A DNA stretch of 61,208 bases from an uncultured Variovorax sp. (lineage in GTDB: Bacteria; Pseudomonadota; Gammaproteobacteria; Burkholderiales; Burkholderiaceae_C): NCBI GenBank assembly GCA_913776885.1, contig CAJYQC010000418.1:1-61208 (forward strand), read 5' to 3'. The notes below the pieces were generated by a model. It did not search any database, was not told the DNA's origin, and worked only from the letters and a program-made list of their open reading frames with translations. Shown in pieces: positions 1 through 61,208 of this stretch. The translations under genes and the position numbers were made by a program. Positions within the stretch are counted from its first letter, which is position 1. Each line of letters begins with the position of its first letter.

Positions 1-118
1 CGCGAACGTCGAGTTCCGTCGCGAGGGCAGCCTTCAGACCGGCCGCCAGAGCCAGACCTGGCTGCGCACGGACGAAGGCTGGCGCGTGGTCGCCGCCCAC
101 GTGAGCCTGCTCGGCTGA
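1..118 (+). CDS. 3' end of AtzH/HpxZ-like (DUF3225) protein, partial
   Basis: Frame 2 reads [45 protein letters not shown]...[10 protein letters not shown] is the C-terminal signature of this family. Not in the ORF track because the window truncates it. Confidence 0.85.
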
Positions 119-128
119 GCCCTCTCAA

Positions 129-144
129 GGGCACGTTTTTTGCA
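129..144 (+). promoter_or_regulatory. Putative sigma54 (-24/-12) promoter
   Basis: GGGCACGTTTTTTGCA: GG (130-131) and GC (142-143) separated by exactly 10 nt, about 25 nt before the ATG at 169 of a nitrogen-scavenging operon. Confidence 0.65.
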
Positions 145-168
145 CCTCAACCTGTAACGGAGAACGCC

Positions 169-1296
169 ATGACCCGCCATCTCAATCGCCGCGATTCGCT
201 CAAGACACTGGCCGCGCTGGGCACCGCCGGCAGCCTCGGAAGCTGGAGCGCGCTCGCCGCCGCCCAGGCCAAGCCCAAGCCGCTCACCGTCGGCGTGATC
301 TACGTCGGCGCGCGCGACGACTACGGCTACAACCAGGCGCACGCCATGGCCGCCGCCGAGATCAAGAAGCTGCCCGGCGTGAAGGTGGTGGAGGAAGAGA
401 ACGTGCCCGAGACTGCCGCCGTGCAGAAGACCATGGCCGGCATGATCTCGCAGGACGGCGCGGGCCTGCTCTTTCCGACCTCGTTCGGCTACTTCGATCC
501 GCACATCCTGGCCGTGGCGCCCAAGTACCCCGACGTGCGCTTCTCGCACTGCGGCGGCCTCTGGACCGAGGGCAAGCATCCGAAGAACGTCGGCAGCTTC
601 TTCGGCTACATCGACGAGTGCCAGTACCTCAACGGCGTGATCGCCGCGCACATGACGAAGAGCAACAAGATCGCCTTCGTCGCCGCCAAGCCCATTCCGC
701 AGGTGCTGCGCAACATCAACGCCTTCACGCTCGGCGCGCGTTCGGTCAAGCCGAACATCACCTGCAGCGTGATCTTCACGGGCGACTGGTCGATGGCGGT
801 GAAGGAGGCCGAGGCCACCAACAGCCTGGCCGACCAGGGCTGCGACGTGTTCACCATGCACGTGGACGGCCCCAAGGTGGTGGTCGAGACGGCCGCCAAG
901 CGCGGCAAGATGGTCTGCGGCTACCACGCGAGCCAGGCCAAGCTGGCGCCCAATGCGTACCTCACCGGCGCCGAGTGGAACTGGCTCACCGCCTACAAGA
1001 CCGTCATCGAGGCTGCGCAGACCGGCAAGCCGCACCCCAACTTCCTGCGCGGCGGCCTGAAGGAGGGCTACGTGAAGATGTCGGCCTACGGACCCATGGT
1101 GCCCGACGCCGCCAAGAAGCAGGCCGACGAGATCAAGGCGAAGATGATCGCGGGCAGCTTCGACATCTTCAAGGACGGCATCAAGGACAACAAGGGCGCG
1201 GTCGTCGTGCCCGCGGGCAAGGTCCTGAAGCAGACCGACCTGGAACTCGAGAAGATGAACTACCTCGTCGAAGGCGTCGTGGGAAGCATCGGATGA
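169..1296 (+). CDS. BMP-family ABC transporter substrate-binding protein with Tat signal
   Basis: N-terminal RRDSLK twin-arginine motif; VGxIYVG..DxGYNQAH and NAFTLGAR BMP motifs; GGAG RBS; followed by two permeases. Confidence 0.9.
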   Translation: MTRHLNRRDSLKTLAALGTAGSLGSWSALAAAQAKPKPLTVGVIYVGARDDYGYNQAHAMAAAEIKKLPGVKVVEEENVPETAAVQKTMAGMISQDGAGLLFPTSFGYFDPHILAVAPKYPDVRFSHCGGLWTEGKHPKNVGSFFGYIDECQYLNGVIAAHMTKSNKIAFVAAKPIPQVLRNINAFTLGARSVKPNITCSVIFTGDWSMAVKEAEATNSLADQGCDVFTMHVDGPKVVVETAAKRGKMVCGYHASQAKLAPNAYLTGAEWNWLTAYKTVIEAAQTGKPHPNFLRGGLKEGYVKMSAYGPMVPDAAKKQADEIKAKMIAGSFDIFKDGIKDNKGAVVVPAGKVLKQTDLELEKMNYLVEGVVGSIG

Positions 1297-1299
1297 CAT

Positions 1300-1392
1300 C
1301 CCCCAGGCTTCGCGCACCGCGCGGCGCTTCGCCCACCCCCGTTGCAAAGGGGCGCTGCCAGCGGCCCGGCGAAGCCGGTTGCGCGACGGCCC
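1300..1392 (+). repeat. Family A palindromic repeat (REP/MITE-like)
   Basis: CCCCAGGCTTCGCGCAC...CCCCC-n-GGGGGC...GCGGCCCGGCGAAGCCGGTTGCGCG; starts 3 nt after the stop at 1296. Confidence 0.85.
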
Positions 1393-1414
1393 TGGCCTGA
1401 AAGCAAACCTCATC

Positions 1415-2476
1415 ATGCGCAGTGTCCTCAAGGAGTTCTCCCTGCCGGTGTTCGCCATCGCGGCCGCGCTGCTGCTGTTCGGGCTGGTGGTGGCCTTCGC
1501 CGGCATCGACGCGGCGGAGGTCTGGGCCACGCTGTTCAAGGGCGCGTTCGGCGACTGGTTCTCGTGGCAGAACACGCTGCAGCGCGCCGCACCGCTGATG
1601 CTCACCGCGCTGTGCGTGGCGCTGCCCGCGCGCGCCGGCCTCATCGTGATCGGCGGCGAGGGCGCGCTGGTGCTGGGCGGGCTGGCGTGCGCGGCCCTGG
1701 CGCATGCGGTGCCGCTGCCCGGCAACGCCGTCGGCACGGCGATCGTCTGCATCGCGGGCGCCCTCGTCGGCGCGCTGTGGATCGTGCTCGCGGGCTGGCT
1801 GCGCCAGTACCGCGGCATCAACGAGACCATCAGCAGCCTGCTCTTGGCCTACATCGCCATCGGCGTCTTCAAGCACCTGGTCGAAGGGCCGCTGCGCGAC
1901 CCGGCCAGCCTCAACAAGCCGTCGACCTACGCGTTGAACGATGGGCTGCTGATCGGCGGCATCGGCGGCTCCGACGTGCACTGGGGCCTGGTGGTGGGCG
2001 TGGTGGCCTGCCTGGGGCTCGGCTGGTGGCTGCGCGCCACGGCATCGGGCTTCTCGGTGCGGGTGGTGGGCGGCAATCCGCGCACCGCGCAGCTCGTGGG
2101 GCTGCCGGCCACGCGGCTCATCCTTTCGGCCTGCGGGCTCGGCGGCGCGTGCGCGGGACTCGCGGGCGCCATCGAGGTGGCGGCAGTGCACACCAATGCG
2201 AACGCCTCGTTGATCGCGGGCTATGGCTACGCGGGCATCCTCGTTTCTTTCATCGCCCGGCACAACCCGGTGGCCATCGTGCCGGTGGCCATCCTGTTCG
2301 GCGGCTTCGGCGCGGCGGGCAGCCTGCTGCAGCGGCGGCTCGGCCTGCCCGATGCGTCGGTGCTGGTGCTGCAGGGCATCGCCTTCGTGCTGATCCTCGC
2401 GAGCGAGGGCCTGCGCACGGTGAACTGGAAGAAGTTCGGCGACCGCATGCTGCCCGAGGCAAGGAGCTACACATGA
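1415..2476 (+). CDS. ABC transporter permease (nucleoside/sugar type)
   Basis: Hydrophobic; IGGEG, NETISSLLL and GYGYAGILV motifs. Start moved to ATG 1415, downstream of the repeat. Confidence 0.88.
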   Translation: MRSVLKEFSLPVFAIAAALLLFGLVVAFAGIDAAEVWATLFKGAFGDWFSWQNTLQRAAPLMLTALCVALPARAGLIVIGGEGALVLGGLACAALAHAVPLPGNAVGTAIVCIAGALVGALWIVLAGWLRQYRGINETISSLLLAYIAIGVFKHLVEGPLRDPASLNKPSTYALNDGLLIGGIGGSDVHWGLVVGVVACLGLGWWLRATASGFSVRVVGGNPRTAQLVGLPATRLILSACGLGGACAGLAGAIEVAAVHTNANASLIAGYGYAGILVSFIARHNPVAIVPVAILFGGFGAAGSLLQRRLGLPDASVLVLQGIAFVLILASEGLRTVNWKKFGDRMLPEARSYT

Positions 2477-3396
2477 CGGCCGATCAGTGGATCGCGCTGA
2501 TCGCAGGCATCGTCGGCGGCGCGTTGCGCGTGGGCGCGCCCTTCCTCTTCGTGAGCCTGGGCGAGTGCCTGACCGAGAAGTCGGGCCGCATCAACCTCGG
2601 CCTCGAAGGCGTGCTGGTGCTGTCGGCCATGGCGGCCTTCGGCGGTGCGTATCTCACCGACTCCGCATGGCTCGGCGTGCTGATCGGCGCTGTGGCCGGC
2701 GCCGCGCTCGCGCTGCTGCACGGGCTGCTGTGTTCGCTCGACCGTGTGAACGACGTGGCGACCGGCATCGCGCTGATGCTGCTCGGCACCGGGCTCGCGT
2801 TCTACCTGGGCAAGCCGCTGATCCAGCCGCAGGCGCCGCAGATCCCGGCGATCCCGCTGGGTTTCTGGAGCGACAACGCGGTGGTGCGCTCGGCCCTGCA
2901 GCTCAACGCGCTGGTGCCGATCGGCGTGGCGCTGGCGGTGCTGCTGTGGTGGGGCTTCGCCCGCACGCGCGCCGGTCTGCTGGTGCGCATGGCGGGCGAC
3001 TCGGCGCAGGCGACTCGTGCGCTCGGCTACTCGGTCTCGGGCCTGCGCATCGCGGCTACCACGGCGGGCGGCTTCATCGCGGGGCTGGGCGGCGCGTCGC
3101 TCACGCTCTTCTATCCGGGCAGCTGGAATGAAGGCATCTCCAGCGGCCAGGGCCTGATCGCGGTGGCGCTGGTGATCTTCGCGCGCTGGAGCCCGCTGCG
3201 CTGCGTGGGCGCGGCGTTGCTCTTCGGCGGTGCCGGAGCCATCGGGCCGGCGCTGCAGTCCATCGGCATCGGCTGGGGCTACCACCTCTTCAACACCGTG
3301 CCCTATGTGCTCACGCTGGTGATTCTCGTGTTCACCTGCAGGCCGGGCAGCGCCGCCGCTGGCAGCCCCGGCGAACTTTCATCGACAAGGAGCTGA
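2473..3396 (+). CDS. ABC transporter permease (nucleoside/sugar type)
   Basis: MTADQW..., EKSGRINLGLEG and GQGLIAVALVIF motifs; AAGGAG RBS; ATGA overlap with the previous gene. Confidence 0.9.
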   Translation: MTADQWIALIAGIVGGALRVGAPFLFVSLGECLTEKSGRINLGLEGVLVLSAMAAFGGAYLTDSAWLGVLIGAVAGAALALLHGLLCSLDRVNDVATGIALMLLGTGLAFYLGKPLIQPQAPQIPAIPLGFWSDNAVVRSALQLNALVPIGVALAVLLWWGFARTRAGLLVRMAGDSAQATRALGYSVSGLRIAATTAGGFIAGLGGASLTLFYPGSWNEGISSGQGLIAVALVIFARWSPLRCVGAALLFGGAGAIGPALQSIGIGWGYHLFNTVPYVLTLVILVFTCRPGSAAAGSPGELSSTRS

Positions 3397-3401
3397 GCCT
3401 C

Positions 3402-4394
3402 ATGAGCGGTCTTGGAGGCCTCAACAAATCGCCGCACGGTGTCGTCGTCGGGCTCGTGCAGCTGCAATTGCCGAACGTGAAGACACCGGCCGATCTCCGC
3501 GCGCAAACGCAGCGCATCTGCGAGATGGTGGGCAAGGCGCGTCGCAACCAGTCGACCATGGACCTGGTGGTGTTCCCGGAGTACGCGCTGCACGGGCTCT
3601 CTATGGACACCAACCCGGAGATCATGTGCACGCTCGACGGCCCGGAAGTGTCGGCCTTCAGGAGTGCCTGCATCGAACACCGCATCTGGGGCTGCTTCTC
3701 CATCATGGAGGCCAACCCCGGCGGCAACCCGTACAACAGCGGCCTGATCATCGACGACCATGGCGAGACCAGGCTCTACTACCGCAAGCTGCACCCGTGG
3801 GTGCCGGTCGAGCCATGGGAGCCCGGCAACCTCGGCATTCCGGTATGCGACGGACCCAACGGCAGCAAGCTCTCGCTCATCATCTGCCATGACGGCATGT
3901 TCCCCGAGATGGCGCGCGAGGCCGCGTACAAGGGTGCGGACATCATCCTGCGCACCGCCGGCTACACCGCGCCCATCCGCCACGCCTGGAAGATCACCAA
4001 TCAGGCCAACGCCTTCTGCAATCTCGCCTATACCGCAAGCGTGTGCCTGTGCGGCAGCGACGGCAGCTTCGACTCGATGGGCGAGGGCATGTTCTGCAAC
4101 TTCGACGGCACGGTGCTGGTGGAAGGCGGCGGCCGCGTCGACGAGATCATCACCGCCGAACTGCGCCCCGACCTCGTGCGCGAGGCCCGCACGGGCTGGG
4201 GCGTGGAGAACAACATCTACCAGCTCTACCACCGCGGATACGTCGCGGTGAAGGGCGGCGCGCAGGACTGCCCCTACACCTACATGCACGACATGGCCGC
4301 CGGCACCTACAGGCTGCCGTGGAGCGCCGAGGTGAAGGTGACCGACGGCACGAGTTGCGGCTTCGCGCCGCCGCAGCGCAACTACGCAGGATGA
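3402..4394 (+). CDS. Formamidase/aliphatic amidase-like nitrilase-superfamily enzyme
   Basis: E-K-C triad motifs [22 protein letters not shown] and [10 protein letters not shown], typical of AmiF-like formamidases. Confidence 0.88.
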
Positions 4395-4398
4395 ACCC

Positions 4399-5112
4399 AT
4401 GACCACTTCCATCGCCAATACCACCGAACGCCACGTCGCCGCCGAGCCCTACGCCTGGCCCTACAACGGCGCACTGCGCCCCGACAACACCGCGCTCATC
4501 GTCATCGACATGCAGACCGACTTCTGCGGCAAGGGCGGCTATGTCGACGTGATGGGCTACGACCTTTCGCTGGTGCAGGCGCCGATCCAGCCGATCGCGC
4601 GCACGCTGGCAGCGCTGCGGCCGCTGGGCTATCACGTCATCCATACGCGTGAGGGCCACCGGCCCGACCTCGGCGACCTGCCGGCCAACAAGCGCTGGCG
4701 CTCGCGGCAGATCGGCGCGAACGGCGTGGGCATCGGCGACGACGGGCCCTGCGGGCGCATCCTGGTGCGCGGCGAGCCGGGCTGGGAGATCATTCCCGAG
4801 CTGGCGCCGCTGCCCGGCGAGGTCATCATCGACAAGCCCGGCAAGGGCTCGTTCTACGCGACCGACCTCGAACTGATCCTGCGCACGCGCGGCATCGAGA
4901 ACATCATCCTCGCCGGCATCACCACCGACGTGTGCGTGCACACCACCATGCGCGACGCGAACGACCGCGGCTTCGAATGCCTGCTGCTGTCCGACTGCAC
5001 GGCCGCCACCGACTACGGCAACCACCTCGCCGCGCTGAAGATGATCACGATGCAGGGCGGCGTGTTCGGCGCGCACGCCACGTCGCAGGCGCTGCTGGCG
5101 GCGCTCGGCTGA
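4399..5112 (+). CDS. biuH: Biuret hydrolase (isochorismatase-like cysteine hydrolase)
   Basis: [48 protein letters not shown] and MQGGVFG closely match recalled BiuH sequence. Confidence 0.88.
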
Positions 5113-5117
5113 CCGTC

Positions 5118-6710
5118 ATGGGCGCCGCGTCTTCTTCCACCCACGCGATCGGCGGGCTGCCCGCGGGCGTCGGCGCGCTCGCGCTAGACACCTACGAGCT
5201 CACCAAGCGCTTCGGCGACTTCACGGCTATGGACCGCGTGACGATGCACGTGGAGCCCGGCACGGTGCACGCGCTGCTCGGCGAGAACGGGGCTGGCAAG
5301 AGCACGCTGGTGAAGTGCGTGGCCGGCTTCCAGCGCGCGGAGGAGGGCAGCATCCTGATCGACGGGCGCGAACAGGACATCGCCAACCCGATCGTGGCGC
5401 GCGCGCTGGGCATCGGCATGGTCTACCAGCACTTCACGCTGGCACCTGGGATGACGGTGGCCGAGAACCTGCTGCTCGCCGGCGGCAAGACGCCCGCGGT
5501 CATCGACTGGAAGGGCAAGCGCGCGGAGCTGGAGGCCTTCCTGGCGACCACGCCGTTCAGCCTCGATCTCGACGTGCGGCCTTCGGAGCTCGCGGCCGGC
5601 GAGAAGCAGAAGCTGGAACTGCTCAAGCAGCTGTACCTGAAGCCGCGCCTGTTGATCCTCGACGAGCCGACCTCTGTGCTCACGCCGCAGGAGGCCGACG
5701 AGGTGCTGGGCCACGTGCGCGAGTTCGCGCGCAGCGGGCTTTGCACGGTGCTGATCATCACGCACAAGTTCCGCGAGGTGATGTCGTATGCCGACAGCGT
5801 GACGGTGCTCAGGCGCGGCAGGGCGGTGCACCATTGCCGCGTGGCCGACACCAGTCCGGGGCAGTTGGCGCAGGCGATGATGGGCGCCGAGCAGGCTGCA
5901 GCTTCGCCGGCGGAGGCTGCGGTCGCGAGAAGGGCCGTGTCGACGGGTGCGCCGGTGGCTCTGCAGGTCGAAGGACTCCAGGCGCAGGGCGATCGCGGAA
6001 CGCTGGCGCTGCACGGGCTGAGCCTGTCGGTCCGTGCCGGGGAGATCCTCGGCGTGGCGGGCGTCTCCGGCAACGGGCAGCGCGAGCTGGTCGAAGCGCT
6101 CGTCGGGCAGCGCCCTCGCCTGGCCGGCAAAGTCAGCGTGATGGGGCAGCCCTACGCCGCGCGCCGCGCCGAGAACCGGGAACTCAAGGTGCGCAGCCTG
6201 CCGGAGGAGCCGTTGCGCAACGCATGCGTCGGCGATCTGAGCGTCGCGGAGAACATGGCGCTGCGCGACTTCGACCAGCCGCCGCTGTCGCGCGCGGGCG
6301 TGCTGAACTTTCCCTACTGGCGCAGCAGGGCGCGCGAGTGGATCGCCGAGTACGGCGTGAAGACGCGAGGCGAGGGCGCGCCGATCCGCAGCCTTTCTGG
6401 CGGCAACGTGCAGCGCGCGGTGCTGGCGCGCGAGCTGGCGGGCGACATCAATGTGCTGATCGCGGCGAACCCGGTGTTCGGGCTGGACTTCGCTGCGGTC
6501 GCGGAGATCCATTCGCGCATCGTGCAGGTGCGGGAGAAGGGCGGTGCCGTTCTTCTGATCAGCGAGGACCTCGACGAGCTGCTCGAACTGGCGGATCGCA
6601 TCGTCGTGATGAGCGAGGGGCGGATCGTGTTCGAGACATCGGCTTCTGGCGCCGAGCGTCATGTGATCGGGGCGCACATGGGCGGTGGGCATCACCAGGT
6701 GGCTGCATGA
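5118..6710 (+). CDS. ABC transporter ATP-binding protein (two NBDs, sugar/nucleoside type)
   Basis: GENGAGKST Walker A, LILDEPT, second-domain [16 protein letters not shown]. Confidence 0.92.
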
Positions 6711-6775
6711 ATGCTCTTCCTGCTTTTTCGGCTCCGCCCGGCGAGCGGCACGGCCCGGCCGCCCCCACGATGCCG

Positions 6776-6890
6776 GCCGCTTCGCGGCTGCCCTGCGGTG
6801 CTCCCGTTTCGCGGGGTCTCGCAGAACTCGCTTCGCTCGAACAGCTGCAAGCCTTTGTCCGCGAAACGCTGCGCTCCTCGGCGGCACAGA
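6776..6890. repeat. Family D palindromic insertion element (single copy in window)
   Basis: Stem CGTTTCGCGG (6805-6814) / CCGCGAAACG (6859-6868) enclosing AACTCGCTTCGCTCGAACAG; lies in a 262-nt gap of an otherwise tightly packed operon. Confidence 0.55.
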
Positions 6891-6972
6891 TGGGGCGACC
6901 GCGCCGCACCGCCCGCCGGGCTCTGTCGTGGGGCGAAAGCCGTCGCTGGCCGGCACATTCTTGAGAACCAGC

Positions 6973-7653
6973 ATGCGCATAGAACAAGCCAACCCATTCC
7001 CCTACGAATTCGACATCGCCAGCACTGCGCTCGTGCTGATCGACATGCAGCGCGACTTCATCGAGCCCGGCGGCTTCGGCGAGACGCTGGGCAACGACGT
7101 GTCGCTGCTCGAAGCCATCGTTCCGGCGACGAAAGTGGTGCTAGGAGCGTGGCGGGAGGCGGGCGGCCTCGTGGTGCACACGCGCGAGGCGCACAAGGCC
7201 GATCTTTCCGATTGCCCGCCCGCCAAGCGCAACCGCGGCAACCCCATGCTGCGCATCGGCGACGATGGGCCGATGGGCCGCATCCTCGTGGCGGGCGAGC
7301 CGGGCAACCAGATCATCGAGGCGCTCGCGCCCGTGGAGGGCGAGATCGTGATCGACAAGCCGGGCAAGGGCGCCTTCTACGCCACCGGCCTGCACGAGCT
7401 GCTGCAGGCGCGCGGCATCACGCATCTGCTGTTCGGCGGCGTCACGACCGAGGTCTGCGTGCAGACCAGCATGCGCGAAGCCAACGACCGCGGCTACGAC
7501 TGCCTGCTGCTAGAGGACTGCACCGAAAGCTACTTTTCCGCCTTCAAGGCGGCGACGCTGGACATGGTGCGCGCGCAGGGCGCCATCGTCGGCTGGACGG
7601 CGCCGGGCAGCGCGCTCGTCGCGGCGCTGAAGAAGATGCCGCAGCAGCAATGA
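6973..7653 (+). CDS. trtA: Triuret hydrolase (cysteine hydrolase)
   Basis: [58 protein letters not shown] and QGAIVGW resemble recalled TrtA rather than BiuH; clustered with biuH. Confidence 0.8.
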
Positions 7654-7695
7654 CGACGACCATGGCCGACCGCGCCAGCGACTAACATTCCACCC

Positions 7696-8439
7696 GTGTC
7701 CACCGTCCGCCCCCGCCCAGACGCTTCCGCTCCCGCCGCCGCCGACGCGTCCGCCTTCCGAACGCGTGCCGACGAGGTCTACGCGCAGCTCAAGCGCGAC
7801 GTGGCCGACTTCATCCTCGTGCCCGGCGACCGCTTCACCGAAGGCGAGATCAGCGACCGCCTCGGCGTGTCGCGCACGCCGGTGCGGCAGGCACTCTTCA
7901 GGCTGCAGCAGGAGGGCTTCGTCGAGGTGCTCTTCCGCAGCGGCTGGCGCGTGCTGCCCTTCGACTTCGACCAGTTCGAGCAGCTCTACGACCTGCGCAT
8001 GGTGCTGGAGACCACCGCGGTGCACCGCCTGTGCGAGACCGACCGCCACATCGACCGCGGCCTGCTCGACACGCTGGCCGACATCTGGCTCGTGCCCGCG
8101 GCGCAGCGCAGCACCGACATGGCCCAGGTGGCGCAGTGGGACGAAGCCTTCCACTGCGCGCTGGTGGCGGCCGCCGGCAATGCCGAGATGGCGCGCGTGC
8201 ACGGCGACGTGACCGACCGCATCCGCATCATCCGCCGGCTCGACTTCACCAAGCAGCCGCGCATCGACGCCACCTACGACGAGCACGCCAAGATATTGAA
8301 GGCCGTGCGCGCGAACCGCGGCGACCAGGCCGCGATGCTGCTGCGCGCGCACATCGAGACCAGCCAGGCCGAGGTGCGCAAGATCACGCTGCATCAGGTG
8401 CATCTGGCGCGGCACGCGGGGAAGGGCGCGCCGCGCTGA
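7696..8439 (+). CDS. GntR-family (FCD domain) transcriptional regulator
   Basis: HTH LGVSRTPVRQAL; DEAFHCALVAAAGN and EHAKIL FCD motifs. Confidence 0.92.
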   Translation: MSTVRPRPDASAPAAADASAFRTRADEVYAQLKRDVADFILVPGDRFTEGEISDRLGVSRTPVRQALFRLQQEGFVEVLFRSGWRVLPFDFDQFEQLYDLRMVLETTAVHRLCETDRHIDRGLLDTLADIWLVPAAQRSTDMAQVAQWDEAFHCALVAAAGNAEMARVHGDVTDRIRIIRRLDFTKQPRIDATYDEHAKILKAVRANRGDQAAMLLRAHIETSQAEVRKITLHQVHLARHAGKGAPR

Positions 8440-8447
8440 GGGAAGTT

Positions 8448-8561
8448 GCTCCTTCCCCCACTGGGGGAAGGTCGGGATGGGGGCAAGCGGCCTTCTTGAG
8501 GCAGCGAAGTGTGCAAGGGCCGCTTGCCCCCACCCCGGCCCTCCCCCAGCGGGGGAGGGAG
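8448..8561. repeat. Family E REP doublet (CCTTCCCCC/GGGGGAAGG type)
   Basis: Two hairpins CTTCCCCC-act-GGGGGAAG and CCCTCCCC-cagc-GGGGGAGGG in inverted arrangement between convergent genes. Confidence 0.8.
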
Positions 8562-8574
8562 AAAGAAGACGGCC

Positions 8575-9543
8575 TCAATCAGCCGTGATGTTCCCGCGCT
8601 TCACCACGCCAGCCCAGCGGTCCGCATCCTTCTTCACCAACGCGCCGAACTCCGCCGGCGTCGAGCTCGCCGGCACCATGCCCTGCGACTCGAAGGACTT
8701 CGCCACATCGGGCTGCTTGAGCACCGCCGCGATCTCCTTGTTGAGCCGCGCCACCACGTCCGGCGGCGTGCCCTTGGGCGCGAGCACGCCGTACCACATG
8801 TCGACGTTGTCGGCGGTCACGCCCGCCTCTGCGAGCGTGGGCACGTCGGGCAACTGCGGCAGGCGCTTGCTGCTGCCGGTGGCGATGGCCTTGAGCTTGC
8901 CGGCCTGGATGTGCTGCAGCGCCACGTGCACCGGCAGGAACATGTAGTCGATGCGCCCGCCGAGCAGGTCGGTCACCGCGCCGGCCGTGCCCTTGTAGGG
9001 CACGTGCAGCATCTCTGTGCCCGTGCCCTGCATGAGAAGCGCCATCGACAGGTGATGCGGCGTGCCCACGCCGGGCGTGGCGTAGGTCAGCTTGCCGGGG
9101 GCTGCCTTGGCAGCGCTCACCATCTGCTGCACCGACGACACCTTCTGCACGTTCGGATTGGTCACCAGCAGCAGCGTGCCCCAGGACGTGAGCGACACGG
9201 GTGCGAAGTCGTTAACCGGGTCGTAGCTCAGCGAGCGGTAGAGGCTGCGGTTCATCACCAGCGTGTTGACCTGCACCAGCAGCGTGTAGCCGTCGGGCTT
9301 GGCGCGCGCCACGCGCTCGCTGCCGATGTTGCCGCTGGCGCCGGCCACGTTCTCCACGACCACCGGCTGGCCCAGGCTGGCGGGCAGTCTCGCCGAGAGC
9401 TGGCGGGCGATCAGGTCGATGCCGGTGCCGGGGGTGTAGGGCACCACCAGCGTGATGGCCTGGTCGGGCCAGGCGAAGGCGGTGGTTGCGGTGCCTGCCA
9501 TGACGAGCAGGGCGGCGAGGGTCTTCTTGATCAGCGAGCGCAT
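8575..9543 (-). CDS. Bug/TctC tripartite tricarboxylate transporter substrate-binding protein
   Basis: Signal peptide MRSLIKKTLAALL; VVPYTPG, VENVAGASGNIG, PDGYTLL, HVPYKG; GGAGAC RBS. Confidence 0.93.
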   Translation of the reverse strand: MRSLIKKTLAALLVMAGTATTAFAWPDQAITLVVPYTPGTGIDLIARQLSARLPASLGQPVVVENVAGASGNIGSERVARAKPDGYTLLVQVNTLVMNRSLYRSLSYDPVNDFAPVSLTSWGTLLLVTNPNVQKVSSVQQMVSAAKAAPGKLTYATPGVGTPHHLSMALLMQGTGTEMLHVPYKGTAGAVTDLLGGRIDYMFLPVHVALQHIQAGKLKAIATGSSKRLPQLPDVPTLAEAGVTADNVDMWYGVLAPKGTPPDVVARLNKEIAAVLKQPDVAKSFESQGMVPASSTPAEFGALVKKDADRWAGVVKRGNITAD

Positions 9544-9587
9544 GGTTTCTTGTGTCTCCGGGTTCTTCTGTGGGTTGCCTGTCCAGT

Positions 9588-10826
9588 TCAAAGATAGGAC
9601 GCGCGCGCCTTCAAGGCCGCCGGGTCGTAGCCGGCCACGCGCTTGTAGTTGTCCGAGATGGCCTGCAACTCGGCGACGGGCACGACCTCCTCGATGCTTT
9701 CGAAGCGCTTGCCGCCCGAGCGCTCGAACACCTCGCGCAGGATGGCGTCTGGCGGATTGCTGCGGTTGGTGAGCACCACCTCGGTGGTGGCCTTGACGCG
9801 CACGCGGTCGTAGTCTTCGAGCGCGGCGGTGCCGACGCCCATCTTCTTCAATGCTCCTGCGAGATAGCGCGCGTCGATGATGGCCTGCCCTGCGCCGTTG
9901 GAACCGCGCGGCACCATCGGGTGCGCGGCGTCGCCCAGCAGCGTGAGGCGGCCGTGCGTCCAGCGTGGCAGGGGGTCCTGGTCGACCATCGGATATTCGA
10001 GGATGGTGTCGGAAGCGAGGATCAGCGCCGGCACGTCGAGCCAGTCGAAATGCCAGTCGGCGAAGGCCGGCAGGAAGTCTTCGACGCGGCCCGCGCGGCT
10101 CCAGTCGCGCATCGCGGGTTGGGGCGCGTGGATCTCGGCCACCCAGTTCACCAGCTGGTTGCCCTCGGCGTCGATGTTGTCGCGGATCGGGTAGATCACC
10201 ATCTTGCCGACCGACAGCCAGCCCGCGCGCACCATGCTGCCGCCGGAGAGGAAAGGCTTCCAGCGCGCGGTGCCGCGCCACATGTTGATGCCGGAGTAGC
10301 GCGGCGCACCCTCGTCCGGATACAGCTGCTTGCGCAGCGCCGAGTGGATGCCGTCGCAGCCCACGGCGAGCGCGCCGCGCACCGCTGGCGCATCGGCGAA
10401 ATGCACGGTGACGCCGTCCGCGTCCTGCTCCACGTGCGTGCAGCGGCGGCCGCACACCACGCTGTCGGGGCCGAGGCGCTTCAGCGTCTCTTCGTACAGC
10501 ACCGTCTGCAGGTCGCCGCGATGGATGGAGAACTGCGGCCACTCGTAGCCCGCATGCTGGCCAGCCGCCTCGCGGAAAACCAGCTGTCCGTGCTCGGTGA
10601 AGAACACCGCTTCCTTCGTGCGCACGCCCACCTTGTCGAGGGCCTCCAGCAGCCCGAGCTCGGTGAGTTCGCGCACCGCATGCGGCAGCAGGTTGATGCC
10701 CACGCCCAGCGGCTTGAGTTCGGGCACCGCTTCGTACACGCGGCAGGGAATGCCGGCCTGGTGCAGGCTCAGCGCGAGGGTCAGGCCACCGATGCCGGCG
10801 CCCAGGATGATGACTTCGTTGCTCAT
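9588..10826 (-). CDS. FAD-dependent monooxygenase (salicylate hydroxylase-like group A)
   Basis: GAGIGGL, GCDGIHS and LLGDAAHPM fingerprints. Confidence 0.9.
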   Translation of the reverse strand: MSNEVIILGAGIGGLTLALSLHQAGIPCRVYEAVPELKPLGVGINLLPHAVRELTELGLLEALDKVGVRTKEAVFFTEHGQLVFREAAGQHAGYEWPQFSIHRGDLQTVLYEETLKRLGPDSVVCGRRCTHVEQDADGVTVHFADAPAVRGALAVGCDGIHSALRKQLYPDEGAPRYSGINMWRGTARWKPFLSGGSMVRAGWLSVGKMVIYPIRDNIDAEGNQLVNWVAEIHAPQPAMRDWSRAGRVEDFLPAFADWHFDWLDVPALILASDTILEYPMVDQDPLPRWTHGRLTLLGDAAHPMVPRGSNGAGQAIIDARYLAGALKKMGVGTAALEDYDRVRVKATTEVVLTNRSNPPDAILREVFERSGGKRFESIEEVVPVAELQAISDNYKRVAGYDPAALKARASYL

Positions 10827-10911
10827 GATGATCGGTCGTTGCGACGCGTTGCTTGCTTTGTCTCGGCCCGCATTAGGAACGCACCCGGATCATTTGGGAA
10901 ATTTAGATGTG

Positions 10912-10936
10912 ATATGGATTTATCATGAATCCATAT
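10912..10936. promoter_or_regulatory. Putative LysR operator
   Basis: Perfect inverted repeat ATATGGATT-N7-AATCCATAT between divergent genes, overlapping the LysR start codon. Confidence 0.6.
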
Positions 10937-11828
10937 GAATCTGTCGACCCGCCAGCTGCGCGCCTTCCTTCAGGTGGCCCGCGTGGGCAACTTCACGCGA
11001 GCGGCCGAGCAGGCGCACATCACGCAGGCCGGGCTCAGCATCCTGATCCGCGAGATGGAAAGGCAGCTGGGCTGCCGCCTCTTCGACCGCACCACGCGCG
11101 TGGTGAGCCTCACGCCCGCGGGCCGACGCCTGCTGCCGCTGGTCGAGCGCATGGTGACCGACCTCGACGACGTGGCCGCCGAGCTGGGCGCCGAGGGCGA
11201 CGCCGCACGCCAGACGCTGCGCATCGCGGCCACGCCGCTGGTGTCGTCGAACCTGCTGCCGCAGGTGTTCGCCAGCTTCCGCGAAGCGCATCCGCAGGTG
11301 AGCCTGCGCCTCTTCGATGCCGACCTGCGCGACGTGGAAGCGATGGTCGCTGCGGGCGAGGCCGACGTGGGGCTGGGTTTCTTCTTCAAGGCCGCGCCCG
11401 GGCTGTCGCGTGAACCGGTGGGGCACTTCCACCTGATGCGCGTGGAGTCCGGCGAGCCACAGGCCACTGGCACCGCGACGTGGTCGGCATTGCGCAGCGC
11501 CGAACTCATCGGCCTGCCGTCAGGCAATCCGATCCAGAAGGTGATCGACCAGCATCTCGCCGCCATCGGCCGCGCCGACGCGCAGCGCACTGCCTTCAAC
11601 TTCTTCGGCACGCTGATCGCGATGGTGGAGGCCGGCTTCGGCACCGCCGTGATGCCGACCTTCGCACTCGCTGCCTGCCGCCGCCACCGCGTGCGCACCG
11701 ATGTGCTGACCAAGCCGAAGGTGGGGCTGGACTTCTACCGCATCACCAAGCGCGGCGCGCACGAGACGGAGGCGATGCAGGCCTTCGTGGCCACGCTGGA
11801 GAAGGCGCTGCCCGAGCTGTCGCGCTGA
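10935..11828 (+). CDS. LysR-family transcriptional regulator
   Basis: NFTRAAEQAHITQAGLS...LFDRTTR HTH. Confidence 0.93.
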   Translation: MNLSTRQLRAFLQVARVGNFTRAAEQAHITQAGLSILIREMERQLGCRLFDRTTRVVSLTPAGRRLLPLVERMVTDLDDVAAELGAEGDAARQTLRIAATPLVSSNLLPQVFASFREAHPQVSLRLFDADLRDVEAMVAAGEADVGLGFFFKAAPGLSREPVGHFHLMRVESGEPQATGTATWSALRSAELIGLPSGNPIQKVIDQHLAAIGRADAQRTAFNFFGTLIAMVEAGFGTAVMPTFALAACRRHRVRTDVLTKPKVGLDFYRITKRGAHETEAMQAFVATLEKALPELSR

Positions 11829-11846
11829 CGAGCGGCGCGGGCGGCA

Positions 11847-12650
11847 CTACAGATCGAAGTCGTAGTCCACCGTGATCGGCGCATGGTCCGAAAACTTCAC
11901 GGTCTTGTAGATTTGTTCGGTGCGCGCCAGCGCGGCGATCTTCGGCGTGGCCAGGTGATAGTCCAGCCGCCACCCCACGTTGTTCGCATAGGCCTGCCCG
12001 CGGTTGCTCCACCAGGTGTAGGCCTCGGCGGTGGTGTCGGGCTTGAGCATGCGATAGACGTCCACCAGGCCCGCGCCCTCTGCGCCGGCGTCGAGCAGCT
12101 TGGTCATCCAGGCGCGCTCCTCGGGCAGGAAGCCGCTGTTCTTCTGGTTGCCGCGCCAGTTCTTCAGGTCGATCTCTTGATGGGCGATGTTGATGTCGCC
12201 GCACAGCACGAACTCGCGCTCCTTCTTGAGCGCCACCAGGTGCGGGAAGAAGCCCTTGAGGAAGCGGAACTTGGCCTCCTGGCGCTCCTCGCCCGAGCTG
12301 CCGCTCGGGAAGTAGCAGCTGATGACGGAGAACTTGCGCTTGGGAGTGTCGAAGCGCAGTTCGAGGTACCGGCCCTCGGCGTCGAACTCGGCGTCGCCCC
12401 AGCCCACCACGACCTGGCTCGGCGCGTGCTTGGTGTAGATGGCGGTGCCGGCGTAGCCCTTCTTCTCGGCGAAGTGGAAATGGCCCTTGAGGCCGGCCAT
12501 TTCCTCGAACCGGCCCTCGATGTCGCTGGCCTGGACGCGGATCTCCTGCATGCAAATACAATCCGGCGCAAGTTCGGCCACCCAGTCGGCCACGCCTTTG
12601 GTTGCGGCCGAACGCAGGCCATTGAGATTGAGACTGGTCAGTTTGAACAC
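11847..12650 (-). CDS. xth: Exodeoxyribonuclease III / AP endonuclease
   Basis: SLNLNGLRS, QE, GDINIAH, GWRLDY and SDHAP motifs; GTG start at 12650. Confidence 0.93.
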   Translation of the reverse strand: MFKLTSLNLNGLRSAATKGVADWVAELAPDCICMQEIRVQASDIEGRFEEMAGLKGHFHFAEKKGYAGTAIYTKHAPSQVVVGWGDAEFDAEGRYLELRFDTPKRKFSVISCYFPSGSSGEERQEAKFRFLKGFFPHLVALKKEREFVLCGDINIAHQEIDLKNWRGNQKNSGFLPEERAWMTKLLDAGAEGAGLVDVYRMLKPDTTAEAYTWWSNRGQAYANNVGWRLDYHLATPKIAALARTEQIYKTVKFSDHAPITVDYDFDL

Positions 12651-12662
12651 AAGGAATTTCCG

Positions 12663-13352
12663 ATGGCTGTAGATGGTGAGAAAAGCAAAAGCAGCGCGAT
12701 CGCCCAGGATTTCGTCCAGTTCGCCCTGGATGCCGGCGTACTGCGTTTCGGGGAGTTCAAGACCAAGGCCGGTCGGATGAGTCCCTACTTCTTCAATTCG
12801 GGCCTCTTCGACGACGGCGCCAAGATCGCCCGGCTCGCGGGATTCTATGCAGACCGCCTGATCGAGAGCGGCCTCGAATTCGACATGATCTTCGGCCCCG
12901 CCTACAAGGGCATCCCGCTGGGCGCCACGGTGGCCGCCGAGCTGGCCCGCCGGGGCCGCAACTACCCCTTCGCCTACAACCGCAAGGAAGCCAAGGCGCA
13001 CGGCGAGGGCGGCAACCTGGTCGGTGCGCCGCTCAAGGGCCGCGTGCTGATCGTTGACGACGTGATGTCCGCCGGCACCGCGGTGCGCGAGTCGATCGCC
13101 GCCATCGAGGCCGCAGGCGCCACGCCGCATGCCGTGGCCATCGCGCTCGACCGGCAGGAGAAGGCCACCGAGAACGGCGTCGACGTGGACCACAGCGCCG
13201 TGCAGTACGTGCGCAACCAGCTCGGCCTGTCGGTGATCGCCATCGCCACGCTCGACGACCTGCTGAGCTACCTCTCGGGCGATGCAGCGGCCGACCTCGG
13301 CGCGCACCGCGAACGCGTGCTGGCCTACCGCGCGCGCTACGGCGCCAGCTGA
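12663..13352 (+). CDS. pyrE: Orotate phosphoribosyltransferase
   Basis: GRMSPYFFN, FGPAYKGIP, NRKEAKAHGEGG, IVDDVMSAGT. Confidence 0.96.
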   Translation: MAVDGEKSKSSAIAQDFVQFALDAGVLRFGEFKTKAGRMSPYFFNSGLFDDGAKIARLAGFYADRLIESGLEFDMIFGPAYKGIPLGATVAAELARRGRNYPFAYNRKEAKAHGEGGNLVGAPLKGRVLIVDDVMSAGTAVRESIAAIEAAGATPHAVAIALDRQEKATENGVDVDHSAVQYVRNQLGLSVIAIATLDDLLSYLSGDAAADLGAHRERVLAYRARYGAS

Positions 13353-13366
13353 ACCGGGGCCGCCGA

Positions 13367-14062
13367 ATGCACCGCGCACGCGACGATCACGACCGAACGT
13401 TCCGCCTGCTGGCGGCGGCATCCCTTTTCATCACGGCTTCATCTTTCTGCGGCGCTCTGCAAGCGCAACCGCAGAAAGTGGAAGGCGCCTCCGCCGGCAT
13501 CTACACCTGCGTCGACGCCCGCGGCCGCACGCTGACGGCCGACCGCCCGATCGCAGAGTGCAACGACCGCGAGCAGCGCGAGCTGAACCCGAGCGGCTCG
13601 ACCCGCCGCAAGCTGGAGCCGACCTACACCGCGCGCGAACTCCAGGAGCGCGAGGACCGCGCCCGCGAAGCCGCGATCGTGGCCGCCCGGCAGACCGACG
13701 AACGGCGCCGCGAGCGTGCGCTGCTGGTGCGCTACCCCAACAGCGCCACACACGATCGCGAACGCGCCGAGGCACTCGCGCAGATCGATGCGGTGTCGGA
13801 AGCGGCGAGGAAACGCATCTCCGAGCTGGGCGAAGACCGCAAGAAGATCGACGAGGAGATGGAGTTCTACAAGCAGGACCCCACCAAGGCGCCGGCCGCG
13901 CTGCGCCGCAGGATCGACGACAACGCGAAGAGCGTGGCGGTGCAGAACCGCTTCATCGCGGAGCAGGAAGAAGAGAAGAAGCGGGTGAATGCGCGCTTCG
14001 ACGAGGAGCGCGTGCGGCTGAAGGCGCTCTGGTCCCCCCAGAACGGCGGGAACCCGAAGTAA
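13367..14062 (+). CDS. DUF4124-like exported coiled-coil protein
   Basis: IYTCVDARGR..ADRPIAEC N-terminal domain followed by a charged coiled coil; start uncertain. Confidence 0.7.
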   Translation: MHRARDDHDRTFRLLAAASLFITASSFCGALQAQPQKVEGASAGIYTCVDARGRTLTADRPIAECNDREQRELNPSGSTRRKLEPTYTARELQEREDRAREAAIVAARQTDERRRERALLVRYPNSATHDRERAEALAQIDAVSEAARKRISELGEDRKKIDEEMEFYKQDPTKAPAALRRRIDDNAKSVAVQNRFIAEQEEEKKRVNARFDEERVRLKALWSPQNGGNPK

Positions 14063-14152
14063 CCCCCCAGGCTGCGCGCACTTCGTGTCGCTTCGCCACA
14101 TCCTGCCGGGGGGCAACACCGGTGGCCCGGCAAAGCCGGTTCCACGGTGTTT
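14063..14152 (+). repeat. Family A palindromic repeat
   Basis: CCCCAGGCTGCGCGCACTTCGTGTCGCTTCGCCA...CCGGCAAAGCCGGTTCCACGGTGTT directly after the stop at 14062. Confidence 0.9.
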
Positions 14153-14163
14153 CCCAAACAGAG

Positions 14164-15654
<1,491 letters not shown>

Positions 15655-15655
15655 C

Positions 15656-17173
15656 TCAAAAACCTTCGGGCGTGCGTGCATGCCAATCGGTGGCCTGCTG
15701 GAAGCGGTGCGCTGCATTGAGCAGCTTCGCTTCGCCGAAGTAGTTGCCGATCAGCTGCAGGCCCACGGGCATGCCGTCGTCGAAGCCCGCGGGCACGCTC
15801 ATGCCGGGCAGGCCGGCCAGCGATGCGGGCAGCGTGAAGATGTCTGCGAGGTAGTCGGCCACGGGGTCGTCGCCGTGCTCGCCGATCTTCCAGGCGGTGG
15901 TGGGCGCGGCGGGGCCGGCGATCACGTCGCACTGCTTGAACGCCTGCTGGAAGTCGTCGGCGATCATGCGGCGCACCTTCTGCGCCTGCAGGTAGTAGGC
16001 GTCGTAGTAGCCGTGCGAGAGCACGTAGGTGCCGATCATGATGCGGCGCTTGACCTCGTCGCCGAAGCCTTCGGCGCGCGTGCGTTCGTACATCTGCGTG
16101 AGCGCGCTCTTCCTGCTCGCAGGGTCGATGAAGTCCTTGGCGCGGTGGCCGAACTTCACGCCGTCGAAGCGGCTCAGGTTGCTCGAGGCCTCGGCCGCGG
16201 CAAGGATGTAGTAGACGGGAATGGACAGCTCGGTGCGCGGCAGCGTGACCTCGACGCGCTTCGCGCCGAGCTTCTCGTACTGCGCGAGCGCCGCATCGAT
16301 GGCCGCGCGCACGCCGGGCGCCACGCCCTCGCCGAAGAACTCCTTCGGCACGCCGATGCGCAGGCCGTCGAGCGAGTCGTTCAGCGAGCGGCCGAAGTTC
16401 TCGGCCGGCTTGTCGAGCGAGGTGGAATCGCGGTCGAGGTCGGGCCCGCAGAAGGCCGACAGCAGCAGCGCGCAGTCTTCGGCCGAGCGGGCCATCGGGC
16501 CGGCCTGGTCGAGGCTCGAGGCGAAGGCCACCATGCCGTAGCGCGAGGCGCGGCCGTAGGTGGGCTTGATGCCGGTGATGCCGCAGAATGATGCGGGCTG
16601 GCGGATCGAGCCGCCGGTGTCGGTGCCAGTGGCGGCAGGAGCCAGCCGTGCAGCGACCGCAGCCGCGCTGGCGCCGGAGGAGCCGCCCGGAATGCGTTCG
16701 AGGTTCCAGGGGTTGCGAACGGGCGCGGCCTTGTCGTGGCCCACGGCGGGCACGGCGACGTTCTCGTTGGCCGAGCCCATCGCGAATTCGTCGCAGCTCA
16801 GCTTGCCCAGCGTGACCGCGCCGGCATCGGCCAGGCGGCGCACCACGGTGGCGTCGAAGGGCGAGCGGTAGCCCGCGAGCATCTTGGAGCCGGCGGTGGT
16901 GGCGAAGTCGGTGGTGACGAAGATGTCCTTGTGCGCGATCGGCACGCCGGCCAGCGCAGGGGCGCCGCCCTTGGCAATGAGCGCGTCGGCGGCGCGGGCC
17001 TGGGCGCGCGTGGCTTCCTCGTTCACGTCGAGGAAGGTGCCCAGCGCCTGGTGCGCCTTCATGCGGCCCAGGAAGGCCTGGGAGGCCTCGACGGCCGAGA
17101 CCTTGCGTTCGGCCAGCGCCTTCGCAAGCTCGACGACGCTCAATTGATGCAATTCACCGCTGCTGCTCATCAT
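15656..17173 (-). CDS. gatA: Asp-tRNA(Asn)/Glu-tRNA(Gln) amidotransferase subunit A
   Basis: Amidase signature [31 protein letters not shown]. Confidence 0.97.
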
Positions 17174-17469
17174 TCGATTACCTTGGGCACGAGGAAAAGG
17201 CCGCCTTCGACGGCCGGGGCGCTCTTCTGGTTGGCTTCGCGGTTGTTCGGTTCGCTCACCACGTCGTCGCGCAGGCGCAGCGTGACGTCTTCGATGGCGG
17301 CCACGGGATGGGCCAGCGGCTCGACGCCCGAGGTGTCCACAGAACGCATGCGCTCGACGAGGTCGAAAAAGCCGTTGATCTGGCTGAGCATGCGCTCGCT
17401 TTCATCGGGAGCCAGCTGCAGCCTCGCCAGCGAGGCGATGCGCTCAATATCGGAAGCGGAAAGTGACAT
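17170..17469 (-). CDS. gatC: Asp-tRNA(Asn)/Glu-tRNA(Gln) amidotransferase subunit C
   Basis: [22 protein letters not shown]; upstream of gatA. Confidence 0.96.
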
Positions 17470-17471
17470 AG

Positions 17472-18728
<1,257 letters not shown>

Positions 18729-18738
18729 CCGAGGTACA

Positions 18739-18829
18739 CCCCCAGGCTTCGCGCACTTCTTGTCGCTGCGCCAGCCCCCTTGCAGGGGGCAATACAAGCG
18801 GCCCGGCGAACCCGGTTACGCGGTATTCC
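18739..18829 (+). repeat. Family A palindromic repeat
   Basis: CCCCCAGGCTTCGCGCACTTCTTGTCGCTGCGCCA...CCGGCGAACCCGGTTACGCGGTATTCC, 10 nt after the mreB stop. Confidence 0.88.
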
Positions 18830-18898
18830 TGGCATCGTGATGTGTTAATTTCTTGTGCCGTAAATCGCGCAAGGCGCGGTGAAAATTAGGCCGAATTC

Positions 18899-19858
18899 AT
18901 GCCCCTGGGCACGCTCGATCGCACAGCGCCACCCCTGTTCAACCAGGGCCAGTCGGCACTCAGCAAGCTGATCTTCTTCGGCGCGCTCGCCCTGTTCCTC
19001 ATGGTGGCCGACGCGCGCTTCCACATCGTGCAGCCGATTCGCGCGGCCATCGGGGCTGTGCTCTATCCAGTGCAGTGGGTGGCGCTGAAGCCGGTGCAGG
19101 CGGTGCTCGGCGGCGGGCGCTACTTCGAAGACCTGCAGACTGCCCAGCGCAACGAGGACGACGCCCGCAAGGCGCTGATCGCCCAGGCCGAGCGAGCGGC
19201 CCAGGCCGACACGCTGGCGCAGGACAACGCCCGCCTGCGCGAGCTGCTCGAGCTGCGCCAGACCACCACCACGCCCGGGCGCGCGGCCGAGGTGCTCTAC
19301 GACGCGGCCGACCCCTACACCCGCAAGATCGTCGTCGACCAGGGCATGGCCCAGGGCGTGCAGCCCGGTTCGCCGGTGATCGACGCGCGCGGCGTGCTGG
19401 GGCAGGTCACGCAGGTGCTGCCCTTCACGAGCGAGGTCACGCTGGTGATCGACCGCGACCTTTCCATTCCCGTGCAGAACACCCGCACCGGCGTGCGCAG
19501 CGTGGCCTTCGGCGACGCCTCGGCGCACGGCGGCGGGCTGGAGCTTCGCTTCATGGCCGCCAACGCCGACCTGCAGGAGGGCGACCTGCTCTCCACCAGC
19601 GGCGTCGACGGCATCTACCCCGCCGGCCTGCCGGTGGCGAAGATCGAGCGCATCGAGCGCCGCGCCGATTCCGCCTTCGCCCGCATCTACTGCGTGCCGC
19701 TGGCCCACGTGACGGCCGCGCGCTACGTGCTGGTGCTCGAACCCACGGGCACGCCCGCTGCGCCACCGCCCACGCAGCCGGCAGTCACCCAGCGCAAGCG
19801 CCCCGAGGGCAAGCCGGGCGCGGGCAAGAACGAGAAGAAGCCGGGAGCACGCCCATGA
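18899..19858 (+). CDS. mreC: Rod shape-determining protein MreC
   Basis: DNARLRELL coiled coil, GVLGQV, TSGVDGIYPAGLPVA; follows mreB. Confidence 0.95.
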   Translation: MPLGTLDRTAPPLFNQGQSALSKLIFFGALALFLMVADARFHIVQPIRAAIGAVLYPVQWVALKPVQAVLGGGRYFEDLQTAQRNEDDARKALIAQAERAAQADTLAQDNARLRELLELRQTTTTPGRAAEVLYDAADPYTRKIVVDQGMAQGVQPGSPVIDARGVLGQVTQVLPFTSEVTLVIDRDLSIPVQNTRTGVRSVAFGDASAHGGGLELRFMAANADLQEGDLLSTSGVDGIYPAGLPVAKIERIERRADSAFARIYCVPLAHVTAARYVLVLEPTGTPAAPPPTQPAVTQRKRPEGKPGAGKNEKKPGARP

Positions 19859-20376
19859 TCAAGCGTCCAGGCCAGCAGCAGCTGCTGCTGCCCGTCAGCC
19901 CCGTCTTCATGTGGAGCAGCCTCGTGGTGGCGCTGCTGATCAACATGCTGCCGATCGGCCGCGCCGTCTGGATGCCCGACCTGCTGGCGCTGGTGATCGT
20001 GTTCTGGGGCGTGCACCAGCCCGCGCGCGTGGGCATCGGCGCGGCCTTCGTGTTCGGCCTGTGCATGGACGTGCACCAGTCGTCGATGCTGGGCCAGCAC
20101 GCGCTTTCCTACACCACGCTGGGCTTCTTCGCGATCACCATCCACCGGCGGCTGCTGTGGTACCCGGTGGCCTCGCAGGCGCTGCAGGTGCTGCCGCTCT
20201 TCGCGCTCTCGCAGCTGATCGAGGTGGTCACGCGGATGATCGGCGGCGGTGTGTTCCCGGGCTGGACGGTGCTGGCTTCGCCGGCCATCGAGGCTGCCTT
20301 GTGGCCCCTGGCAACAGCCTTGCTGCTGGCTCCCCAGCGCAGAACGCCGGAGCCGGACGAGAACCGTCCACTATGA
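19855..20376 (+). CDS. mreD: Rod shape-determining protein MreD
   Basis: PDLLALVIVFW, FVFGLCMDV, LGQHAL; ATGA overlap with mreC. Confidence 0.94.
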   Translation: MIKRPGQQQLLLPVSPVFMWSSLVVALLINMLPIGRAVWMPDLLALVIVFWGVHQPARVGIGAAFVFGLCMDVHQSSMLGQHALSYTTLGFFAITIHRRLLWYPVASQALQVLPLFALSQLIEVVTRMIGGGVFPGWTVLASPAIEAALWPLATALLLAPQRRTPEPDENRPL

Positions 20377-20381
20377 GTTCT

Positions 20382-20472
20382 CCCCCACGCTCCGCGCACA
20401 TCGGGTCGCTTCGCCAACCCCCTCGCCGGGGGCAACACCTTCGGCCGGGCAAAGCCCGTTGCGCGGTGTTCC
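20382..20472 (+). repeat. Family A palindromic repeat
   Basis: CCCCCACGCTCCGCGCACATCGGGTCGCTTCGCCAACCCCCTCGCCGGGGGCAACACC...CGGGCAAAGCCCG (stem-preserving changes), 5 nt after the mreD stop. Confidence 0.88.
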
Positions 20473-20552
20473 GCAGTCAATCCGTCCTGCTTTCGTGCGG
20501 CATTCGGCTCCCATTTGCCTTCGCACCTGCGCGCGCCTAAGCTCCCATCGCC

Positions 20553-22523
20553 ATGACCGAAATCCGCAACGTAGCAGCCGATCTCGCGCGCTTCAAGCGC
20601 CGCGTCATCGTGATCGGACTCGCGGTGCTCTTCGCCTTCGGGCTGCTGTGCGCGCGCCTGGTCTACCTGCAGGTCACGCGCCACGAGGACCTGGCCGAGC
20701 AGGCCGAGAGCAACCGCACGGCGGTGGTGCCGGTGGTGCCGAACCGGGGGCTCATCCTCGATCGCAACGGCATCGTGCTGGCCTCCAACTACTCGGCCTA
20801 CACGCTGGAGATCACGCCCTCGAAGGTGGGCGACGTGGAAGAGACCATCGACAGCCTCACGCAGGTGCTCGAAATCTCGCCGCGCGACCGCCGCCGCTTC
20901 AAGCGCCTGCGCGAGGACTCGCGCAGCTTCGACTCCATTCCGATCCGCACCCGCCTGAGCGACGAGGAGGTCGCCCGCTTCGCCGCCCAGCGCTACCGCT
21001 TCCCGGGCGTGGAGATCAAGGCGCGCCTGTTCCGCAACTACCCTCAGGGCGAGCTCGCCTCGCACGTGCTCGGCTACATCGGCCGCATCAACCAGCGCGA
21101 GAAGACCGCGATGGAGGACTGGGACGAAGAGGACCAGGCCAACTACAAGGGCACCGACTACATCGGCAAGCTGGGCATCGAACAGAGCTACGAGAAGACG
21201 CTGCACGGCCAGACCGGCGTGGAGCAGATGGAGACCTCCGCCGGCGGCCGCGCCGTGCGCCGCCTCGCCAGCCATCCGGCCACGCCGGGCAATACGGTGA
21301 TGCTGTCGCTCGACATCAAGCTGCAGAAGCTGGTGGAGGACATGTACGGAGACCGCCGCGGCGCGCTGGTGGCGATCGACCCGAAGACCGGCGAGATCCT
21401 CGCCTTCGTGAGCAAGCCCACCTTCGACCCGAACCTCTTCGTCGAAGGCATCGACAACGAGAGCTGGGCGGCGCTCACCGAATCCATCGACAAGCCGCTG
21501 CTGAACCGCGCCCTGCGCGGCACCTACCCGCCGGGCTCCACCTACAAGCCCTTCATGGCGCTGGCGGCGCTGCAGACCGGCAAGCGCGGCCCCAGCGTGG
21601 TGGTGAACGACCCAGGCTACTTCAACTTCGGCGGCCACCGCTTCGGCAGTCCCGAGGGCAACCTGGGCGGCGTCGACATGCGCCGCTCGATCCAGCTGTC
21701 GAGCAACATCTACTACTACTCGCTGGCCAACGAGATGGGCGTGGACATGATCCACGACTTCATGAAGCCGCTGGGCTTCGGCCAGATCACCGGCATCGAC
21801 CTCGGTGGCGAGGTGCGCGGCGTGCTGCCCAGCACCGAGTGGAAGCGCAACACCTACAAGCGCCCCGAGCAGAAGAAGTGGTACGCGGGCGAGACCATCT
21901 CGCTGGGCATCGGCCAGGGCTACAACAACTTCACCATGCTGCAGCTGGCGCAGGCCACCGCCACCATCGCCAACGGCGGCCTCAAGCACAAGCCTCACCT
22001 CGCGCTGGCCACGCGCGACACCGTGAGCGGCAACGTCGTGCCCCTGCCGCAGCCCGCGGCGGAGAACCTGGGCTTCACAGCCGCCAACATCGCGGTGATC
22101 CGCGAGGGCCTGACCAGCGTGGTCACCAGCGGCACCGCGCGCGGCGTGTTCGCGGGCGCCAGCTACCAGGCCGCCGGCAAGACCGGCACGGCGCAGGCGG
22201 TGTCGATGGGCCAGAACACCAAGTACAACGCGCGCGCGCTCGAGGAGCACCAGCGCGACCACGCCCTGTTCATGGCCTACGCGCCGGTGAACGACCCCAA
22301 GATCGCCCTGGCGGTGATCGTGGAGAACGCCGGCTGGGGCGCCGGCGCCGCAGCGCCCATCGCGCGCCGGGTGTTCGACTACTGGCTCGCCGACCAGTAC
22401 CCGAGCGAGGCCGACATGGCCGCCATCAAGATCGGCAAGGCAACCGCGCCGATCGGCAAGCCGCGCGTGGCGAGCGAGGTGGCCTGGCCGGCTGCGTCGG
22501 CCACGCCCGCCACCGCACCCTGA
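20553..22523 (+). CDS. mrdA: Penicillin-binding protein 2
   Basis: STYK (SxxK), SSN (SxN) and KTG motifs; N-terminal TM anchor; follows mreBCD. Confidence 0.96.
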   Translation: MTEIRNVAADLARFKRRVIVIGLAVLFAFGLLCARLVYLQVTRHEDLAEQAESNRTAVVPVVPNRGLILDRNGIVLASNYSAYTLEITPSKVGDVEETIDSLTQVLEISPRDRRRFKRLREDSRSFDSIPIRTRLSDEEVARFAAQRYRFPGVEIKARLFRNYPQGELASHVLGYIGRINQREKTAMEDWDEEDQANYKGTDYIGKLGIEQSYEKTLHGQTGVEQMETSAGGRAVRRLASHPATPGNTVMLSLDIKLQKLVEDMYGDRRGALVAIDPKTGEILAFVSKPTFDPNLFVEGIDNESWAALTESIDKPLLNRALRGTYPPGSTYKPFMALAALQTGKRGPSVVVNDPGYFNFGGHRFGSPEGNLGGVDMRRSIQLSSNIYYYSLANEMGVDMIHDFMKPLGFGQITGIDLGGEVRGVLPSTEWKRNTYKRPEQKKWYAGETISLGIGQGYNNFTMLQLAQATATIANGGLKHKPHLALATRDTVSGNVVPLPQPAAENLGFTAANIAVIREGLTSVVTSGTARGVFAGASYQAAGKTGTAQAVSMGQNTKYNARALEEHQRDHALFMAYAPVNDPKIALAVIVENAGWGAGAAAPIARRVFDYWLADQYPSEADMAAIKIGKATAPIGKPRVASEVAWPAASATPATAP

Positions 22524-23000
22524 TGCCTTGCTCCCTCTCCCTTCGGGGAGAGGGTTGGGGTGAGGGTGAGCGGCGATGAAGGCTGCTCGATGTTGCAAGG
22601 CCGAGAACCCTCACCCTGGCCCTCTCCCGGAGGGAGAGGGAAAAGACTCTCAACCCCCCGTTCCACTGACCTCGCCCAAGCCTGTCCGCCCCGTAGCCTG
22701 ATGCCTTGCTCCCTCTCCCCCTGGGGAGCGGGTTGGGGTGAGGGTGAGCGGCACTGAAGGCCGCGCGGTGTTGTGAGGCCGCGAGCCCTCACCCTGGCCC
22801 TCTCCCAGAGGAAGAGGGAAAGACTGTCAGAGCATCGTTCCGCTGACCTCGCCCAAGCGTGTCCGCCCCGTACCCTGATGCCTTGCGCCCTCTCCCCCTG
22901 GGGAGAGGGTTGGGGTGAGGGTGAGCGGCAATGAAGGCCGCGCGATGTCGTGAGGCCGCGAGCCCTCACCCTGGCCCTCTCCCGGAGGAAGAGGGGACAG
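22521..23000. repeat. Tandem array of Family E REP doublets (about 178-bp unit x about 2.7)
   Basis: Units start TGATGCCTTGC at 22521, 22699 and 22876; each has CCCTCTCCC..GGGAGAGGGTTGGGGTGAGGG and its inverse CCCTCACCCTGGCCCTCTCCC. Confidence 0.92.
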
Positions 23001-23006
23001 CACCGC

Positions 23007-24272
23007 TCAGACGACGGTGCCGGACACCTCACCCAGCCCGATCCGTACCGCGCCCAGGCGCTCGCAATACCCGCGGATCACCAGCGTGTCGCCGTCTTCC
23101 AGGAAGGTGCGCTTCTCGCCGTTCGGCAGGGTGATCGGCTGCTTGCCGCCCTGCGTCAGTTCGATCAGCGAGCCGGCCTCGTCGGGCTTGGGGCCCGAAA
23201 GGGTGCCCGAGCCCAGCATGTCGCCTGGCTGCAGGTTGCAGCCGTTCACCGTGTGGTGCGCGACGAGCTGCGCGGCGGTCCAGTAGGCGGCTTCGGCGAC
23301 GTTGCCGCGCGTCAGGCGCACGGGCGCCGTGCCCTCGGCGCGCATCTTCGCGGTCTGCAGCAGAACCTCGACCGTGATGTCGAGCGCGCCGCTCTCGCGG
23401 TTGGAGGCCGAGTCGAGGTACGGCAGCGGCTGCGGGTCGCCGGCGGGGCGCTCGAACTTCGAGCGGAAGGGCGCCAGCGCTTCCATCGTCACCATCCAGG
23501 GCGACAGCGTGCTCGCGAAGTTCTTCGACAGGAAGGGGCCCAGCGGCTGGTACTCCCAGGCCTGCAGGTCGCGCGCCGACCAGTCGTTGAGCAGCGTCAG
23601 GCCGAACAGGTGCTCCTCGGCGTCGGCGATGGCGATGGGCTCGCCCTGCGCGTTGCCGCGGCCGATGAAGAAGCCCAGCTCCAGCTCGTAGTCCAGCCGC
23701 TTCGAAGGGCCGAAGGTCGGCTCGGCAGCGTCGGGCGCCTTGGTCTGGCCGTGCGGGCGCTTGAACGTCTCGCCGCTCACGCCGATGGACGAGGCGCGGC
23801 CGTGGTAGCCGATGGGCACCCACTTGTAGTTGGGCATCAGCGGCTGGTCGGGGCGGAACAGCTTGCCGATGGTGGTGGCGTGATGGATGCCCGTGTAGAA
23901 GTCGGTGTAGTCGCCGATGCGGCAGGGCACGGTCATCTCGGCCCTGGACTGCGGCAGCAGCGCCTTCGACCAGGCGGCCTGCTTGTCGCTGCCTTCGGCC
24001 AGGCCTGCCGAGAGGGCGGCGCGCAGCGCCTGGCGTTCCTTCGTGTCGGCGCTCATCAGCACGTTCATGTCGTCGGTGTCGATCAGGCCCGTGGCGCGCA
24101 GATCCAGCACCTGGTCGCCGATGGCGACGCCGATGCGGAAGTCTTCGCTGCTGCCGGCGGTGCGGAAGCGGCCGAAGGGCAGGTTCTGGATCGGGAAGTC
24201 GGTGCCGGGCTCGTTGGCCGATGCGACCCAGCTGCGCAGCTTCGGATCATGGGTGGCGTTCAGTGCGGTCAT
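23007..24272 (-). CDS. fahA: Fumarylacetoacetase
   Basis: DFPIQNLPFG, IGDYTDFY, GYHGRASS, LDYELELG, NDWSARD..WEYQPLGPF. Confidence 0.96.
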   Translation of the reverse strand: MTALNATHDPKLRSWVASANEPGTDFPIQNLPFGRFRTAGSSEDFRIGVAIGDQVLDLRATGLIDTDDMNVLMSADTKERQALRAALSAGLAEGSDKQAAWSKALLPQSRAEMTVPCRIGDYTDFYTGIHHATTIGKLFRPDQPLMPNYKWVPIGYHGRASSIGVSGETFKRPHGQTKAPDAAEPTFGPSKRLDYELELGFFIGRGNAQGEPIAIADAEEHLFGLTLLNDWSARDLQAWEYQPLGPFLSKNFASTLSPWMVTMEALAPFRSKFERPAGDPQPLPYLDSASNRESGALDITVEVLLQTAKMRAEGTAPVRLTRGNVAEAAYWTAAQLVAHHTVNGCNLQPGDMLGSGTLSGPKPDEAGSLIELTQGGKQPITLPNGEKRTFLEDGDTLVIRGYCERLGAVRIGLGEVSGTVV

Positions 24273-24323
24273 TGAAGATGTCTTTCAGGCGAGTTTTCTA
24301 AAGAAGGGTCCGGTCTTTTCGGT

Positions 24324-24408
24324 AACACCGCGGAACCGGCTTCGCCGGGCCGCAGGTGTCGCCCCCGGACGGGGGGTGGCGGCCACACGAAGTGGGCGAG
24401 CCTGAGGG
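24324..24408 (-). repeat. Family A palindromic repeat
   Basis: Reverse-strand copy (AACACCGCGGAACCGGCTTCGCCGGGCCGC...ACACGAAGTG on +), about 6 nt after the Bug gene stop. Confidence 0.88.
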
Positions 24409-24414
24409 CGAGCT

Positions 24415-25485
24415 CTAGTCTGCGGTCATGCCGGCTTTCCTGGCGACTTCGCCCAGGCGCTTGTATTCGGCCTCGGTCAGCGTTTCCAGCTCGTGCGCGC
24501 TGGAGCCGCGCGGCGAGAAGCCGGCCTGCGCCAGCTTGGCCTTCACGTCGGGCATCGCGAGCGCTTCCACGAAGGCCTCGTTCAGCGCCTTCACGACCGG
24601 CGCCGGCAGCTTCGCCGGCCCGTACACGCCGAACCACGGCTCCAGCGCGTAACCCTTCAGGCCCGCCTCGGCCATGGTCGGCACGTCGGGCAGCGAGGGA
24701 GAGCGCGCCGGGCCCGCCACCGCCAGCGCGCGCAGCTTGCCGGCCTGGATGTGCGGCAGCGAGGCCGGCAGGTTGTCGAACATCACGCCGATGTTGTTGC
24801 CCAGCATGTCGGTGATGGCCGGGCCGCTGCCCTTGTAGGCGACGTGCACGAGCTCGGTGCCGGTCATCTGCGCGAACATCACGCCCGCCAGGTTCATCGA
24901 GGTGCCGGCGCCCGCGGTGGCGTAGGGCAGGCCGGGGTTCTTCTTCGCGGCGGCGATCAGGTCGGGCACCGACTTGATGGCCGAAGCCGCCGGTACTTCG
25001 AGCACGATGGTCGACGTGCCCAGCAGGCTGATGGCGGTGAAGTCCTTGCGCGGATCGAAGGCCATCGACTTGTAGATGTGCGGGTTCAGCGCATTGGTCG
25101 AGATCGCGCCGAAGCCGATGGTGTAGCCGTCGGGCGCGGCCTTGGCCACCGCATCCATGCCGATGTTGCCGCCCGCGCCGCCGCGGTTGTCGATCAGAAC
25201 CGGCTGGCCCAGCTTCTCCGACACCTTCTGGCCCACGGTGCGCGCCACCAGGTCGGTGGTGCCGCCGGGGGTGTAGGGCACGATGAAGCGGATGGGCTTG
25301 GACGGGTAGTCGGCCGCGAACACCGCGGCCGGCGAGACGAGCGCGATGCCTGCCGCAGCGGCGACGAGCGAGACGAAGGCCTTTCGGGAGACACCGCGCA
25401 ACCGGCTGTGCCGGGCCGCTGGTGTTGCCTCTTCGAGGGGTGATTCGTCTACACGAAGCGAGCAAGAAACGGGGGTGGTTTTCAT
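24415..25485 (-). CDS. Bug/TctC substrate-binding protein with repeat-derived N-terminal insertion
   Basis: [33 protein letters not shown]; ATG overlaps the hmgA stop (ATGA); residues of about 5-33 are encoded by a Family A repeat. Confidence 0.9.
25390..25475 (-). repeat. Family A repeat, in frame inside the Bug gene
   Basis: GACACCGCGCAACCGGCTGTGCCGGGCCGCTGGTGTTGCC...ACACGAAG...GGGGG on +; translates on - as ...[14 protein letters not shown]. Confidence 0.8.
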
Positions 25486-26795
25486 TTTTTGAATTGGTCT
25501 TTCAGGCCGGCCCAGCAGTCGGCGTAGTCGGTGTCGAGCGCCGGGCTCTTCAGCGCGAAGTTCGTCGGGATGAAGCGATAGCGGCTCTCGAACATGAAGG
25601 CCAGCGTGTTGTCCAGCTTGTGCGGCTTCAGGTCGGCATTCGTGGCCTTGTCGAAGGCTTCCTCGTCGGGGCCGTGGGGCACCATGCAGTTGTGCAGGCT
25701 CGCGCCGCCGGGCTTGAAGCCGCCCGGCTTGGCGTCGTACTCGCCCAGCACCAGGCCCATGAACTCGCTCATGAGGTTGCGGTGGAACCACGGCGGACGG
25801 AAGGTGTTCTCCATCACCATCCAGCGCGGCGGGAAGATCACGAAGTCGCAGTTGGCCGTGCCGGGCGTGTCGCTGGGCGAGGTCAGCACGGTGAAGATCG
25901 ACGGATCGGGATGATCGAAGCTGATGGAGCCGATCACCATGAAGTGCGCCGTGTCGTACTTCACCGGCGAGAGGTTGCCGTGCCAGGCGACCACGTTGAA
26001 GGGCGACTGCTTCATCGGCGCCTGCCAGAAGCGGCCGCCGAACTTCTTCACGATCTCGTAGCCGCCTTCTTCCGTCTCGAAGGCCGCCACCGGCGCCTGG
26101 AAGTCGCGTGCATTGGCCAGGCCGTTCGAGCCGATGGGGCCGAGCTCCGGCAGGCGGAAGTGGGCGCCGTAGTTCTCGCAGACGTAGCCGCGCGAAAGTC
26201 CGTCGGGCAAGGCGACCTTGAACGCCATGCCGCGCGGCAGCACCGCGATCTCGCCCGGCTTCACGTCGAGCACGCCCAGCTCGGTGGTGATGACGAGGCG
26301 GCCCTGCTGCGGCACCAGCAGCATCTCGCCATCGGCGTTGACGAAGGCGCGGCGCTCCATCGAGCGGCCCGCCAGGTACATCAGCGAGCCGATGCCCGTC
26401 TGCGCCTCGGCGTCGCCGTTGGCCGCGATGGTGCGCATGCCGTCGATGAAGTCGGCCCCGGCTGCTGCTTCGTCCAGCGGCTGCGGGTGCCAGCGCAGGG
26501 GCTCGGGCGGCAGCGCGACCTCGCGGTCGGCGCCGGTGGTCCACAGCGGCTGCGCATAGGGCTGGTAGCGGCCCGACACCACCGAGGGCTGGCGGCGATA
26601 GAGCCAGGTGCGGCGGTTCTCGTGGCGCGGCGCGGTGAAGGCGGTGCCGGAGATCAGCTCGGTATAGAGGTCGAAGGGCCCGCGCTGCGGATTGTTGCGG
26701 CCCTGCGGCAGCGCGCCGGGCACGGCCTCGGAGGCGTATTCGTTGCCGAAGCCGCTCTGGTAGCGGCGCTCGGTGGAGGAGGTTGCGGCGGTCAT
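25482..26795 (-). CDS. hmgA: Homogentisate 1,2-dioxygenase
   Basis: [53 protein letters not shown]; GAGGA RBS before ATG 26795. Confidence 0.97.
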
Positions 26796-26836
26796 GTGGT
26801 CCTCATGGATTGACTTGAATGGGGAGGAAGGCGGGG

Positions 26837-26949
26837 GCCGGACGCGGAGGGCGCGAAGGTTTCGCAAAGAGCGCGAAAGAGAAAAGAAAAGGGGTTTTGA
26901 ATTTCTTTTCTGCGTCCTTCGCGAAATCTTCGCGCCCTCTGCGTCCGGC
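26837..26949. repeat. Family C long inverted repeat
   Basis: GCCGGACGCGGAGGGCGCGAAGGTTTCGC ... GCGAAATCTTCGCGCCCTCTGCGTCCGGC, arms of about 29 nt with further AT-rich pairing inside. Confidence 0.85.
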
Positions 26950-26967
26950 TGTCCGCATTCGAAATGC

Positions 26968-27165
26968 CTACTTCGCAGCCGCGAGCGCTTCGCGCAGCAC
27001 GGCCAGCGAGCCGATGTGGTTGGCCAGCACCAGCACGAGGCGCGCGTTGTAGGCGTTGCTCTCCTCGGTGCTCAGGCCCTGGTGCGCGTCGATCAGCGCC
27101 TCGTAGAAATCGTCGGGCGCCTCGAGGTGCGCCTCGGTGATCAGCTTGGGGGTGGATGCGGTCAT
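26968..27165 (-). CDS. Small DUF2783-like protein
   Basis: [17 protein letters not shown]...[13 protein letters not shown]; 12 nt after the FAD oxidoreductase. Confidence 0.8.
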
Positions 27166-27177
27166 GGAGTCGTTCCC

Positions 27178-28899
27178 TCAGTGTTTGCCGAGCGCGCGAT
27201 CGACTGCGCTGCGCACCTGCGCCGCCGACGGGGCGCGCCAGCGTGCACACACGTGCTGGTCGGGGCGCAGCAGGTACACGGTGCCGGGGCGGGCGTCGTA
27301 GCGCTGCGCGGCGAGTTCGCTGCCGCGGGCGCCGTCGTCCATGCGCACCACGTGCAGCGGCCGGTCGCTGGCGCTCAGCGCGGCGAGGCTGCGCTCGGCC
27401 GCCTCGCCCTGGCCGAACACCAGCGCGGTGAACTGCTCGACATGGCATTCGCGCAGCAGCCAGCCGGTGCTGCCGTCGGCATGCACCACGGGCGCGTCGG
27501 CCGCTGCGGCGCCGGGCACCATCGCGCCCGAGAAGGCGTCGGCGTCGGGCGTGTTCAGCGGCGAGTCGCGCAGCACCGAGGGCACCGACAGCCGGCCGCT
27601 GTTGACCAGCGTGCGCGCAAAGGCGTGGCGCTTCGTCAGCTCCAGCACCGCGTCGCGGAAGAGGCGGCTCACCTCGCTCTTGGGCGTGATGAAGTCGGTG
27701 GCGCGGGTGGAGTTGCGGATGTTCTCGTCGGCGGCGTATTCGCGCTCGCTGGCGTAGCTGTCGAGCAGCGCATCGGGCGCCTGGCCCTGCACCACGGCGG
27801 CGAGCTTCCAGGCGAGGTTGTCGGCGTCCTGCACGCCCGAATTGGCACCGCGCGCGCCGAAGGGCGACACGCCGTGGGCCGAGTCGCCCGCGAACAGCAC
27901 GCGGCCGTGGCGGAAGCGCTCCATGCGCTGGCAGGCGAAGGTGTAGACGCTGGCCCAGCCGATCCGGAACTGCACGCCTTCGAAGCCGATGCTGTCGAGC
28001 AGGGCGCGCACGCGCGGCGTGATGTTCTCGGGCTTGCGCTCCTCCACCGGGTCGGCGTCCCAGCCGAGCTGGAAGTCCACGCGCCACATGCCGTCGGCCT
28101 GCTTGTGCAGCAGCACGCTCTGGCCAGGGTGGAACGACGGGTCGAACCAGAAGCGGCGCTCGTTGGAAAGAATGTCGCCCCCCACGCTCGGCACTTCGTG
28201 TCCTCGCTGCCCCCCCGAGGGGGGCGCGCCCGCCTTGGGGCGGCCCGGCGGCGGCCCGGCGTCCATCGTGATGTCGGCGATCAGGAAGCGGTCGCGGAAC
28301 ACGCGGCCCTTGGCCTCCAGGCCCAGCAGCTGGCGCGTGTTGGAGCGCGAGCCGTCGCAGGCGGCCACGTAGTCCGCCTGCAGCCTGTAGCTGCCCTCGG
28401 GCGTCTCCACCGTCAGCACCGCGCCGTCGTCGCCCTGCTCGATGCCGGTGACCTTGTTGTTCCAGCGCAGGTCGACCAGCGGCAGCGCCGCCGCGCGCTC
28501 GACGAGGTAGCCCTCGACGTAGTACTGCTGCAGGTTGATGAAGGCCGGGCGCTCGTGGCCGGGCTCGGGCAGCAGGTCGAAGCGGTAGACCTGCTCGTCG
28601 TGGAAGAACACCTTGCCCACGTTCCACGACACGCCCTTGTCGACCATGCGGTCGCCGCAGCCCAGGCGGTCGAACACCTCCAGCGTGCGCTTGGCGAAGC
28701 AGATCGCGCGCGAGCCGCTGGAAAGGGTGTTGTCGTTGTCGAGCAGCACCACGGGCACCTGCCGCAGCGCGAGGTCGATGGCCAGCGTCAGCCCGACCGG
28801 GCCGGCGCCGATCACCACCACCGGGTGGCGCGCCGGGGCGGCCGCGTCCTGGTCGGCGTGGCGTTTGTAGTCGAAGCGCAGGCTTTGATAGTCGATCAC
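27178..28899 (-). CDS. FAD-dependent aromatic hydroxylase (MhpA/PheA-like) with internal repeat insertion
   Basis: GAGPVGL, ACDGSRS, AGDSAH..SPFGARGANSGVQDADNL; C-terminal LLRPDQHV; GTG start with GGAGAC RBS. Confidence 0.9.
   Translation of the reverse strand: MIDYQSLRFDYKRHADQDAAAPARHPVVVIGAGPVGLTLAIDLALRQVPVVLLDNDNTLSSGSRAICFAKRTLEVFDRLGCGDRMVDKGVSWNVGKVFFHDEQVYRFDLLPEPGHERPAFINLQQYYVEGYLVERAAALPLVDLRWNNKVTGIEQGDDGAVLTVETPEGSYRLQADYVAACDGSRSNTRQLLGLEAKGRVFRDRFLIADITMDAGPPPGRPKAGAPPSGGQRGHEVPSVGGDILSNERRFWFDPSFHPGQSVLLHKQADGMWRVDFQLGWDADPVEERKPENITPRVRALLDSIGFEGVQFRIGWASVYTFACQRMERFRHGRVLFAGDSAHGVSPFGARGANSGVQDADNLAWKLAAVVQGQAPDALLDSYASEREYAADENIRNSTRATDFITPKSEVSRLFRDAVLELTKRHAFARTLVNSGRLSVPSVLRDSPLNTPDADAFSGAMVPGAAAADAPVVHADGSTGWLLRECHVEQFTALVFGQGEAAERSLAALSASDRPLHVVRMDDGARGSELAAQRYDARPGTVYLLRPDQHVCARWRAPSAAQVRSAVDRALGKH
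28178..28253 (+). repeat. Family B repeat, in frame (antisense) within the hydroxylase gene
   Basis: CCCCACGCTCGGCACTTCGTGTCCTCGCTGCCCCCCGAGGGGGGCG...CCTTGGGGCGGCCCGGCGG; the same element is intergenic at 45690-45763. Confidence 0.85.
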
Positions 28900-28924
28900 G
28901 TCTTGTCTCCGTGTCTTTTGTCTT

Positions 28925-29031
28925 TGCTCCTTCCCCCGCTGGGGGAAGGCCGGGATGGGGGCACGACGGCGTTCACTTCGGGCGCTCTGCCTGCCCCCAT
29001 CCCAACCCTCCCCCCAGAGGGAGAGGGAGCA
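28925..29031. repeat. Family E REP doublet
   Basis: CTCCTTCCCCCGCTGGGGGAAGG..GGATGGGGGC / GCCCCCATCC..CCCTCCCCCAGAGGGAGAGGGAGC. Confidence 0.82.
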
Positions 29032-29037
29032 GTTCGA

Positions 29038-29997
29038 TCAGCCTTCGAGGGCCTTCCACATCTCGACGTCGCGCTCGGCCGTCCAGATGCGCGGATCGGC
29101 GTGGCCCGAGGCCTCGTCGTAGGCGCGGCTCACGTCGAAGGGCATGCAGTGGTCGAAGATCACCCACTGGCTGTACTTGGGTTTGAGCTTCTCGTAGGTC
29201 TCCTTGTAGACCGCGTTCAGGTCGCGCCCGGCCTTCACGCCTTCCTGCACGCTGGCGTACACGTCGGAGATGAAGTCGCGCGTGCCCGTCAAGCCCTCGG
29301 CCACTTCGGCCGGCGTGGTCAGCGCGGCGCCGCGCCCGGGCACCAGCGCCACGGGCTTGAGCGCGGCGATGTTGTCCAGCGTCTGCGGCCAGTCCTTGAA
29401 GTAGGCGTCGCCCGCGTACGGCGTGGCGCCGAACTCGACCAGGTCGCCCGACAGCAGCGTGCGCTCCTGCGGCAGCCAGACGACGGTGTCGCCCTTGGTG
29501 TGGCCGCGGCCGAGCTGGATCAGCTGCACTTCGAGCTTGCCCAGCCACAGGGTCATCTTGCCGGTGAAGGTCATGGTGGGCCAGGTCAGGCCCGGCGGCA
29601 CGGTCTCGACGTTCTGGAACAGGCGCGGGAAGCGGCCGATCTCGCTGGCCTTGTCCTGCTCGCCGCGCTCGACGATCAGGTCGCGCGTGTCCTGGCTGGC
29701 CAGGATGTGCTCGGCACCGTAGCCGGCCGCGCCCAGCACGCGCACCGCGTGGTAGTGGGTCAGCACCACGTACTTGATGGGCTTGTCGGTCACCTCGCGG
29801 ATGCGGCGCACCACGTCGGCGGCCATGGCGGGGGTGGCCTGGGTGTCGGCCACCAGCACGCAGTCGTCGCCGATCACGATGCCGGTGTTGGGGTCGCCCT
29901 CGGCGGTGTAGGCCCAGGCATGTTCCGAGATCTGGCTGAAGGTGACCTTCTTCTCTTCCATGTCGGCCTGGCTGGCGAATTTCTTGGCTTGGCTCAT
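29038..29997 (-). CDS. Metallo-beta-lactamase-fold hydrolase
   Basis: Atypical THYHAVR metal motif, GHTKGD, SGDL; GGAGAC RBS. Confidence 0.88.
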   Translation of the reverse strand: MSQAKKFASQADMEEKKVTFSQISEHAWAYTAEGDPNTGIVIGDDCVLVADTQATPAMAADVVRRIREVTDKPIKYVVLTHYHAVRVLGAAGYGAEHILASQDTRDLIVERGEQDKASEIGRFPRLFQNVETVPPGLTWPTMTFTGKMTLWLGKLEVQLIQLGRGHTKGDTVVWLPQERTLLSGDLVEFGATPYAGDAYFKDWPQTLDNIAALKPVALVPGRGAALTTPAEVAEGLTGTRDFISDVYASVQEGVKAGRDLNAVYKETYEKLKPKYSQWVIFDHCMPFDVSRAYDEASGHADPRIWTAERDVEMWKALEG

Positions 29998-30027
29998 CGG
30001 GTGTCTCCGTCGGTGGGTGGAATCTTG

Positions 30028-30052
30028 AAATTCGTTTAGGTCGAACGAATTT
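30028..30052. promoter_or_regulatory. Putative IclR operator
   Basis: Perfect inverted repeat AAATTCGTT-N7-AACGAATTT in the divergent intergenic region. Confidence 0.6.
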
Positions 30053-30142
30053 GCAGTTAACGAACGGCCGCAGTGTAAGCCGCAGATCAGTTAATGTCTA
30101 ATCCCTTCTTCATGAACGAACGACCAGAAGGCGAGGCCGGCC

Positions 30143-31030
30143 ATGGCAGCCAGTGACAGCGACCGCGCCCAGCGCGGCATCCAGAGCATCGAAGTCGGCG
30201 GCCAGCTGCTGCGCGCACTGGTGCATCACGGCCGGCCCATGGCGCTGAAGGACCTGGCGCGCGAGGCCGACATGACGGCGGCCAAGGCGCATCCGTACAT
30301 GGTCAGCTTCGGGCGGCTGGGCCTCATCGAGCAGGACCGCGCCAGCGGCCACTATCTGCTCGGCCCGCTCGCCTTGCAACTGGGCCTCATCAGCCTGCAG
30401 CAGGCCGACCCGGTGCACATCGCCACGCCGCTGATCGGCCAGCTCGCGCAGCAGATCGGCCATACCGTGGCGCTGGCCGTGTGGGGCGCGCGCGGCGCGA
30501 CCATCGTGCGCACGGCCGAGTCGCCCTCGCCGGTGCACGTGAACATGCGCCACGGCACGGTGTTCTCGCTGACCAACACCGCCTCGGGCCGCGTCTTTGC
30601 CACCTACCTCGATGCCGAGGTGGTGCGCAGCCTGCTCGAGGAAGAGCGCCAGCGCCAGAAGCAGCGCAAGGGCCGCAACGAGGATGTGCCGCCGCCGCCC
30701 GCGGGCATGCCGCCGGTGCAGCCGCTGCCTTCATGGAGCGACTTCGAGCGCCAGCTGAAAGAAGTGCGCGACCACGGCATCAGCCGTTCCGACGGCGAGG
30801 TCATCGAGGGCGTCAGCGCTATGGCAGCGCCCGTCTTCGACCACACTGGAGCCATCGTGCTGGCGGTCACCGCCATCGGTCCGGCCGGCATCTTCGACAC
30901 CGCGTGGGACGGCCCGATCGCCCGCGCGCTCAAGGCCTGCGCCGACACGGTGTCGCAACGCCTCGGCGCCCCACCCGCGCAGGCGGCAGCGGCGCCCGCA
31001 GCAGCCAGTTCCCCAAGACCAGAGCGATGA
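30143..31030 (+). CDS. IclR-family transcriptional regulator
   Basis: GIQSIEVGGQLL HTH, TASGRVF, GVSAMAAPVFD. Confidence 0.92.
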   Translation: MAASDSDRAQRGIQSIEVGGQLLRALVHHGRPMALKDLAREADMTAAKAHPYMVSFGRLGLIEQDRASGHYLLGPLALQLGLISLQQADPVHIATPLIGQLAQQIGHTVALAVWGARGATIVRTAESPSPVHVNMRHGTVFSLTNTASGRVFATYLDAEVVRSLLEEERQRQKQRKGRNEDVPPPPAGMPPVQPLPSWSDFERQLKEVRDHGISRSDGEVIEGVSAMAAPVFDHTGAIVLAVTAIGPAGIFDTAWDGPIARALKACADTVSQRLGAPPAQAAAAPAAASSPRPER

Positions 31031-31788
31031 CGCCAGTCCCAACCGATATCTCTTCTTCCGCGTCCCCAATCCAGGAGGCCATCGAGCTGCTTCGCAATGC
31101 CCGGCGCATCGTCGTGTTCTCGGGCGCAGGCCTGTCGCGCGCTTCGGGCATTCCCACCTACCGCGACGCCGACGGCCTGTGGAAGAGCCAGAACGCGCTG
31201 CAGTTCTCCCATGCCGAGGACCTGCAGCGCGACCCGGCGGGCTTCACGAAGTTCTGGGCGCAGCGCCTGTCGACGATCGAGTCGGCGCAGCCGAACCCGG
31301 GCCACGCCGCGCTCGCGCTGCTGCAGCGGCTGCGCCCCGCCACGCGGCTGGTCACGCAGAACGTCGACGGCCTGCTCACGCTGGCCGGCGGCCAGGACGT
31401 GCTGGAGCTGCACGGTTCGCTGCGCCGCTGGCGCTGCGACCGCTGCGGCAACCGAAGCGGCCCCTGGCCCTTCCACCGCTGCCTGCGCTGCGGCGCGCAC
31501 GCGCGGCCCGACGTGGTGATGTTCGGCGAGATGCTGAATGCCGGCGTGCTGCTCGATGCGCAGGTGGCGGCGCAGGAGTGCGATCTGTTCATGGTGGTGG
31601 GCAGCACCACCATCGTCTATCCGGCGGCCGAGCTGCCGCAGACCGCGCTCGCGCACGGCGCGCGCCTCATCACGCTGAACCTGGAGCCGCTGCCGCACCT
31701 GGACGACGCGGCGGCCGTGGTGCTGCGCGGTGCTGCCGAAGACCTGCTGCCGCAGCTGCTGGCCGGGCTGTCGGGCCAGCGGGCCTGA
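31027..31788 (+). CDS. Sir2/CobB-like NAD-dependent deacylase
   Basis: FSGAGLSRASGIPTYR, TQNVDGL, LHGSL, two CxxC pairs, RPDVVMFGE; ATGA overlap with IclR. Confidence 0.9.
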   Translation: MTPVPTDISSSASPIQEAIELLRNARRIVVFSGAGLSRASGIPTYRDADGLWKSQNALQFSHAEDLQRDPAGFTKFWAQRLSTIESAQPNPGHAALALLQRLRPATRLVTQNVDGLLTLAGGQDVLELHGSLRRWRCDRCGNRSGPWPFHRCLRCGAHARPDVVMFGEMLNAGVLLDAQVAAQECDLFMVVGSTTIVYPAAELPQTALAHGARLITLNLEPLPHLDDAAAVVLRGAAEDLLPQLLAGLSGQRA

Positions 31789-31795
31789 AGAGGGC

Positions 31796-32017
31796 TCAGC
31801 CCTTGCGGCCCCCCAGCAGCACCAGCGCCCCGCCCACCACGATCACGGCCACTCCGGCCCACACCGGCAGGTTGACCGTTTCCTTCTCCTTCACCGAGAA
31901 CTCCAGCGGCCCCAGCTTGGCCTGGTGGGTCTCCTTGGTGAAGCTGAAACTGCCCAGGGCCAGCACGGCGATGCCGGCCACGATCAGCAGGATGCCGACG
32001 ATGCGGGTTGCGTTCAT
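31796..32017 (-). CDS. Small two-TM membrane protein
   Basis: Two hydrophobic helices flanking KETHQAKLGPLE; AAGGAG RBS. Confidence 0.75.
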   Translation of the reverse strand: MNATRIVGILLIVAGIAVLALGSFSFTKETHQAKLGPLEFSVKEKETVNLPVWAGVAVIVVGGALVLLGGRKG

Positions 32018-32065
32018 GGGGCGATGCTCCTTCGTTCCAACTGCCTTCCGTGCGGGTGCCGGAGG

Positions 32066-32731
32066 TTACTGCCGCGGCTGTTGCTGCTGCAACTGATCGA
32101 CCCACTGCACCACCTCGGCCACCGCCGCGTCGCTGGCGGAGATGAGCGCCTTCACGCCGCCGGGTGCGTCGGCGCTGGGTGCGGGGCGGCGCACGGTGAA
32201 CAGGCGCTGGCCCAGCACGCGGTCGCCCGCGGCGGTGCTGCGCACGAGCGTGGCGCGCAGGCGCACCAGGCCCACGCTGGCGCTCGCGGATTCGAAGTAG
32301 TGGCTGAACTCGTCCAGCGAGATGCGCAGCGTGTCCGGGGCCTGGCCCCGGCCGCGCGAGATGGTGGCTGCCTCCTCGGGGCCGAGCACCATTCGGCGCT
32401 CCGAGAGCGTGTCGCGCAGCCGCTGGCGCAGCAGCTGCGAGGGCGGCAGGCTCCAGCGCGACTGGCCGTAGGGCCGCAGCTCGTTGGCGTCGGCATAGCC
32501 CAGCCGATAGAGGATCTGCGTGCCGTCGAGGCGGGAGTTGCTCTCGAACTCGGCCAGCGACAGCGTCGGGAGCGCGGCCGTGGCGGGCGCCGCGGCGGCC
32601 ATTGCGGGGCCGGGGCCGAAGTCGTAGAGCGTGGCGCGCGCGGGCTTGTCGGGCAGCGCGCCGCAGCCGGCGGCCAGCAGCAGCGCGCAGCCGAGCGCGA
32701 TGGCGGCAGGGGTCTTGCGAATGGCGTTCAT
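32066..32731 (-). CDS. ABC transport auxiliary (PqiC-like) lipoprotein
   Basis: Lipobox AAGC; YDFG, ILYRL, RW..PP motifs; follows the MCE gene. Confidence 0.85.
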   Translation of the reverse strand: MNAIRKTPAAIALGCALLLAAGCGALPDKPARATLYDFGPGPAMAAAAPATAALPTLSLAEFESNSRLDGTQILYRLGYADANELRPYGQSRWSLPPSQLLRQRLRDTLSERRMVLGPEEAATISRGRGQAPDTLRISLDEFSHYFESASASVGLVRLRATLVRSTAAGDRVLGQRLFTVRRPAPSADAPGGVKALISASDAAVAEVVQWVDQLQQQQPRQ

Positions 32732-32757
32732 GGTCGGTGATGCTCCCTCGTGCGGAA

Positions 32758-33717
32758 TCAGGGCCGCGCCGCGGCCGGGGCCTGGAAGCCCGGCTCGCCC
32801 GGGCCCGCGGCCGTGCCGCCGTTGCCGAACAGCAGCGATTGCGGGTTGTCGTTGATGCTGTCCGCCGCGCGGCCCAGCCGGCGCACCGCATGCGAGGTGT
32901 CGTCTGCCACGCGGTTCACGCGCGGCAGCGTGGCGGCGTTGAACGAATCCACCGCCTGCGCCAGCGCCTTGGTGCCGTCGCTCAGCCGCTCGACGGGGCC
33001 GTCAGGCGCGTTCAGCCGGCTCACGGTGGTGTTGAAGTTGTTGGCCACGCGAGAGACGTCGCCGGCGGCCTTCTTCACCGAGGCCAGCGCGTCGGGCATC
33101 TTCGAGAGCGCCGGGTTGAGGCCGGTCTTCACCGTGTTGTCGAGCGTCTTGAGCAGCGTGTTGGCGCTGGCCGAGGCCGCCGCGATGTTCTCCAGCGCAT
33201 CGGCCGCGCGCTTCTGGTTGGGGTCGCTCAGCAGCTGGTTGGCGCGCTTGGTCACTTCCTCGACCTGGTTGATGATGGCCTCGCCGCGGTCCTGCAGCTG
33301 CGCCAGCATCGAGGGCTTGAGCGGGATGCGCGGCGGGTCGTCGTTGTTCGGCTTCAGCGCGACGGTCGATTCGCCCTTGTCGTCGAGTGCGATGAAGGCC
33401 AGGCCGGTCACGCCCTGGTAGCTCAGCGTGGCGAAGCTGGAGGTTGTGAGCGGCACGCGCTCGTCGACCGTGATGCGCACCCGCACGTTGCCCTTGACCT
33501 TCGGGTCGAAGTCGATCGACGCCACCTTGCCCACCGCGATGCCGCGGTAGCGCACCATGGCCTGCGGCTGCAGGCCGCTGACCGCATCGCGCGTGGAGAG
33601 CTCGTAGACGTTGCGCACCGTGTTGTCGCGCGTGAACCAGATCACCAGCGCGACGAGCGCGGCGATCAGCCCGAGCACGAAGGCGCCGGCGGCGAGTGCG
33701 TGGGACTTGTTTTCCAT
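32758..33717 (-). CDS. MlaD/MCE-family protein
   Basis: N-terminal TM, VSGL...VRYRGIAVGKV, QGVTGLAFI, helical C-terminus ending NPQSLLFG. Confidence 0.92.
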   Translation of the reverse strand: MENKSHALAAGAFVLGLIAALVALVIWFTRDNTVRNVYELSTRDAVSGLQPQAMVRYRGIAVGKVASIDFDPKVKGNVRVRITVDERVPLTTSSFATLSYQGVTGLAFIALDDKGESTVALKPNNDDPPRIPLKPSMLAQLQDRGEAIINQVEEVTKRANQLLSDPNQKRAADALENIAAASASANTLLKTLDNTVKTGLNPALSKMPDALASVKKAAGDVSRVANNFNTTVSRLNAPDGPVERLSDGTKALAQAVDSFNAATLPRVNRVADDTSHAVRRLGRAADSINDNPQSLLFGNGGTAAGPGEPGFQAPAAARP

Positions 33718-33726
33718 GGTGGCTAC

Positions 33727-34575
33727 CTACCTTTCGGCGCCCTGCCCGGGGGCAGGCTGCGCGGTGGATTGTCCGGCTGGCTTGTCATGCAGCGCCTCGA
33801 GCGCGCGCTGGCCGCGCCCGCCGAGGAAGTATTCGTGGATGAAGGGGTGCGGATACGCGATGACCTCGCGCGCCGCGCCGGTGACGATCACCTTCTGGTC
33901 GGCCAGCACCGCGATGCGGGTGCTCAGGTCGAACAGCGTGTCCAGGTCGTGCGTGACCATCACCACCGTGAGGCCCAGCTCGCGGTGCAGGCCGCGCAGC
34001 AGGTCGCAGAAGCTGTCGGAGGCCTCGGGGTCGAGGCCGGCCGTGGGTTCGTCAAGCAGCAGCAGGGGCGGGTCCATGATGAGCGCGCGCGCCAGCGCCA
34101 CGCGCTTGATCATGCCGCCCGAAAGATCGGCCGGGCTCTTGTTGGCATGCTGCGGGCCCAGGCCCACCATCTGCAGCTTCACCAGCGCGGCGTGGCGGAT
34201 GAGTTCGTCGGGCAGCAGCTTCAGCTCGCGCAGCGGAAAGGCGATGTTCTCCAGCACGCTGAAGGCCGAGAACAGCGCGCCGTGCTGGAACAGCATGCCC
34301 ACGTTGGCCGCGCCCGAGGCGCTGAGCTCGCCGGGCTGCTGGCCGAGCACTTCGACGTGGCCGCGCGTGGGCTTCTCCAGCCCGAGGATCTGGCGCAGCA
34401 GCACCGTCTTGCCCGTGCCCGATCCGCCCACCAGCGAGAGCACCTCGCCGCGATCGATGTGCAGCTGCAGGTCGCGGTGCACCACCTGCTCGCCATCGGC
34501 GCTTTCGAACACGGTCCACAGCCCGCGGATGTCCACCACGGTGGCGTCGGTGTCGGGGCGCACGGGCATGCTCAT
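33727..34575 (-). CDS. MlaF-like ABC ATP-binding protein
   Basis: GGSGTGKT, LSGGMIKR, LDEPTAGLDP; start placed at ATG 34575 because the ORF-track N-terminus is repeat-derived. Confidence 0.9.
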   Translation of the reverse strand: MSMPVRPDTDATVVDIRGLWTVFESADGEQVVHRDLQLHIDRGEVLSLVGGSGTGKTVLLRQILGLEKPTRGHVEVLGQQPGELSASGAANVGMLFQHGALFSAFSVLENIAFPLRELKLLPDELIRHAALVKLQMVGLGPQHANKSPADLSGGMIKRVALARALIMDPPLLLLDEPTAGLDPEASDSFCDLLRGLHRELGLTVVMVTHDLDTLFDLSTRIAVLADQKVIVTGAAREVIAYPHPFIHEYFLGGRGQRALEALHDKPAGQSTAQPAPGQGAER

Positions 34576-34635
34576 GCGGCTGCTCCTTTTCGCCAGCAAT
34601 GTGCGCGATCCGCGAGCACCGCATGGCCGAGGCCA

Positions 34636-34710
34636 GGAACACCACGGAGCCGGCTCGGCCGGGCCGCGGGTGTCGCCCCCGGCGAGGGAAGGGCGCGAAG
34701 ACTGGGCGAG
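34636..34710 (-). repeat. Family A repeat (internally shortened)
   Basis: GGAACACCACGGAGCCGGCTCGGCCGGGCCGCGGGTGTCGCCCCCGGCGAGGG on +; about 10 nt after the permease stop. Confidence 0.75.
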
Positions 34711-34720
34711 CACCTCATGT

Positions 34721-35887
34721 TCATGCCCGGAAGCCGATGCCCTTGAAGAGCACCGCGAACAATGCGTCCACCAGGATCACGGCGGTGATCGAGGTGACCA
34801 CCGACGAGGTCGTGCCGCGCCCGAGGCTCTCGGTGTTGGGCTTGACCTTCATGCCGAAGTGGCAGCCGATCAGCGCGATCAGGATGCCGAACACCGCCGA
34901 CTTGGCCATCGCCAGCCAGAGGTTCGACATCGGCACCGCGCGCGGCAGGGCGGAGAGGAAGTAGGCCGGCGAGATGTCGAGCGCCGCGTCGGCCGCGAGC
35001 ATGCCGCCCGCGAGTGCGGCCATGGAGGTCCACAGGCTGATCAGCGGCATCGCGATGGCCAGCGCCAGCACGCGCGGCATCACCAGGCGGAAGCCGTGCG
35101 GGATGCCCATCACGCGCATCGCGTCGAGCTCTTCCGTCACGCGCATCACGCCGATCTGCGCGGTGATGGCGGAGCCCGATCGGCCGGCGATCAGCACCGC
35201 GGCCAGCACCGGCCCCAGCTCGCGGATCAGCGAGAGCCCGAGGATGTTCACCACGAAGGTCTCGGCGCCGTACTGCCGCAGCTGCTGCGAGATCAGGTAG
35301 GCCAACACCACGCCGATCAGCAGCCCGACCAGCGCCGTGATGTGCAGCGCGGTCGCGCCGAACTGATAGAGATGGCCCGAGAAATCTCGCCACGGCCCGC
35401 GGTGCGGCGCGCGCGCCAGCCGGCACAGGTCGAGCGCGAGCTGGCCGATCAGCGAGGTGAAGTCGCGCACCACGTACATGAGGCGCGGCCCGTTGTGCGA
35501 GAACGCGCGGATGCGGTCGGCGAGCGTGGGCGAGGGCTCGTCGGGCGTGGCGACGGTGTATTGCGCCACCTGGTCCAGCACCGCCTTGTGCTGCGGCGAC
35601 AGCTCGATGGCGGAGGGCCACTCGTGGCGCCAGTGGTCCCACAGCAACTGCGCGCCGACGTGGTCGAGCTGCTCGATGGCCCGCAGGTCCCAGGCGCGGT
35701 CGTCGGCGGGCGGGGCGGCCTTCAGGCTTTCAGCCAGCGCGCGCCAGGCCGGCTTGGACGACATCGCCAGCGTGGTCCACCGGCCGCTGGCTACTGTCCA
35801 CTGGCGGCCGTCCTGCTCGCGCTGCGCGACGCGGGGCCACCCGCTGTCGGCGGCGGAGGCGTCGGCAGTCGATGGAGCGGGAGACAT
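34721..35887 (-). CDS. MlaE-family permease with N-terminal STAS-like domain
   Basis: RELGPVLAAVLIAGRSGSAITAQIGVMRVTEELDAMRVMG; N-terminal DL..I..LD..GA STAS-like segment. Confidence 0.92.
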   Translation of the reverse strand: MSPAPSTADASAADSGWPRVAQREQDGRQWTVASGRWTTLAMSSKPAWRALAESLKAAPPADDRAWDLRAIEQLDHVGAQLLWDHWRHEWPSAIELSPQHKAVLDQVAQYTVATPDEPSPTLADRIRAFSHNGPRLMYVVRDFTSLIGQLALDLCRLARAPHRGPWRDFSGHLYQFGATALHITALVGLLIGVVLAYLISQQLRQYGAETFVVNILGLSLIRELGPVLAAVLIAGRSGSAITAQIGVMRVTEELDAMRVMGIPHGFRLVMPRVLALAIAMPLISLWTSMAALAGGMLAADAALDISPAYFLSALPRAVPMSNLWLAMAKSAVFGILIALIGCHFGMKVKPNTESLGRGTTSSVVTSITAVILVDALFAVLFKGIGFRA

Positions 35888-36035
35888 GGCGGGGCGAGGA
35901 ATGAAAGAGGCGGGTGAGCGGAAAAGTTAACAAAACCCGGGCCGGGTCCGCGCATCGTAACCGCGTGCATCCGGGGTCAAGGTACGCCAGACCCTTCGTT
36001 CGCGTAGGGCACCACCTCGTTTCTTCCTGATTCCT

Positions 36036-36965
36036 TCAGGGCTCGAAGCCATCGGACAAGGCTTCGCGCAGCCAGCCCACGAAGGCCGTGACTGCCTGCG
36101 GCACGTGCGTGGCATAGGGGCGTATCGCGTAAAGACGCTCGCCGAAGGCGCCCACCGAGCGCCACTGCGGCAGCACCTGCTGCAGCTTGCCCGACTGCAG
36201 CGCCGCCTGCGCGCTGAAGTCGGGCACCAGCGCAATGCCCAGGCCGGTGAGCGCCGCGTCGCGCAGCGCCTCGCTGTTGTTGGCGACCAGCGGGCCCGAA
36301 ACCGGCACCGTGATGCGCGGCGCCGATGCCTTGGCCTCGAAGTGCCAGGTCGGGGTTTCCTGCGCGCGCGGGTAGTGCAGGCAGTCGTGGCCGGCCAGGG
36401 CCTGGGGCTCGCGCGGTGTGCCGCGGCGGCGCAGGTAGGCGCGGCTGGCCACCAGCACCGAACGCGTCTCGCACAGCGTCCAGGCCACGTGCGTGTCGGG
36501 CGGAGCGGCGGTGTGGCGGATGGCGAGGTCGAAGCCCTCCATCGCGAGCGAGCTGAGCCGGTCGGACAGGTCGAGCTCGATGCGCACCTCGGGCTGCGCG
36601 CGCAGGAAATCGGCCAGCCTGGGCACCAGCTGCTGGCGCGCGAAGGCCACCGGCGCCGTCACCCGCACCAGGCCGCGCGGCACACCCGCGAGGTCGCGCA
36701 CGCCGGCGAAGCTGTGGGCGATCTGCTCGAAGGGGCCGCGCATGTCGTCCACCAGCCGCTGGCCGGCCTCGGTGAGCCGCACGCTGCGCGTGGTGCGCTG
36801 CACCAATGGCGCGCCGGCCGCGCGCTCGAGCTCGGCGATGCGCTGGCTCATGGCCGCCTTGCTCACGCCCAGGCGCAGCGCGGCGGCGGTGAAGCTGCCC
36901 TGCTGCGCCAGCACCGTGAGCCAGTGCAGGTGCGTCCAGAGCGACTCGATATTTTGGGGTTTCAT
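36036..36965 (-). CDS. LysR-family transcriptional regulator
   Basis: [18 protein letters not shown]...[12 protein letters not shown]. Confidence 0.93.
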
Positions 36966-36971
36966 GCCTGC

Positions 36972-36993
36972 ATTGTTCGCCATTGCGAACAAT
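36972..36993. promoter_or_regulatory. Putative LysR operator
   Basis: Perfect inverted repeat ATTGTTCGC-N4-GCGAACAAT between LysR and mmsA. Confidence 0.6.
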
Positions 36994-37084
36994 AAGTTCA
37001 AGCTTTACGACTAGGCGGCGAACAACGCGCTGCCTAAACTGGCCGCATCTTCCTTCTGGCACAGCCTCTCTCAGGGTTCTCCCC

Positions 37085-38593
<1,509 letters not shown>

Positions 38594-38595
38594 GT

Positions 38596-38684
38596 CCACG
38601 CCCGACTCTCGCGCACTTCGTGTCGCTCCCATCCCCCCGAGGGGGCGCTCTCTGCGGTCCGGCAGAGCCGGTTCCGCGGGAGCT
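38596..38684 (+). repeat. Family A repeat variant with B-like central hairpin
   Basis: CGCGCACTTCGTGTCGCT...CCCCCGAGGGGGCG...CCGGCAGAGCCGGTTCCGCGG directly after the mmsA stop. Confidence 0.8.
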
Positions 38685-38760
38685 CTGGTACTGACGGGTA
38701 ACGGCATTGGCGCGGTGTAGCGCCCTGAGCAAACAAGAACGAGCAGAAGGAGACAACCAC

Positions 38761-40389
38761 TTGAGCGAGACCACCTTCGACTATGTCGTCATCGGCGCCG
38801 GCACCGCCGGCTCGCTCATGGCGAACCGCCTGAGCGCCGACAAGAACCGGCGCGTGCTGCTCATCGAGGCGGGCCGCAAGGACGACTACCACTGGATCCA
38901 CATTCCGGTGGGCTACCTCTACTGCATCGGCAACCCGCGCACCGACTGGCTCTACAGCACCGAGCCCGACGCGGGCCTCAACGGCCGGGTGCTGCGCTAT
39001 CCGCGCGGCAAGACGCTCGGCGGCTGCTCCAGCATCAACGGCATGATCTACATGCGGGGCCAGTCGCGCGACTACGAGCACTGGGCCGACCTCACCGGCG
39101 ACGACGGCTGGCGCTGGCAGAACGTGCTGCCGGCCTTCAAGAAGCACGAAGACCACTATCTGGGCGCCGACGAGATGCATGGCGCGGGCGGCGAGTGGCG
39201 CGTAGAGAAGCAGCGCCTGCGCTGGGACATCCTCGATGCGTTCGCCGAGGCTGCGGTGCAGGCCGGCGTGCCGCACTCCACCGACTTCAACCGCGGCAGC
39301 AACGAAGGCGTGGGCTATTTCCAGGTCAACCAGAAGAACGGCTGGCGCTGGAACACCGCCAAGGCCTTCCTGCGCCCGACCTGCTACGGCAGGCCCAACT
39401 TCGAGCTCTGGACCGGCGCGCAGGTCTCGCGCCTGCTCTTCGAGACGCAACCCGACGGCACGCGCCGCTGCACCGGCGCCGAGGTGTGGAACGGCAGCGA
39501 GAAGGTCACGGTGCGCGCCACGCGCGAGGTGGTGCTGAGCGCCGGCGCCATCAACTCGCCGCAGATCCTGCAGCTTTCGGGCGTGGGACCGGCCGAGCTG
39601 CTCAGCCAGCACGGCATCGACGTGGTGGTCGACTCGCCCGGCGTCGGTGCCAACCTGCAGGATCACCTGCAGATCCGCGCGGTCTACAAGATCGCGGGGG
39701 CGCCCACGCTCAACGTGATGGCCTCGTCGATGATCGGCAAGGCGAAGATCGGCCTCGAATACGTGCTCAAGCGCAGCGGCCCGATGAGCATGGCGCCCTC
39801 GCAGCTCGGCGCGTTCACGCGCAGTTCGCCCGATCGCGAATGGCCCAACCTGCAGTACCACGTGCAGCCGCTGTCGCTCGACGCCTTCGGCGATCCGCTG
39901 CACAGCTTTCCGGCCTTCACCGCGAGCGTGTGCAACCTCAACCCGACGAGCCGGGGCTCGGTGCGCATCCGCAGCAACCGCTTCGAGGACGCCCCGGCCA
40001 TCGCGCCCAACTACCTGAGCACCGACGAAGACCGCAAGGTGGCGGCCGAGTCGCTGCGCGTCACGCGCCGCATCGCGCAGCAGCCCGCGCTCGCCAAGTA
40101 CAAGCCAGAGGAATGGAAGCCCGGCGTGCAGTACCAGACCGACAAGGATCTGGCACGCCTGGCAGGCGACATCGCCACCACCATCTTCCATCCGGTGGGC
40201 ACCACCAGGATGGGCGCCGACAACGACCCGGCGGCGGTGCTCGATTCGCGCCTGCGCGTGCGCGGCGTGCAGGGCCTGCGCGTAGTGGATGCGGGCGCGA
40301 TGCCCACCATCACCAGCGGCAACACCAACAGCCCCACGCTCATGATGGCCGAGAAGGCCGCAGGCTGGATCGTCGAGGACAACCGCTGA
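38761..40389 (+). CDS. GMC-family oxidoreductase (choline dehydrogenase-like)
   Basis: DYVVIGAGTAG, RGKTLGGCSSINGM, NLQDHLQ, FHPVGT, GNTN; TTG start after AGGAGAC RBS. Confidence 0.92.
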   Translation: MSETTFDYVVIGAGTAGSLMANRLSADKNRRVLLIEAGRKDDYHWIHIPVGYLYCIGNPRTDWLYSTEPDAGLNGRVLRYPRGKTLGGCSSINGMIYMRGQSRDYEHWADLTGDDGWRWQNVLPAFKKHEDHYLGADEMHGAGGEWRVEKQRLRWDILDAFAEAAVQAGVPHSTDFNRGSNEGVGYFQVNQKNGWRWNTAKAFLRPTCYGRPNFELWTGAQVSRLLFETQPDGTRRCTGAEVWNGSEKVTVRATREVVLSAGAINSPQILQLSGVGPAELLSQHGIDVVVDSPGVGANLQDHLQIRAVYKIAGAPTLNVMASSMIGKAKIGLEYVLKRSGPMSMAPSQLGAFTRSSPDREWPNLQYHVQPLSLDAFGDPLHSFPAFTASVCNLNPTSRGSVRIRSNRFEDAPAIAPNYLSTDEDRKVAAESLRVTRRIAQQPALAKYKPEEWKPGVQYQTDKDLARLAGDIATTIFHPVGTTRMGADNDPAAVLDSRLRVRGVQGLRVVDAGAMPTITSGNTNSPTLMMAEKAAGWIVEDNR

Positions 40390-40395
40390 GCGGCT

Positions 40396-40573
40396 TCAGC
40401 GACGCGGTGCTGCGGGCGGCTTGTCCGCCATCGCGCGGCGGCGCGCGGCCGGGGCATTGCCCGCCATGCGCGCCTTCGCGCCTTCCAGCATGAGGTCGGC
40501 GCCGATCTCGAACAGCGCGTCGGGGCCGGACTTGCGGTAGTTGGCGAAGGCCTCGGCCAGCAACGGGCGCGAG
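40396..40573 (-). pseudogene. 3' remnant of a TetR(A)-class repressor gene
   Basis: PLLAEAFANYRKSGPDALFEIGADLMLEG resembles the C-terminal helices of tetracycline repressors (PLL....GPDAAFE.G...I.DG); no HTH upstream. Confidence 0.6.
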
Positions 40574-40714
40574 GCTGCGGTGTTTGGGCCGCTGCTCATC
40601 AGCCAGCTCTACTTCGCCTTCCGCCTGCGCCTTCCCGGCATCGCGTGGCTGGCGGGCGCGTTGGTCTACCTGCTGTGCATGCCGGTGCTGCTGCGCAGAG
40701 CTCCCAGGCCATAG
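40574..40714 (+). pseudogene. 3' remnant of a TetA-like MFS efflux gene
   Basis: Startless frame AAVFGPLLISQLYFAFRLRLPGIAWLAGALVYLLCMPVLLRRAPRP* resembles TetA TM11-12 (GPLL...Y...W.AGAALYLLCLP.LRR). Confidence 0.7.
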
Positions 40715-40743
40715 CTGTGGCCTGCATTCGGTCTGATGCCAGA

Positions 40744-40935
40744 AACACCCAGGAACCGGCTCCGCCGGGCCTGAGGTGTTGCCCCCGGTAGGGGGTTGGC
40801 GCAGCGACACGAAGTGCGCGCAGCCTGGGGGCGAGCCTGGAACACCCAGGAACCGGCTTCGCCGGGCCTGAGGTGTTGCCCCCGGTAGGGGGTTGGCGCA
40901 GCGACACGAAGTGCGCGCAGCCTGGGGGCGAGCCT
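40744..40935 (-). repeat. Family A repeat, tandem x2 (97-bp period)
   Basis: AACACCCAGGAACCGGC recurs at 40744 and 40841; near-identical units abutting the SBP stop. Confidence 0.93.
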
Positions 40936-41984
40936 TATTTTTCGATGGTCTTGTTCCAGCGCGCATTCCACGCCGGTCGGTTCGCGTTGATGCTTTCCCA
41001 GTCGATGGTCACCGCGGTCTTCATCCACTTGTTGATGTCTGCCACCTGCGCCACGCCGTCGCCTACCACCGGCGCCTTCGGGTTGGTCGGGATCTGCGCG
41101 CCGTACTGCAGCACGTTGGCCTGCGCCAGCGGGCTCAGCAGGAACTCGGCGAGCTTCTGCGAGAGCTCGGGCTCGGTGTTGTTGGCGATCACGCACTGGC
41201 CGACCATGAGCACCACCGCGCCTTCCTTGGGCGGCGCGTATTCCACCGGGATGCCCTTGCTCTTCATCGCGGCCACGGCCGTTGGCGTGAGCGGGAAGAT
41301 CGCCGCTTCGCCGGTCTGCACCATCTCAGAGAGCTTGGCCGAGCTCGGGATGTACTCCAGCACGTTCGGCCCGATGGTGGTGGGCCAGGCCTTGAAGCCG
41401 GGCTCCACGTTCTTGTCGTTGCCGCCCTGGATGCGGTTGAACATCAGGAAGCCGTGCAGCCCGAAGGAGGACGACGACACCGACTGGAACACCACCTTGC
41501 CCTTGTACTTCGGGTCGGCCAGGTCCATCCACGAGGTGGGCGGCGCCCAGCCCTTCTCCTTGAACATCTTCGCGTTGTAGGCCAGGCCGGTCATGCCCAG
41601 GCTCACACCGCTGGCCATGTCGTCCTTGAAGCGCGCGGCCGGGTAGATCTCGCTGAGCGACTGGCTGGGCTTCTGCTTCTGGCACAGGCCCATGCCGATG
41701 GCGCGCACCATCACGCCGTCGTCGAGGAACATCACGTGCATCTGCGGCTTGTCCTTGTTGGCCTGCGCCTTGGCGAGGATGTCGGACGAGGTGCCCGGCA
41801 CCACCACCACCTTCGCGCCGTAGGCCTTCTCGAAGGCCGGGAAGACGTACTGCGTGTACGCCTTCTCCATCGTGCCGCCGTTCATGCCGATGTAGAGGGT
41901 CTTGGTCTGCGCACCGGCGATGCCGGCGGCCGCGAGCAGCGCGGCCAGCAGCGGAAGGGTTCTGATCGATGACTTCTGGGACAT
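40935..41984 (-). CDS. ABC transporter substrate-binding protein (PotD/opine-like)
   Basis: Signal peptide, GLAYN, PTSWMDL.DP.YKG, PKEGA; GGAGAG RBS. Confidence 0.88.
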   Translation of the reverse strand: MSQKSSIRTLPLLAALLAAAGIAGAQTKTLYIGMNGGTMEKAYTQYVFPAFEKAYGAKVVVVPGTSSDILAKAQANKDKPQMHVMFLDDGVMVRAIGMGLCQKQKPSQSLSEIYPAARFKDDMASGVSLGMTGLAYNAKMFKEKGWAPPTSWMDLADPKYKGKVVFQSVSSSSFGLHGFLMFNRIQGGNDKNVEPGFKAWPTTIGPNVLEYIPSSAKLSEMVQTGEAAIFPLTPTAVAAMKSKGIPVEYAPPKEGAVVLMVGQCVIANNTEPELSQKLAEFLLSPLAQANVLQYGAQIPTNPKAPVVGDGVAQVADINKWMKTAVTIDWESINANRPAWNARWNKTIEK

Positions 41985-42005
41985 GGCGATGCTCTCCATT
42001 CAGGT

Positions 42006-43154
42006 TCAGGTGGGGGATGCGGTGAGTGATTCGTCGGCGCCGTCGAAGCGCTCGATGGCGAAGGCGTCGATGGGCGTCTCGGTGCGGCCGTCGCGTGCGA
42101 GTTCGGCCAGCACCTCGCCGGCGGCCGGGCCGATCTGGAAGCCCGCGCCCGCGAAGCCGAAGCCATGGAACAGGCCGGGCGTCGTGCGGCTGGGCCCGAG
42201 CACCGGTTCGCGGTCGGGCAGGTAGCCCTCGGTGCCGCCCCAGGTGCGGATGATGTGCGCGTGCCGCAGCGCGGGCAGTAGCTCGATGGCCTGCACCGCC
42301 AGCGCGGCGATGCCCTCGCGTTCTGCGCGGGAGCGTTCGGCGTCGAGCGTGATGCCCGTGCCGCCGCCCAGCACCACGTTGCCGCGCTCCACTTGCCGGC
42401 AGTAGATGCCGCCGCCTTCCACGCCGAGGCTCCATTTCATGAAGTGCCGCACTGGCTCGGTCACCGCCATCAGCGGGCTGCGTGCGTACATCGGCGGCGT
42501 CTCGCCGAACTGGCTGGCGATGGCGCCGGCCCAAGCGCCCGCACAGTTCAGCAGCACCGGCGCCTGCACCTCGAGCGCGTTGCCGCTGCGCACCATGAAC
42601 ATCGCGCCGTCGTGCGCCACCTCGTCGACCTTGTGGCGCTCGAAGACCTGCGCTCCGGCACGCTGCGCCGCGAGCGCGAAGGCCGGCGACACCAGGCGCG
42701 GATTGGCCTGCCCGTCTTCCGCGCAGAGTGAGCCGCCCACCGCGCGCATGCCGAGCCAAGGGCATTGCTCGCGCAGGCGCGCGCCGGAGATCAGCTCCAG
42801 GCCCAGGTCGAAGTCGCTGCTCAGCGCGCGGTAGCGTTCGAGCGAGGCCATGTCCGATTCGCTGCGCGCGATCTTGAAGTGGCCCGAGCGGATGTATTCG
42901 CCGTCGGTGCCAAGCAGCCCGGCCAGGTTGCCCCAGATGCGGTGCGCGCGCTGCGCCAGCGGCAGCTGGCTCACCGGCCGGCCCTGGCGGCGCACGCCGC
43001 CGTAGTTCACGCCGCTGGAACGCGAGCCGCAGAGATCGCGCTCCAGCAGCACCACGCCGACGCCCATGCGACGCAGGGCCAGCGCGGCGGAAGAGCCGAC
43101 GATGCCGCCGCCGACGATGGCGACGTCGGTGCGAAGCTTCCTGATCGAGCTCAT
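42006..43154 (-). CDS. FAD-dependent D-amino acid/opine oxidase subunit (OoxB/HcnC-like)
   Basis: VGGGIVG, SSGVNYGGVR, DGQANPR, RTWGG, GFQIGP. Confidence 0.87.
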   Translation of the reverse strand: MSSIRKLRTDVAIVGGGIVGSSAALALRRMGVGVVLLERDLCGSRSSGVNYGGVRRQGRPVSQLPLAQRAHRIWGNLAGLLGTDGEYIRSGHFKIARSESDMASLERYRALSSDFDLGLELISGARLREQCPWLGMRAVGGSLCAEDGQANPRLVSPAFALAAQRAGAQVFERHKVDEVAHDGAMFMVRSGNALEVQAPVLLNCAGAWAGAIASQFGETPPMYARSPLMAVTEPVRHFMKWSLGVEGGGIYCRQVERGNVVLGGGTGITLDAERSRAEREGIAALAVQAIELLPALRHAHIIRTWGGTEGYLPDREPVLGPSRTTPGLFHGFGFAGAGFQIGPAAGEVLAELARDGRTETPIDAFAIERFDGADESLTASPT

Positions 43155-44578
43155 GCGCCGCTCCCATCGGCCGGCACGAGCCGGATCGGGATCGGCTTGA
43201 TCGGCGCCTGCCCGCGCAGTCGGCCCACCTGCTGCAGCGGCTGCCGCGTGGCGTGCGCGAGGATCTCGGCCGCGGCCGCGCCGCACATGCGCCCCTGGCA
43301 GCGGCCCATGCCGACGCGCGACAGCGCCTTCAGGCGGTTCATCTCGTCGGCGCCGGTACTGGCGATGGTCTGGCGCAGCGTGCCGGCGGTGACGTTCTCG
43401 CAGCGGCAGATCACGAGGTCGTCGCTCGCGTGCTTGGCCCAGTCCTGAGGCACCGGAAAGGCACGCTCCAGGCCGCGGCGGAAGCCAGCGAGCCTGTCGA
43501 GCCTGCGTTCGAGTTCCGAGGCGCGCGCGGTGTCGAAGGCGATGCCCGCGTCCTGCAGCAGCGCCAGCGCCGCGCGCTCGCCCGCCCACTCGGCCGCGTC
43601 CGCGCCCATGATGCCGGCGCCGTCGCCCGCGAGGTACACGCCCCGCACGCTGGAGCGCCCCGCCGCGTCGCGCACCGGCAGGTGCGAGCGGTGCAGCGGC
43701 GCGTAGTCGAAGCGGCAGCCGAGAAGGTCGGCGAGCTGCGTCTCGGAGCGCAGCGCGTAGCCGAAGCCCACCGCATCGCAGTCGATCGTGCGCTGCGTCT
43801 CGCCGTCGAGCCAGGCCACGCCGGTGACGCGGGCCTGAGCCTCGTCGCCGAGCACGCGCAGCGGACGCACGCCGCCATGCAGCGCAACGCCGTGCGTGCG
43901 CAGCCAGCCCACGTAGTACATGCCCTTGGCAAGTACGGCGGGCTGCGCCAGCATCGCGGGCGCGGCGGCGACTTGGTCGGCGAGGCGCGCCGTGTCGAGC
44001 ACCGCGGCCACGTCAACGCCGGCCTTCGCATATTGATAGGCCACCAGGTAGAGCAGCGGCCCGGTGCCCATGAACACCACGCGGCGTCCGATGGCACAGC
44101 CCTGGAACTTGAGCGCGACCTGCGCGCCGCCCAGCGTGTAGACGCCGGGCAGCGTCCAGCCCGGCAGCGGCAGCACGCGGTCGGTGGCGCCGGTCGCGAC
44201 GATCAGGTGGCTGTAGGGCACGCGGCGGTTGCTGCGCGTGGGGTTGTGCATCACGTCGAGCACCTGGTCCTGCGCGTTCCACGCGAGGCTGTCGGCATGG
44301 TGTTCGACGCGGCCCTGCAGCGCGTCGAATGCAGTGTGCACCGCGTCGGCGCGCTTCGACTCGAAGCCGTAGAGCGTCTGCTTGTCGCGCGCGGACAGGC
44401 CGGGAGGAGGGCGGCGGTAGATCTGTCCGCCGGCGCGCGAGGCCTCGTCGATCACCGCCGGCTTCAGGCCATGCGCCACCAGCGTCTGCGCGGCGCGCAC
44501 GCCGGCCGGGCCTGCGCCGACGATCACGGGGCGGACTTCGCCTGTCGGTGTCGACGTCGCTGTCGGCGTGGCGGTCAT
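43151..44578 (-). CDS. Opine oxidase subunit A-like (OoxA/HcnB-like) FAD/Fe-S protein
   Basis: VGAGPAG, ATGATDR..P.PGWTLPGV, ICRCENV and RVGMGRCQGRMC BFD-like cluster. Confidence 0.88.
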   Translation of the reverse strand: MTATPTATSTPTGEVRPVIVGAGPAGVRAAQTLVAHGLKPAVIDEASRAGGQIYRRPPPGLSARDKQTLYGFESKRADAVHTAFDALQGRVEHHADSLAWNAQDQVLDVMHNPTRSNRRVPYSHLIVATGATDRVLPLPGWTLPGVYTLGGAQVALKFQGCAIGRRVVFMGTGPLLYLVAYQYAKAGVDVAAVLDTARLADQVAAAPAMLAQPAVLAKGMYYVGWLRTHGVALHGGVRPLRVLGDEAQARVTGVAWLDGETQRTIDCDAVGFGYALRSETQLADLLGCRFDYAPLHRSHLPVRDAAGRSSVRGVYLAGDGAGIMGADAAEWAGERAALALLQDAGIAFDTARASELERRLDRLAGFRRGLERAFPVPQDWAKHASDDLVICRCENVTAGTLRQTIASTGADEMNRLKALSRVGMGRCQGRMCGAAAAEILAHATRQPLQQVGRLRGQAPIKPIPIRLVPADGSGA

Positions 44579-44886
44579 GCGCCGTCCCTTCCGGTGACCA
44601 GCGCCATGCCCGGCGCGATGAAGGTCGAGCAGGCGCGAAGGCGCTCGCCTTCGTCGGTGGAGATCCAGCAGTCCTGGCAGGCGCCCATCATGCAGAAGCC
44701 CGCGCGCGGCAGGCCGCTGAACTCGTTGCGGCGCAGCTGGCCGCACTGCGTGAGCACGGCGGTCAGCACGGTGTCGCCGGCCAGCGCGCTTGCCGGCTGG
44801 CCGTCGAGCGTGAAGGGCACCGTCGCGCGGCCGGTCTTCTCGGCCACGCGGTGGAGCAATGCGTGTGCGGTCATGATCGTCTTCAT
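44575..44886 (-). CDS. 2Fe-2S ferredoxin subunit (HcnA-like)
   Basis: GDTVLTA, FCMMGACQDC...RAC. Confidence 0.88.
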   Translation of the reverse strand: MKTIMTAHALLHRVAEKTGRATVPFTLDGQPASALAGDTVLTAVLTQCGQLRRNEFSGLPRAGFCMMGACQDCWISTDEGERLRACSTFIAPGMALVTGRDGA

Positions 44887-45681
44887 CTATCTGCGCCCCA
44901 CCAGCACGCGGTCGAGGCCGTACACGCGGTCGAGCAGCACCATCGCGAAGGCCGTCACCGCCACCATCAGCGCCGACACGGCGGCCATCAGCGGATCGAT
45001 GGATTCGGTCGCGTACATGTACATGCGCACCGGCAGCGTGACCGTGCTCGGCGAGGTGACGAAGATCGACATCGTCACTTCGTCGAAGCTGTTGATGAAC
45101 GACAGCATCCAGCCGCCCGTCACGCCCGGCAGGATCATCGGCAGCGTGATGCGGCGGAACACCGTGGCCTGGCTCGCGCCCAGCGAGAGCGCGGCCTGCT
45201 CGGCGCTGCGGTCGAAGCCCACCAGCGCCGCCACCACCAGCCGCAGCGTGTAGGGCGTGACGATGAGCGCATGCGCCAGGACTAGCCAGCCGAAGCTGCC
45301 CGCGCCGCCCACCAGCGAGAACAGGCGCAGCAGCGCCACGCCCAGCACCAGGTGCGGAACGATCAGCGGCGAGAGGAACAGGCCGTTCAAGAAGTCGCGC
45401 CCCGGGAACTCGTAGCGCGTGATCGCCATGCCGGCCGGCACCGCGAGCAGCGTCGCGATGGTGGCCGAGCTCAGCGCGAGCCACAGGCTGTTCCAGAACG
45501 ACTGCATGAAGTCGGGGTGCGCGAACACCGCCTCGAACCAGCGCAGCGAGAAGTGCGTGGTGGGGATGGTCAGCGTGTTCTCGGGCGTGAACGCCACGAT
45601 GCACACCACCACCAGCGGCGCCAGCATGAAGACGATGACCAGCGCGTTGAACGCGAGGGCGATGGGGCCGTTCTTGTTCAT
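44887..45681 (-). CDS. ABC transporter permease (PotC-like)
   Basis: FSLRWF, EQAALSLGA, SFDEV; start placed at MNKNG after the Family B repeat. Confidence 0.9.
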   Translation of the reverse strand: MNKNGPIALAFNALVIVFMLAPLVVVCIVAFTPENTLTIPTTHFSLRWFEAVFAHPDFMQSFWNSLWLALSSATIATLLAVPAGMAITRYEFPGRDFLNGLFLSPLIVPHLVLGVALLRLFSLVGGAGSFGWLVLAHALIVTPYTLRLVVAALVGFDRSAEQAALSLGASQATVFRRITLPMILPGVTGGWMLSFINSFDEVTMSIFVTSPSTVTLPVRMYMYATESIDPLMAAVSALMVAVTAFAMVLLDRVYGLDRVLVGRR

Positions 45682-45689
45682 GGTGCTTC

Positions 45690-45763
45690 CCGCCGGGCCG
45701 CCCCAAGGGAGGCACGCGCCCACTCGGGGGGCAGCGAATACACGAAGTGATGGAGCGTGGGGG
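45690..45763 (-). repeat. Family B repeat (intergenic)
   Basis: On -: CCCCCACGCTCCATCACTTCGTGTATTCGCTGCCCCCCGAGTGGGCG...CCTTGGGGCGGCCCGGCGG, 6 nt after the stop at 45770. Confidence 0.85.
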
Positions 45764-45769
45764 CCATGG

Positions 45770-46630
45770 TCACCCCAACGCCTTCTTGTAGCGGCCTTCT
45801 ACTAGCCGGTTGTAGCTGAGCATCACAGCCAGGTTGGCGACGAGCAGCACCAGCGCCACCGCAGCACCCAGCGGCCAGTTGAGCTCGCTCAGGTACTCGT
45901 CGTAGACGATGGTCGCGACCATCTTCAGCCGCCGTCCGCCCAGCAGGCCCGGAATGGCGAAGGAGCTCGCCGCCAGCCCGAAGACGATCAGGCTGCCCGA
46001 GAGAATGCCCGGCATCACCTGCGGCAGCACGATGCGCCGCAGCGTGGTGAAGGGCGTGGCGTTGAGCGAGAGGGCGGCGTTCTCCACGCCGGGGTCGAGC
46101 TTCTGCAGCGAGGTCCACACCGGAATCACCATGAAGGGCAGCATCACGTGGACCAGCGCGATGACCACCGCCGCGTTGGTGTAGAGGATCTTCACCGGCC
46201 CGATGCCGAGCAGGCCCAGCAGCCCGTTCACCGCGCCCTCGGGGCCCAGCAGCATGCTCCAGCCGAAGGCCCGCACCACCACCGACACCAGCAGCGGCGC
46301 CAGCACCACCAGCAGCAGCACCGAGCGCCACGGGTTGCGCATGCGGCTGAGCACATACGCTTCGGGCGCGCCGATCAGCACGCAGATCACCGTGACCAGC
46401 GCCGAGACCCAGAAGGTGCGCCAGAAGATGCCGAGGTAGTACGAATCGGAGAACACCAGCGCGTAGTGCGCGAGCGTGAACTCGCCCGTCTTCGGTCCGG
46501 TGGCCGGGTCGTAGACGTTGAACGACAGCACCGCGGTGAGTCCCAGCGGCACCACCAGCAGCACCGTGAACAGCAGCAGCGCGGGGCCGGAGAGCCACCA
46601 GGGCGTGGCCTTGCTCTTCGACGTACTCAT
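45770..46630 (-). CDS. ABC transporter permease (PotB-like)
   Basis: PLLVSVVVRAFGW, ENAALSLNA, NWPLGAA. Confidence 0.9.
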   Translation of the reverse strand: MSTSKSKATPWWLSGPALLLFTVLLVVPLGLTAVLSFNVYDPATGPKTGEFTLAHYALVFSDSYYLGIFWRTFWVSALVTVICVLIGAPEAYVLSRMRNPWRSVLLLVVLAPLLVSVVVRAFGWSMLLGPEGAVNGLLGLLGIGPVKILYTNAAVVIALVHVMLPFMVIPVWTSLQKLDPGVENAALSLNATPFTTLRRIVLPQVMPGILSGSLIVFGLAASSFAIPGLLGGRRLKMVATIVYDEYLSELNWPLGAAVALVLLVANLAVMLSYNRLVEGRYKKALG

Positions 46631-47700
46631 GCCGCGACAGCCTTCTCATCCGCCGGCAGCAGCCGCATGCAGTGCGCCGGCCAGTCGATGCCGGTGCGGC
46701 TGCCTTCGGCGAGCGCCTCGCGCCCGTCGTTGGGGCTCAGCACCATGAGCTCGCCGACCGAAGTCGCCACGCGGTAGAGCCACTGGCTGCCGAGGAAGAA
46801 GCGCTCCAGCACCTCGCCGTCGATGCGGCCCCGGCCCGGCGCCACCAGCTGCAGCTTCTCGGGCCGCACGCTCAGCAGCGCGCCCGCGTTCACGTCGAAG
46901 CCGGTGTCGTCCACGTCGAGCGAGAGCGCGCCCACCTCCACGCAGGTGCGCCCGGGGCCGCTGCCGGAGACGCGGCAGTCCAGCAGGTTGGCCTTGCCGA
47001 CGAAGGTGGAGATGAAGCGCGTGCCCGGATGCTCGTACACCCGCTGCGGATGGTCGATCTGCGTGGCGCGGCCGCCTTCCATCACCACCACGCGGTCGCT
47101 GATCGACATGGCTTCGCTCTGGTCGTGCGTGACCATCACCGTGGTGGTGCCGACCTTGCGCTGGATCTGGCGCAGCTCGAACTGCATCTCCTCGCGCAGC
47201 TTGGCGTCGAGGTTGGACAGCGGCTCGTCCAGCAGCAGCACCGGCGGCTCGATCACCAGCGCCCGCGCCAGCGCCACCCGCTGCCGCTGGCCGCCCGAGA
47301 GCTCGCGCGGGTAGCGCCCGGAGTGCTGCTCCAGATGCACCAGCGCCAGCGCCTGCTTCACGCGCTCGGTGCGCTCGGCCTTCGGCATCTTGCGCATCTC
47401 GAGGCCGAAGCTCACGTTGTCGGCCACCGTCATGTGCGGGAAGAGGGCGTAGGTCTGGAACACGATGCCCAGCCCGCGCGTGTTGGCCTTGGCGTGCGTG
47501 ATGTCCTTGCCCGAGAGCTCGATGCGGCCGCTGCTCACCGCCTCGAAGCCCGCGATCATCTGGAGCGTGGTCGTCTTGCCGCAGCCCGAGGGCCCGAGCA
47601 GCGAGACGAACTCGCCCTTCTCCACCGAGAGATTCATGTCTGCCACCGCGCGGGTGGCGCCATAGAACTTGGTGACGTCGGTGAGCCGCAGGAATGACAT
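46627..47700 (-). CDS. ABC transporter ATP-binding protein (PotA-like)
   Basis: GPSGCGKTT, FQTYALFPH, LSGGQRQR, LDEPLSNLD, TOBE-type tail. Confidence 0.94.
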   Translation of the reverse strand: MSFLRLTDVTKFYGATRAVADMNLSVEKGEFVSLLGPSGCGKTTTLQMIAGFEAVSSGRIELSGKDITHAKANTRGLGIVFQTYALFPHMTVADNVSFGLEMRKMPKAERTERVKQALALVHLEQHSGRYPRELSGGQRQRVALARALVIEPPVLLLDEPLSNLDAKLREEMQFELRQIQRKVGTTTVMVTHDQSEAMSISDRVVVMEGGRATQIDHPQRVYEHPGTRFISTFVGKANLLDCRVSGSGPGRTCVEVGALSLDVDDTGFDVNAGALLSVRPEKLQLVAPGRGRIDGEVLERFFLGSQWLYRVATSVGELMVLSPNDGREALAEGSRTGIDWPAHCMRLLPADEKAVAA

Positions 47701-47827
47701 AGAACGGGCCTTTCTTCGGGGGCGAAAAGATGGCTCCGGGCACCTTGCTTCGACTTGGTGCGGGCCATGGACAGCTTGCTGTCCCTTAATTCACTCTATT
47801 GCAACGATTGCGCCAGATCGCCTCGGG

Positions 47828-47876
47828 TATTCCATTAATCAGAATTTTTCTTTAATTTATTCCGTTCAATGGAATA
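47828..47876. promoter_or_regulatory. Two putative IclR operator palindromes
   Basis: TATTCCATTAATCAGAAT (47828-47845) and TATTCCGTTCAATGGAATA (47858-47876) in an AT-rich divergent promoter region. Confidence 0.55.
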
Positions 47877-47918
47877 TCATGGCTTCGATCGATGAATCGA
47901 ATTCCGCAGGAGGAAGGT

Positions 47919-48809
47919 ATGGAGAGCTCTTCGGCGAACACCTCGGCCGGTGCCGGGGCGGCAGCGGCGGCCAGCGGCGGCGTGCCGCGCGTCTTTTCGG
48001 TGATCCGCGCACTCGGTGCGGTGCAGGCCGAGGGCGGCCGCGTGACCCAGATCGCGCGTTCCGTGGGCCTCACGCAGGCCACCACGCACCGGCTGCTGCA
48101 GTCGCTCATGGCCGAGGGCATGGTCGAGCAGGACGAGCGCAGCAAGCTCTACCGCCTGAGCATCGATTTCTTCGCGCTCGCCGCCAGCGCTGGCAACCCG
48201 GGCGACCTGCGCTCCATCTGCCGGCCCGTGCTGCTGCGCCTGTGCGCGAGCCTCGGCGACAGCATCTTCCTTCTTGCGCGCAGCGGCTTCGACGCCGTGT
48301 GCCTCGACAGGAGCGAAGGGCCGTTTCCCATCCGCTCCTTCACCGGCGACATCGGCGGGCGCATCGCGCTGGGCGTGGGGCAGGGCGCGCTGGCGATCCT
48401 GGCCTTCCTGCCCGAGGCCGAGCGCGAGGAGGTGATCCGCTTCAACCTTTCGCGGGTGCGCGAGTACGGCGTGTACGACGAGGTCTACCTGCGCACCGAG
48501 ATCGAGCGCGTGCGGCAGCAGGGCTACGCGGGCCGCAACACCGGCCTGCTCGAAGGCATGGCCGGCGTGGCCGTGCCCATCCTCGACCGCGAAGGCCGCG
48601 CGGTGGCCGCGCTGAGCGTGGGCACCATCGCCGACCGGCTAAACGCCGACCGCATGCCGACCGTGGTCGAGCTGCTGAAACGCGAGGCGGCGGCGATCGG
48701 GCCGAGGATCAATCCCTTCGATGCGACCCTGAGGCGGCCGGCGCAGAGCCTGGCGAGTTCGCCGGCCGGGCAGAAGATTCCGTTGCCCGAGGCCTCGGGG
48801 CCGGGCTGA
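47919..48809 (+). CDS. IclR-family transcriptional regulator
   Basis: GLTQATTHRLL HTH, LGVGQGALAILA, GVAVPI; AGGAGG upstream (alternative start 47892). Confidence 0.92.
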   Translation: MESSSANTSAGAGAAAAASGGVPRVFSVIRALGAVQAEGGRVTQIARSVGLTQATTHRLLQSLMAEGMVEQDERSKLYRLSIDFFALAASAGNPGDLRSICRPVLLRLCASLGDSIFLLARSGFDAVCLDRSEGPFPIRSFTGDIGGRIALGVGQGALAILAFLPEAEREEVIRFNLSRVREYGVYDEVYLRTEIERVRQQGYAGRNTGLLEGMAGVAVPILDREGRAVAALSVGTIADRLNADRMPTVVELLKREAAAIGPRINPFDATLRRPAQSLASSPAGQKIPLPEASGPG

Positions 48810-48823
48810 GCAGGGAGCCGTCC

Positions 48824-49243
48824 ATGAACAACTCCTCGATCCTCTACCCCGTCTTCGCCCTCGCCGCCCTCACCGGCGTGGTGCTGCTGCTCATCCCCTT
48901 CACGCGCGTGCGCGCCGTGCTGCGACGCGAAGTCCGGGCGGCCGACTTCAGGCTGGGTGAGTCGGACGCCGTGCCGGACGCGGTGCGCATCCCCAACCGC
49001 AACTACATGAACCTGCTGGAGCTGCCGGTGCTGTTCTACGTGGTGTGCCTGATCTTCTATGTGGCGGCGCAGCCGACGCCCGCGGCGGTCTGGCTGGCCT
49101 GGGCCTACGTGGGGCTGCGGGCGCTGCACACCGCGGTGCACCTGACCTACAACCACGTGCTGCACCGGCTGGGCGTGTTCGCGGCGAGCAATGTGGTGCT
49201 GGTGGCGCTGTGGGTCCTGGCGGCAGCCAGGTTGGTGCGCTAG
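48824..49243 (+). CDS. MAPEG-family membrane protein
   Basis: NYMNLLELPVLFY, AWAYVGLRALH, R...F motifs; GGGAG RBS. Confidence 0.85.
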   Translation: MNNSSILYPVFALAALTGVVLLLIPFTRVRAVLRREVRAADFRLGESDAVPDAVRIPNRNYMNLLELPVLFYVVCLIFYVAAQPTPAAVWLAWAYVGLRALHTAVHLTYNHVLHRLGVFAASNVVLVALWVLAAARLVR

Positions 49244-49391
49244 GCGCACGTCAAAAGGCTGAGGTCCTTCCTGAAACGCACCAGATCCTTCGATATTTTC
49301 ATTTGGCGATCGCGTTCGATTCGCTGACATTGGGCGGATCAGGCCTCTCGCCGCCTTCCCGCTTTTCCCTTCATCTGTTCCCGGAGCGCTC

Positions 49392-50930
49392 ATGTCCGAA
49401 GCCCACACCTCCCTTCCCGTCGCCACCGAAGTCGAGCAGCTGCTGCAGCGCCTGGGCGTGCCTCGCCTGGCGCACACCGGCGGCGAGCTGACGGTGCGTT
49501 CGCCCGTCAGCGGCGAGGTGGTGGCGCAGGTGCCGCAGACTTCGCCGGCCGAGGCCACGGCAGTCATCGGCCGCGCGCACGAGGCATTCAAGGCCTGGCG
49601 CAACGTGCCGGCGCCGCGCCGCGGCGAGCTGGTGCGGCTGCTGGGCGAGGAGCTGCGCGCCGCCAAGGCCGACCTGGGCCGCCTCGTCACGCTGGAGGCT
49701 GGCAAGATCCCGTCCGAGGGCGCGGGCGAGGTGCAGGAGATGATCGACATCTGCGACTTCGCGGTCGGCCTCTCGCGCCAGATCTACGGCCTCACGCTGG
49801 CCACCGAGCGTGCCGAGCACCGCATGATGGAAACCTGGCATCCGCTGGGCGTGTGCGGCGTGATCTCGGCCTTCAACTTCCCGGTGGCCGTGTGGTCGTG
49901 GAACGCGGCGCTGGCGCTGGTGTGCGGCGACCCGGTGGTGTGGAAGCCCTCCGAGAAGACGCCGCTGACCGCGCTGGCCGTGCATGCCATCGCGCAGCGC
50001 GCCATCGAGCGCTTCGGCGACGCGCCCGAAGGCCTGCTGGGCCTGCTGCTGGGCCAGCGCGACATCGGCGAGCTGCTGGTGGACGACCACCGCGTGCCCG
50101 TTCTGTCGGCCACCGGCTCGACCGCCATGGGCCGCCAGGTGGGGCCGAAGCTGGCCGCGCGCTTCGCACGTGCCATCCTCGAACTCGGCGGCAACAACGC
50201 CGCCATCGTCACGCCGTCTGCCGACCTCGACCTCGCGCTGCGCGGCATCGCCTTCGCCGCCATGGGCACGGCCGGCCAGCGCTGCACCACGCTGCGCCGC
50301 CTGTTCGTGCACGAGAGCGTGTACGACCAGCTGGTGCCCAAGCTCGCCAAGGTCTACGGCAACGTGCAGGTGGGCGATCCACGCGAGGCCGGCACGCTGG
50401 TCGGTCCGCTGATCGACCGTGCGGCCTTCGACGGCATGCAGAAGGCGCTCTCCGAAAGCCGCGAGATCGGCGCCCGGGTGCACGGCGGCCAGCGCGTGGA
50501 GGGCATCGGCACGAGCGACGCCTACTACGTGCGCCCCGCGCTGGTGGAGCTGAAGTCGCACGAGGGCCCGGTGCTGCGCGAGACCTTCGCGCCCATCCTC
50601 TACGTGGTGCGCTACGGCTCGCTCGACGAGGCCATCGAGCAGCACAACGCGGTGGGCGCTGGCCTGTCGTCGTCGATCTTCACGCTGAACATGCGCGAGG
50701 CCGAGCGCTTCATGTCGAGCTCGGGCTCCGACTGCGGCATCGCCAACGTCAACATCGGCCCGAGCGGCGCGGAGATCGGCGGTGCCTTCGGCGGCGAGAA
50801 GGAGACTGGCGGCGGCCGCGAAGCCGGCTCCGACAGCTGGAAGGCGTACATGCGCCGCGCCACCAACACCATCAACTACTCGACCGCCTTGCCGCTCGCG
50901 CAGGGCGTGACCTTCGACATCGGCGACTAG
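49392..50930 (+). CDS. amaB: ALDH7-type aldehyde dehydrogenase (piperideine-6-carboxylate / aminoadipate-semialdehyde dehydrogenase-like)
   Basis: GEVQEMIDICDFAVGLSRQ, ISAFNFPVAVW, ELGGNN, AGQRCTT, SGAEIGGAFGGEKETGGGRE.GSD.WK.YMRR. Confidence 0.85.
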   Translation: MSEAHTSLPVATEVEQLLQRLGVPRLAHTGGELTVRSPVSGEVVAQVPQTSPAEATAVIGRAHEAFKAWRNVPAPRRGELVRLLGEELRAAKADLGRLVTLEAGKIPSEGAGEVQEMIDICDFAVGLSRQIYGLTLATERAEHRMMETWHPLGVCGVISAFNFPVAVWSWNAALALVCGDPVVWKPSEKTPLTALAVHAIAQRAIERFGDAPEGLLGLLLGQRDIGELLVDDHRVPVLSATGSTAMGRQVGPKLAARFARAILELGGNNAAIVTPSADLDLALRGIAFAAMGTAGQRCTTLRRLFVHESVYDQLVPKLAKVYGNVQVGDPREAGTLVGPLIDRAAFDGMQKALSESREIGARVHGGQRVEGIGTSDAYYVRPALVELKSHEGPVLRETFAPILYVVRYGSLDEAIEQHNAVGAGLSSSIFTLNMREAERFMSSSGSDCGIANVNIGPSGAEIGGAFGGEKETGGGREAGSDSWKAYMRRATNTINYSTALPLAQGVTFDIGD

Positions 50931-51076
50931 GTTTCTTGAACGGCGCTTTGGGCCGCGCGCATCTGCGTGGCCGTTGCTTCGGTGCCCGAGAACCCCATCC
51001 TGAACCCGGCGATGAGCGCGACGCTCAGGCAGTGCATCGCCGATCCCAACGACAAGCCGCTGGAGGCCCGCGCCAA

Positions 51077-52306
51077 GTGACCACCGATACCGCCGTGCCC
51101 ATCGCCTTTTCTCCTGCGCAGCGCGTGCGCGCCATCGGCGTCTCGGAGATCCTGCGCATCACCGACCACGCCAATGCGCTCAAGCGCGCCGGCCGCCCGG
51201 TGATCGTGCTGGGTGCGGGCGAGCCCGATTTCGATACGCCGCAGAACGTGCGCGACGCTGCCGTGCAAGCCATCGGCCGTGGCGACACGCGCTACACGGT
51301 GCTCGACGGCAGCCCGGCGATGAAGGCGGCGGTGCAGCTGAAGTTCAGGCGCGACAACGCGCTCGACTTCGCGCTCGACGAGATCAGCGTGAGCGCGGGC
51401 GCCAAGCAGGTGATCTTCAACGCACTGATGGCCAGCCTGGACCCGGGCGACGAAGTCATCCTGCCCGCGCCGTACTGGACCTCGTACGCGGACATGGTGC
51501 AGGTCTGCGGCGGCATTCCCGTTCCTGTTGCCGGCACCGAGGCCAACGGCTTCCGGCTCGATGCCGCGCAGCTCGAAACGGCCATCACGCCGCGCACGCG
51601 CTGGCTGTTCCTGAATTCACCATCGAACCCGAGCGGTGCGGCGTACAGCGCCGACCAGCTCAAGCCACTGTGCGAGGTGCTGCTGCGCCATCCGCAGGTC
51701 TGGGTGCTGGCGGACGACATCTACGAGCACATCCTCTACGACGGACTGGCTTTCGCCACGCCGGTGGCGGTGGAGCCGCGCCTGCGCGAACGCACGCTGA
51801 CGGTGAACGGCGTTTCAAAGGCTTATGCGATGACAGGCTGGCGCGTGGGCTACGGCGCAGGGCCGCGCGCTCTCATCGCCGCGATGGCCGTGGTGCAGAG
51901 CCAGACCACGTCGTGCCCCTCGTCGATCAGCCAGGCAGCGGCCATCGAGGCGCTGACCGGGCCGCAGGACACCGTGGCCGAGCGCTGCGCCGACTTCCAG
52001 GCGCGGCGCGACTTCGTGGTCGCCGCGCTGAACCGCGCACCGGGCCTGCACTGCCGCGTGCCCGAGGGCGCGTTCTACACATTCGCGAGCTGCGCCGGCG
52101 TGCTCGGCCGGCGTACGCGCGGCGGCATGCTGCTGCACAGCGACAGCGATTTCTGCCGCTACCTGCTGCAGGACTTCGAGGTCGCGGTGGTGCCGGGCAG
52201 CGTATTCGGGCTGGCGCCGTATTTCCGCATCTCGTACGCGACCTCGACGGCGCAGCTGCGGGAGGCCTGCGAGCGCATCCAGGCTGCCTGCGAGGCGCTG
52301 GAATGA
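51077..52306 (+). CDS. PLP-dependent class I (aspartate-type) aminotransferase
   Basis: GEPDFDTP, NSPSNPSG, DDIY, SKAYAMTGWRVG, RISYA; GTG start after GGAGG. Confidence 0.92.
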   Translation: MTTDTAVPIAFSPAQRVRAIGVSEILRITDHANALKRAGRPVIVLGAGEPDFDTPQNVRDAAVQAIGRGDTRYTVLDGSPAMKAAVQLKFRRDNALDFALDEISVSAGAKQVIFNALMASLDPGDEVILPAPYWTSYADMVQVCGGIPVPVAGTEANGFRLDAAQLETAITPRTRWLFLNSPSNPSGAAYSADQLKPLCEVLLRHPQVWVLADDIYEHILYDGLAFATPVAVEPRLRERTLTVNGVSKAYAMTGWRVGYGAGPRALIAAMAVVQSQTTSCPSSISQAAAIEALTGPQDTVAERCADFQARRDFVVAALNRAPGLHCRVPEGAFYTFASCAGVLGRRTRGGMLLHSDSDFCRYLLQDFEVAVVPGSVFGLAPYFRISYATSTAQLREACERIQAACEALE

Positions 52307-52612
52307 CTCCGCTTTTCTCCCTCCCCTTCCGGGGGCGGGTTGGGGTGGGGGCAGGCGGCGCATCCAATGCCGCTGCCCATCCATCGCCGCTTGCCCCAAT
52401 CCCGGCCTTCCCCGGAGGGGGAAGGAGCGAATGCCTCGATGATGCAGCCGCTCGACGCATCCAGGCGGCCTGCGAGGCGCCCGAATGACCCCGCGTTTCT
52501 CCCTCCCCTTCCGGGGGAGGGCTGGGGTGGGGGCATGCAGCGTCTGCGTTGCCGCTGGCTTTTGCACCGCCGCTTGCCCCCATCCCAGCCTTCCCCCAGA
52601 GGGGGAAGGGGC
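52274..52612. repeat. Tandem duplication (182-bp period) of gene tail plus Family E REP doublet
   Basis: CGCATCCAGGC.GCCTGCGAGGCGC..GAATGAC at 52274 and 52456, each followed by CTCCCTCCCCTTCCGGGGG.GGG.TGGGGTGGGGGCA. Confidence 0.88.
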
Positions 52613-52645
52613 AACCCCCGATATCTTCATCTCCCAGGAAAACCC

Positions 52646-54316
52646 ATGACTTCATCCCGCACCGGCGGCCAGATCCTCGTCGACCAGCTCGTCACCCACG
52701 GCGTCGAGCAGCTCTTCTGCGTGCCCGGCGAAAGCTTTCTCGCCGTGCTCGACGCGCTGCACGACGCCTCCATCGAAGTGACCGTGTGCCGCCAGGAAGG
52801 CGGCGCGACGATGATGGCCGAGGCGCAGGGCAAGCTCACCGGCAGGCCGGGCGTGTGCTTCGTCACGCGCGGGCCGGGCGCCACCAATGCGTCGGCCGGG
52901 GTGCACATCGCGCACCAGGATTCGACGCCGCTGCTGCTCTTCGTCGGCCAGGTCGCGCGCGACGCGCTGGGCCGCGAGGCCTTCCAGGAGCTGGACTACG
53001 GCGCGGTGTTCGGCACCATGGCCAAGTGGGTGGTGCAGATCGACGACCCGGCGCGCGTGCCCGAGCTGGTGTCGCGCGCCTTTCATGTCGCCACGTCGGG
53101 CCGACCCGGCCCGGTGGTGATCGCGCTGCCGGAAGACATGCTGACCGAGGCCGCCGCGGTGGCCGACGCGCAGCCGTACGCCGTCACCGAAGCCCACCCC
53201 GGCGCGGCGCAGCTCGCCGAGTTGCAGCAGCGGCTGTCGCAGGCGCAGCGGCCAGTGGTCATCGTGGGCGGCAGCCGCTGGTCGGAGCAGGCGTCGCGGC
53301 AGTTCGCGGACTTCGCGGCGGCGTTCTCGCTGCCCGTGTACTGCTCGTTCCGCCGGCAGATGCTGATGTCGGCCGATCACCCCTGCTATGCGGGCGACCT
53401 CGGCCTGGGCGTCAACCCCAGGATGCTGGAGCGCATCCGCAATGCCGACCTGATCCTGCTGGTCGGCGGGCGTCTGTCGGAGGTGCCCTCGCAGGGCTAC
53501 GAGTTGCTGTCCATCCCGCAGCCGAAGCAGGCGCTGGTGCACGTGCATGCCGATGCCGACGAACTGGGCAGGCTGTATCGCCCGGCGCTGGGCATCCACG
53601 CCACGCCGCAGGCCTTCGCCGAGGCCGTTTCCACGCTGCGCCCCGCACAGGTGCCGACCTGGCAGGCGGAGACGAAGGCCGCGCGCGAGGAATTCCTGCG
53701 CTGGAGCGACCCGTCGCCCATCCGCATTCCGGGCCCGCTGCAGATGGGCGAAGTCATGCAGCACCTGCGCGAGGTGCTGCCGGCCGACACCATCTTCTGC
53801 AACGGCGCGGGCAACTTCGCAACCTGGGTGCACCGCTTCTGGCCGTTCCGCGCGTATGCCAGCCAGCTCGCGCCCACCAGCGGCTCGATGGGCTACGGCC
53901 TGCCGGCCAGCGTCGGCGCCAAGCGGCTGTGGCCGCAGCGCGAGGTGGTGGTGTTCGCGGGCGACGGCGACTTCATGATGCACGGCCAGGAGTTCGCGAC
54001 CGCCGTGCAGTACGGCCTGCCGATCATCGTGGTGCTGCTGGACAACGGCATGTACGGCACCATCCGCATGCACCAGGAAAGACACTACCCGGGCCGCATC
54101 AGTGCCACGCAGCTGAAGAACCCGGACTTCCGCGGTTACGCCGAGGTGTTCGGCGGCCACGGCGAGCGCGTGGAGAGCACGGCGGAGTTCGGCCCCGCGC
54201 TGGCCCGCGCACGTGCGAGCGGCAAGCCGGCGATCCTGCATTGCCTGCTGGACCCGGAGGCCATCACGCCGGGCAGCACGCTGCAGTCGATCCGCAAGGC
54301 CGCGCTGGCGGACTGA
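52646..54316 (+). CDS. Thiamine-diphosphate-dependent enzyme (acetolactate synthase-like)
   Basis: VPGESFL, RQEGGA, TRGPGATN, GSMGYGLP, GDGDF...LDNGMYG. Confidence 0.92.
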   Translation: MTSSRTGGQILVDQLVTHGVEQLFCVPGESFLAVLDALHDASIEVTVCRQEGGATMMAEAQGKLTGRPGVCFVTRGPGATNASAGVHIAHQDSTPLLLFVGQVARDALGREAFQELDYGAVFGTMAKWVVQIDDPARVPELVSRAFHVATSGRPGPVVIALPEDMLTEAAAVADAQPYAVTEAHPGAAQLAELQQRLSQAQRPVVIVGGSRWSEQASRQFADFAAAFSLPVYCSFRRQMLMSADHPCYAGDLGLGVNPRMLERIRNADLILLVGGRLSEVPSQGYELLSIPQPKQALVHVHADADELGRLYRPALGIHATPQAFAEAVSTLRPAQVPTWQAETKAAREEFLRWSDPSPIRIPGPLQMGEVMQHLREVLPADTIFCNGAGNFATWVHRFWPFRAYASQLAPTSGSMGYGLPASVGAKRLWPQREVVVFAGDGDFMMHGQEFATAVQYGLPIIVVLLDNGMYGTIRMHQERHYPGRISATQLKNPDFRGYAEVFGGHGERVESTAEFGPALARARASGKPAILHCLLDPEAITPGSTLQSIRKAALAD

Positions 54317-54319
54317 GCA

Positions 54320-54606
54320 CTCCCCCAGGCTCTGCGCACTTCGTGTCGCTTCGCCAACCCCCTCGCCGGGGGCGACACCAGCGGCCCGGCAAAGCCGGTT
54401 CCGCGGAGGCTAAGTTCTCCCCCAGGCTCTGCGCACCTCGTGTCGCTTCGCCAACCCCCTCGCCGGGGGCGACACCCGCGGCCCGGCAAAGCCGGTTTCG
54501 CGGAGGCTAAGTTCTCCCCCAGGCTTCGCGCACTTCGTGTCGCTTCGCCAACCCCCTCGCCGGGGGCGATACCAGCGGCCCGGCAAAGCCGGTTCCGCGG
54601 TGTCCC
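54320..54606 (+). repeat. Family A repeat, tandem x3 (97-bp period)
   Basis: CTCCCCCAGGCT at 54320, 54417 and 54514 with identical linker GAGGCTAAGTT; begins 3 nt after the stop. Confidence 0.95.
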
Positions 54607-54622
54607 GCGAACTGGCTGCGTA

Positions 54623-54928
54623 TCAGCGCAGGCCGCCGACGTACCGGGGTGGCGGCGTGGGCGGCTGGCCGTCGGGCTGGCGTGCCGCCAGGCGCGCGGC
54701 GCGGGCCAGCGGCTCCATCGCCTGCTCCAGGCGGGTGGCTAGCAGGTAGAGCTCCTCGTCCTTGGTGTCGGCCGCGTGCGCGCGGGTCATGCGGACGATC
54801 TCGGCGGCGTACTCGGCGTTGGTCGCCATCCATTCGGTGTCGGTCACGCGGCCGTGCTTTCGCCGCAGCGCCACGTGAAGGCGGGCGGCGAGGGCGATGC
54901 GTTCGCTTTCGGACATGGATGGCGGCAT
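54623..54928 (-). CDS. Hypothetical protein (101 aa)
   Basis: GGAGGA RBS, GC3-rich codons, MPPSMSESERIALAARLHVALRRK...RYVGGLR; 23 nt downstream of amt. Confidence 0.75.
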   Translation of the reverse strand: MPPSMSESERIALAARLHVALRRKHGRVTDTEWMATNAEYAAEIVRMTRAHAADTKDEELYLLATRLEQAMEPLARAARLAARQPDGQPPTPPPRYVGGLR

Positions 54929-54951
54929 GGCTTGTTTCCTCCGTCGGTGGG

Positions 54952-56190
54952 TCAGCTGCTCCCCAGGTGTTCCCTGTGCTGTGCAAGATCGAGGCCCAGC
55001 AGTTCGCTGTCGGCATCGACGCGCAGGCCGACGATGACGTGCACCAGGAACAGCACCACGGCCGTGCCCGTCGCACTGAATATGGCCACGCTGCCGACCG
55101 CGATCGCCTGCGTGAGCACGTCGCCCGTGGCGCCGGAGATGCGCGGGTCGGCGAACACGCCGGTCAGCAGCGCGCCTGCGATGCCGCCGATGCCGTGCAC
55201 GCCGAACACGTCGAGCGAGTCGTCCGCCCCCAGCAGGTGCTTCAGGCCGGTGGCGCCCCAATAGCAGGCCAGCCCCGCGATGGCGCCGATGGCCAGCGCG
55301 GCCGGCGGCGTGACGAAGCCGGCCGCCGGCGTGATGGCCACCAGCCCGGCCACGAGGCCCGAGCACAGGCCCAGCAGCGAGGGGCTGCGCCGCACGATCC
55401 ATTCGCCGAGCATCCAGCTCATGGCGCCGGCGGCTGCCGCGATGTGCGTGACCAGCATCGCCAGCCCCGCGCGCCCGTCGGCTGCCACCGCCGAGCCGGC
55501 ATTGAAGCCGAACCAGCCAACCCACAGCAGGCCCGCGCCGGTCATGGTGAAGGCCAGGTTGTAGGGCTCGAAGGCCTCGCGGCCGTAGCCCTTGCGCGAG
55601 CCGAGGGCGTAGGCGCACACCAGGCCCGCGATGCCGGCGTTGACGTGCACCACCGAGCCGCCCGCGAAGTCGAGCGCACCCATCTGCGCGAGCCAGCCGC
55701 CCGGCTCCCACACCCAGTGCGCGATGGGCGCGTAGACCAGCACGCTCCACAGCAGCGCGAACCAGAGGATGGCCGAGAAGCGGATGCGCTCGACGAAGGC
55801 GCCTAGCACCAGCGCGGTGGTGATGATCGCGAAGGTCAGCTGGAACATCGCGTAGACCGACTCGGGCACGTTGGGCGCCACATGGCTCACCGCGAGCCGG
55901 CCGGCCTCCTTCAGGTAGTCGAAGCCCGAGAACCAGAGGCGGCCGGCGCCGCCGAGCCAGGGCCAGCCCTCGGTGAAGGCGAGCGAATAGCCCACCGCGA
56001 ACCAGGTCAGCGAGACGGCGGCCGCGATCGCCACCACCGCCGCCATGGTGGCCAGCACGTTCTTGCGGCGCACCATGCCGGCGTAGAAGAGGGCGATGCC
56101 GGGCAGCGTCATCAGCAGCACCAGCGCGGTCGAGGTCATCATCCAGGCGGTATCTGCCGCGTTGATGGAGGCTTGCGGTGCCAGGGCCAT
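54952..56190 (-). CDS. amtB: Ammonium transporter (Amt family)
   Basis: DTAWMM, FQLTFA, DFAGGSVVH, WFGFNAGS, DDSLDVFGVHG (twin His intact). Confidence 0.94.
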   Translation of the reverse strand: MALAPQASINAADTAWMMTSTALVLLMTLPGIALFYAGMVRRKNVLATMAAVVAIAAAVSLTWFAVGYSLAFTEGWPWLGGAGRLWFSGFDYLKEAGRLAVSHVAPNVPESVYAMFQLTFAIITTALVLGAFVERIRFSAILWFALLWSVLVYAPIAHWVWEPGGWLAQMGALDFAGGSVVHVNAGIAGLVCAYALGSRKGYGREAFEPYNLAFTMTGAGLLWVGWFGFNAGSAVAADGRAGLAMLVTHIAAAAGAMSWMLGEWIVRRSPSLLGLCSGLVAGLVAITPAAGFVTPPAALAIGAIAGLACYWGATGLKHLLGADDSLDVFGVHGIGGIAGALLTGVFADPRISGATGDVLTQAIAVGSVAIFSATGTAVVLFLVHVIVGLRVDADSELLGLDLAQHREHLGSS

Positions 56191-56230
56191 GGTCGCTTTT
56201 CTTCTTCAAGTGGTGGACCCGGGTGCCCCG

Positions 56231-56246
56231 TGCACAAGTCGTGCCA
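56231..56246 (-). promoter_or_regulatory. Putative sigma54 promoter of amt
   Basis: Reverse strand TGGCACGACTTGTGCA, GG-N10-GC, about 40 nt before the ATG. Confidence 0.72.
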
Positions 56247-56319
56247 CTTCATTAACCATCAGAAACACTTTGGTTTGCAAATTTCGCGTTCCCGGTAAGG
56301 CAAAGCGGGTAATTCCCTA

Positions 56320-56353
56320 TGCACTGAGGCGGTGCGTGCCCCTAAAGTCTGCG
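56320..56353. promoter_or_regulatory. Putative NtrC-type enhancer site(s)
   Basis: TGCACTGAGGCGGTGCG (56320-56336) fits TGCAC-N7-GTGCA; weaker adjacent TGCCCCTAAAGTCTGCG; 75-105 nt upstream of the sigma54 site. Confidence 0.55.
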
Positions 56354-56359
56354 CACTCG

Positions 56360-56490
56360 CGAACGGGCCCTGCTCGTGTGCCGAGGGTCCGAGGAGACAA
56401 ACCCCCAAGCAACAAGAAAAATTCTTCAAAGGCTCCGTACGAGATGCCTGTCCAACCTTGAAGGCGCCGCTGGTCGGCGCCTTTTTTATT
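56360..56490 (+). ncRNA. Candidate structured sRNA or leader RNA
   Basis: Hairpin GGGCCCT/AGGGTCC, unpaired GAGGAGACAAAC with no downstream start, helix TTCAAAGG/CCTTGAA, then an intrinsic terminator. Confidence 0.4.
56461..56490 (+). terminator. Rho-independent terminator
   Basis: AAGGCGCC-gctggtc-GGCGCCTT followed by TTTTATT. Confidence 0.8.
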
Positions 56491-56563
56491 TGCGCGGAGG
56501 CTTGGGGCATCGGCCTTCGCAGCTACTTTTTCGATAGCACCGGGGTGAGACAATCCAGGCCCT

Positions 56564-57322
56564 ATGGAAATGCTGGTGGTCACGGGCGCCTCTGCGCTCG
56601 CGGGTTTTGTCGATTCGATCGTGGGCGGAGGCGGGCTGATCCTGGTGCCTGCGCTGTTCGCCGTTTTCCCGGGCGCACCGCCTGCGACCCTGCTGGGCAC
56701 CAACAAGAGTGCGTCCATCTGGGGCACGGCCGCCGCCGCGGTCCAGTTCAGCCAACGGGTGCAGATGCGCTGGAGCGCACTGTGGCCGGCTGCGCTGCTC
56801 GGCTTCGCCGGCTCGATGCTGGGCGCCTGGGGCGTCACCCTGTTCCCGGGCGACTTCCTGCGCAAGGCGCTGCCGCTGATCCTGCTGGGCGTGCTGCTCT
56901 ACACACTGGCGCGCAAGGACATGGGCCGCATGCACGCGCCGCGCTTCTCCGGGCGCGCCGAGACGCTGGCGGCCTGCACCATCGGCCTGTCGATCGGCCT
57001 CTACGACGGCTTCTTCGGGCCCGGCGCGGGCAGCTTCCTGGTGTTCCTCTTCGTGCGCTGGATGGGCTACGACTTCCTCAACGCGTCGGCCTCGGCCAAG
57101 ATCATCAACACGCTGACCAACGCTGCGGCGCTGATCCTGCTGGCGGCCAAGGGCCACGTCTGGTGGCACTACGGGCTGGTGATGGCGGTGGCCAACGTGG
57201 CCGGCAGCGTGCTGGGCACGCGCGTCGCGCTGAAGCATGGCGCGGGTTTCGTGCGCGTGGTGTTCATCGTGGTAGTGAGTGCGCTGATACTGAAGACCGC
57301 CTACGACGCATTCCTGAAATAG
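56564..57322 (+). CDS. TauE/SafE-family (sulfite exporter-like) membrane protein
   Basis: AGFVDSIVGGGGLI..P, GTNK, GLYDGFFGPGAGSF. Confidence 0.9.
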   Translation: MEMLVVTGASALAGFVDSIVGGGGLILVPALFAVFPGAPPATLLGTNKSASIWGTAAAAVQFSQRVQMRWSALWPAALLGFAGSMLGAWGVTLFPGDFLRKALPLILLGVLLYTLARKDMGRMHAPRFSGRAETLAACTIGLSIGLYDGFFGPGAGSFLVFLFVRWMGYDFLNASASAKIINTLTNAAALILLAAKGHVWWHYGLVMAVANVAGSVLGTRVALKHGAGFVRVVFIVVVSALILKTAYDAFLK

Positions 57323-57342
57323 CGAAAGACGAAAGTCGCCCG

Positions 57343-58713
57343 ATGCCCTCTGCCCCGGATCCCGTCGAGCGCCCCGCCACTGTGAGCTTCTGGCAGGCCT
57401 TCGGCTACTGGCTCAAGCTGGGCTTCATCAGCTTCGGCGGGCCGGCCGGGCAGATCGCGCTGATGCACCAGGAACTGGTGGAGCACAGGCGCTGGATCTC
57501 GGATAAGCGATTTCTACACGCGCTCAACTACTGCATGCTGCTGCCCGGCCCTGAGGCCCAGCAGCTGGCCACCTACATCGGCTGGCTCATGCACCGCACC
57601 TGGGGCGGCGTCGCGGCGGGGGTGCTGTTCGTGCTGCCCTCGCTCTTCATCCTGATCGCGTTGTCGTGGGTCTACATGGCCTATGGGCAGGTGCCGGCGG
57701 TGGCGGGGCTGCTGTACGGCGTGAAGCCGGCGGTCACCGCCATCGTGCTGTTCGCGGCCTGGCGCATCGGCTCGCGGGTGTTGAAGAACCCCTGGCTCTG
57801 GGCGATCGCTGCAGCGGCGTTCGTGGCGATCTTCGCGCTGCAGCTGCCCTTTCCGCTGATCGTGCTTGCGGCGGCGGCCATCGGCTACTTCGGCAGCCGG
57901 GTGGCGCCGCAGCGCTTCGCGCCGGGCGGCGGCGGGCATGGTGCGGCAGGGGCGGCGGCCATCGGCCCGGCGCTCATCGACGACGACACGCCCACACCCG
58001 CGCACGCGCGCTTCGGCTGGGGCCGCTTCTGGCGCGTGCTGGGCGTGTTCCTCGCGCTGTGGCTGGGCGCCATGGGCGCGCTCACCGCGCTGTACGGCTG
58101 GCACGGCACGCTCACGCAGATGGGCTGGTTCTTCACCAAGGCCGCGCTCATGACCTTCGGCGGCGCCTACGCGGTGCTGCCCTATGTGTTCCAGGGCGCG
58201 GTCGACCACTTCGGCTGGCTCGGCGCCACGCAGATGATCGACGGCCTCGCGCTCGGCGAGACCACGCCGGGGCCGCTGATCATGGTGGTGTCGTTCGTGG
58301 GCTTCGTCGGCGGCTGGAACCAGGCGCTCTCCGCCGGTGACCCGCTCTTCGCGGCAGGGGCCGTGGCGGCGACGGTGGTGTGCTTCTTCACCTTCCTGCC
58401 GTCCTTCCTCTTCATTCTGCTGGGCGGTCCCTTCATCGAATCGACGCACGGCAACCTGAAACTCACCGCGCCGCTCACGGCCATCACCGCGGCGGTGGTG
58501 GGCGTGATCGTCAACCTGGCGGTGTTCTTCGCCTGGCACGTGCTGTGGCCGAAGGGGGCCGGCGGCGGCTTCGACGCGGCATCCGCGGCGATCGGGCTGA
58601 TCGCCGCCGTGGCGCTGTTCCGCTTCAAGGCCGGCGTGATCCCGGTGGTGCTCGCCTCGGCCCTGCTGGGGCTGGCGTGGCAGCTGTTGCTGCTGCCTTT
58701 GCTGCCCCACTGA
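57343..58713 (+). CDS. chrA: Chromate efflux transporter (long-chain CHR)
   Basis: KLGFISFGGPAGQIA, LPGPEAQQLA, TFGGAYAV, ETTPGP. Confidence 0.93.
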   Translation: MPSAPDPVERPATVSFWQAFGYWLKLGFISFGGPAGQIALMHQELVEHRRWISDKRFLHALNYCMLLPGPEAQQLATYIGWLMHRTWGGVAAGVLFVLPSLFILIALSWVYMAYGQVPAVAGLLYGVKPAVTAIVLFAAWRIGSRVLKNPWLWAIAAAAFVAIFALQLPFPLIVLAAAAIGYFGSRVAPQRFAPGGGGHGAAGAAAIGPALIDDDTPTPAHARFGWGRFWRVLGVFLALWLGAMGALTALYGWHGTLTQMGWFFTKAALMTFGGAYAVLPYVFQGAVDHFGWLGATQMIDGLALGETTPGPLIMVVSFVGFVGGWNQALSAGDPLFAAGAVAATVVCFFTFLPSFLFILLGGPFIESTHGNLKLTAPLTAITAAVVGVIVNLAVFFAWHVLWPKGAGGGFDAASAAIGLIAAVALFRFKAGVIPVVLASALLGLAWQLLLLPLLPH

Positions 58714-58721
58714 CCTTTCGT

Positions 58722-58883
58722 GGAACACCGCGGAACCGGCTTTGCCGGGCCGCAGGTGTTGCCCCCGGAAGGGGGTTGGCGCAGCGACACGAAGTGCGCG
58801 AAGCCTGGGGGCGAATCTGGTCTCCGCGGAACCGGCTTCGCCGCACCGCAGGTGTGCCCACGGAAGGGCGCGCAGCCCCGGGC
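58722..58883 (-). repeat. Family A repeat, one full plus one shortened copy
   Basis: Full copy at 58722-58811 and degenerate copy at 58821-58883, starting about 5 nt after the tctA stop. Confidence 0.88.
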
Positions 58884-58887
58884 GAAC

Positions 58888-60399
58888 TCAATCCTCGACG
58901 AAGGCCTCTTCCCGCTTCGCCTTGATCGCCGGCAGCAGCACGATGCCCAGCAGCAGCGCAGCCGCGATGAGCAAGCCCGCCGACAGCGGCCGCGTGACGA
59001 ACACGCTCCACGCCCCGCGCGAAAGCAGCAGCGCGCGGCGCAGGTTCTCTTCCATCATCGGCCCGAGGATGAAGCCCAGCAGCAGCGGCGCGGGCTCGGT
59101 GCGCAGCTTGATGAAGAGGTAGCCGATGAAGCCGAAGGCCGCCACCATCCACACGTCGAAGGTGTTGTTGTTGGTCGAGTACACCCCGATCGCGCAGAAC
59201 AGCACGATGGCCGGGAACAGGAACTTGTAGGGCACCGTCAGCAGCTTGATCCACATGCCGATCAGCGGCAGGTTCAGGATGATGAGCATCGCGTTGCCGA
59301 TCCACATCGAGGCGATGAGGCCCCAGAAGAGTTCCGGGTTGCTGGTCATGACCTGCGGGCCGGGCTGGATGTTGTGGATGGTCATCGCGCCCACCATCAG
59401 CGCCATCACCGCGTTGGGCGGGATGCCCAGCGTCAGCAGCGGGATGAAGGAGGTCTGCGCACCCGCGTTGTTGGCCGACTCCGGCGACGCCACGCCGCGG
59501 ATGTTGCCCTTGCCGAAGGGCACTTCGCCGGGGCGCATGCGGATCTTCTTCTCCAGCGCATACGAGGCGAACGAGGCCAGCAGCGCGCCACCGCCCGGCA
59601 GGATGCCCAGCGCCGAGCCCAGCGCGGTGCCGCGCAGCACGGCGGGGAGCATGCGCTTGAAGTCGTCCTTGGTGGGCCACAGGCCCTTGACCTTGTGCGT
59701 GAACACCTCGCGCTCGTCGTCGGGCTGCGAGAGGTTGCCGATGATCTCGCCGTAGCCGAACACGCCCATGGCGATGACCACGAAGCCGATGCCGTCGGTG
59801 AGCTCCGGAATGTCGAAGCTGTAGCGCGCCACGCCCGAGTTGACGTCGGTGCCCACGATGCCCATCAGCAGGCCCAGCACGATCATCGCCACCGCCTTCA
59901 GCAGCGAGCCCGATGCCAGCACCACCGCGCCGATCAGGCCCAGCACCATCAGCGAGAAATACTCCGCCGGGCCGAACTTGAAGGCCAGCTCGGTCAGAGG
60001 CGGCGCGAAGGCGGCCAGGATCAGCGTTCCCACGCAGCCCGCGAAGAACGAGCCCAGCCCGGCAGCCGCCAGCGCCGGGCCCGCGCGGCCCTGCCTGGCC
60101 ATCTGGTAGCCGTCTATGCAGGTGACCACCGAGGACGACTCGCCCGGCAGGTTCACCAGTATGGCCGTGGTGGAGCCGCCGTACTGCGCGCCGTAGTAGA
60201 TGCCGGCCAGCATGATCAGCGCCGACACCGGCGGCAGCGCGTAGGTGGCCGGCAGCAGCATCGCGATGGTCGCGACCGGCCCGATGCCCGGCAGAACGCC
60301 GATCAGCGTGCCCAGGATGCAGCCGATCAGGCAGTACAGCAGGTTGGTGAAGGTGAACGCGACGCCGAAGCCGGTCGCGAGGTTGTTGAAGAGTTCCAT
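58888..60399 (-). CDS. tctA: Tripartite tricarboxylate transporter large permease
   Basis: GTLIGVLPGIG, YYGAQYGGS...N.PG, PESANNA, LTLGIP; GAGGAG RBS. Confidence 0.95.
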   Translation of the reverse strand: MELFNNLATGFGVAFTFTNLLYCLIGCILGTLIGVLPGIGPVATIAMLLPATYALPPVSALIMLAGIYYGAQYGGSTTAILVNLPGESSSVVTCIDGYQMARQGRAGPALAAAGLGSFFAGCVGTLILAAFAPPLTELAFKFGPAEYFSLMVLGLIGAVVLASGSLLKAVAMIVLGLLMGIVGTDVNSGVARYSFDIPELTDGIGFVVIAMGVFGYGEIIGNLSQPDDEREVFTHKVKGLWPTKDDFKRMLPAVLRGTALGSALGILPGGGALLASFASYALEKKIRMRPGEVPFGKGNIRGVASPESANNAGAQTSFIPLLTLGIPPNAVMALMVGAMTIHNIQPGPQVMTSNPELFWGLIASMWIGNAMLIILNLPLIGMWIKLLTVPYKFLFPAIVLFCAIGVYSTNNNTFDVWMVAAFGFIGYLFIKLRTEPAPLLLGFILGPMMEENLRRALLLSRGAWSVFVTRPLSAGLLIAAALLLGIVLLPAIKAKREEAFVED

Positions 60400-60419
60400 G
60401 GCGGCGTGCTCCTCGTCGC

Positions 60420-60908
60420 TCAACCGGCGATGAAGGTGGGCCACACCTGGATCTGCAGCTTCAGCGCCCAGATGAACGCCACGTAGCTGCCGGCCGCCAG
60501 GATGGTCGCGAGGATCAGCACGTCGCGCAGCCTGAAGTGCTCGCCCGCCATGCTGGAGATGATGGTGAGTGCGTAGATCGCGATGATCATGCCCATGGCC
60601 GGCAGCCCGATGCTGGGCAGCCCGCCCAGCAGCACGCCGAAGGCCAGGTTCGCGCCGAGCACGAAGGCCAGCGGCTTCCAGGCCCACTTGCCGATCGGGT
60701 CGCCGTCGGTGGTCTCCACCACCAGCGCCTGGAACATGATGATCGCGCCCAGCACCGCCAGCAGGATGCCCAGCATCAGCGGGAAGTAGCCCGGTCCCAT
60801 GCGCGCGCCGTCGCCGATGGTGTAGGTCGTCGCGCCGATGGCGAAGGCGCCGCCCACGGTGGTGAACATGACTCCCGAGAAGAAGTCGGCCTGACTCTTG
60901 ATGCGCAT
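60420..60908 (-). CDS. tctB: Tripartite tricarboxylate transporter small permease
   Basis: Multi-TM protein with MGPGYFP motif upstream of tctA. Confidence 0.92.
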   Translation of the reverse strand: MRIKSQADFFSGVMFTTVGGAFAIGATTYTIGDGARMGPGYFPLMLGILLAVLGAIIMFQALVVETTDGDPIGKWAWKPLAFVLGANLAFGVLLGGLPSIGLPAMGMIIAIYALTIISSMAGEHFRLRDVLILATILAAGSYVAFIWALKLQIQVWPTFIAG

Positions 60909-61045
60909 GTCTCGCTCCTCTTTGTCTGGGGGGAACGAGGGTCGGGCTGTGCGCCTGACGATGGGCTGACCGGTGCGGTACGAACAAGTGCGTACCGAGG
61001 GGCAAGGGTTCTCCCAGGTGCCGGCTCGCGCGGGGGAGAGGAAAC

Positions 61046-61071
61046 AAAAAAAGCTCCCGAAGGAGCTTTTT
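61046..61071 (-). terminator. Rho-independent (probably bidirectional) terminator
   Basis: On -: AAAAAGCTCC-TTCG-GGAGCTTTTTTT (C(UUCG)G tetraloop), downstream of the Gly-rich gene. Confidence 0.88.
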
Positions 61072-61106
61072 CATTCAGGGGCCCGAAGGCCCAGCAGGGG
61101 AAGGGC

Positions 61107-61208
61107 TCAGTAGCCGCCGCGGCCGCCGCCGTAGCCGCCACCGCCGCTGCGGTCGCCGCCACCGTAGCCTCCGCGATCACCGCCGTAGCCGCCACCGCCG
61201 CTGCGGCC
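61107..61208 (-). CDS. Gly/Arg/Tyr-rich C-terminal tail, probably of an RRM RNA-binding protein (partial)
   Basis: Reads GRSGGGGYGGDRGGYGGGDRSGGGGYGGGRGGY* followed by a terminator; the N-terminal domain is outside the window. Confidence 0.65.
   Translation of the reverse strand, partial: GRSGGGGYGGDRGGYGGGDRSGGGGYGGGRGGY

What the first reader, a model, noticed from the sequence alone, without database searches (positions are those of the whole stretch)
1300..58883. Strand-specific ~90-97 nt structured element placed immediately after stop codons (Family A)
Seen: 15 copies at 11 loci (1300, 14063, 18739, 20382, 24324, 25390, 34636, 38596, 40744 x2, 54320 x3, 58722 x2). Consensus is about CCCCAGGCT.CGCGCACTTCGTGTCGCTTCGCCAACCCCC.n.GGGGGC.ACACC.GCGGCCCGGC.AAGCCGGTTCCGCGGTG. 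At every locus the CCCCAGG end begins within about 15 nt of a stop codon and on that gene's strand (6 loci on +, 5 on -). The element is asymmetric with no terminal inverted repeats and has three hairpins. Stem-preserving changes occur (CCGGC-AAA-GCCGG vs CGGGC-AAA-GCCCG; variable loop in CCCCC..GGGGG), and there is no U-tract. Several copies sit inside operons (mreB-mreC, mreD-mrdA). Established: E. coli REPs close to stop codons can affect translation and mRNA decay. Inference: this is either a non-autonomous mobile element whose targeting is tied to gene ends, or a selected 3'-UTR RNA module. No mobilising enzyme is in the window. I cannot tell whether the family is already catalogued.
Basis: partly seen in the sequence, partly recalled or inferred. 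Interest (0 to 1): 0.8.

Follow-up and report, generated by a model that had tools for sequence, protein, structure and literature searches.

The report
Stop-codon repeat with ribosome relay
This is a roughly 90-base hairpin repeat, related to a little-studied betaproteobacterial repeat, that sits just behind stop codons at about 270 places in this genome; inside operons it is often spanned by a throw-away reading frame that likely carries ribosomes across it to the next gene.

Summary
Observation confirmed: 15 copies at 11 loci in the window; 296 copies at 273 loci in the genome. 220 of 247 loci lie on the upstream gene's strand, and 211 of those 220 start within about 13 nt of its stop. It is a variant of BRE (Betaproteobacterial repeat element, PMC3110155): same 5' module and GCGGCCCGGC motif, a different third hairpin, and natural hybrids exist. 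Orthologous sites are filled, empty or held by other repeats, so it is gained and lost; no mobilising enzyme was found.

An ATG sits at the upstream stop in 73 of 165 co-directional loci but 1 of 40 convergent ones. It opens a 34-80-codon frame through the hairpins, in any frame, often ending on the next start codon. At three sites filled and empty alleles differ by a synonymous last codon that supplies the ATG. It works like mycobacterial MIRUs, but the relay is site-dependent, not built in, and the rule is stop-side. Translation is inferred, not shown. Earlier scan notes reached the MIRU reading on other DNA. New variant of a known kind.

The parts
1299..1388 (+). Family A copy after ABC substrate-binding gene (stop 1296)
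1293..1400 (+). Relay ORF, 35 codons; ATGA overlap with the upstream stop; ends 14 nt before the called start at 1415
   Evidence: same in G018
14064..14152 (+). Copy in a convergent gap facing gatB; no ATG
18738..18828 (+). Copy between mreB and mreC; no ATG; 20 of 30 genus alleles carry a U-tract hairpin here instead
20381..20471 (+). Copy between mreD and mrdA
20373..20540 (+). Relay ORF, 55 codons; its ATG uses the last base of mreD's final codon (CTA TGA; most empty alleles read CTC TAA); ends 12 nt before mrdA
24324..24407 (-). Copy between a TctC-family gene and fumarylacetoacetase; no ATG
25390..25476 (-). Copy after hmgA, read in frame from the ATGA overlap at 25485 as the N-terminus of the TctC-family protein
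34638..34706 (-). Degenerate copy (18-nt, frame-preserving deletion) between mlaE-like and mlaF-like genes
34572..34718 (-). Relay ORF, 48 codons, ending in an ATGA overlap with the mlaF-like start; the empty junction is ATGA-coupled or bridged by 3-9 codons in most of 30 genomes
38600..38682 (+). Copy after methylmalonate-semialdehyde dehydrogenase; no ATG; empty allele has a terminator-like hairpin
40743..40928 (-). Tandem dimer (40743-40831, 40840-40928), period 97
54321..54604 (+). Tandem trimer (period 97) in a convergent gap; single copy in G018
58723..58883 (-). Dimer in a convergent gap: degenerate copy next to the stop, then a full copy (58723-58811); site empty in G018
45683..45773 (-). 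BRE-type sister repeat (family B) between potB-like and potC-like genes, with a 29-codon relay ORF (45678-45767) ending in ATGA
28167..28256 (+). BRE-type sister repeat inside an FAD-monooxygenase gene on the opposite strand

Best explanation
Family A is a variant of the betaproteobacterial repeat BRE, a likely non-autonomous mobile element that sits in sense orientation directly behind stop codons, and inside operons it is likely tolerated because ribosomes re-initiate at an ATG on or beside the upstream stop, read through the hairpins and are handed to the next gene. Shown: position, orientation, gain and loss at orthologous sites, the hairpins, and the ATG contrast between co-directional and convergent sites. 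Inferred: that the element moves by an enzyme supplied in trans; that a landing site just behind a stop is the least harmful one; that the relay frames are translated; and that they are kept because an untranslated, structured, C-rich stretch would uncouple translation or invite Rho. The peptide itself does not matter: all three frames and both strands are used.
For: ATG within -3..+9 of the stop: 73 of 165 co-directional against 1 of 40 convergent loci, P=7e-8, and against 122 of 663 element-free co-directional gaps, P=3e-11. The ATG frame ends on or just before the called next start (-3..+3) in 25 of 73 loci against 13 of 146 for the other two frames, P=7e-6. ATG offsets fall in all three frames. 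8 of 20 antisense-sited copies have an ATG at the upstream stop on the mRNA strand; 4 of these end within -1..+3 of the next start. Filled against empty alleles: CTA TGA vs CTC TAA at mreD; ATA TGA vs ATC TGA at C110; ATA TGA vs ATC TAG at C162. ATG status agrees in 19 of 19 filled orthologous pairs. At mlaE-mlaF three different repeats occupy a coupled junction, each with a relay. Mobility: 26 of 63 G000 loci lack a copy in G018/G004; alleles are interleaved on the tree; in G063, 19 of 20 loci start right after CTGA or CTAG and the 14 full-length ones end in CTGA (13) or CTGT (1). Stop adjacency replicates: 31 of 47 in G135, 27 of 31 in G018, 23 of 26 in G004, against 4-5% at random positions.
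Against: 92 of 165 co-directional loci have no ATG (66 have no ATG, GTG or TTG), including mreB-mreC, so the relay is not required everywhere. 48 of 73 ATG frames do not end within -3..+3 of the called start (19 end 4-30 nt before it, 16 earlier, 9 later, 4 are fused). The link between a short empty gap and a relay is weak: 7 of 8 against 5 of 13, P=0.07, after dropping one mis-parsed row. No long target duplication in G000; tetramer repeat 43 of 156 against 34 expected, P=0.027. CTGA is under-represented at G000 sites (21% against 46% of all stops), so the G063 target does not generalise, and the G063 form may be a separate carrier that captured the core. No enzyme found. No RNA or ribosome data. 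Filled and empty alleles usually differ in the whole spacer, so allele exchange between species and loss by deletion (relics L010, L018) explain part of the patchiness without new insertions.
Confidence: 0.6

Rival explanations
1. A host-selected 3'-UTR RNA module like E. coli REPs: it blocks 3'-5' decay, terminates with Rho, or slows terminating ribosomes, and is kept for that effect. The ATGs are secondary.
For: Strict sense orientation. First stem within 15 nt of the stop in 166 of 210 loci, the distance given for REP stalling in PMC5082802 (passage). It occupies the slot of a U-tract hairpin at mreB-mreC and elsewhere. Hairpin 3 covaries: 171 double changes in 2293 cells, 19 fully paired combinations.
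Against: Patchy presence among close relatives. G-T over A-C bias is mild (130 against 95). The antisense strand folds at least as well in 219 of 235 copies. Hairpins 1 and 2 barely covary. Double changes can arise by template switching in DNA hairpins (recalled). Antisense copies exist in operons.
Confidence: 0.2
2. A plain MIRU: the element inserts at the start codon of a coupled gene, duplicates NTGA, and the relay is simply the old start codon left in front of it.
For: Empty junctions at C168, C418 25390, C615 and mlaE-mlaF are ATGA overlaps, and the filled alleles keep ATGA at the 5' end. C485 has a 12-bp direct repeat. The G063 subfamily has CTGA at both ends and a built-in ATG. Agrees with scan note e1-2507646.
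Against: 40 convergent loci have no start codon to target yet keep the same stop-side spacing. 13 of 21 empty co-directional gaps exceed 25 nt. At mreD, C110 and C162 the empty allele has no ATG at the stop. TAG and TAA stops are over-represented.
Confidence: 0.15
3. The element encodes a functional small peptide or N-terminal tag.
For: 71 of 73 ATG frames stay open through the core; 4 are fused to the next gene.
Against: Three frames and both strands are used; lengths 34-80 codons; tails are unique to each locus.
Confidence: 0.03

Closest known systems
BRE, Betaproteobacterial repeat element (Hot et al. 2011, PMC3110155)
   Same: About 90 bp, dispersed and tandem, Betaproteobacteria including Comamonadaceae; same 5' C-tract, small hairpin, C5/G5 hairpin and GCGGCCCGGC motif; hybrids with a BRE 5' half and a family A 3' hairpin occur (L175 and others).
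   Different: Different third hairpin; 296 copies against 1-29 reported. In the parts I read the paper reports no stop-codon rule, relay frame or mechanism.
MIRU, mycobacterial interspersed repetitive units (Supply et al. 1997; seen only as summarised in PMC12548453 and PMC3184786)
   Same: Mobile hairpin repeat in operons whose small ORF overlaps the neighbouring genes; tandem copies; tetranucleotide repeats in the G063 subfamily.
   Different: MIRUs insert at start codons with a built-in ORF at -4 spacing. Here placement follows the stop, the ATG is absent at convergent sites and more than half of co-directional sites, and frame and length vary.
REP/REPIN with RAYT (PMC3733652 passages; PMC5082802 passage on E. 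coli REPs)
   Same: Hundreds of extragenic hairpin copies near 3' ends of genes.
   Different: No GTAG or CGTC tag, 90 nt and asymmetric, only head-to-tail arrays, no RAYT flanked by copies.
MITEs such as ERIC and Correia (PMC3184786 passages)
   Same: Non-autonomous, structured, intergenic, some fused to ORFs.
   Different: No terminal inverted repeats and no consistent target duplication.

Membership tests
BRE | About 90-bp dispersed and tandem repeat in Betaproteobacteria | tested here: met
   296 copies, 21 tandem loci; 18 of 18 genus and 78 of 120 family genomes, 0 of 12 from other families of the order; named holders nearly all Betaproteobacteria
BRE | Shared sequence modules with the published BRE | tested here: met
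   List S1 passages compared by eye with L212, L137, L215 and the window's family B; alignment with family A shows the shared 5' module and 10-mer (its rows L143 and L156 were mis-specified and are ignored); hybrids
BRE | Full-length similarity (over 70% identity to the BRE query) | tested here: not met
   A profile of G000's BRE-type copies hit 25 sites, 0 overlapping family A; the third hairpin differs. The published sequence itself was not aligned.
MIRU | Small ORF overlapping upstream stop and downstream start | tested here: inconclusive
   73 of 165 have the ATG; 16 of 73 end in an exact NTGA overlap and 25 of 73 within -3..+3
MIRU | Insertion at start codons of coupled genes | tested here: not met
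   40 convergent loci; 13 of 21 empty gaps over 25 nt
MIRU | Tetranucleotide direct repeats at both ends | tested here: inconclusive
   Weak in G000 (43 of 156 against 34 expected); clear in the G063 subfamily, for which no empty site was available
MIRU | Sequence homology to mycobacterial MIRUs | not tested
   No MIRU sequence was fetched
REP/RAYT | 20-40-bp palindrome tagged GTAG or CGTC | tested here: not met
   Consensus
REP/RAYT | RAYT gene flanked by copies | tested here: not met
   0 of 30 Y1_Tnp loci carry family A; only the 30 best-scoring loci were examined
MITE | Terminal inverted repeats and target-site duplication | tested here: not met
Rfam families | Match at gathering score | tested here: not met
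   0 matches in the window

The most novel reading that the evidence does not exclude
The BRE superfamily is steered to gene ends by translation termination or by the hairpin slot behind the stop, not by a DNA target word, and hosts then build relay ORFs anew at each operon site, even through rare synonymous last codons. That would be a mobile element guided by gene expression, and hundreds of independent natural experiments in the evolution of translational coupling.
Probability: 0.2. Interest if true: 0.8.

Novelty: new variant of a known kind. Interest (0 to 1): 0.5.

Why it matters
It gives a published repeat of no known function (BRE) a placement rule and a testable way of being tolerated. 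The contrast of 73 of 165 against 1 of 40 is a genome-scale sign that an untranslated insert inside an operon costs something, which makes translational coupling and polarity testable at many sites, including mreBCD-mrdA. It also warns annotators: these 34-80-codon frames and N-terminal extensions are repeat-derived, not new small proteins. The open question is the enzyme and how it finds the 3' end of genes.

Tried and rejected
Mobilising enzyme, none found. DUF559: G000's gene and the other loci printed are flanked by a different window repeat, not family A; 2 of 30 loci held one stray copy. Y1_Tnp: 0 of 30. GIY-YIG: 1 of 30, a single copy at a UvrC-sized ORF. In G063 and G135: no reverse transcriptase; IS91-type genes in G135 and one IS110 in G063 share no sequence with the element (6 of 20 IS91 loci examined). 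The 24 G000 genes flanked on both sides look like ordinary host genes from their N-termini. Phages: no match. Plasmids: 8 records, all non-mobilizable. Viral contigs: 3 loci, two in an injection-system gene cluster.
Replication-strand bias: suggested by 29 of 37 minus-strand loci in 400 kb of G135 and by a truncated list; rejected by a complete list, 27 of 48 on the leading strand, counted by hand with dnaA as origin. 22 of 46 in G004 and G018, hand count.
Long target duplications and shared 3' tails: no excess over shuffles.
RNA against DNA, and sense against antisense structure: undecided.
Frame conservation in orthologues: gap changes are multiples of three in 4 of 5 ATG loci against 2 of 6 others; too few, and one rests on a start-call difference.
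No expression data were obtained, so translation and RNA ends remain open. The G063 genus has one genome, so no empty site. The REP stalling paper is not held.
Literature searches with nothing further on this family; most subscription journals are not covered.
Full report
Observation. The finding is real. A profile from window copies returns the 15 copies at 11 loci. After one iteration it finds 296 copies at 273 loci in G000, and none in the reversed genome; all 21 multi-copy loci are head-to-tail. Copies are 84% identical on average. With my own gene calls, 220 of 247 loci with an intact 5' end and an upstream gene lie on that gene's strand, and 211 of the 220 begin within -5..+13 of the stop. 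Uniform placement in the same gaps would give about 72 of 212 within 13 nt, against 205 seen. Only 5 of 238 loci are in divergent gaps, which are 615 of 2104 gaps of 90 nt or more. An annotation-free check repeats the rule in G135 (31 of 47), G018 (27 of 31) and G004 (23 of 26), against 4-5% at random; the G018 and G004 copies are partly orthologous to G000's, so they are not independent.

Range and identity. Matches occur in 18 of 18 genus genomes, 78 of 120 family genomes (many only in the 3' half) and 0 of 12 genomes from other families of the order. The closest named records are Variovorax, so the window is probably from that genus. Rfam has no match. Hot et al. 2011 (PMC3110155; I read parts 2-4 of 6 and passages of supplement 1) describe BRE, a 90-bp repeat of Bordetella and Comamonadaceae with no function assigned. 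By eye its reverse strand is the window's second repeat (28167-28256, 45683-45773; 25 copies in G000). They include family A, BRE-type copies and hybrids with a BRE 5' half and a family A 3' hairpin. The two profiles do not cross-match in G000 (0 of 25). Family A is therefore a variant within a modular BRE superfamily, not BRE itself.

Structure. Three hairpins. Hairpin 3 covaries: position 64-85 is CG in 169, AT in 33 and TA in 18 of 235 copies, and seven of eight pairs tested exceed all 1000 shuffles. The shuffles ignore relatedness, but 19 fully paired combinations occur. Hairpins 1 and 2 and the inner part of hairpin 3 are conserved in sequence, with few double changes. Strand and RNA against DNA are undecided.

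Gain and loss. At mreB-mreC 10 of 30 genus loci carry the element and 20 carry a U-tract hairpin; at mreD-mrdA there are family A, BRE-type, hybrid, reversed, relic and empty alleles, interleaved on a tree of the flanking genes. 26 of 63 G000 loci with an orthologue in 40 stretches of G018 and G004 lack a copy there; those stretches were centred on known copies, which biases towards filled. The spacer usually differs as a whole, so these are not clean insertions. In G063 a young 160-165-bp form, core plus fixed tail, starts after CTGA or CTAG in 19 of 20 loci and ends in CTGA or CTGT in the 14 full-length ones; 9 of 20 start sites are the called stop, and most carry a built-in ATG or GTG. One such unit sits at a TGATG junction before a gene whose N-terminus I recognise as ruvC (recalled). 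This is the best evidence of active movement, but it may be a separate carrier and G000 sites do not favour CTGA.

The relay. An ATG lies on or beside the upstream stop in 73 of 165 co-directional and 1 of 40 convergent loci (71 of 159 and 0 of 36 with stricter gene scores). Element-free co-directional gaps give 122 of 663; convergent ones give 61 of 574, not different from 1 of 40 (P=0.17). 71 of 73 frames cross the core. 25 end within -3..+3 of the next called start, against 13 of 146 in the other frames; 19 more end 4-30 nt before it; 4 are fused. All three frames are used, and 8 of 20 antisense-sited copies have an ATG at the upstream stop on the mRNA strand (my note said 9, the count is 8). 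So the relay belongs to the site, not to the element. At mreD, C110 and C162 the filled allele ends in CTA TGA or ATA TGA where the empty allele has CTC TAA, ATC TGA or ATC TAG: a synonymous difference supplies the ATG. Direction and timing of those changes are not shown. At mlaE-mlaF the empty junction is coupled in most of 30 genomes, and family A (3), a second repeat sharing the BRE hairpin (4) and a third insert (1) each carry a relay. Against: 92 co-directional loci lack an ATG, and the link to short empty gaps is only P=0.07 (one mis-parsed row dropped from 22).

Mechanism. Shown: placement, orientation, patchiness, hairpins, ATG contrast. Inferred: movement by a trans-acting enzyme, translation of relays, and selection against polarity or lost coupling. 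The review PMC12548453 (passages) states that Rho loads on untranslated RNA and that MIRUs insert at start codons with an ORF coupled at -4. PMC3184786 (passages) adds tetranucleotide repeats and lists BRE. I did not see Supply et al. 1997. Family A works like a MIRU inside operons but fails the start-codon test, so it is not filed as one. Searches for DUF559, RAYT, GIY-YIG, reverse transcriptase, IS91 and IS110 partners found none; each covered at most 30 best loci.

Prior notes. Scan notes e1-2507646 and e1-5296349 reached a MIRU-like reading for what appear to be this or a related family in other genomes. I had the BRE and MIRU reading before looking, and they are not independent evidence. 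Note e1-1021792 prompted the family-wide GIY-YIG search, which was negative.

Verdict. Real, a variant of a published but unexplained repeat, with a known analogue for the relay. What is new is the stop-side rule across all contexts and the site-dependent relay. Interest 0.5.

Noticed in passing
window 8446-8564, 22461-23000, 28924-29027, 52274-52614; L035, L038-L058: A different purine/pyrimidine hairpin repeat (boxC-like, name recalled). The same kind of repeat flanks DUF559 nuclease genes in G000 and in the 20 family loci printed, many at the same junction before a thiolase-like gene; DUF559 is its likely mobiliser.
   Followed up: partly
window 28167-28256: BRE-type copy inside an FAD-monooxygenase gene on the opposite strand, apparently in frame; 7 of 25 BRE-type copies in G000 lie inside called genes, against 1 of 273 family A loci.
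   Followed up: partly
L310, L311, L312, L315 (mlaE-mlaF junction): A MIRU-like repeat with a 22-codon ORF, ATGA or GTGA ends and a GGAGG motif that carries the BRE third hairpin in reverse; possibly a further member of the superfamily.
   Followed up: partly
L305: A 350-nt insert at the same junction with a 110-codon frame from ATGA to ATGA.
   Followed up: no
G063, L367-L396: Young CTGA-flanked 160-165-bp form; L389 shows a neighbouring unit with similar ends but another interior, and an 80-bp palindrome inserted in one copy.
   Followed up: partly
L178, L200: Another small repeat is inserted in the loops of BRE-superfamily copies.
   Followed up: no
G000 C58, C590, C318, C595 (rows 72, 82, 96, 105): Where relatives carry family A, G000 carries a terminator-like hairpin or another long hairpin repeat: different repeats occupy the same slot behind a stop.
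   Followed up: no
L319, L320: A contractile-injection-system-like cluster (sheath, tube; recognised from the sequence, not scanned) filed as a viral contig carries two copies, both with an ATG at the upstream stop.
   Followed up: partly
G135:C1:1543880-1590111: About 17 IS91-type (Y2) transposase genes or fragments clustered in 47 kb; unrelated to the element.
   Followed up: no
G000 C444 3120 and C65 2900 against L092, L090: Orthologous sites hold different subfamily variants, or family A against BRE-type, suggesting gene conversion or replacement between copies.
   Followed up: no
window 61110-61206: Gly/Arg-rich low-complexity coding repeat at the contig end.
   Followed up: no
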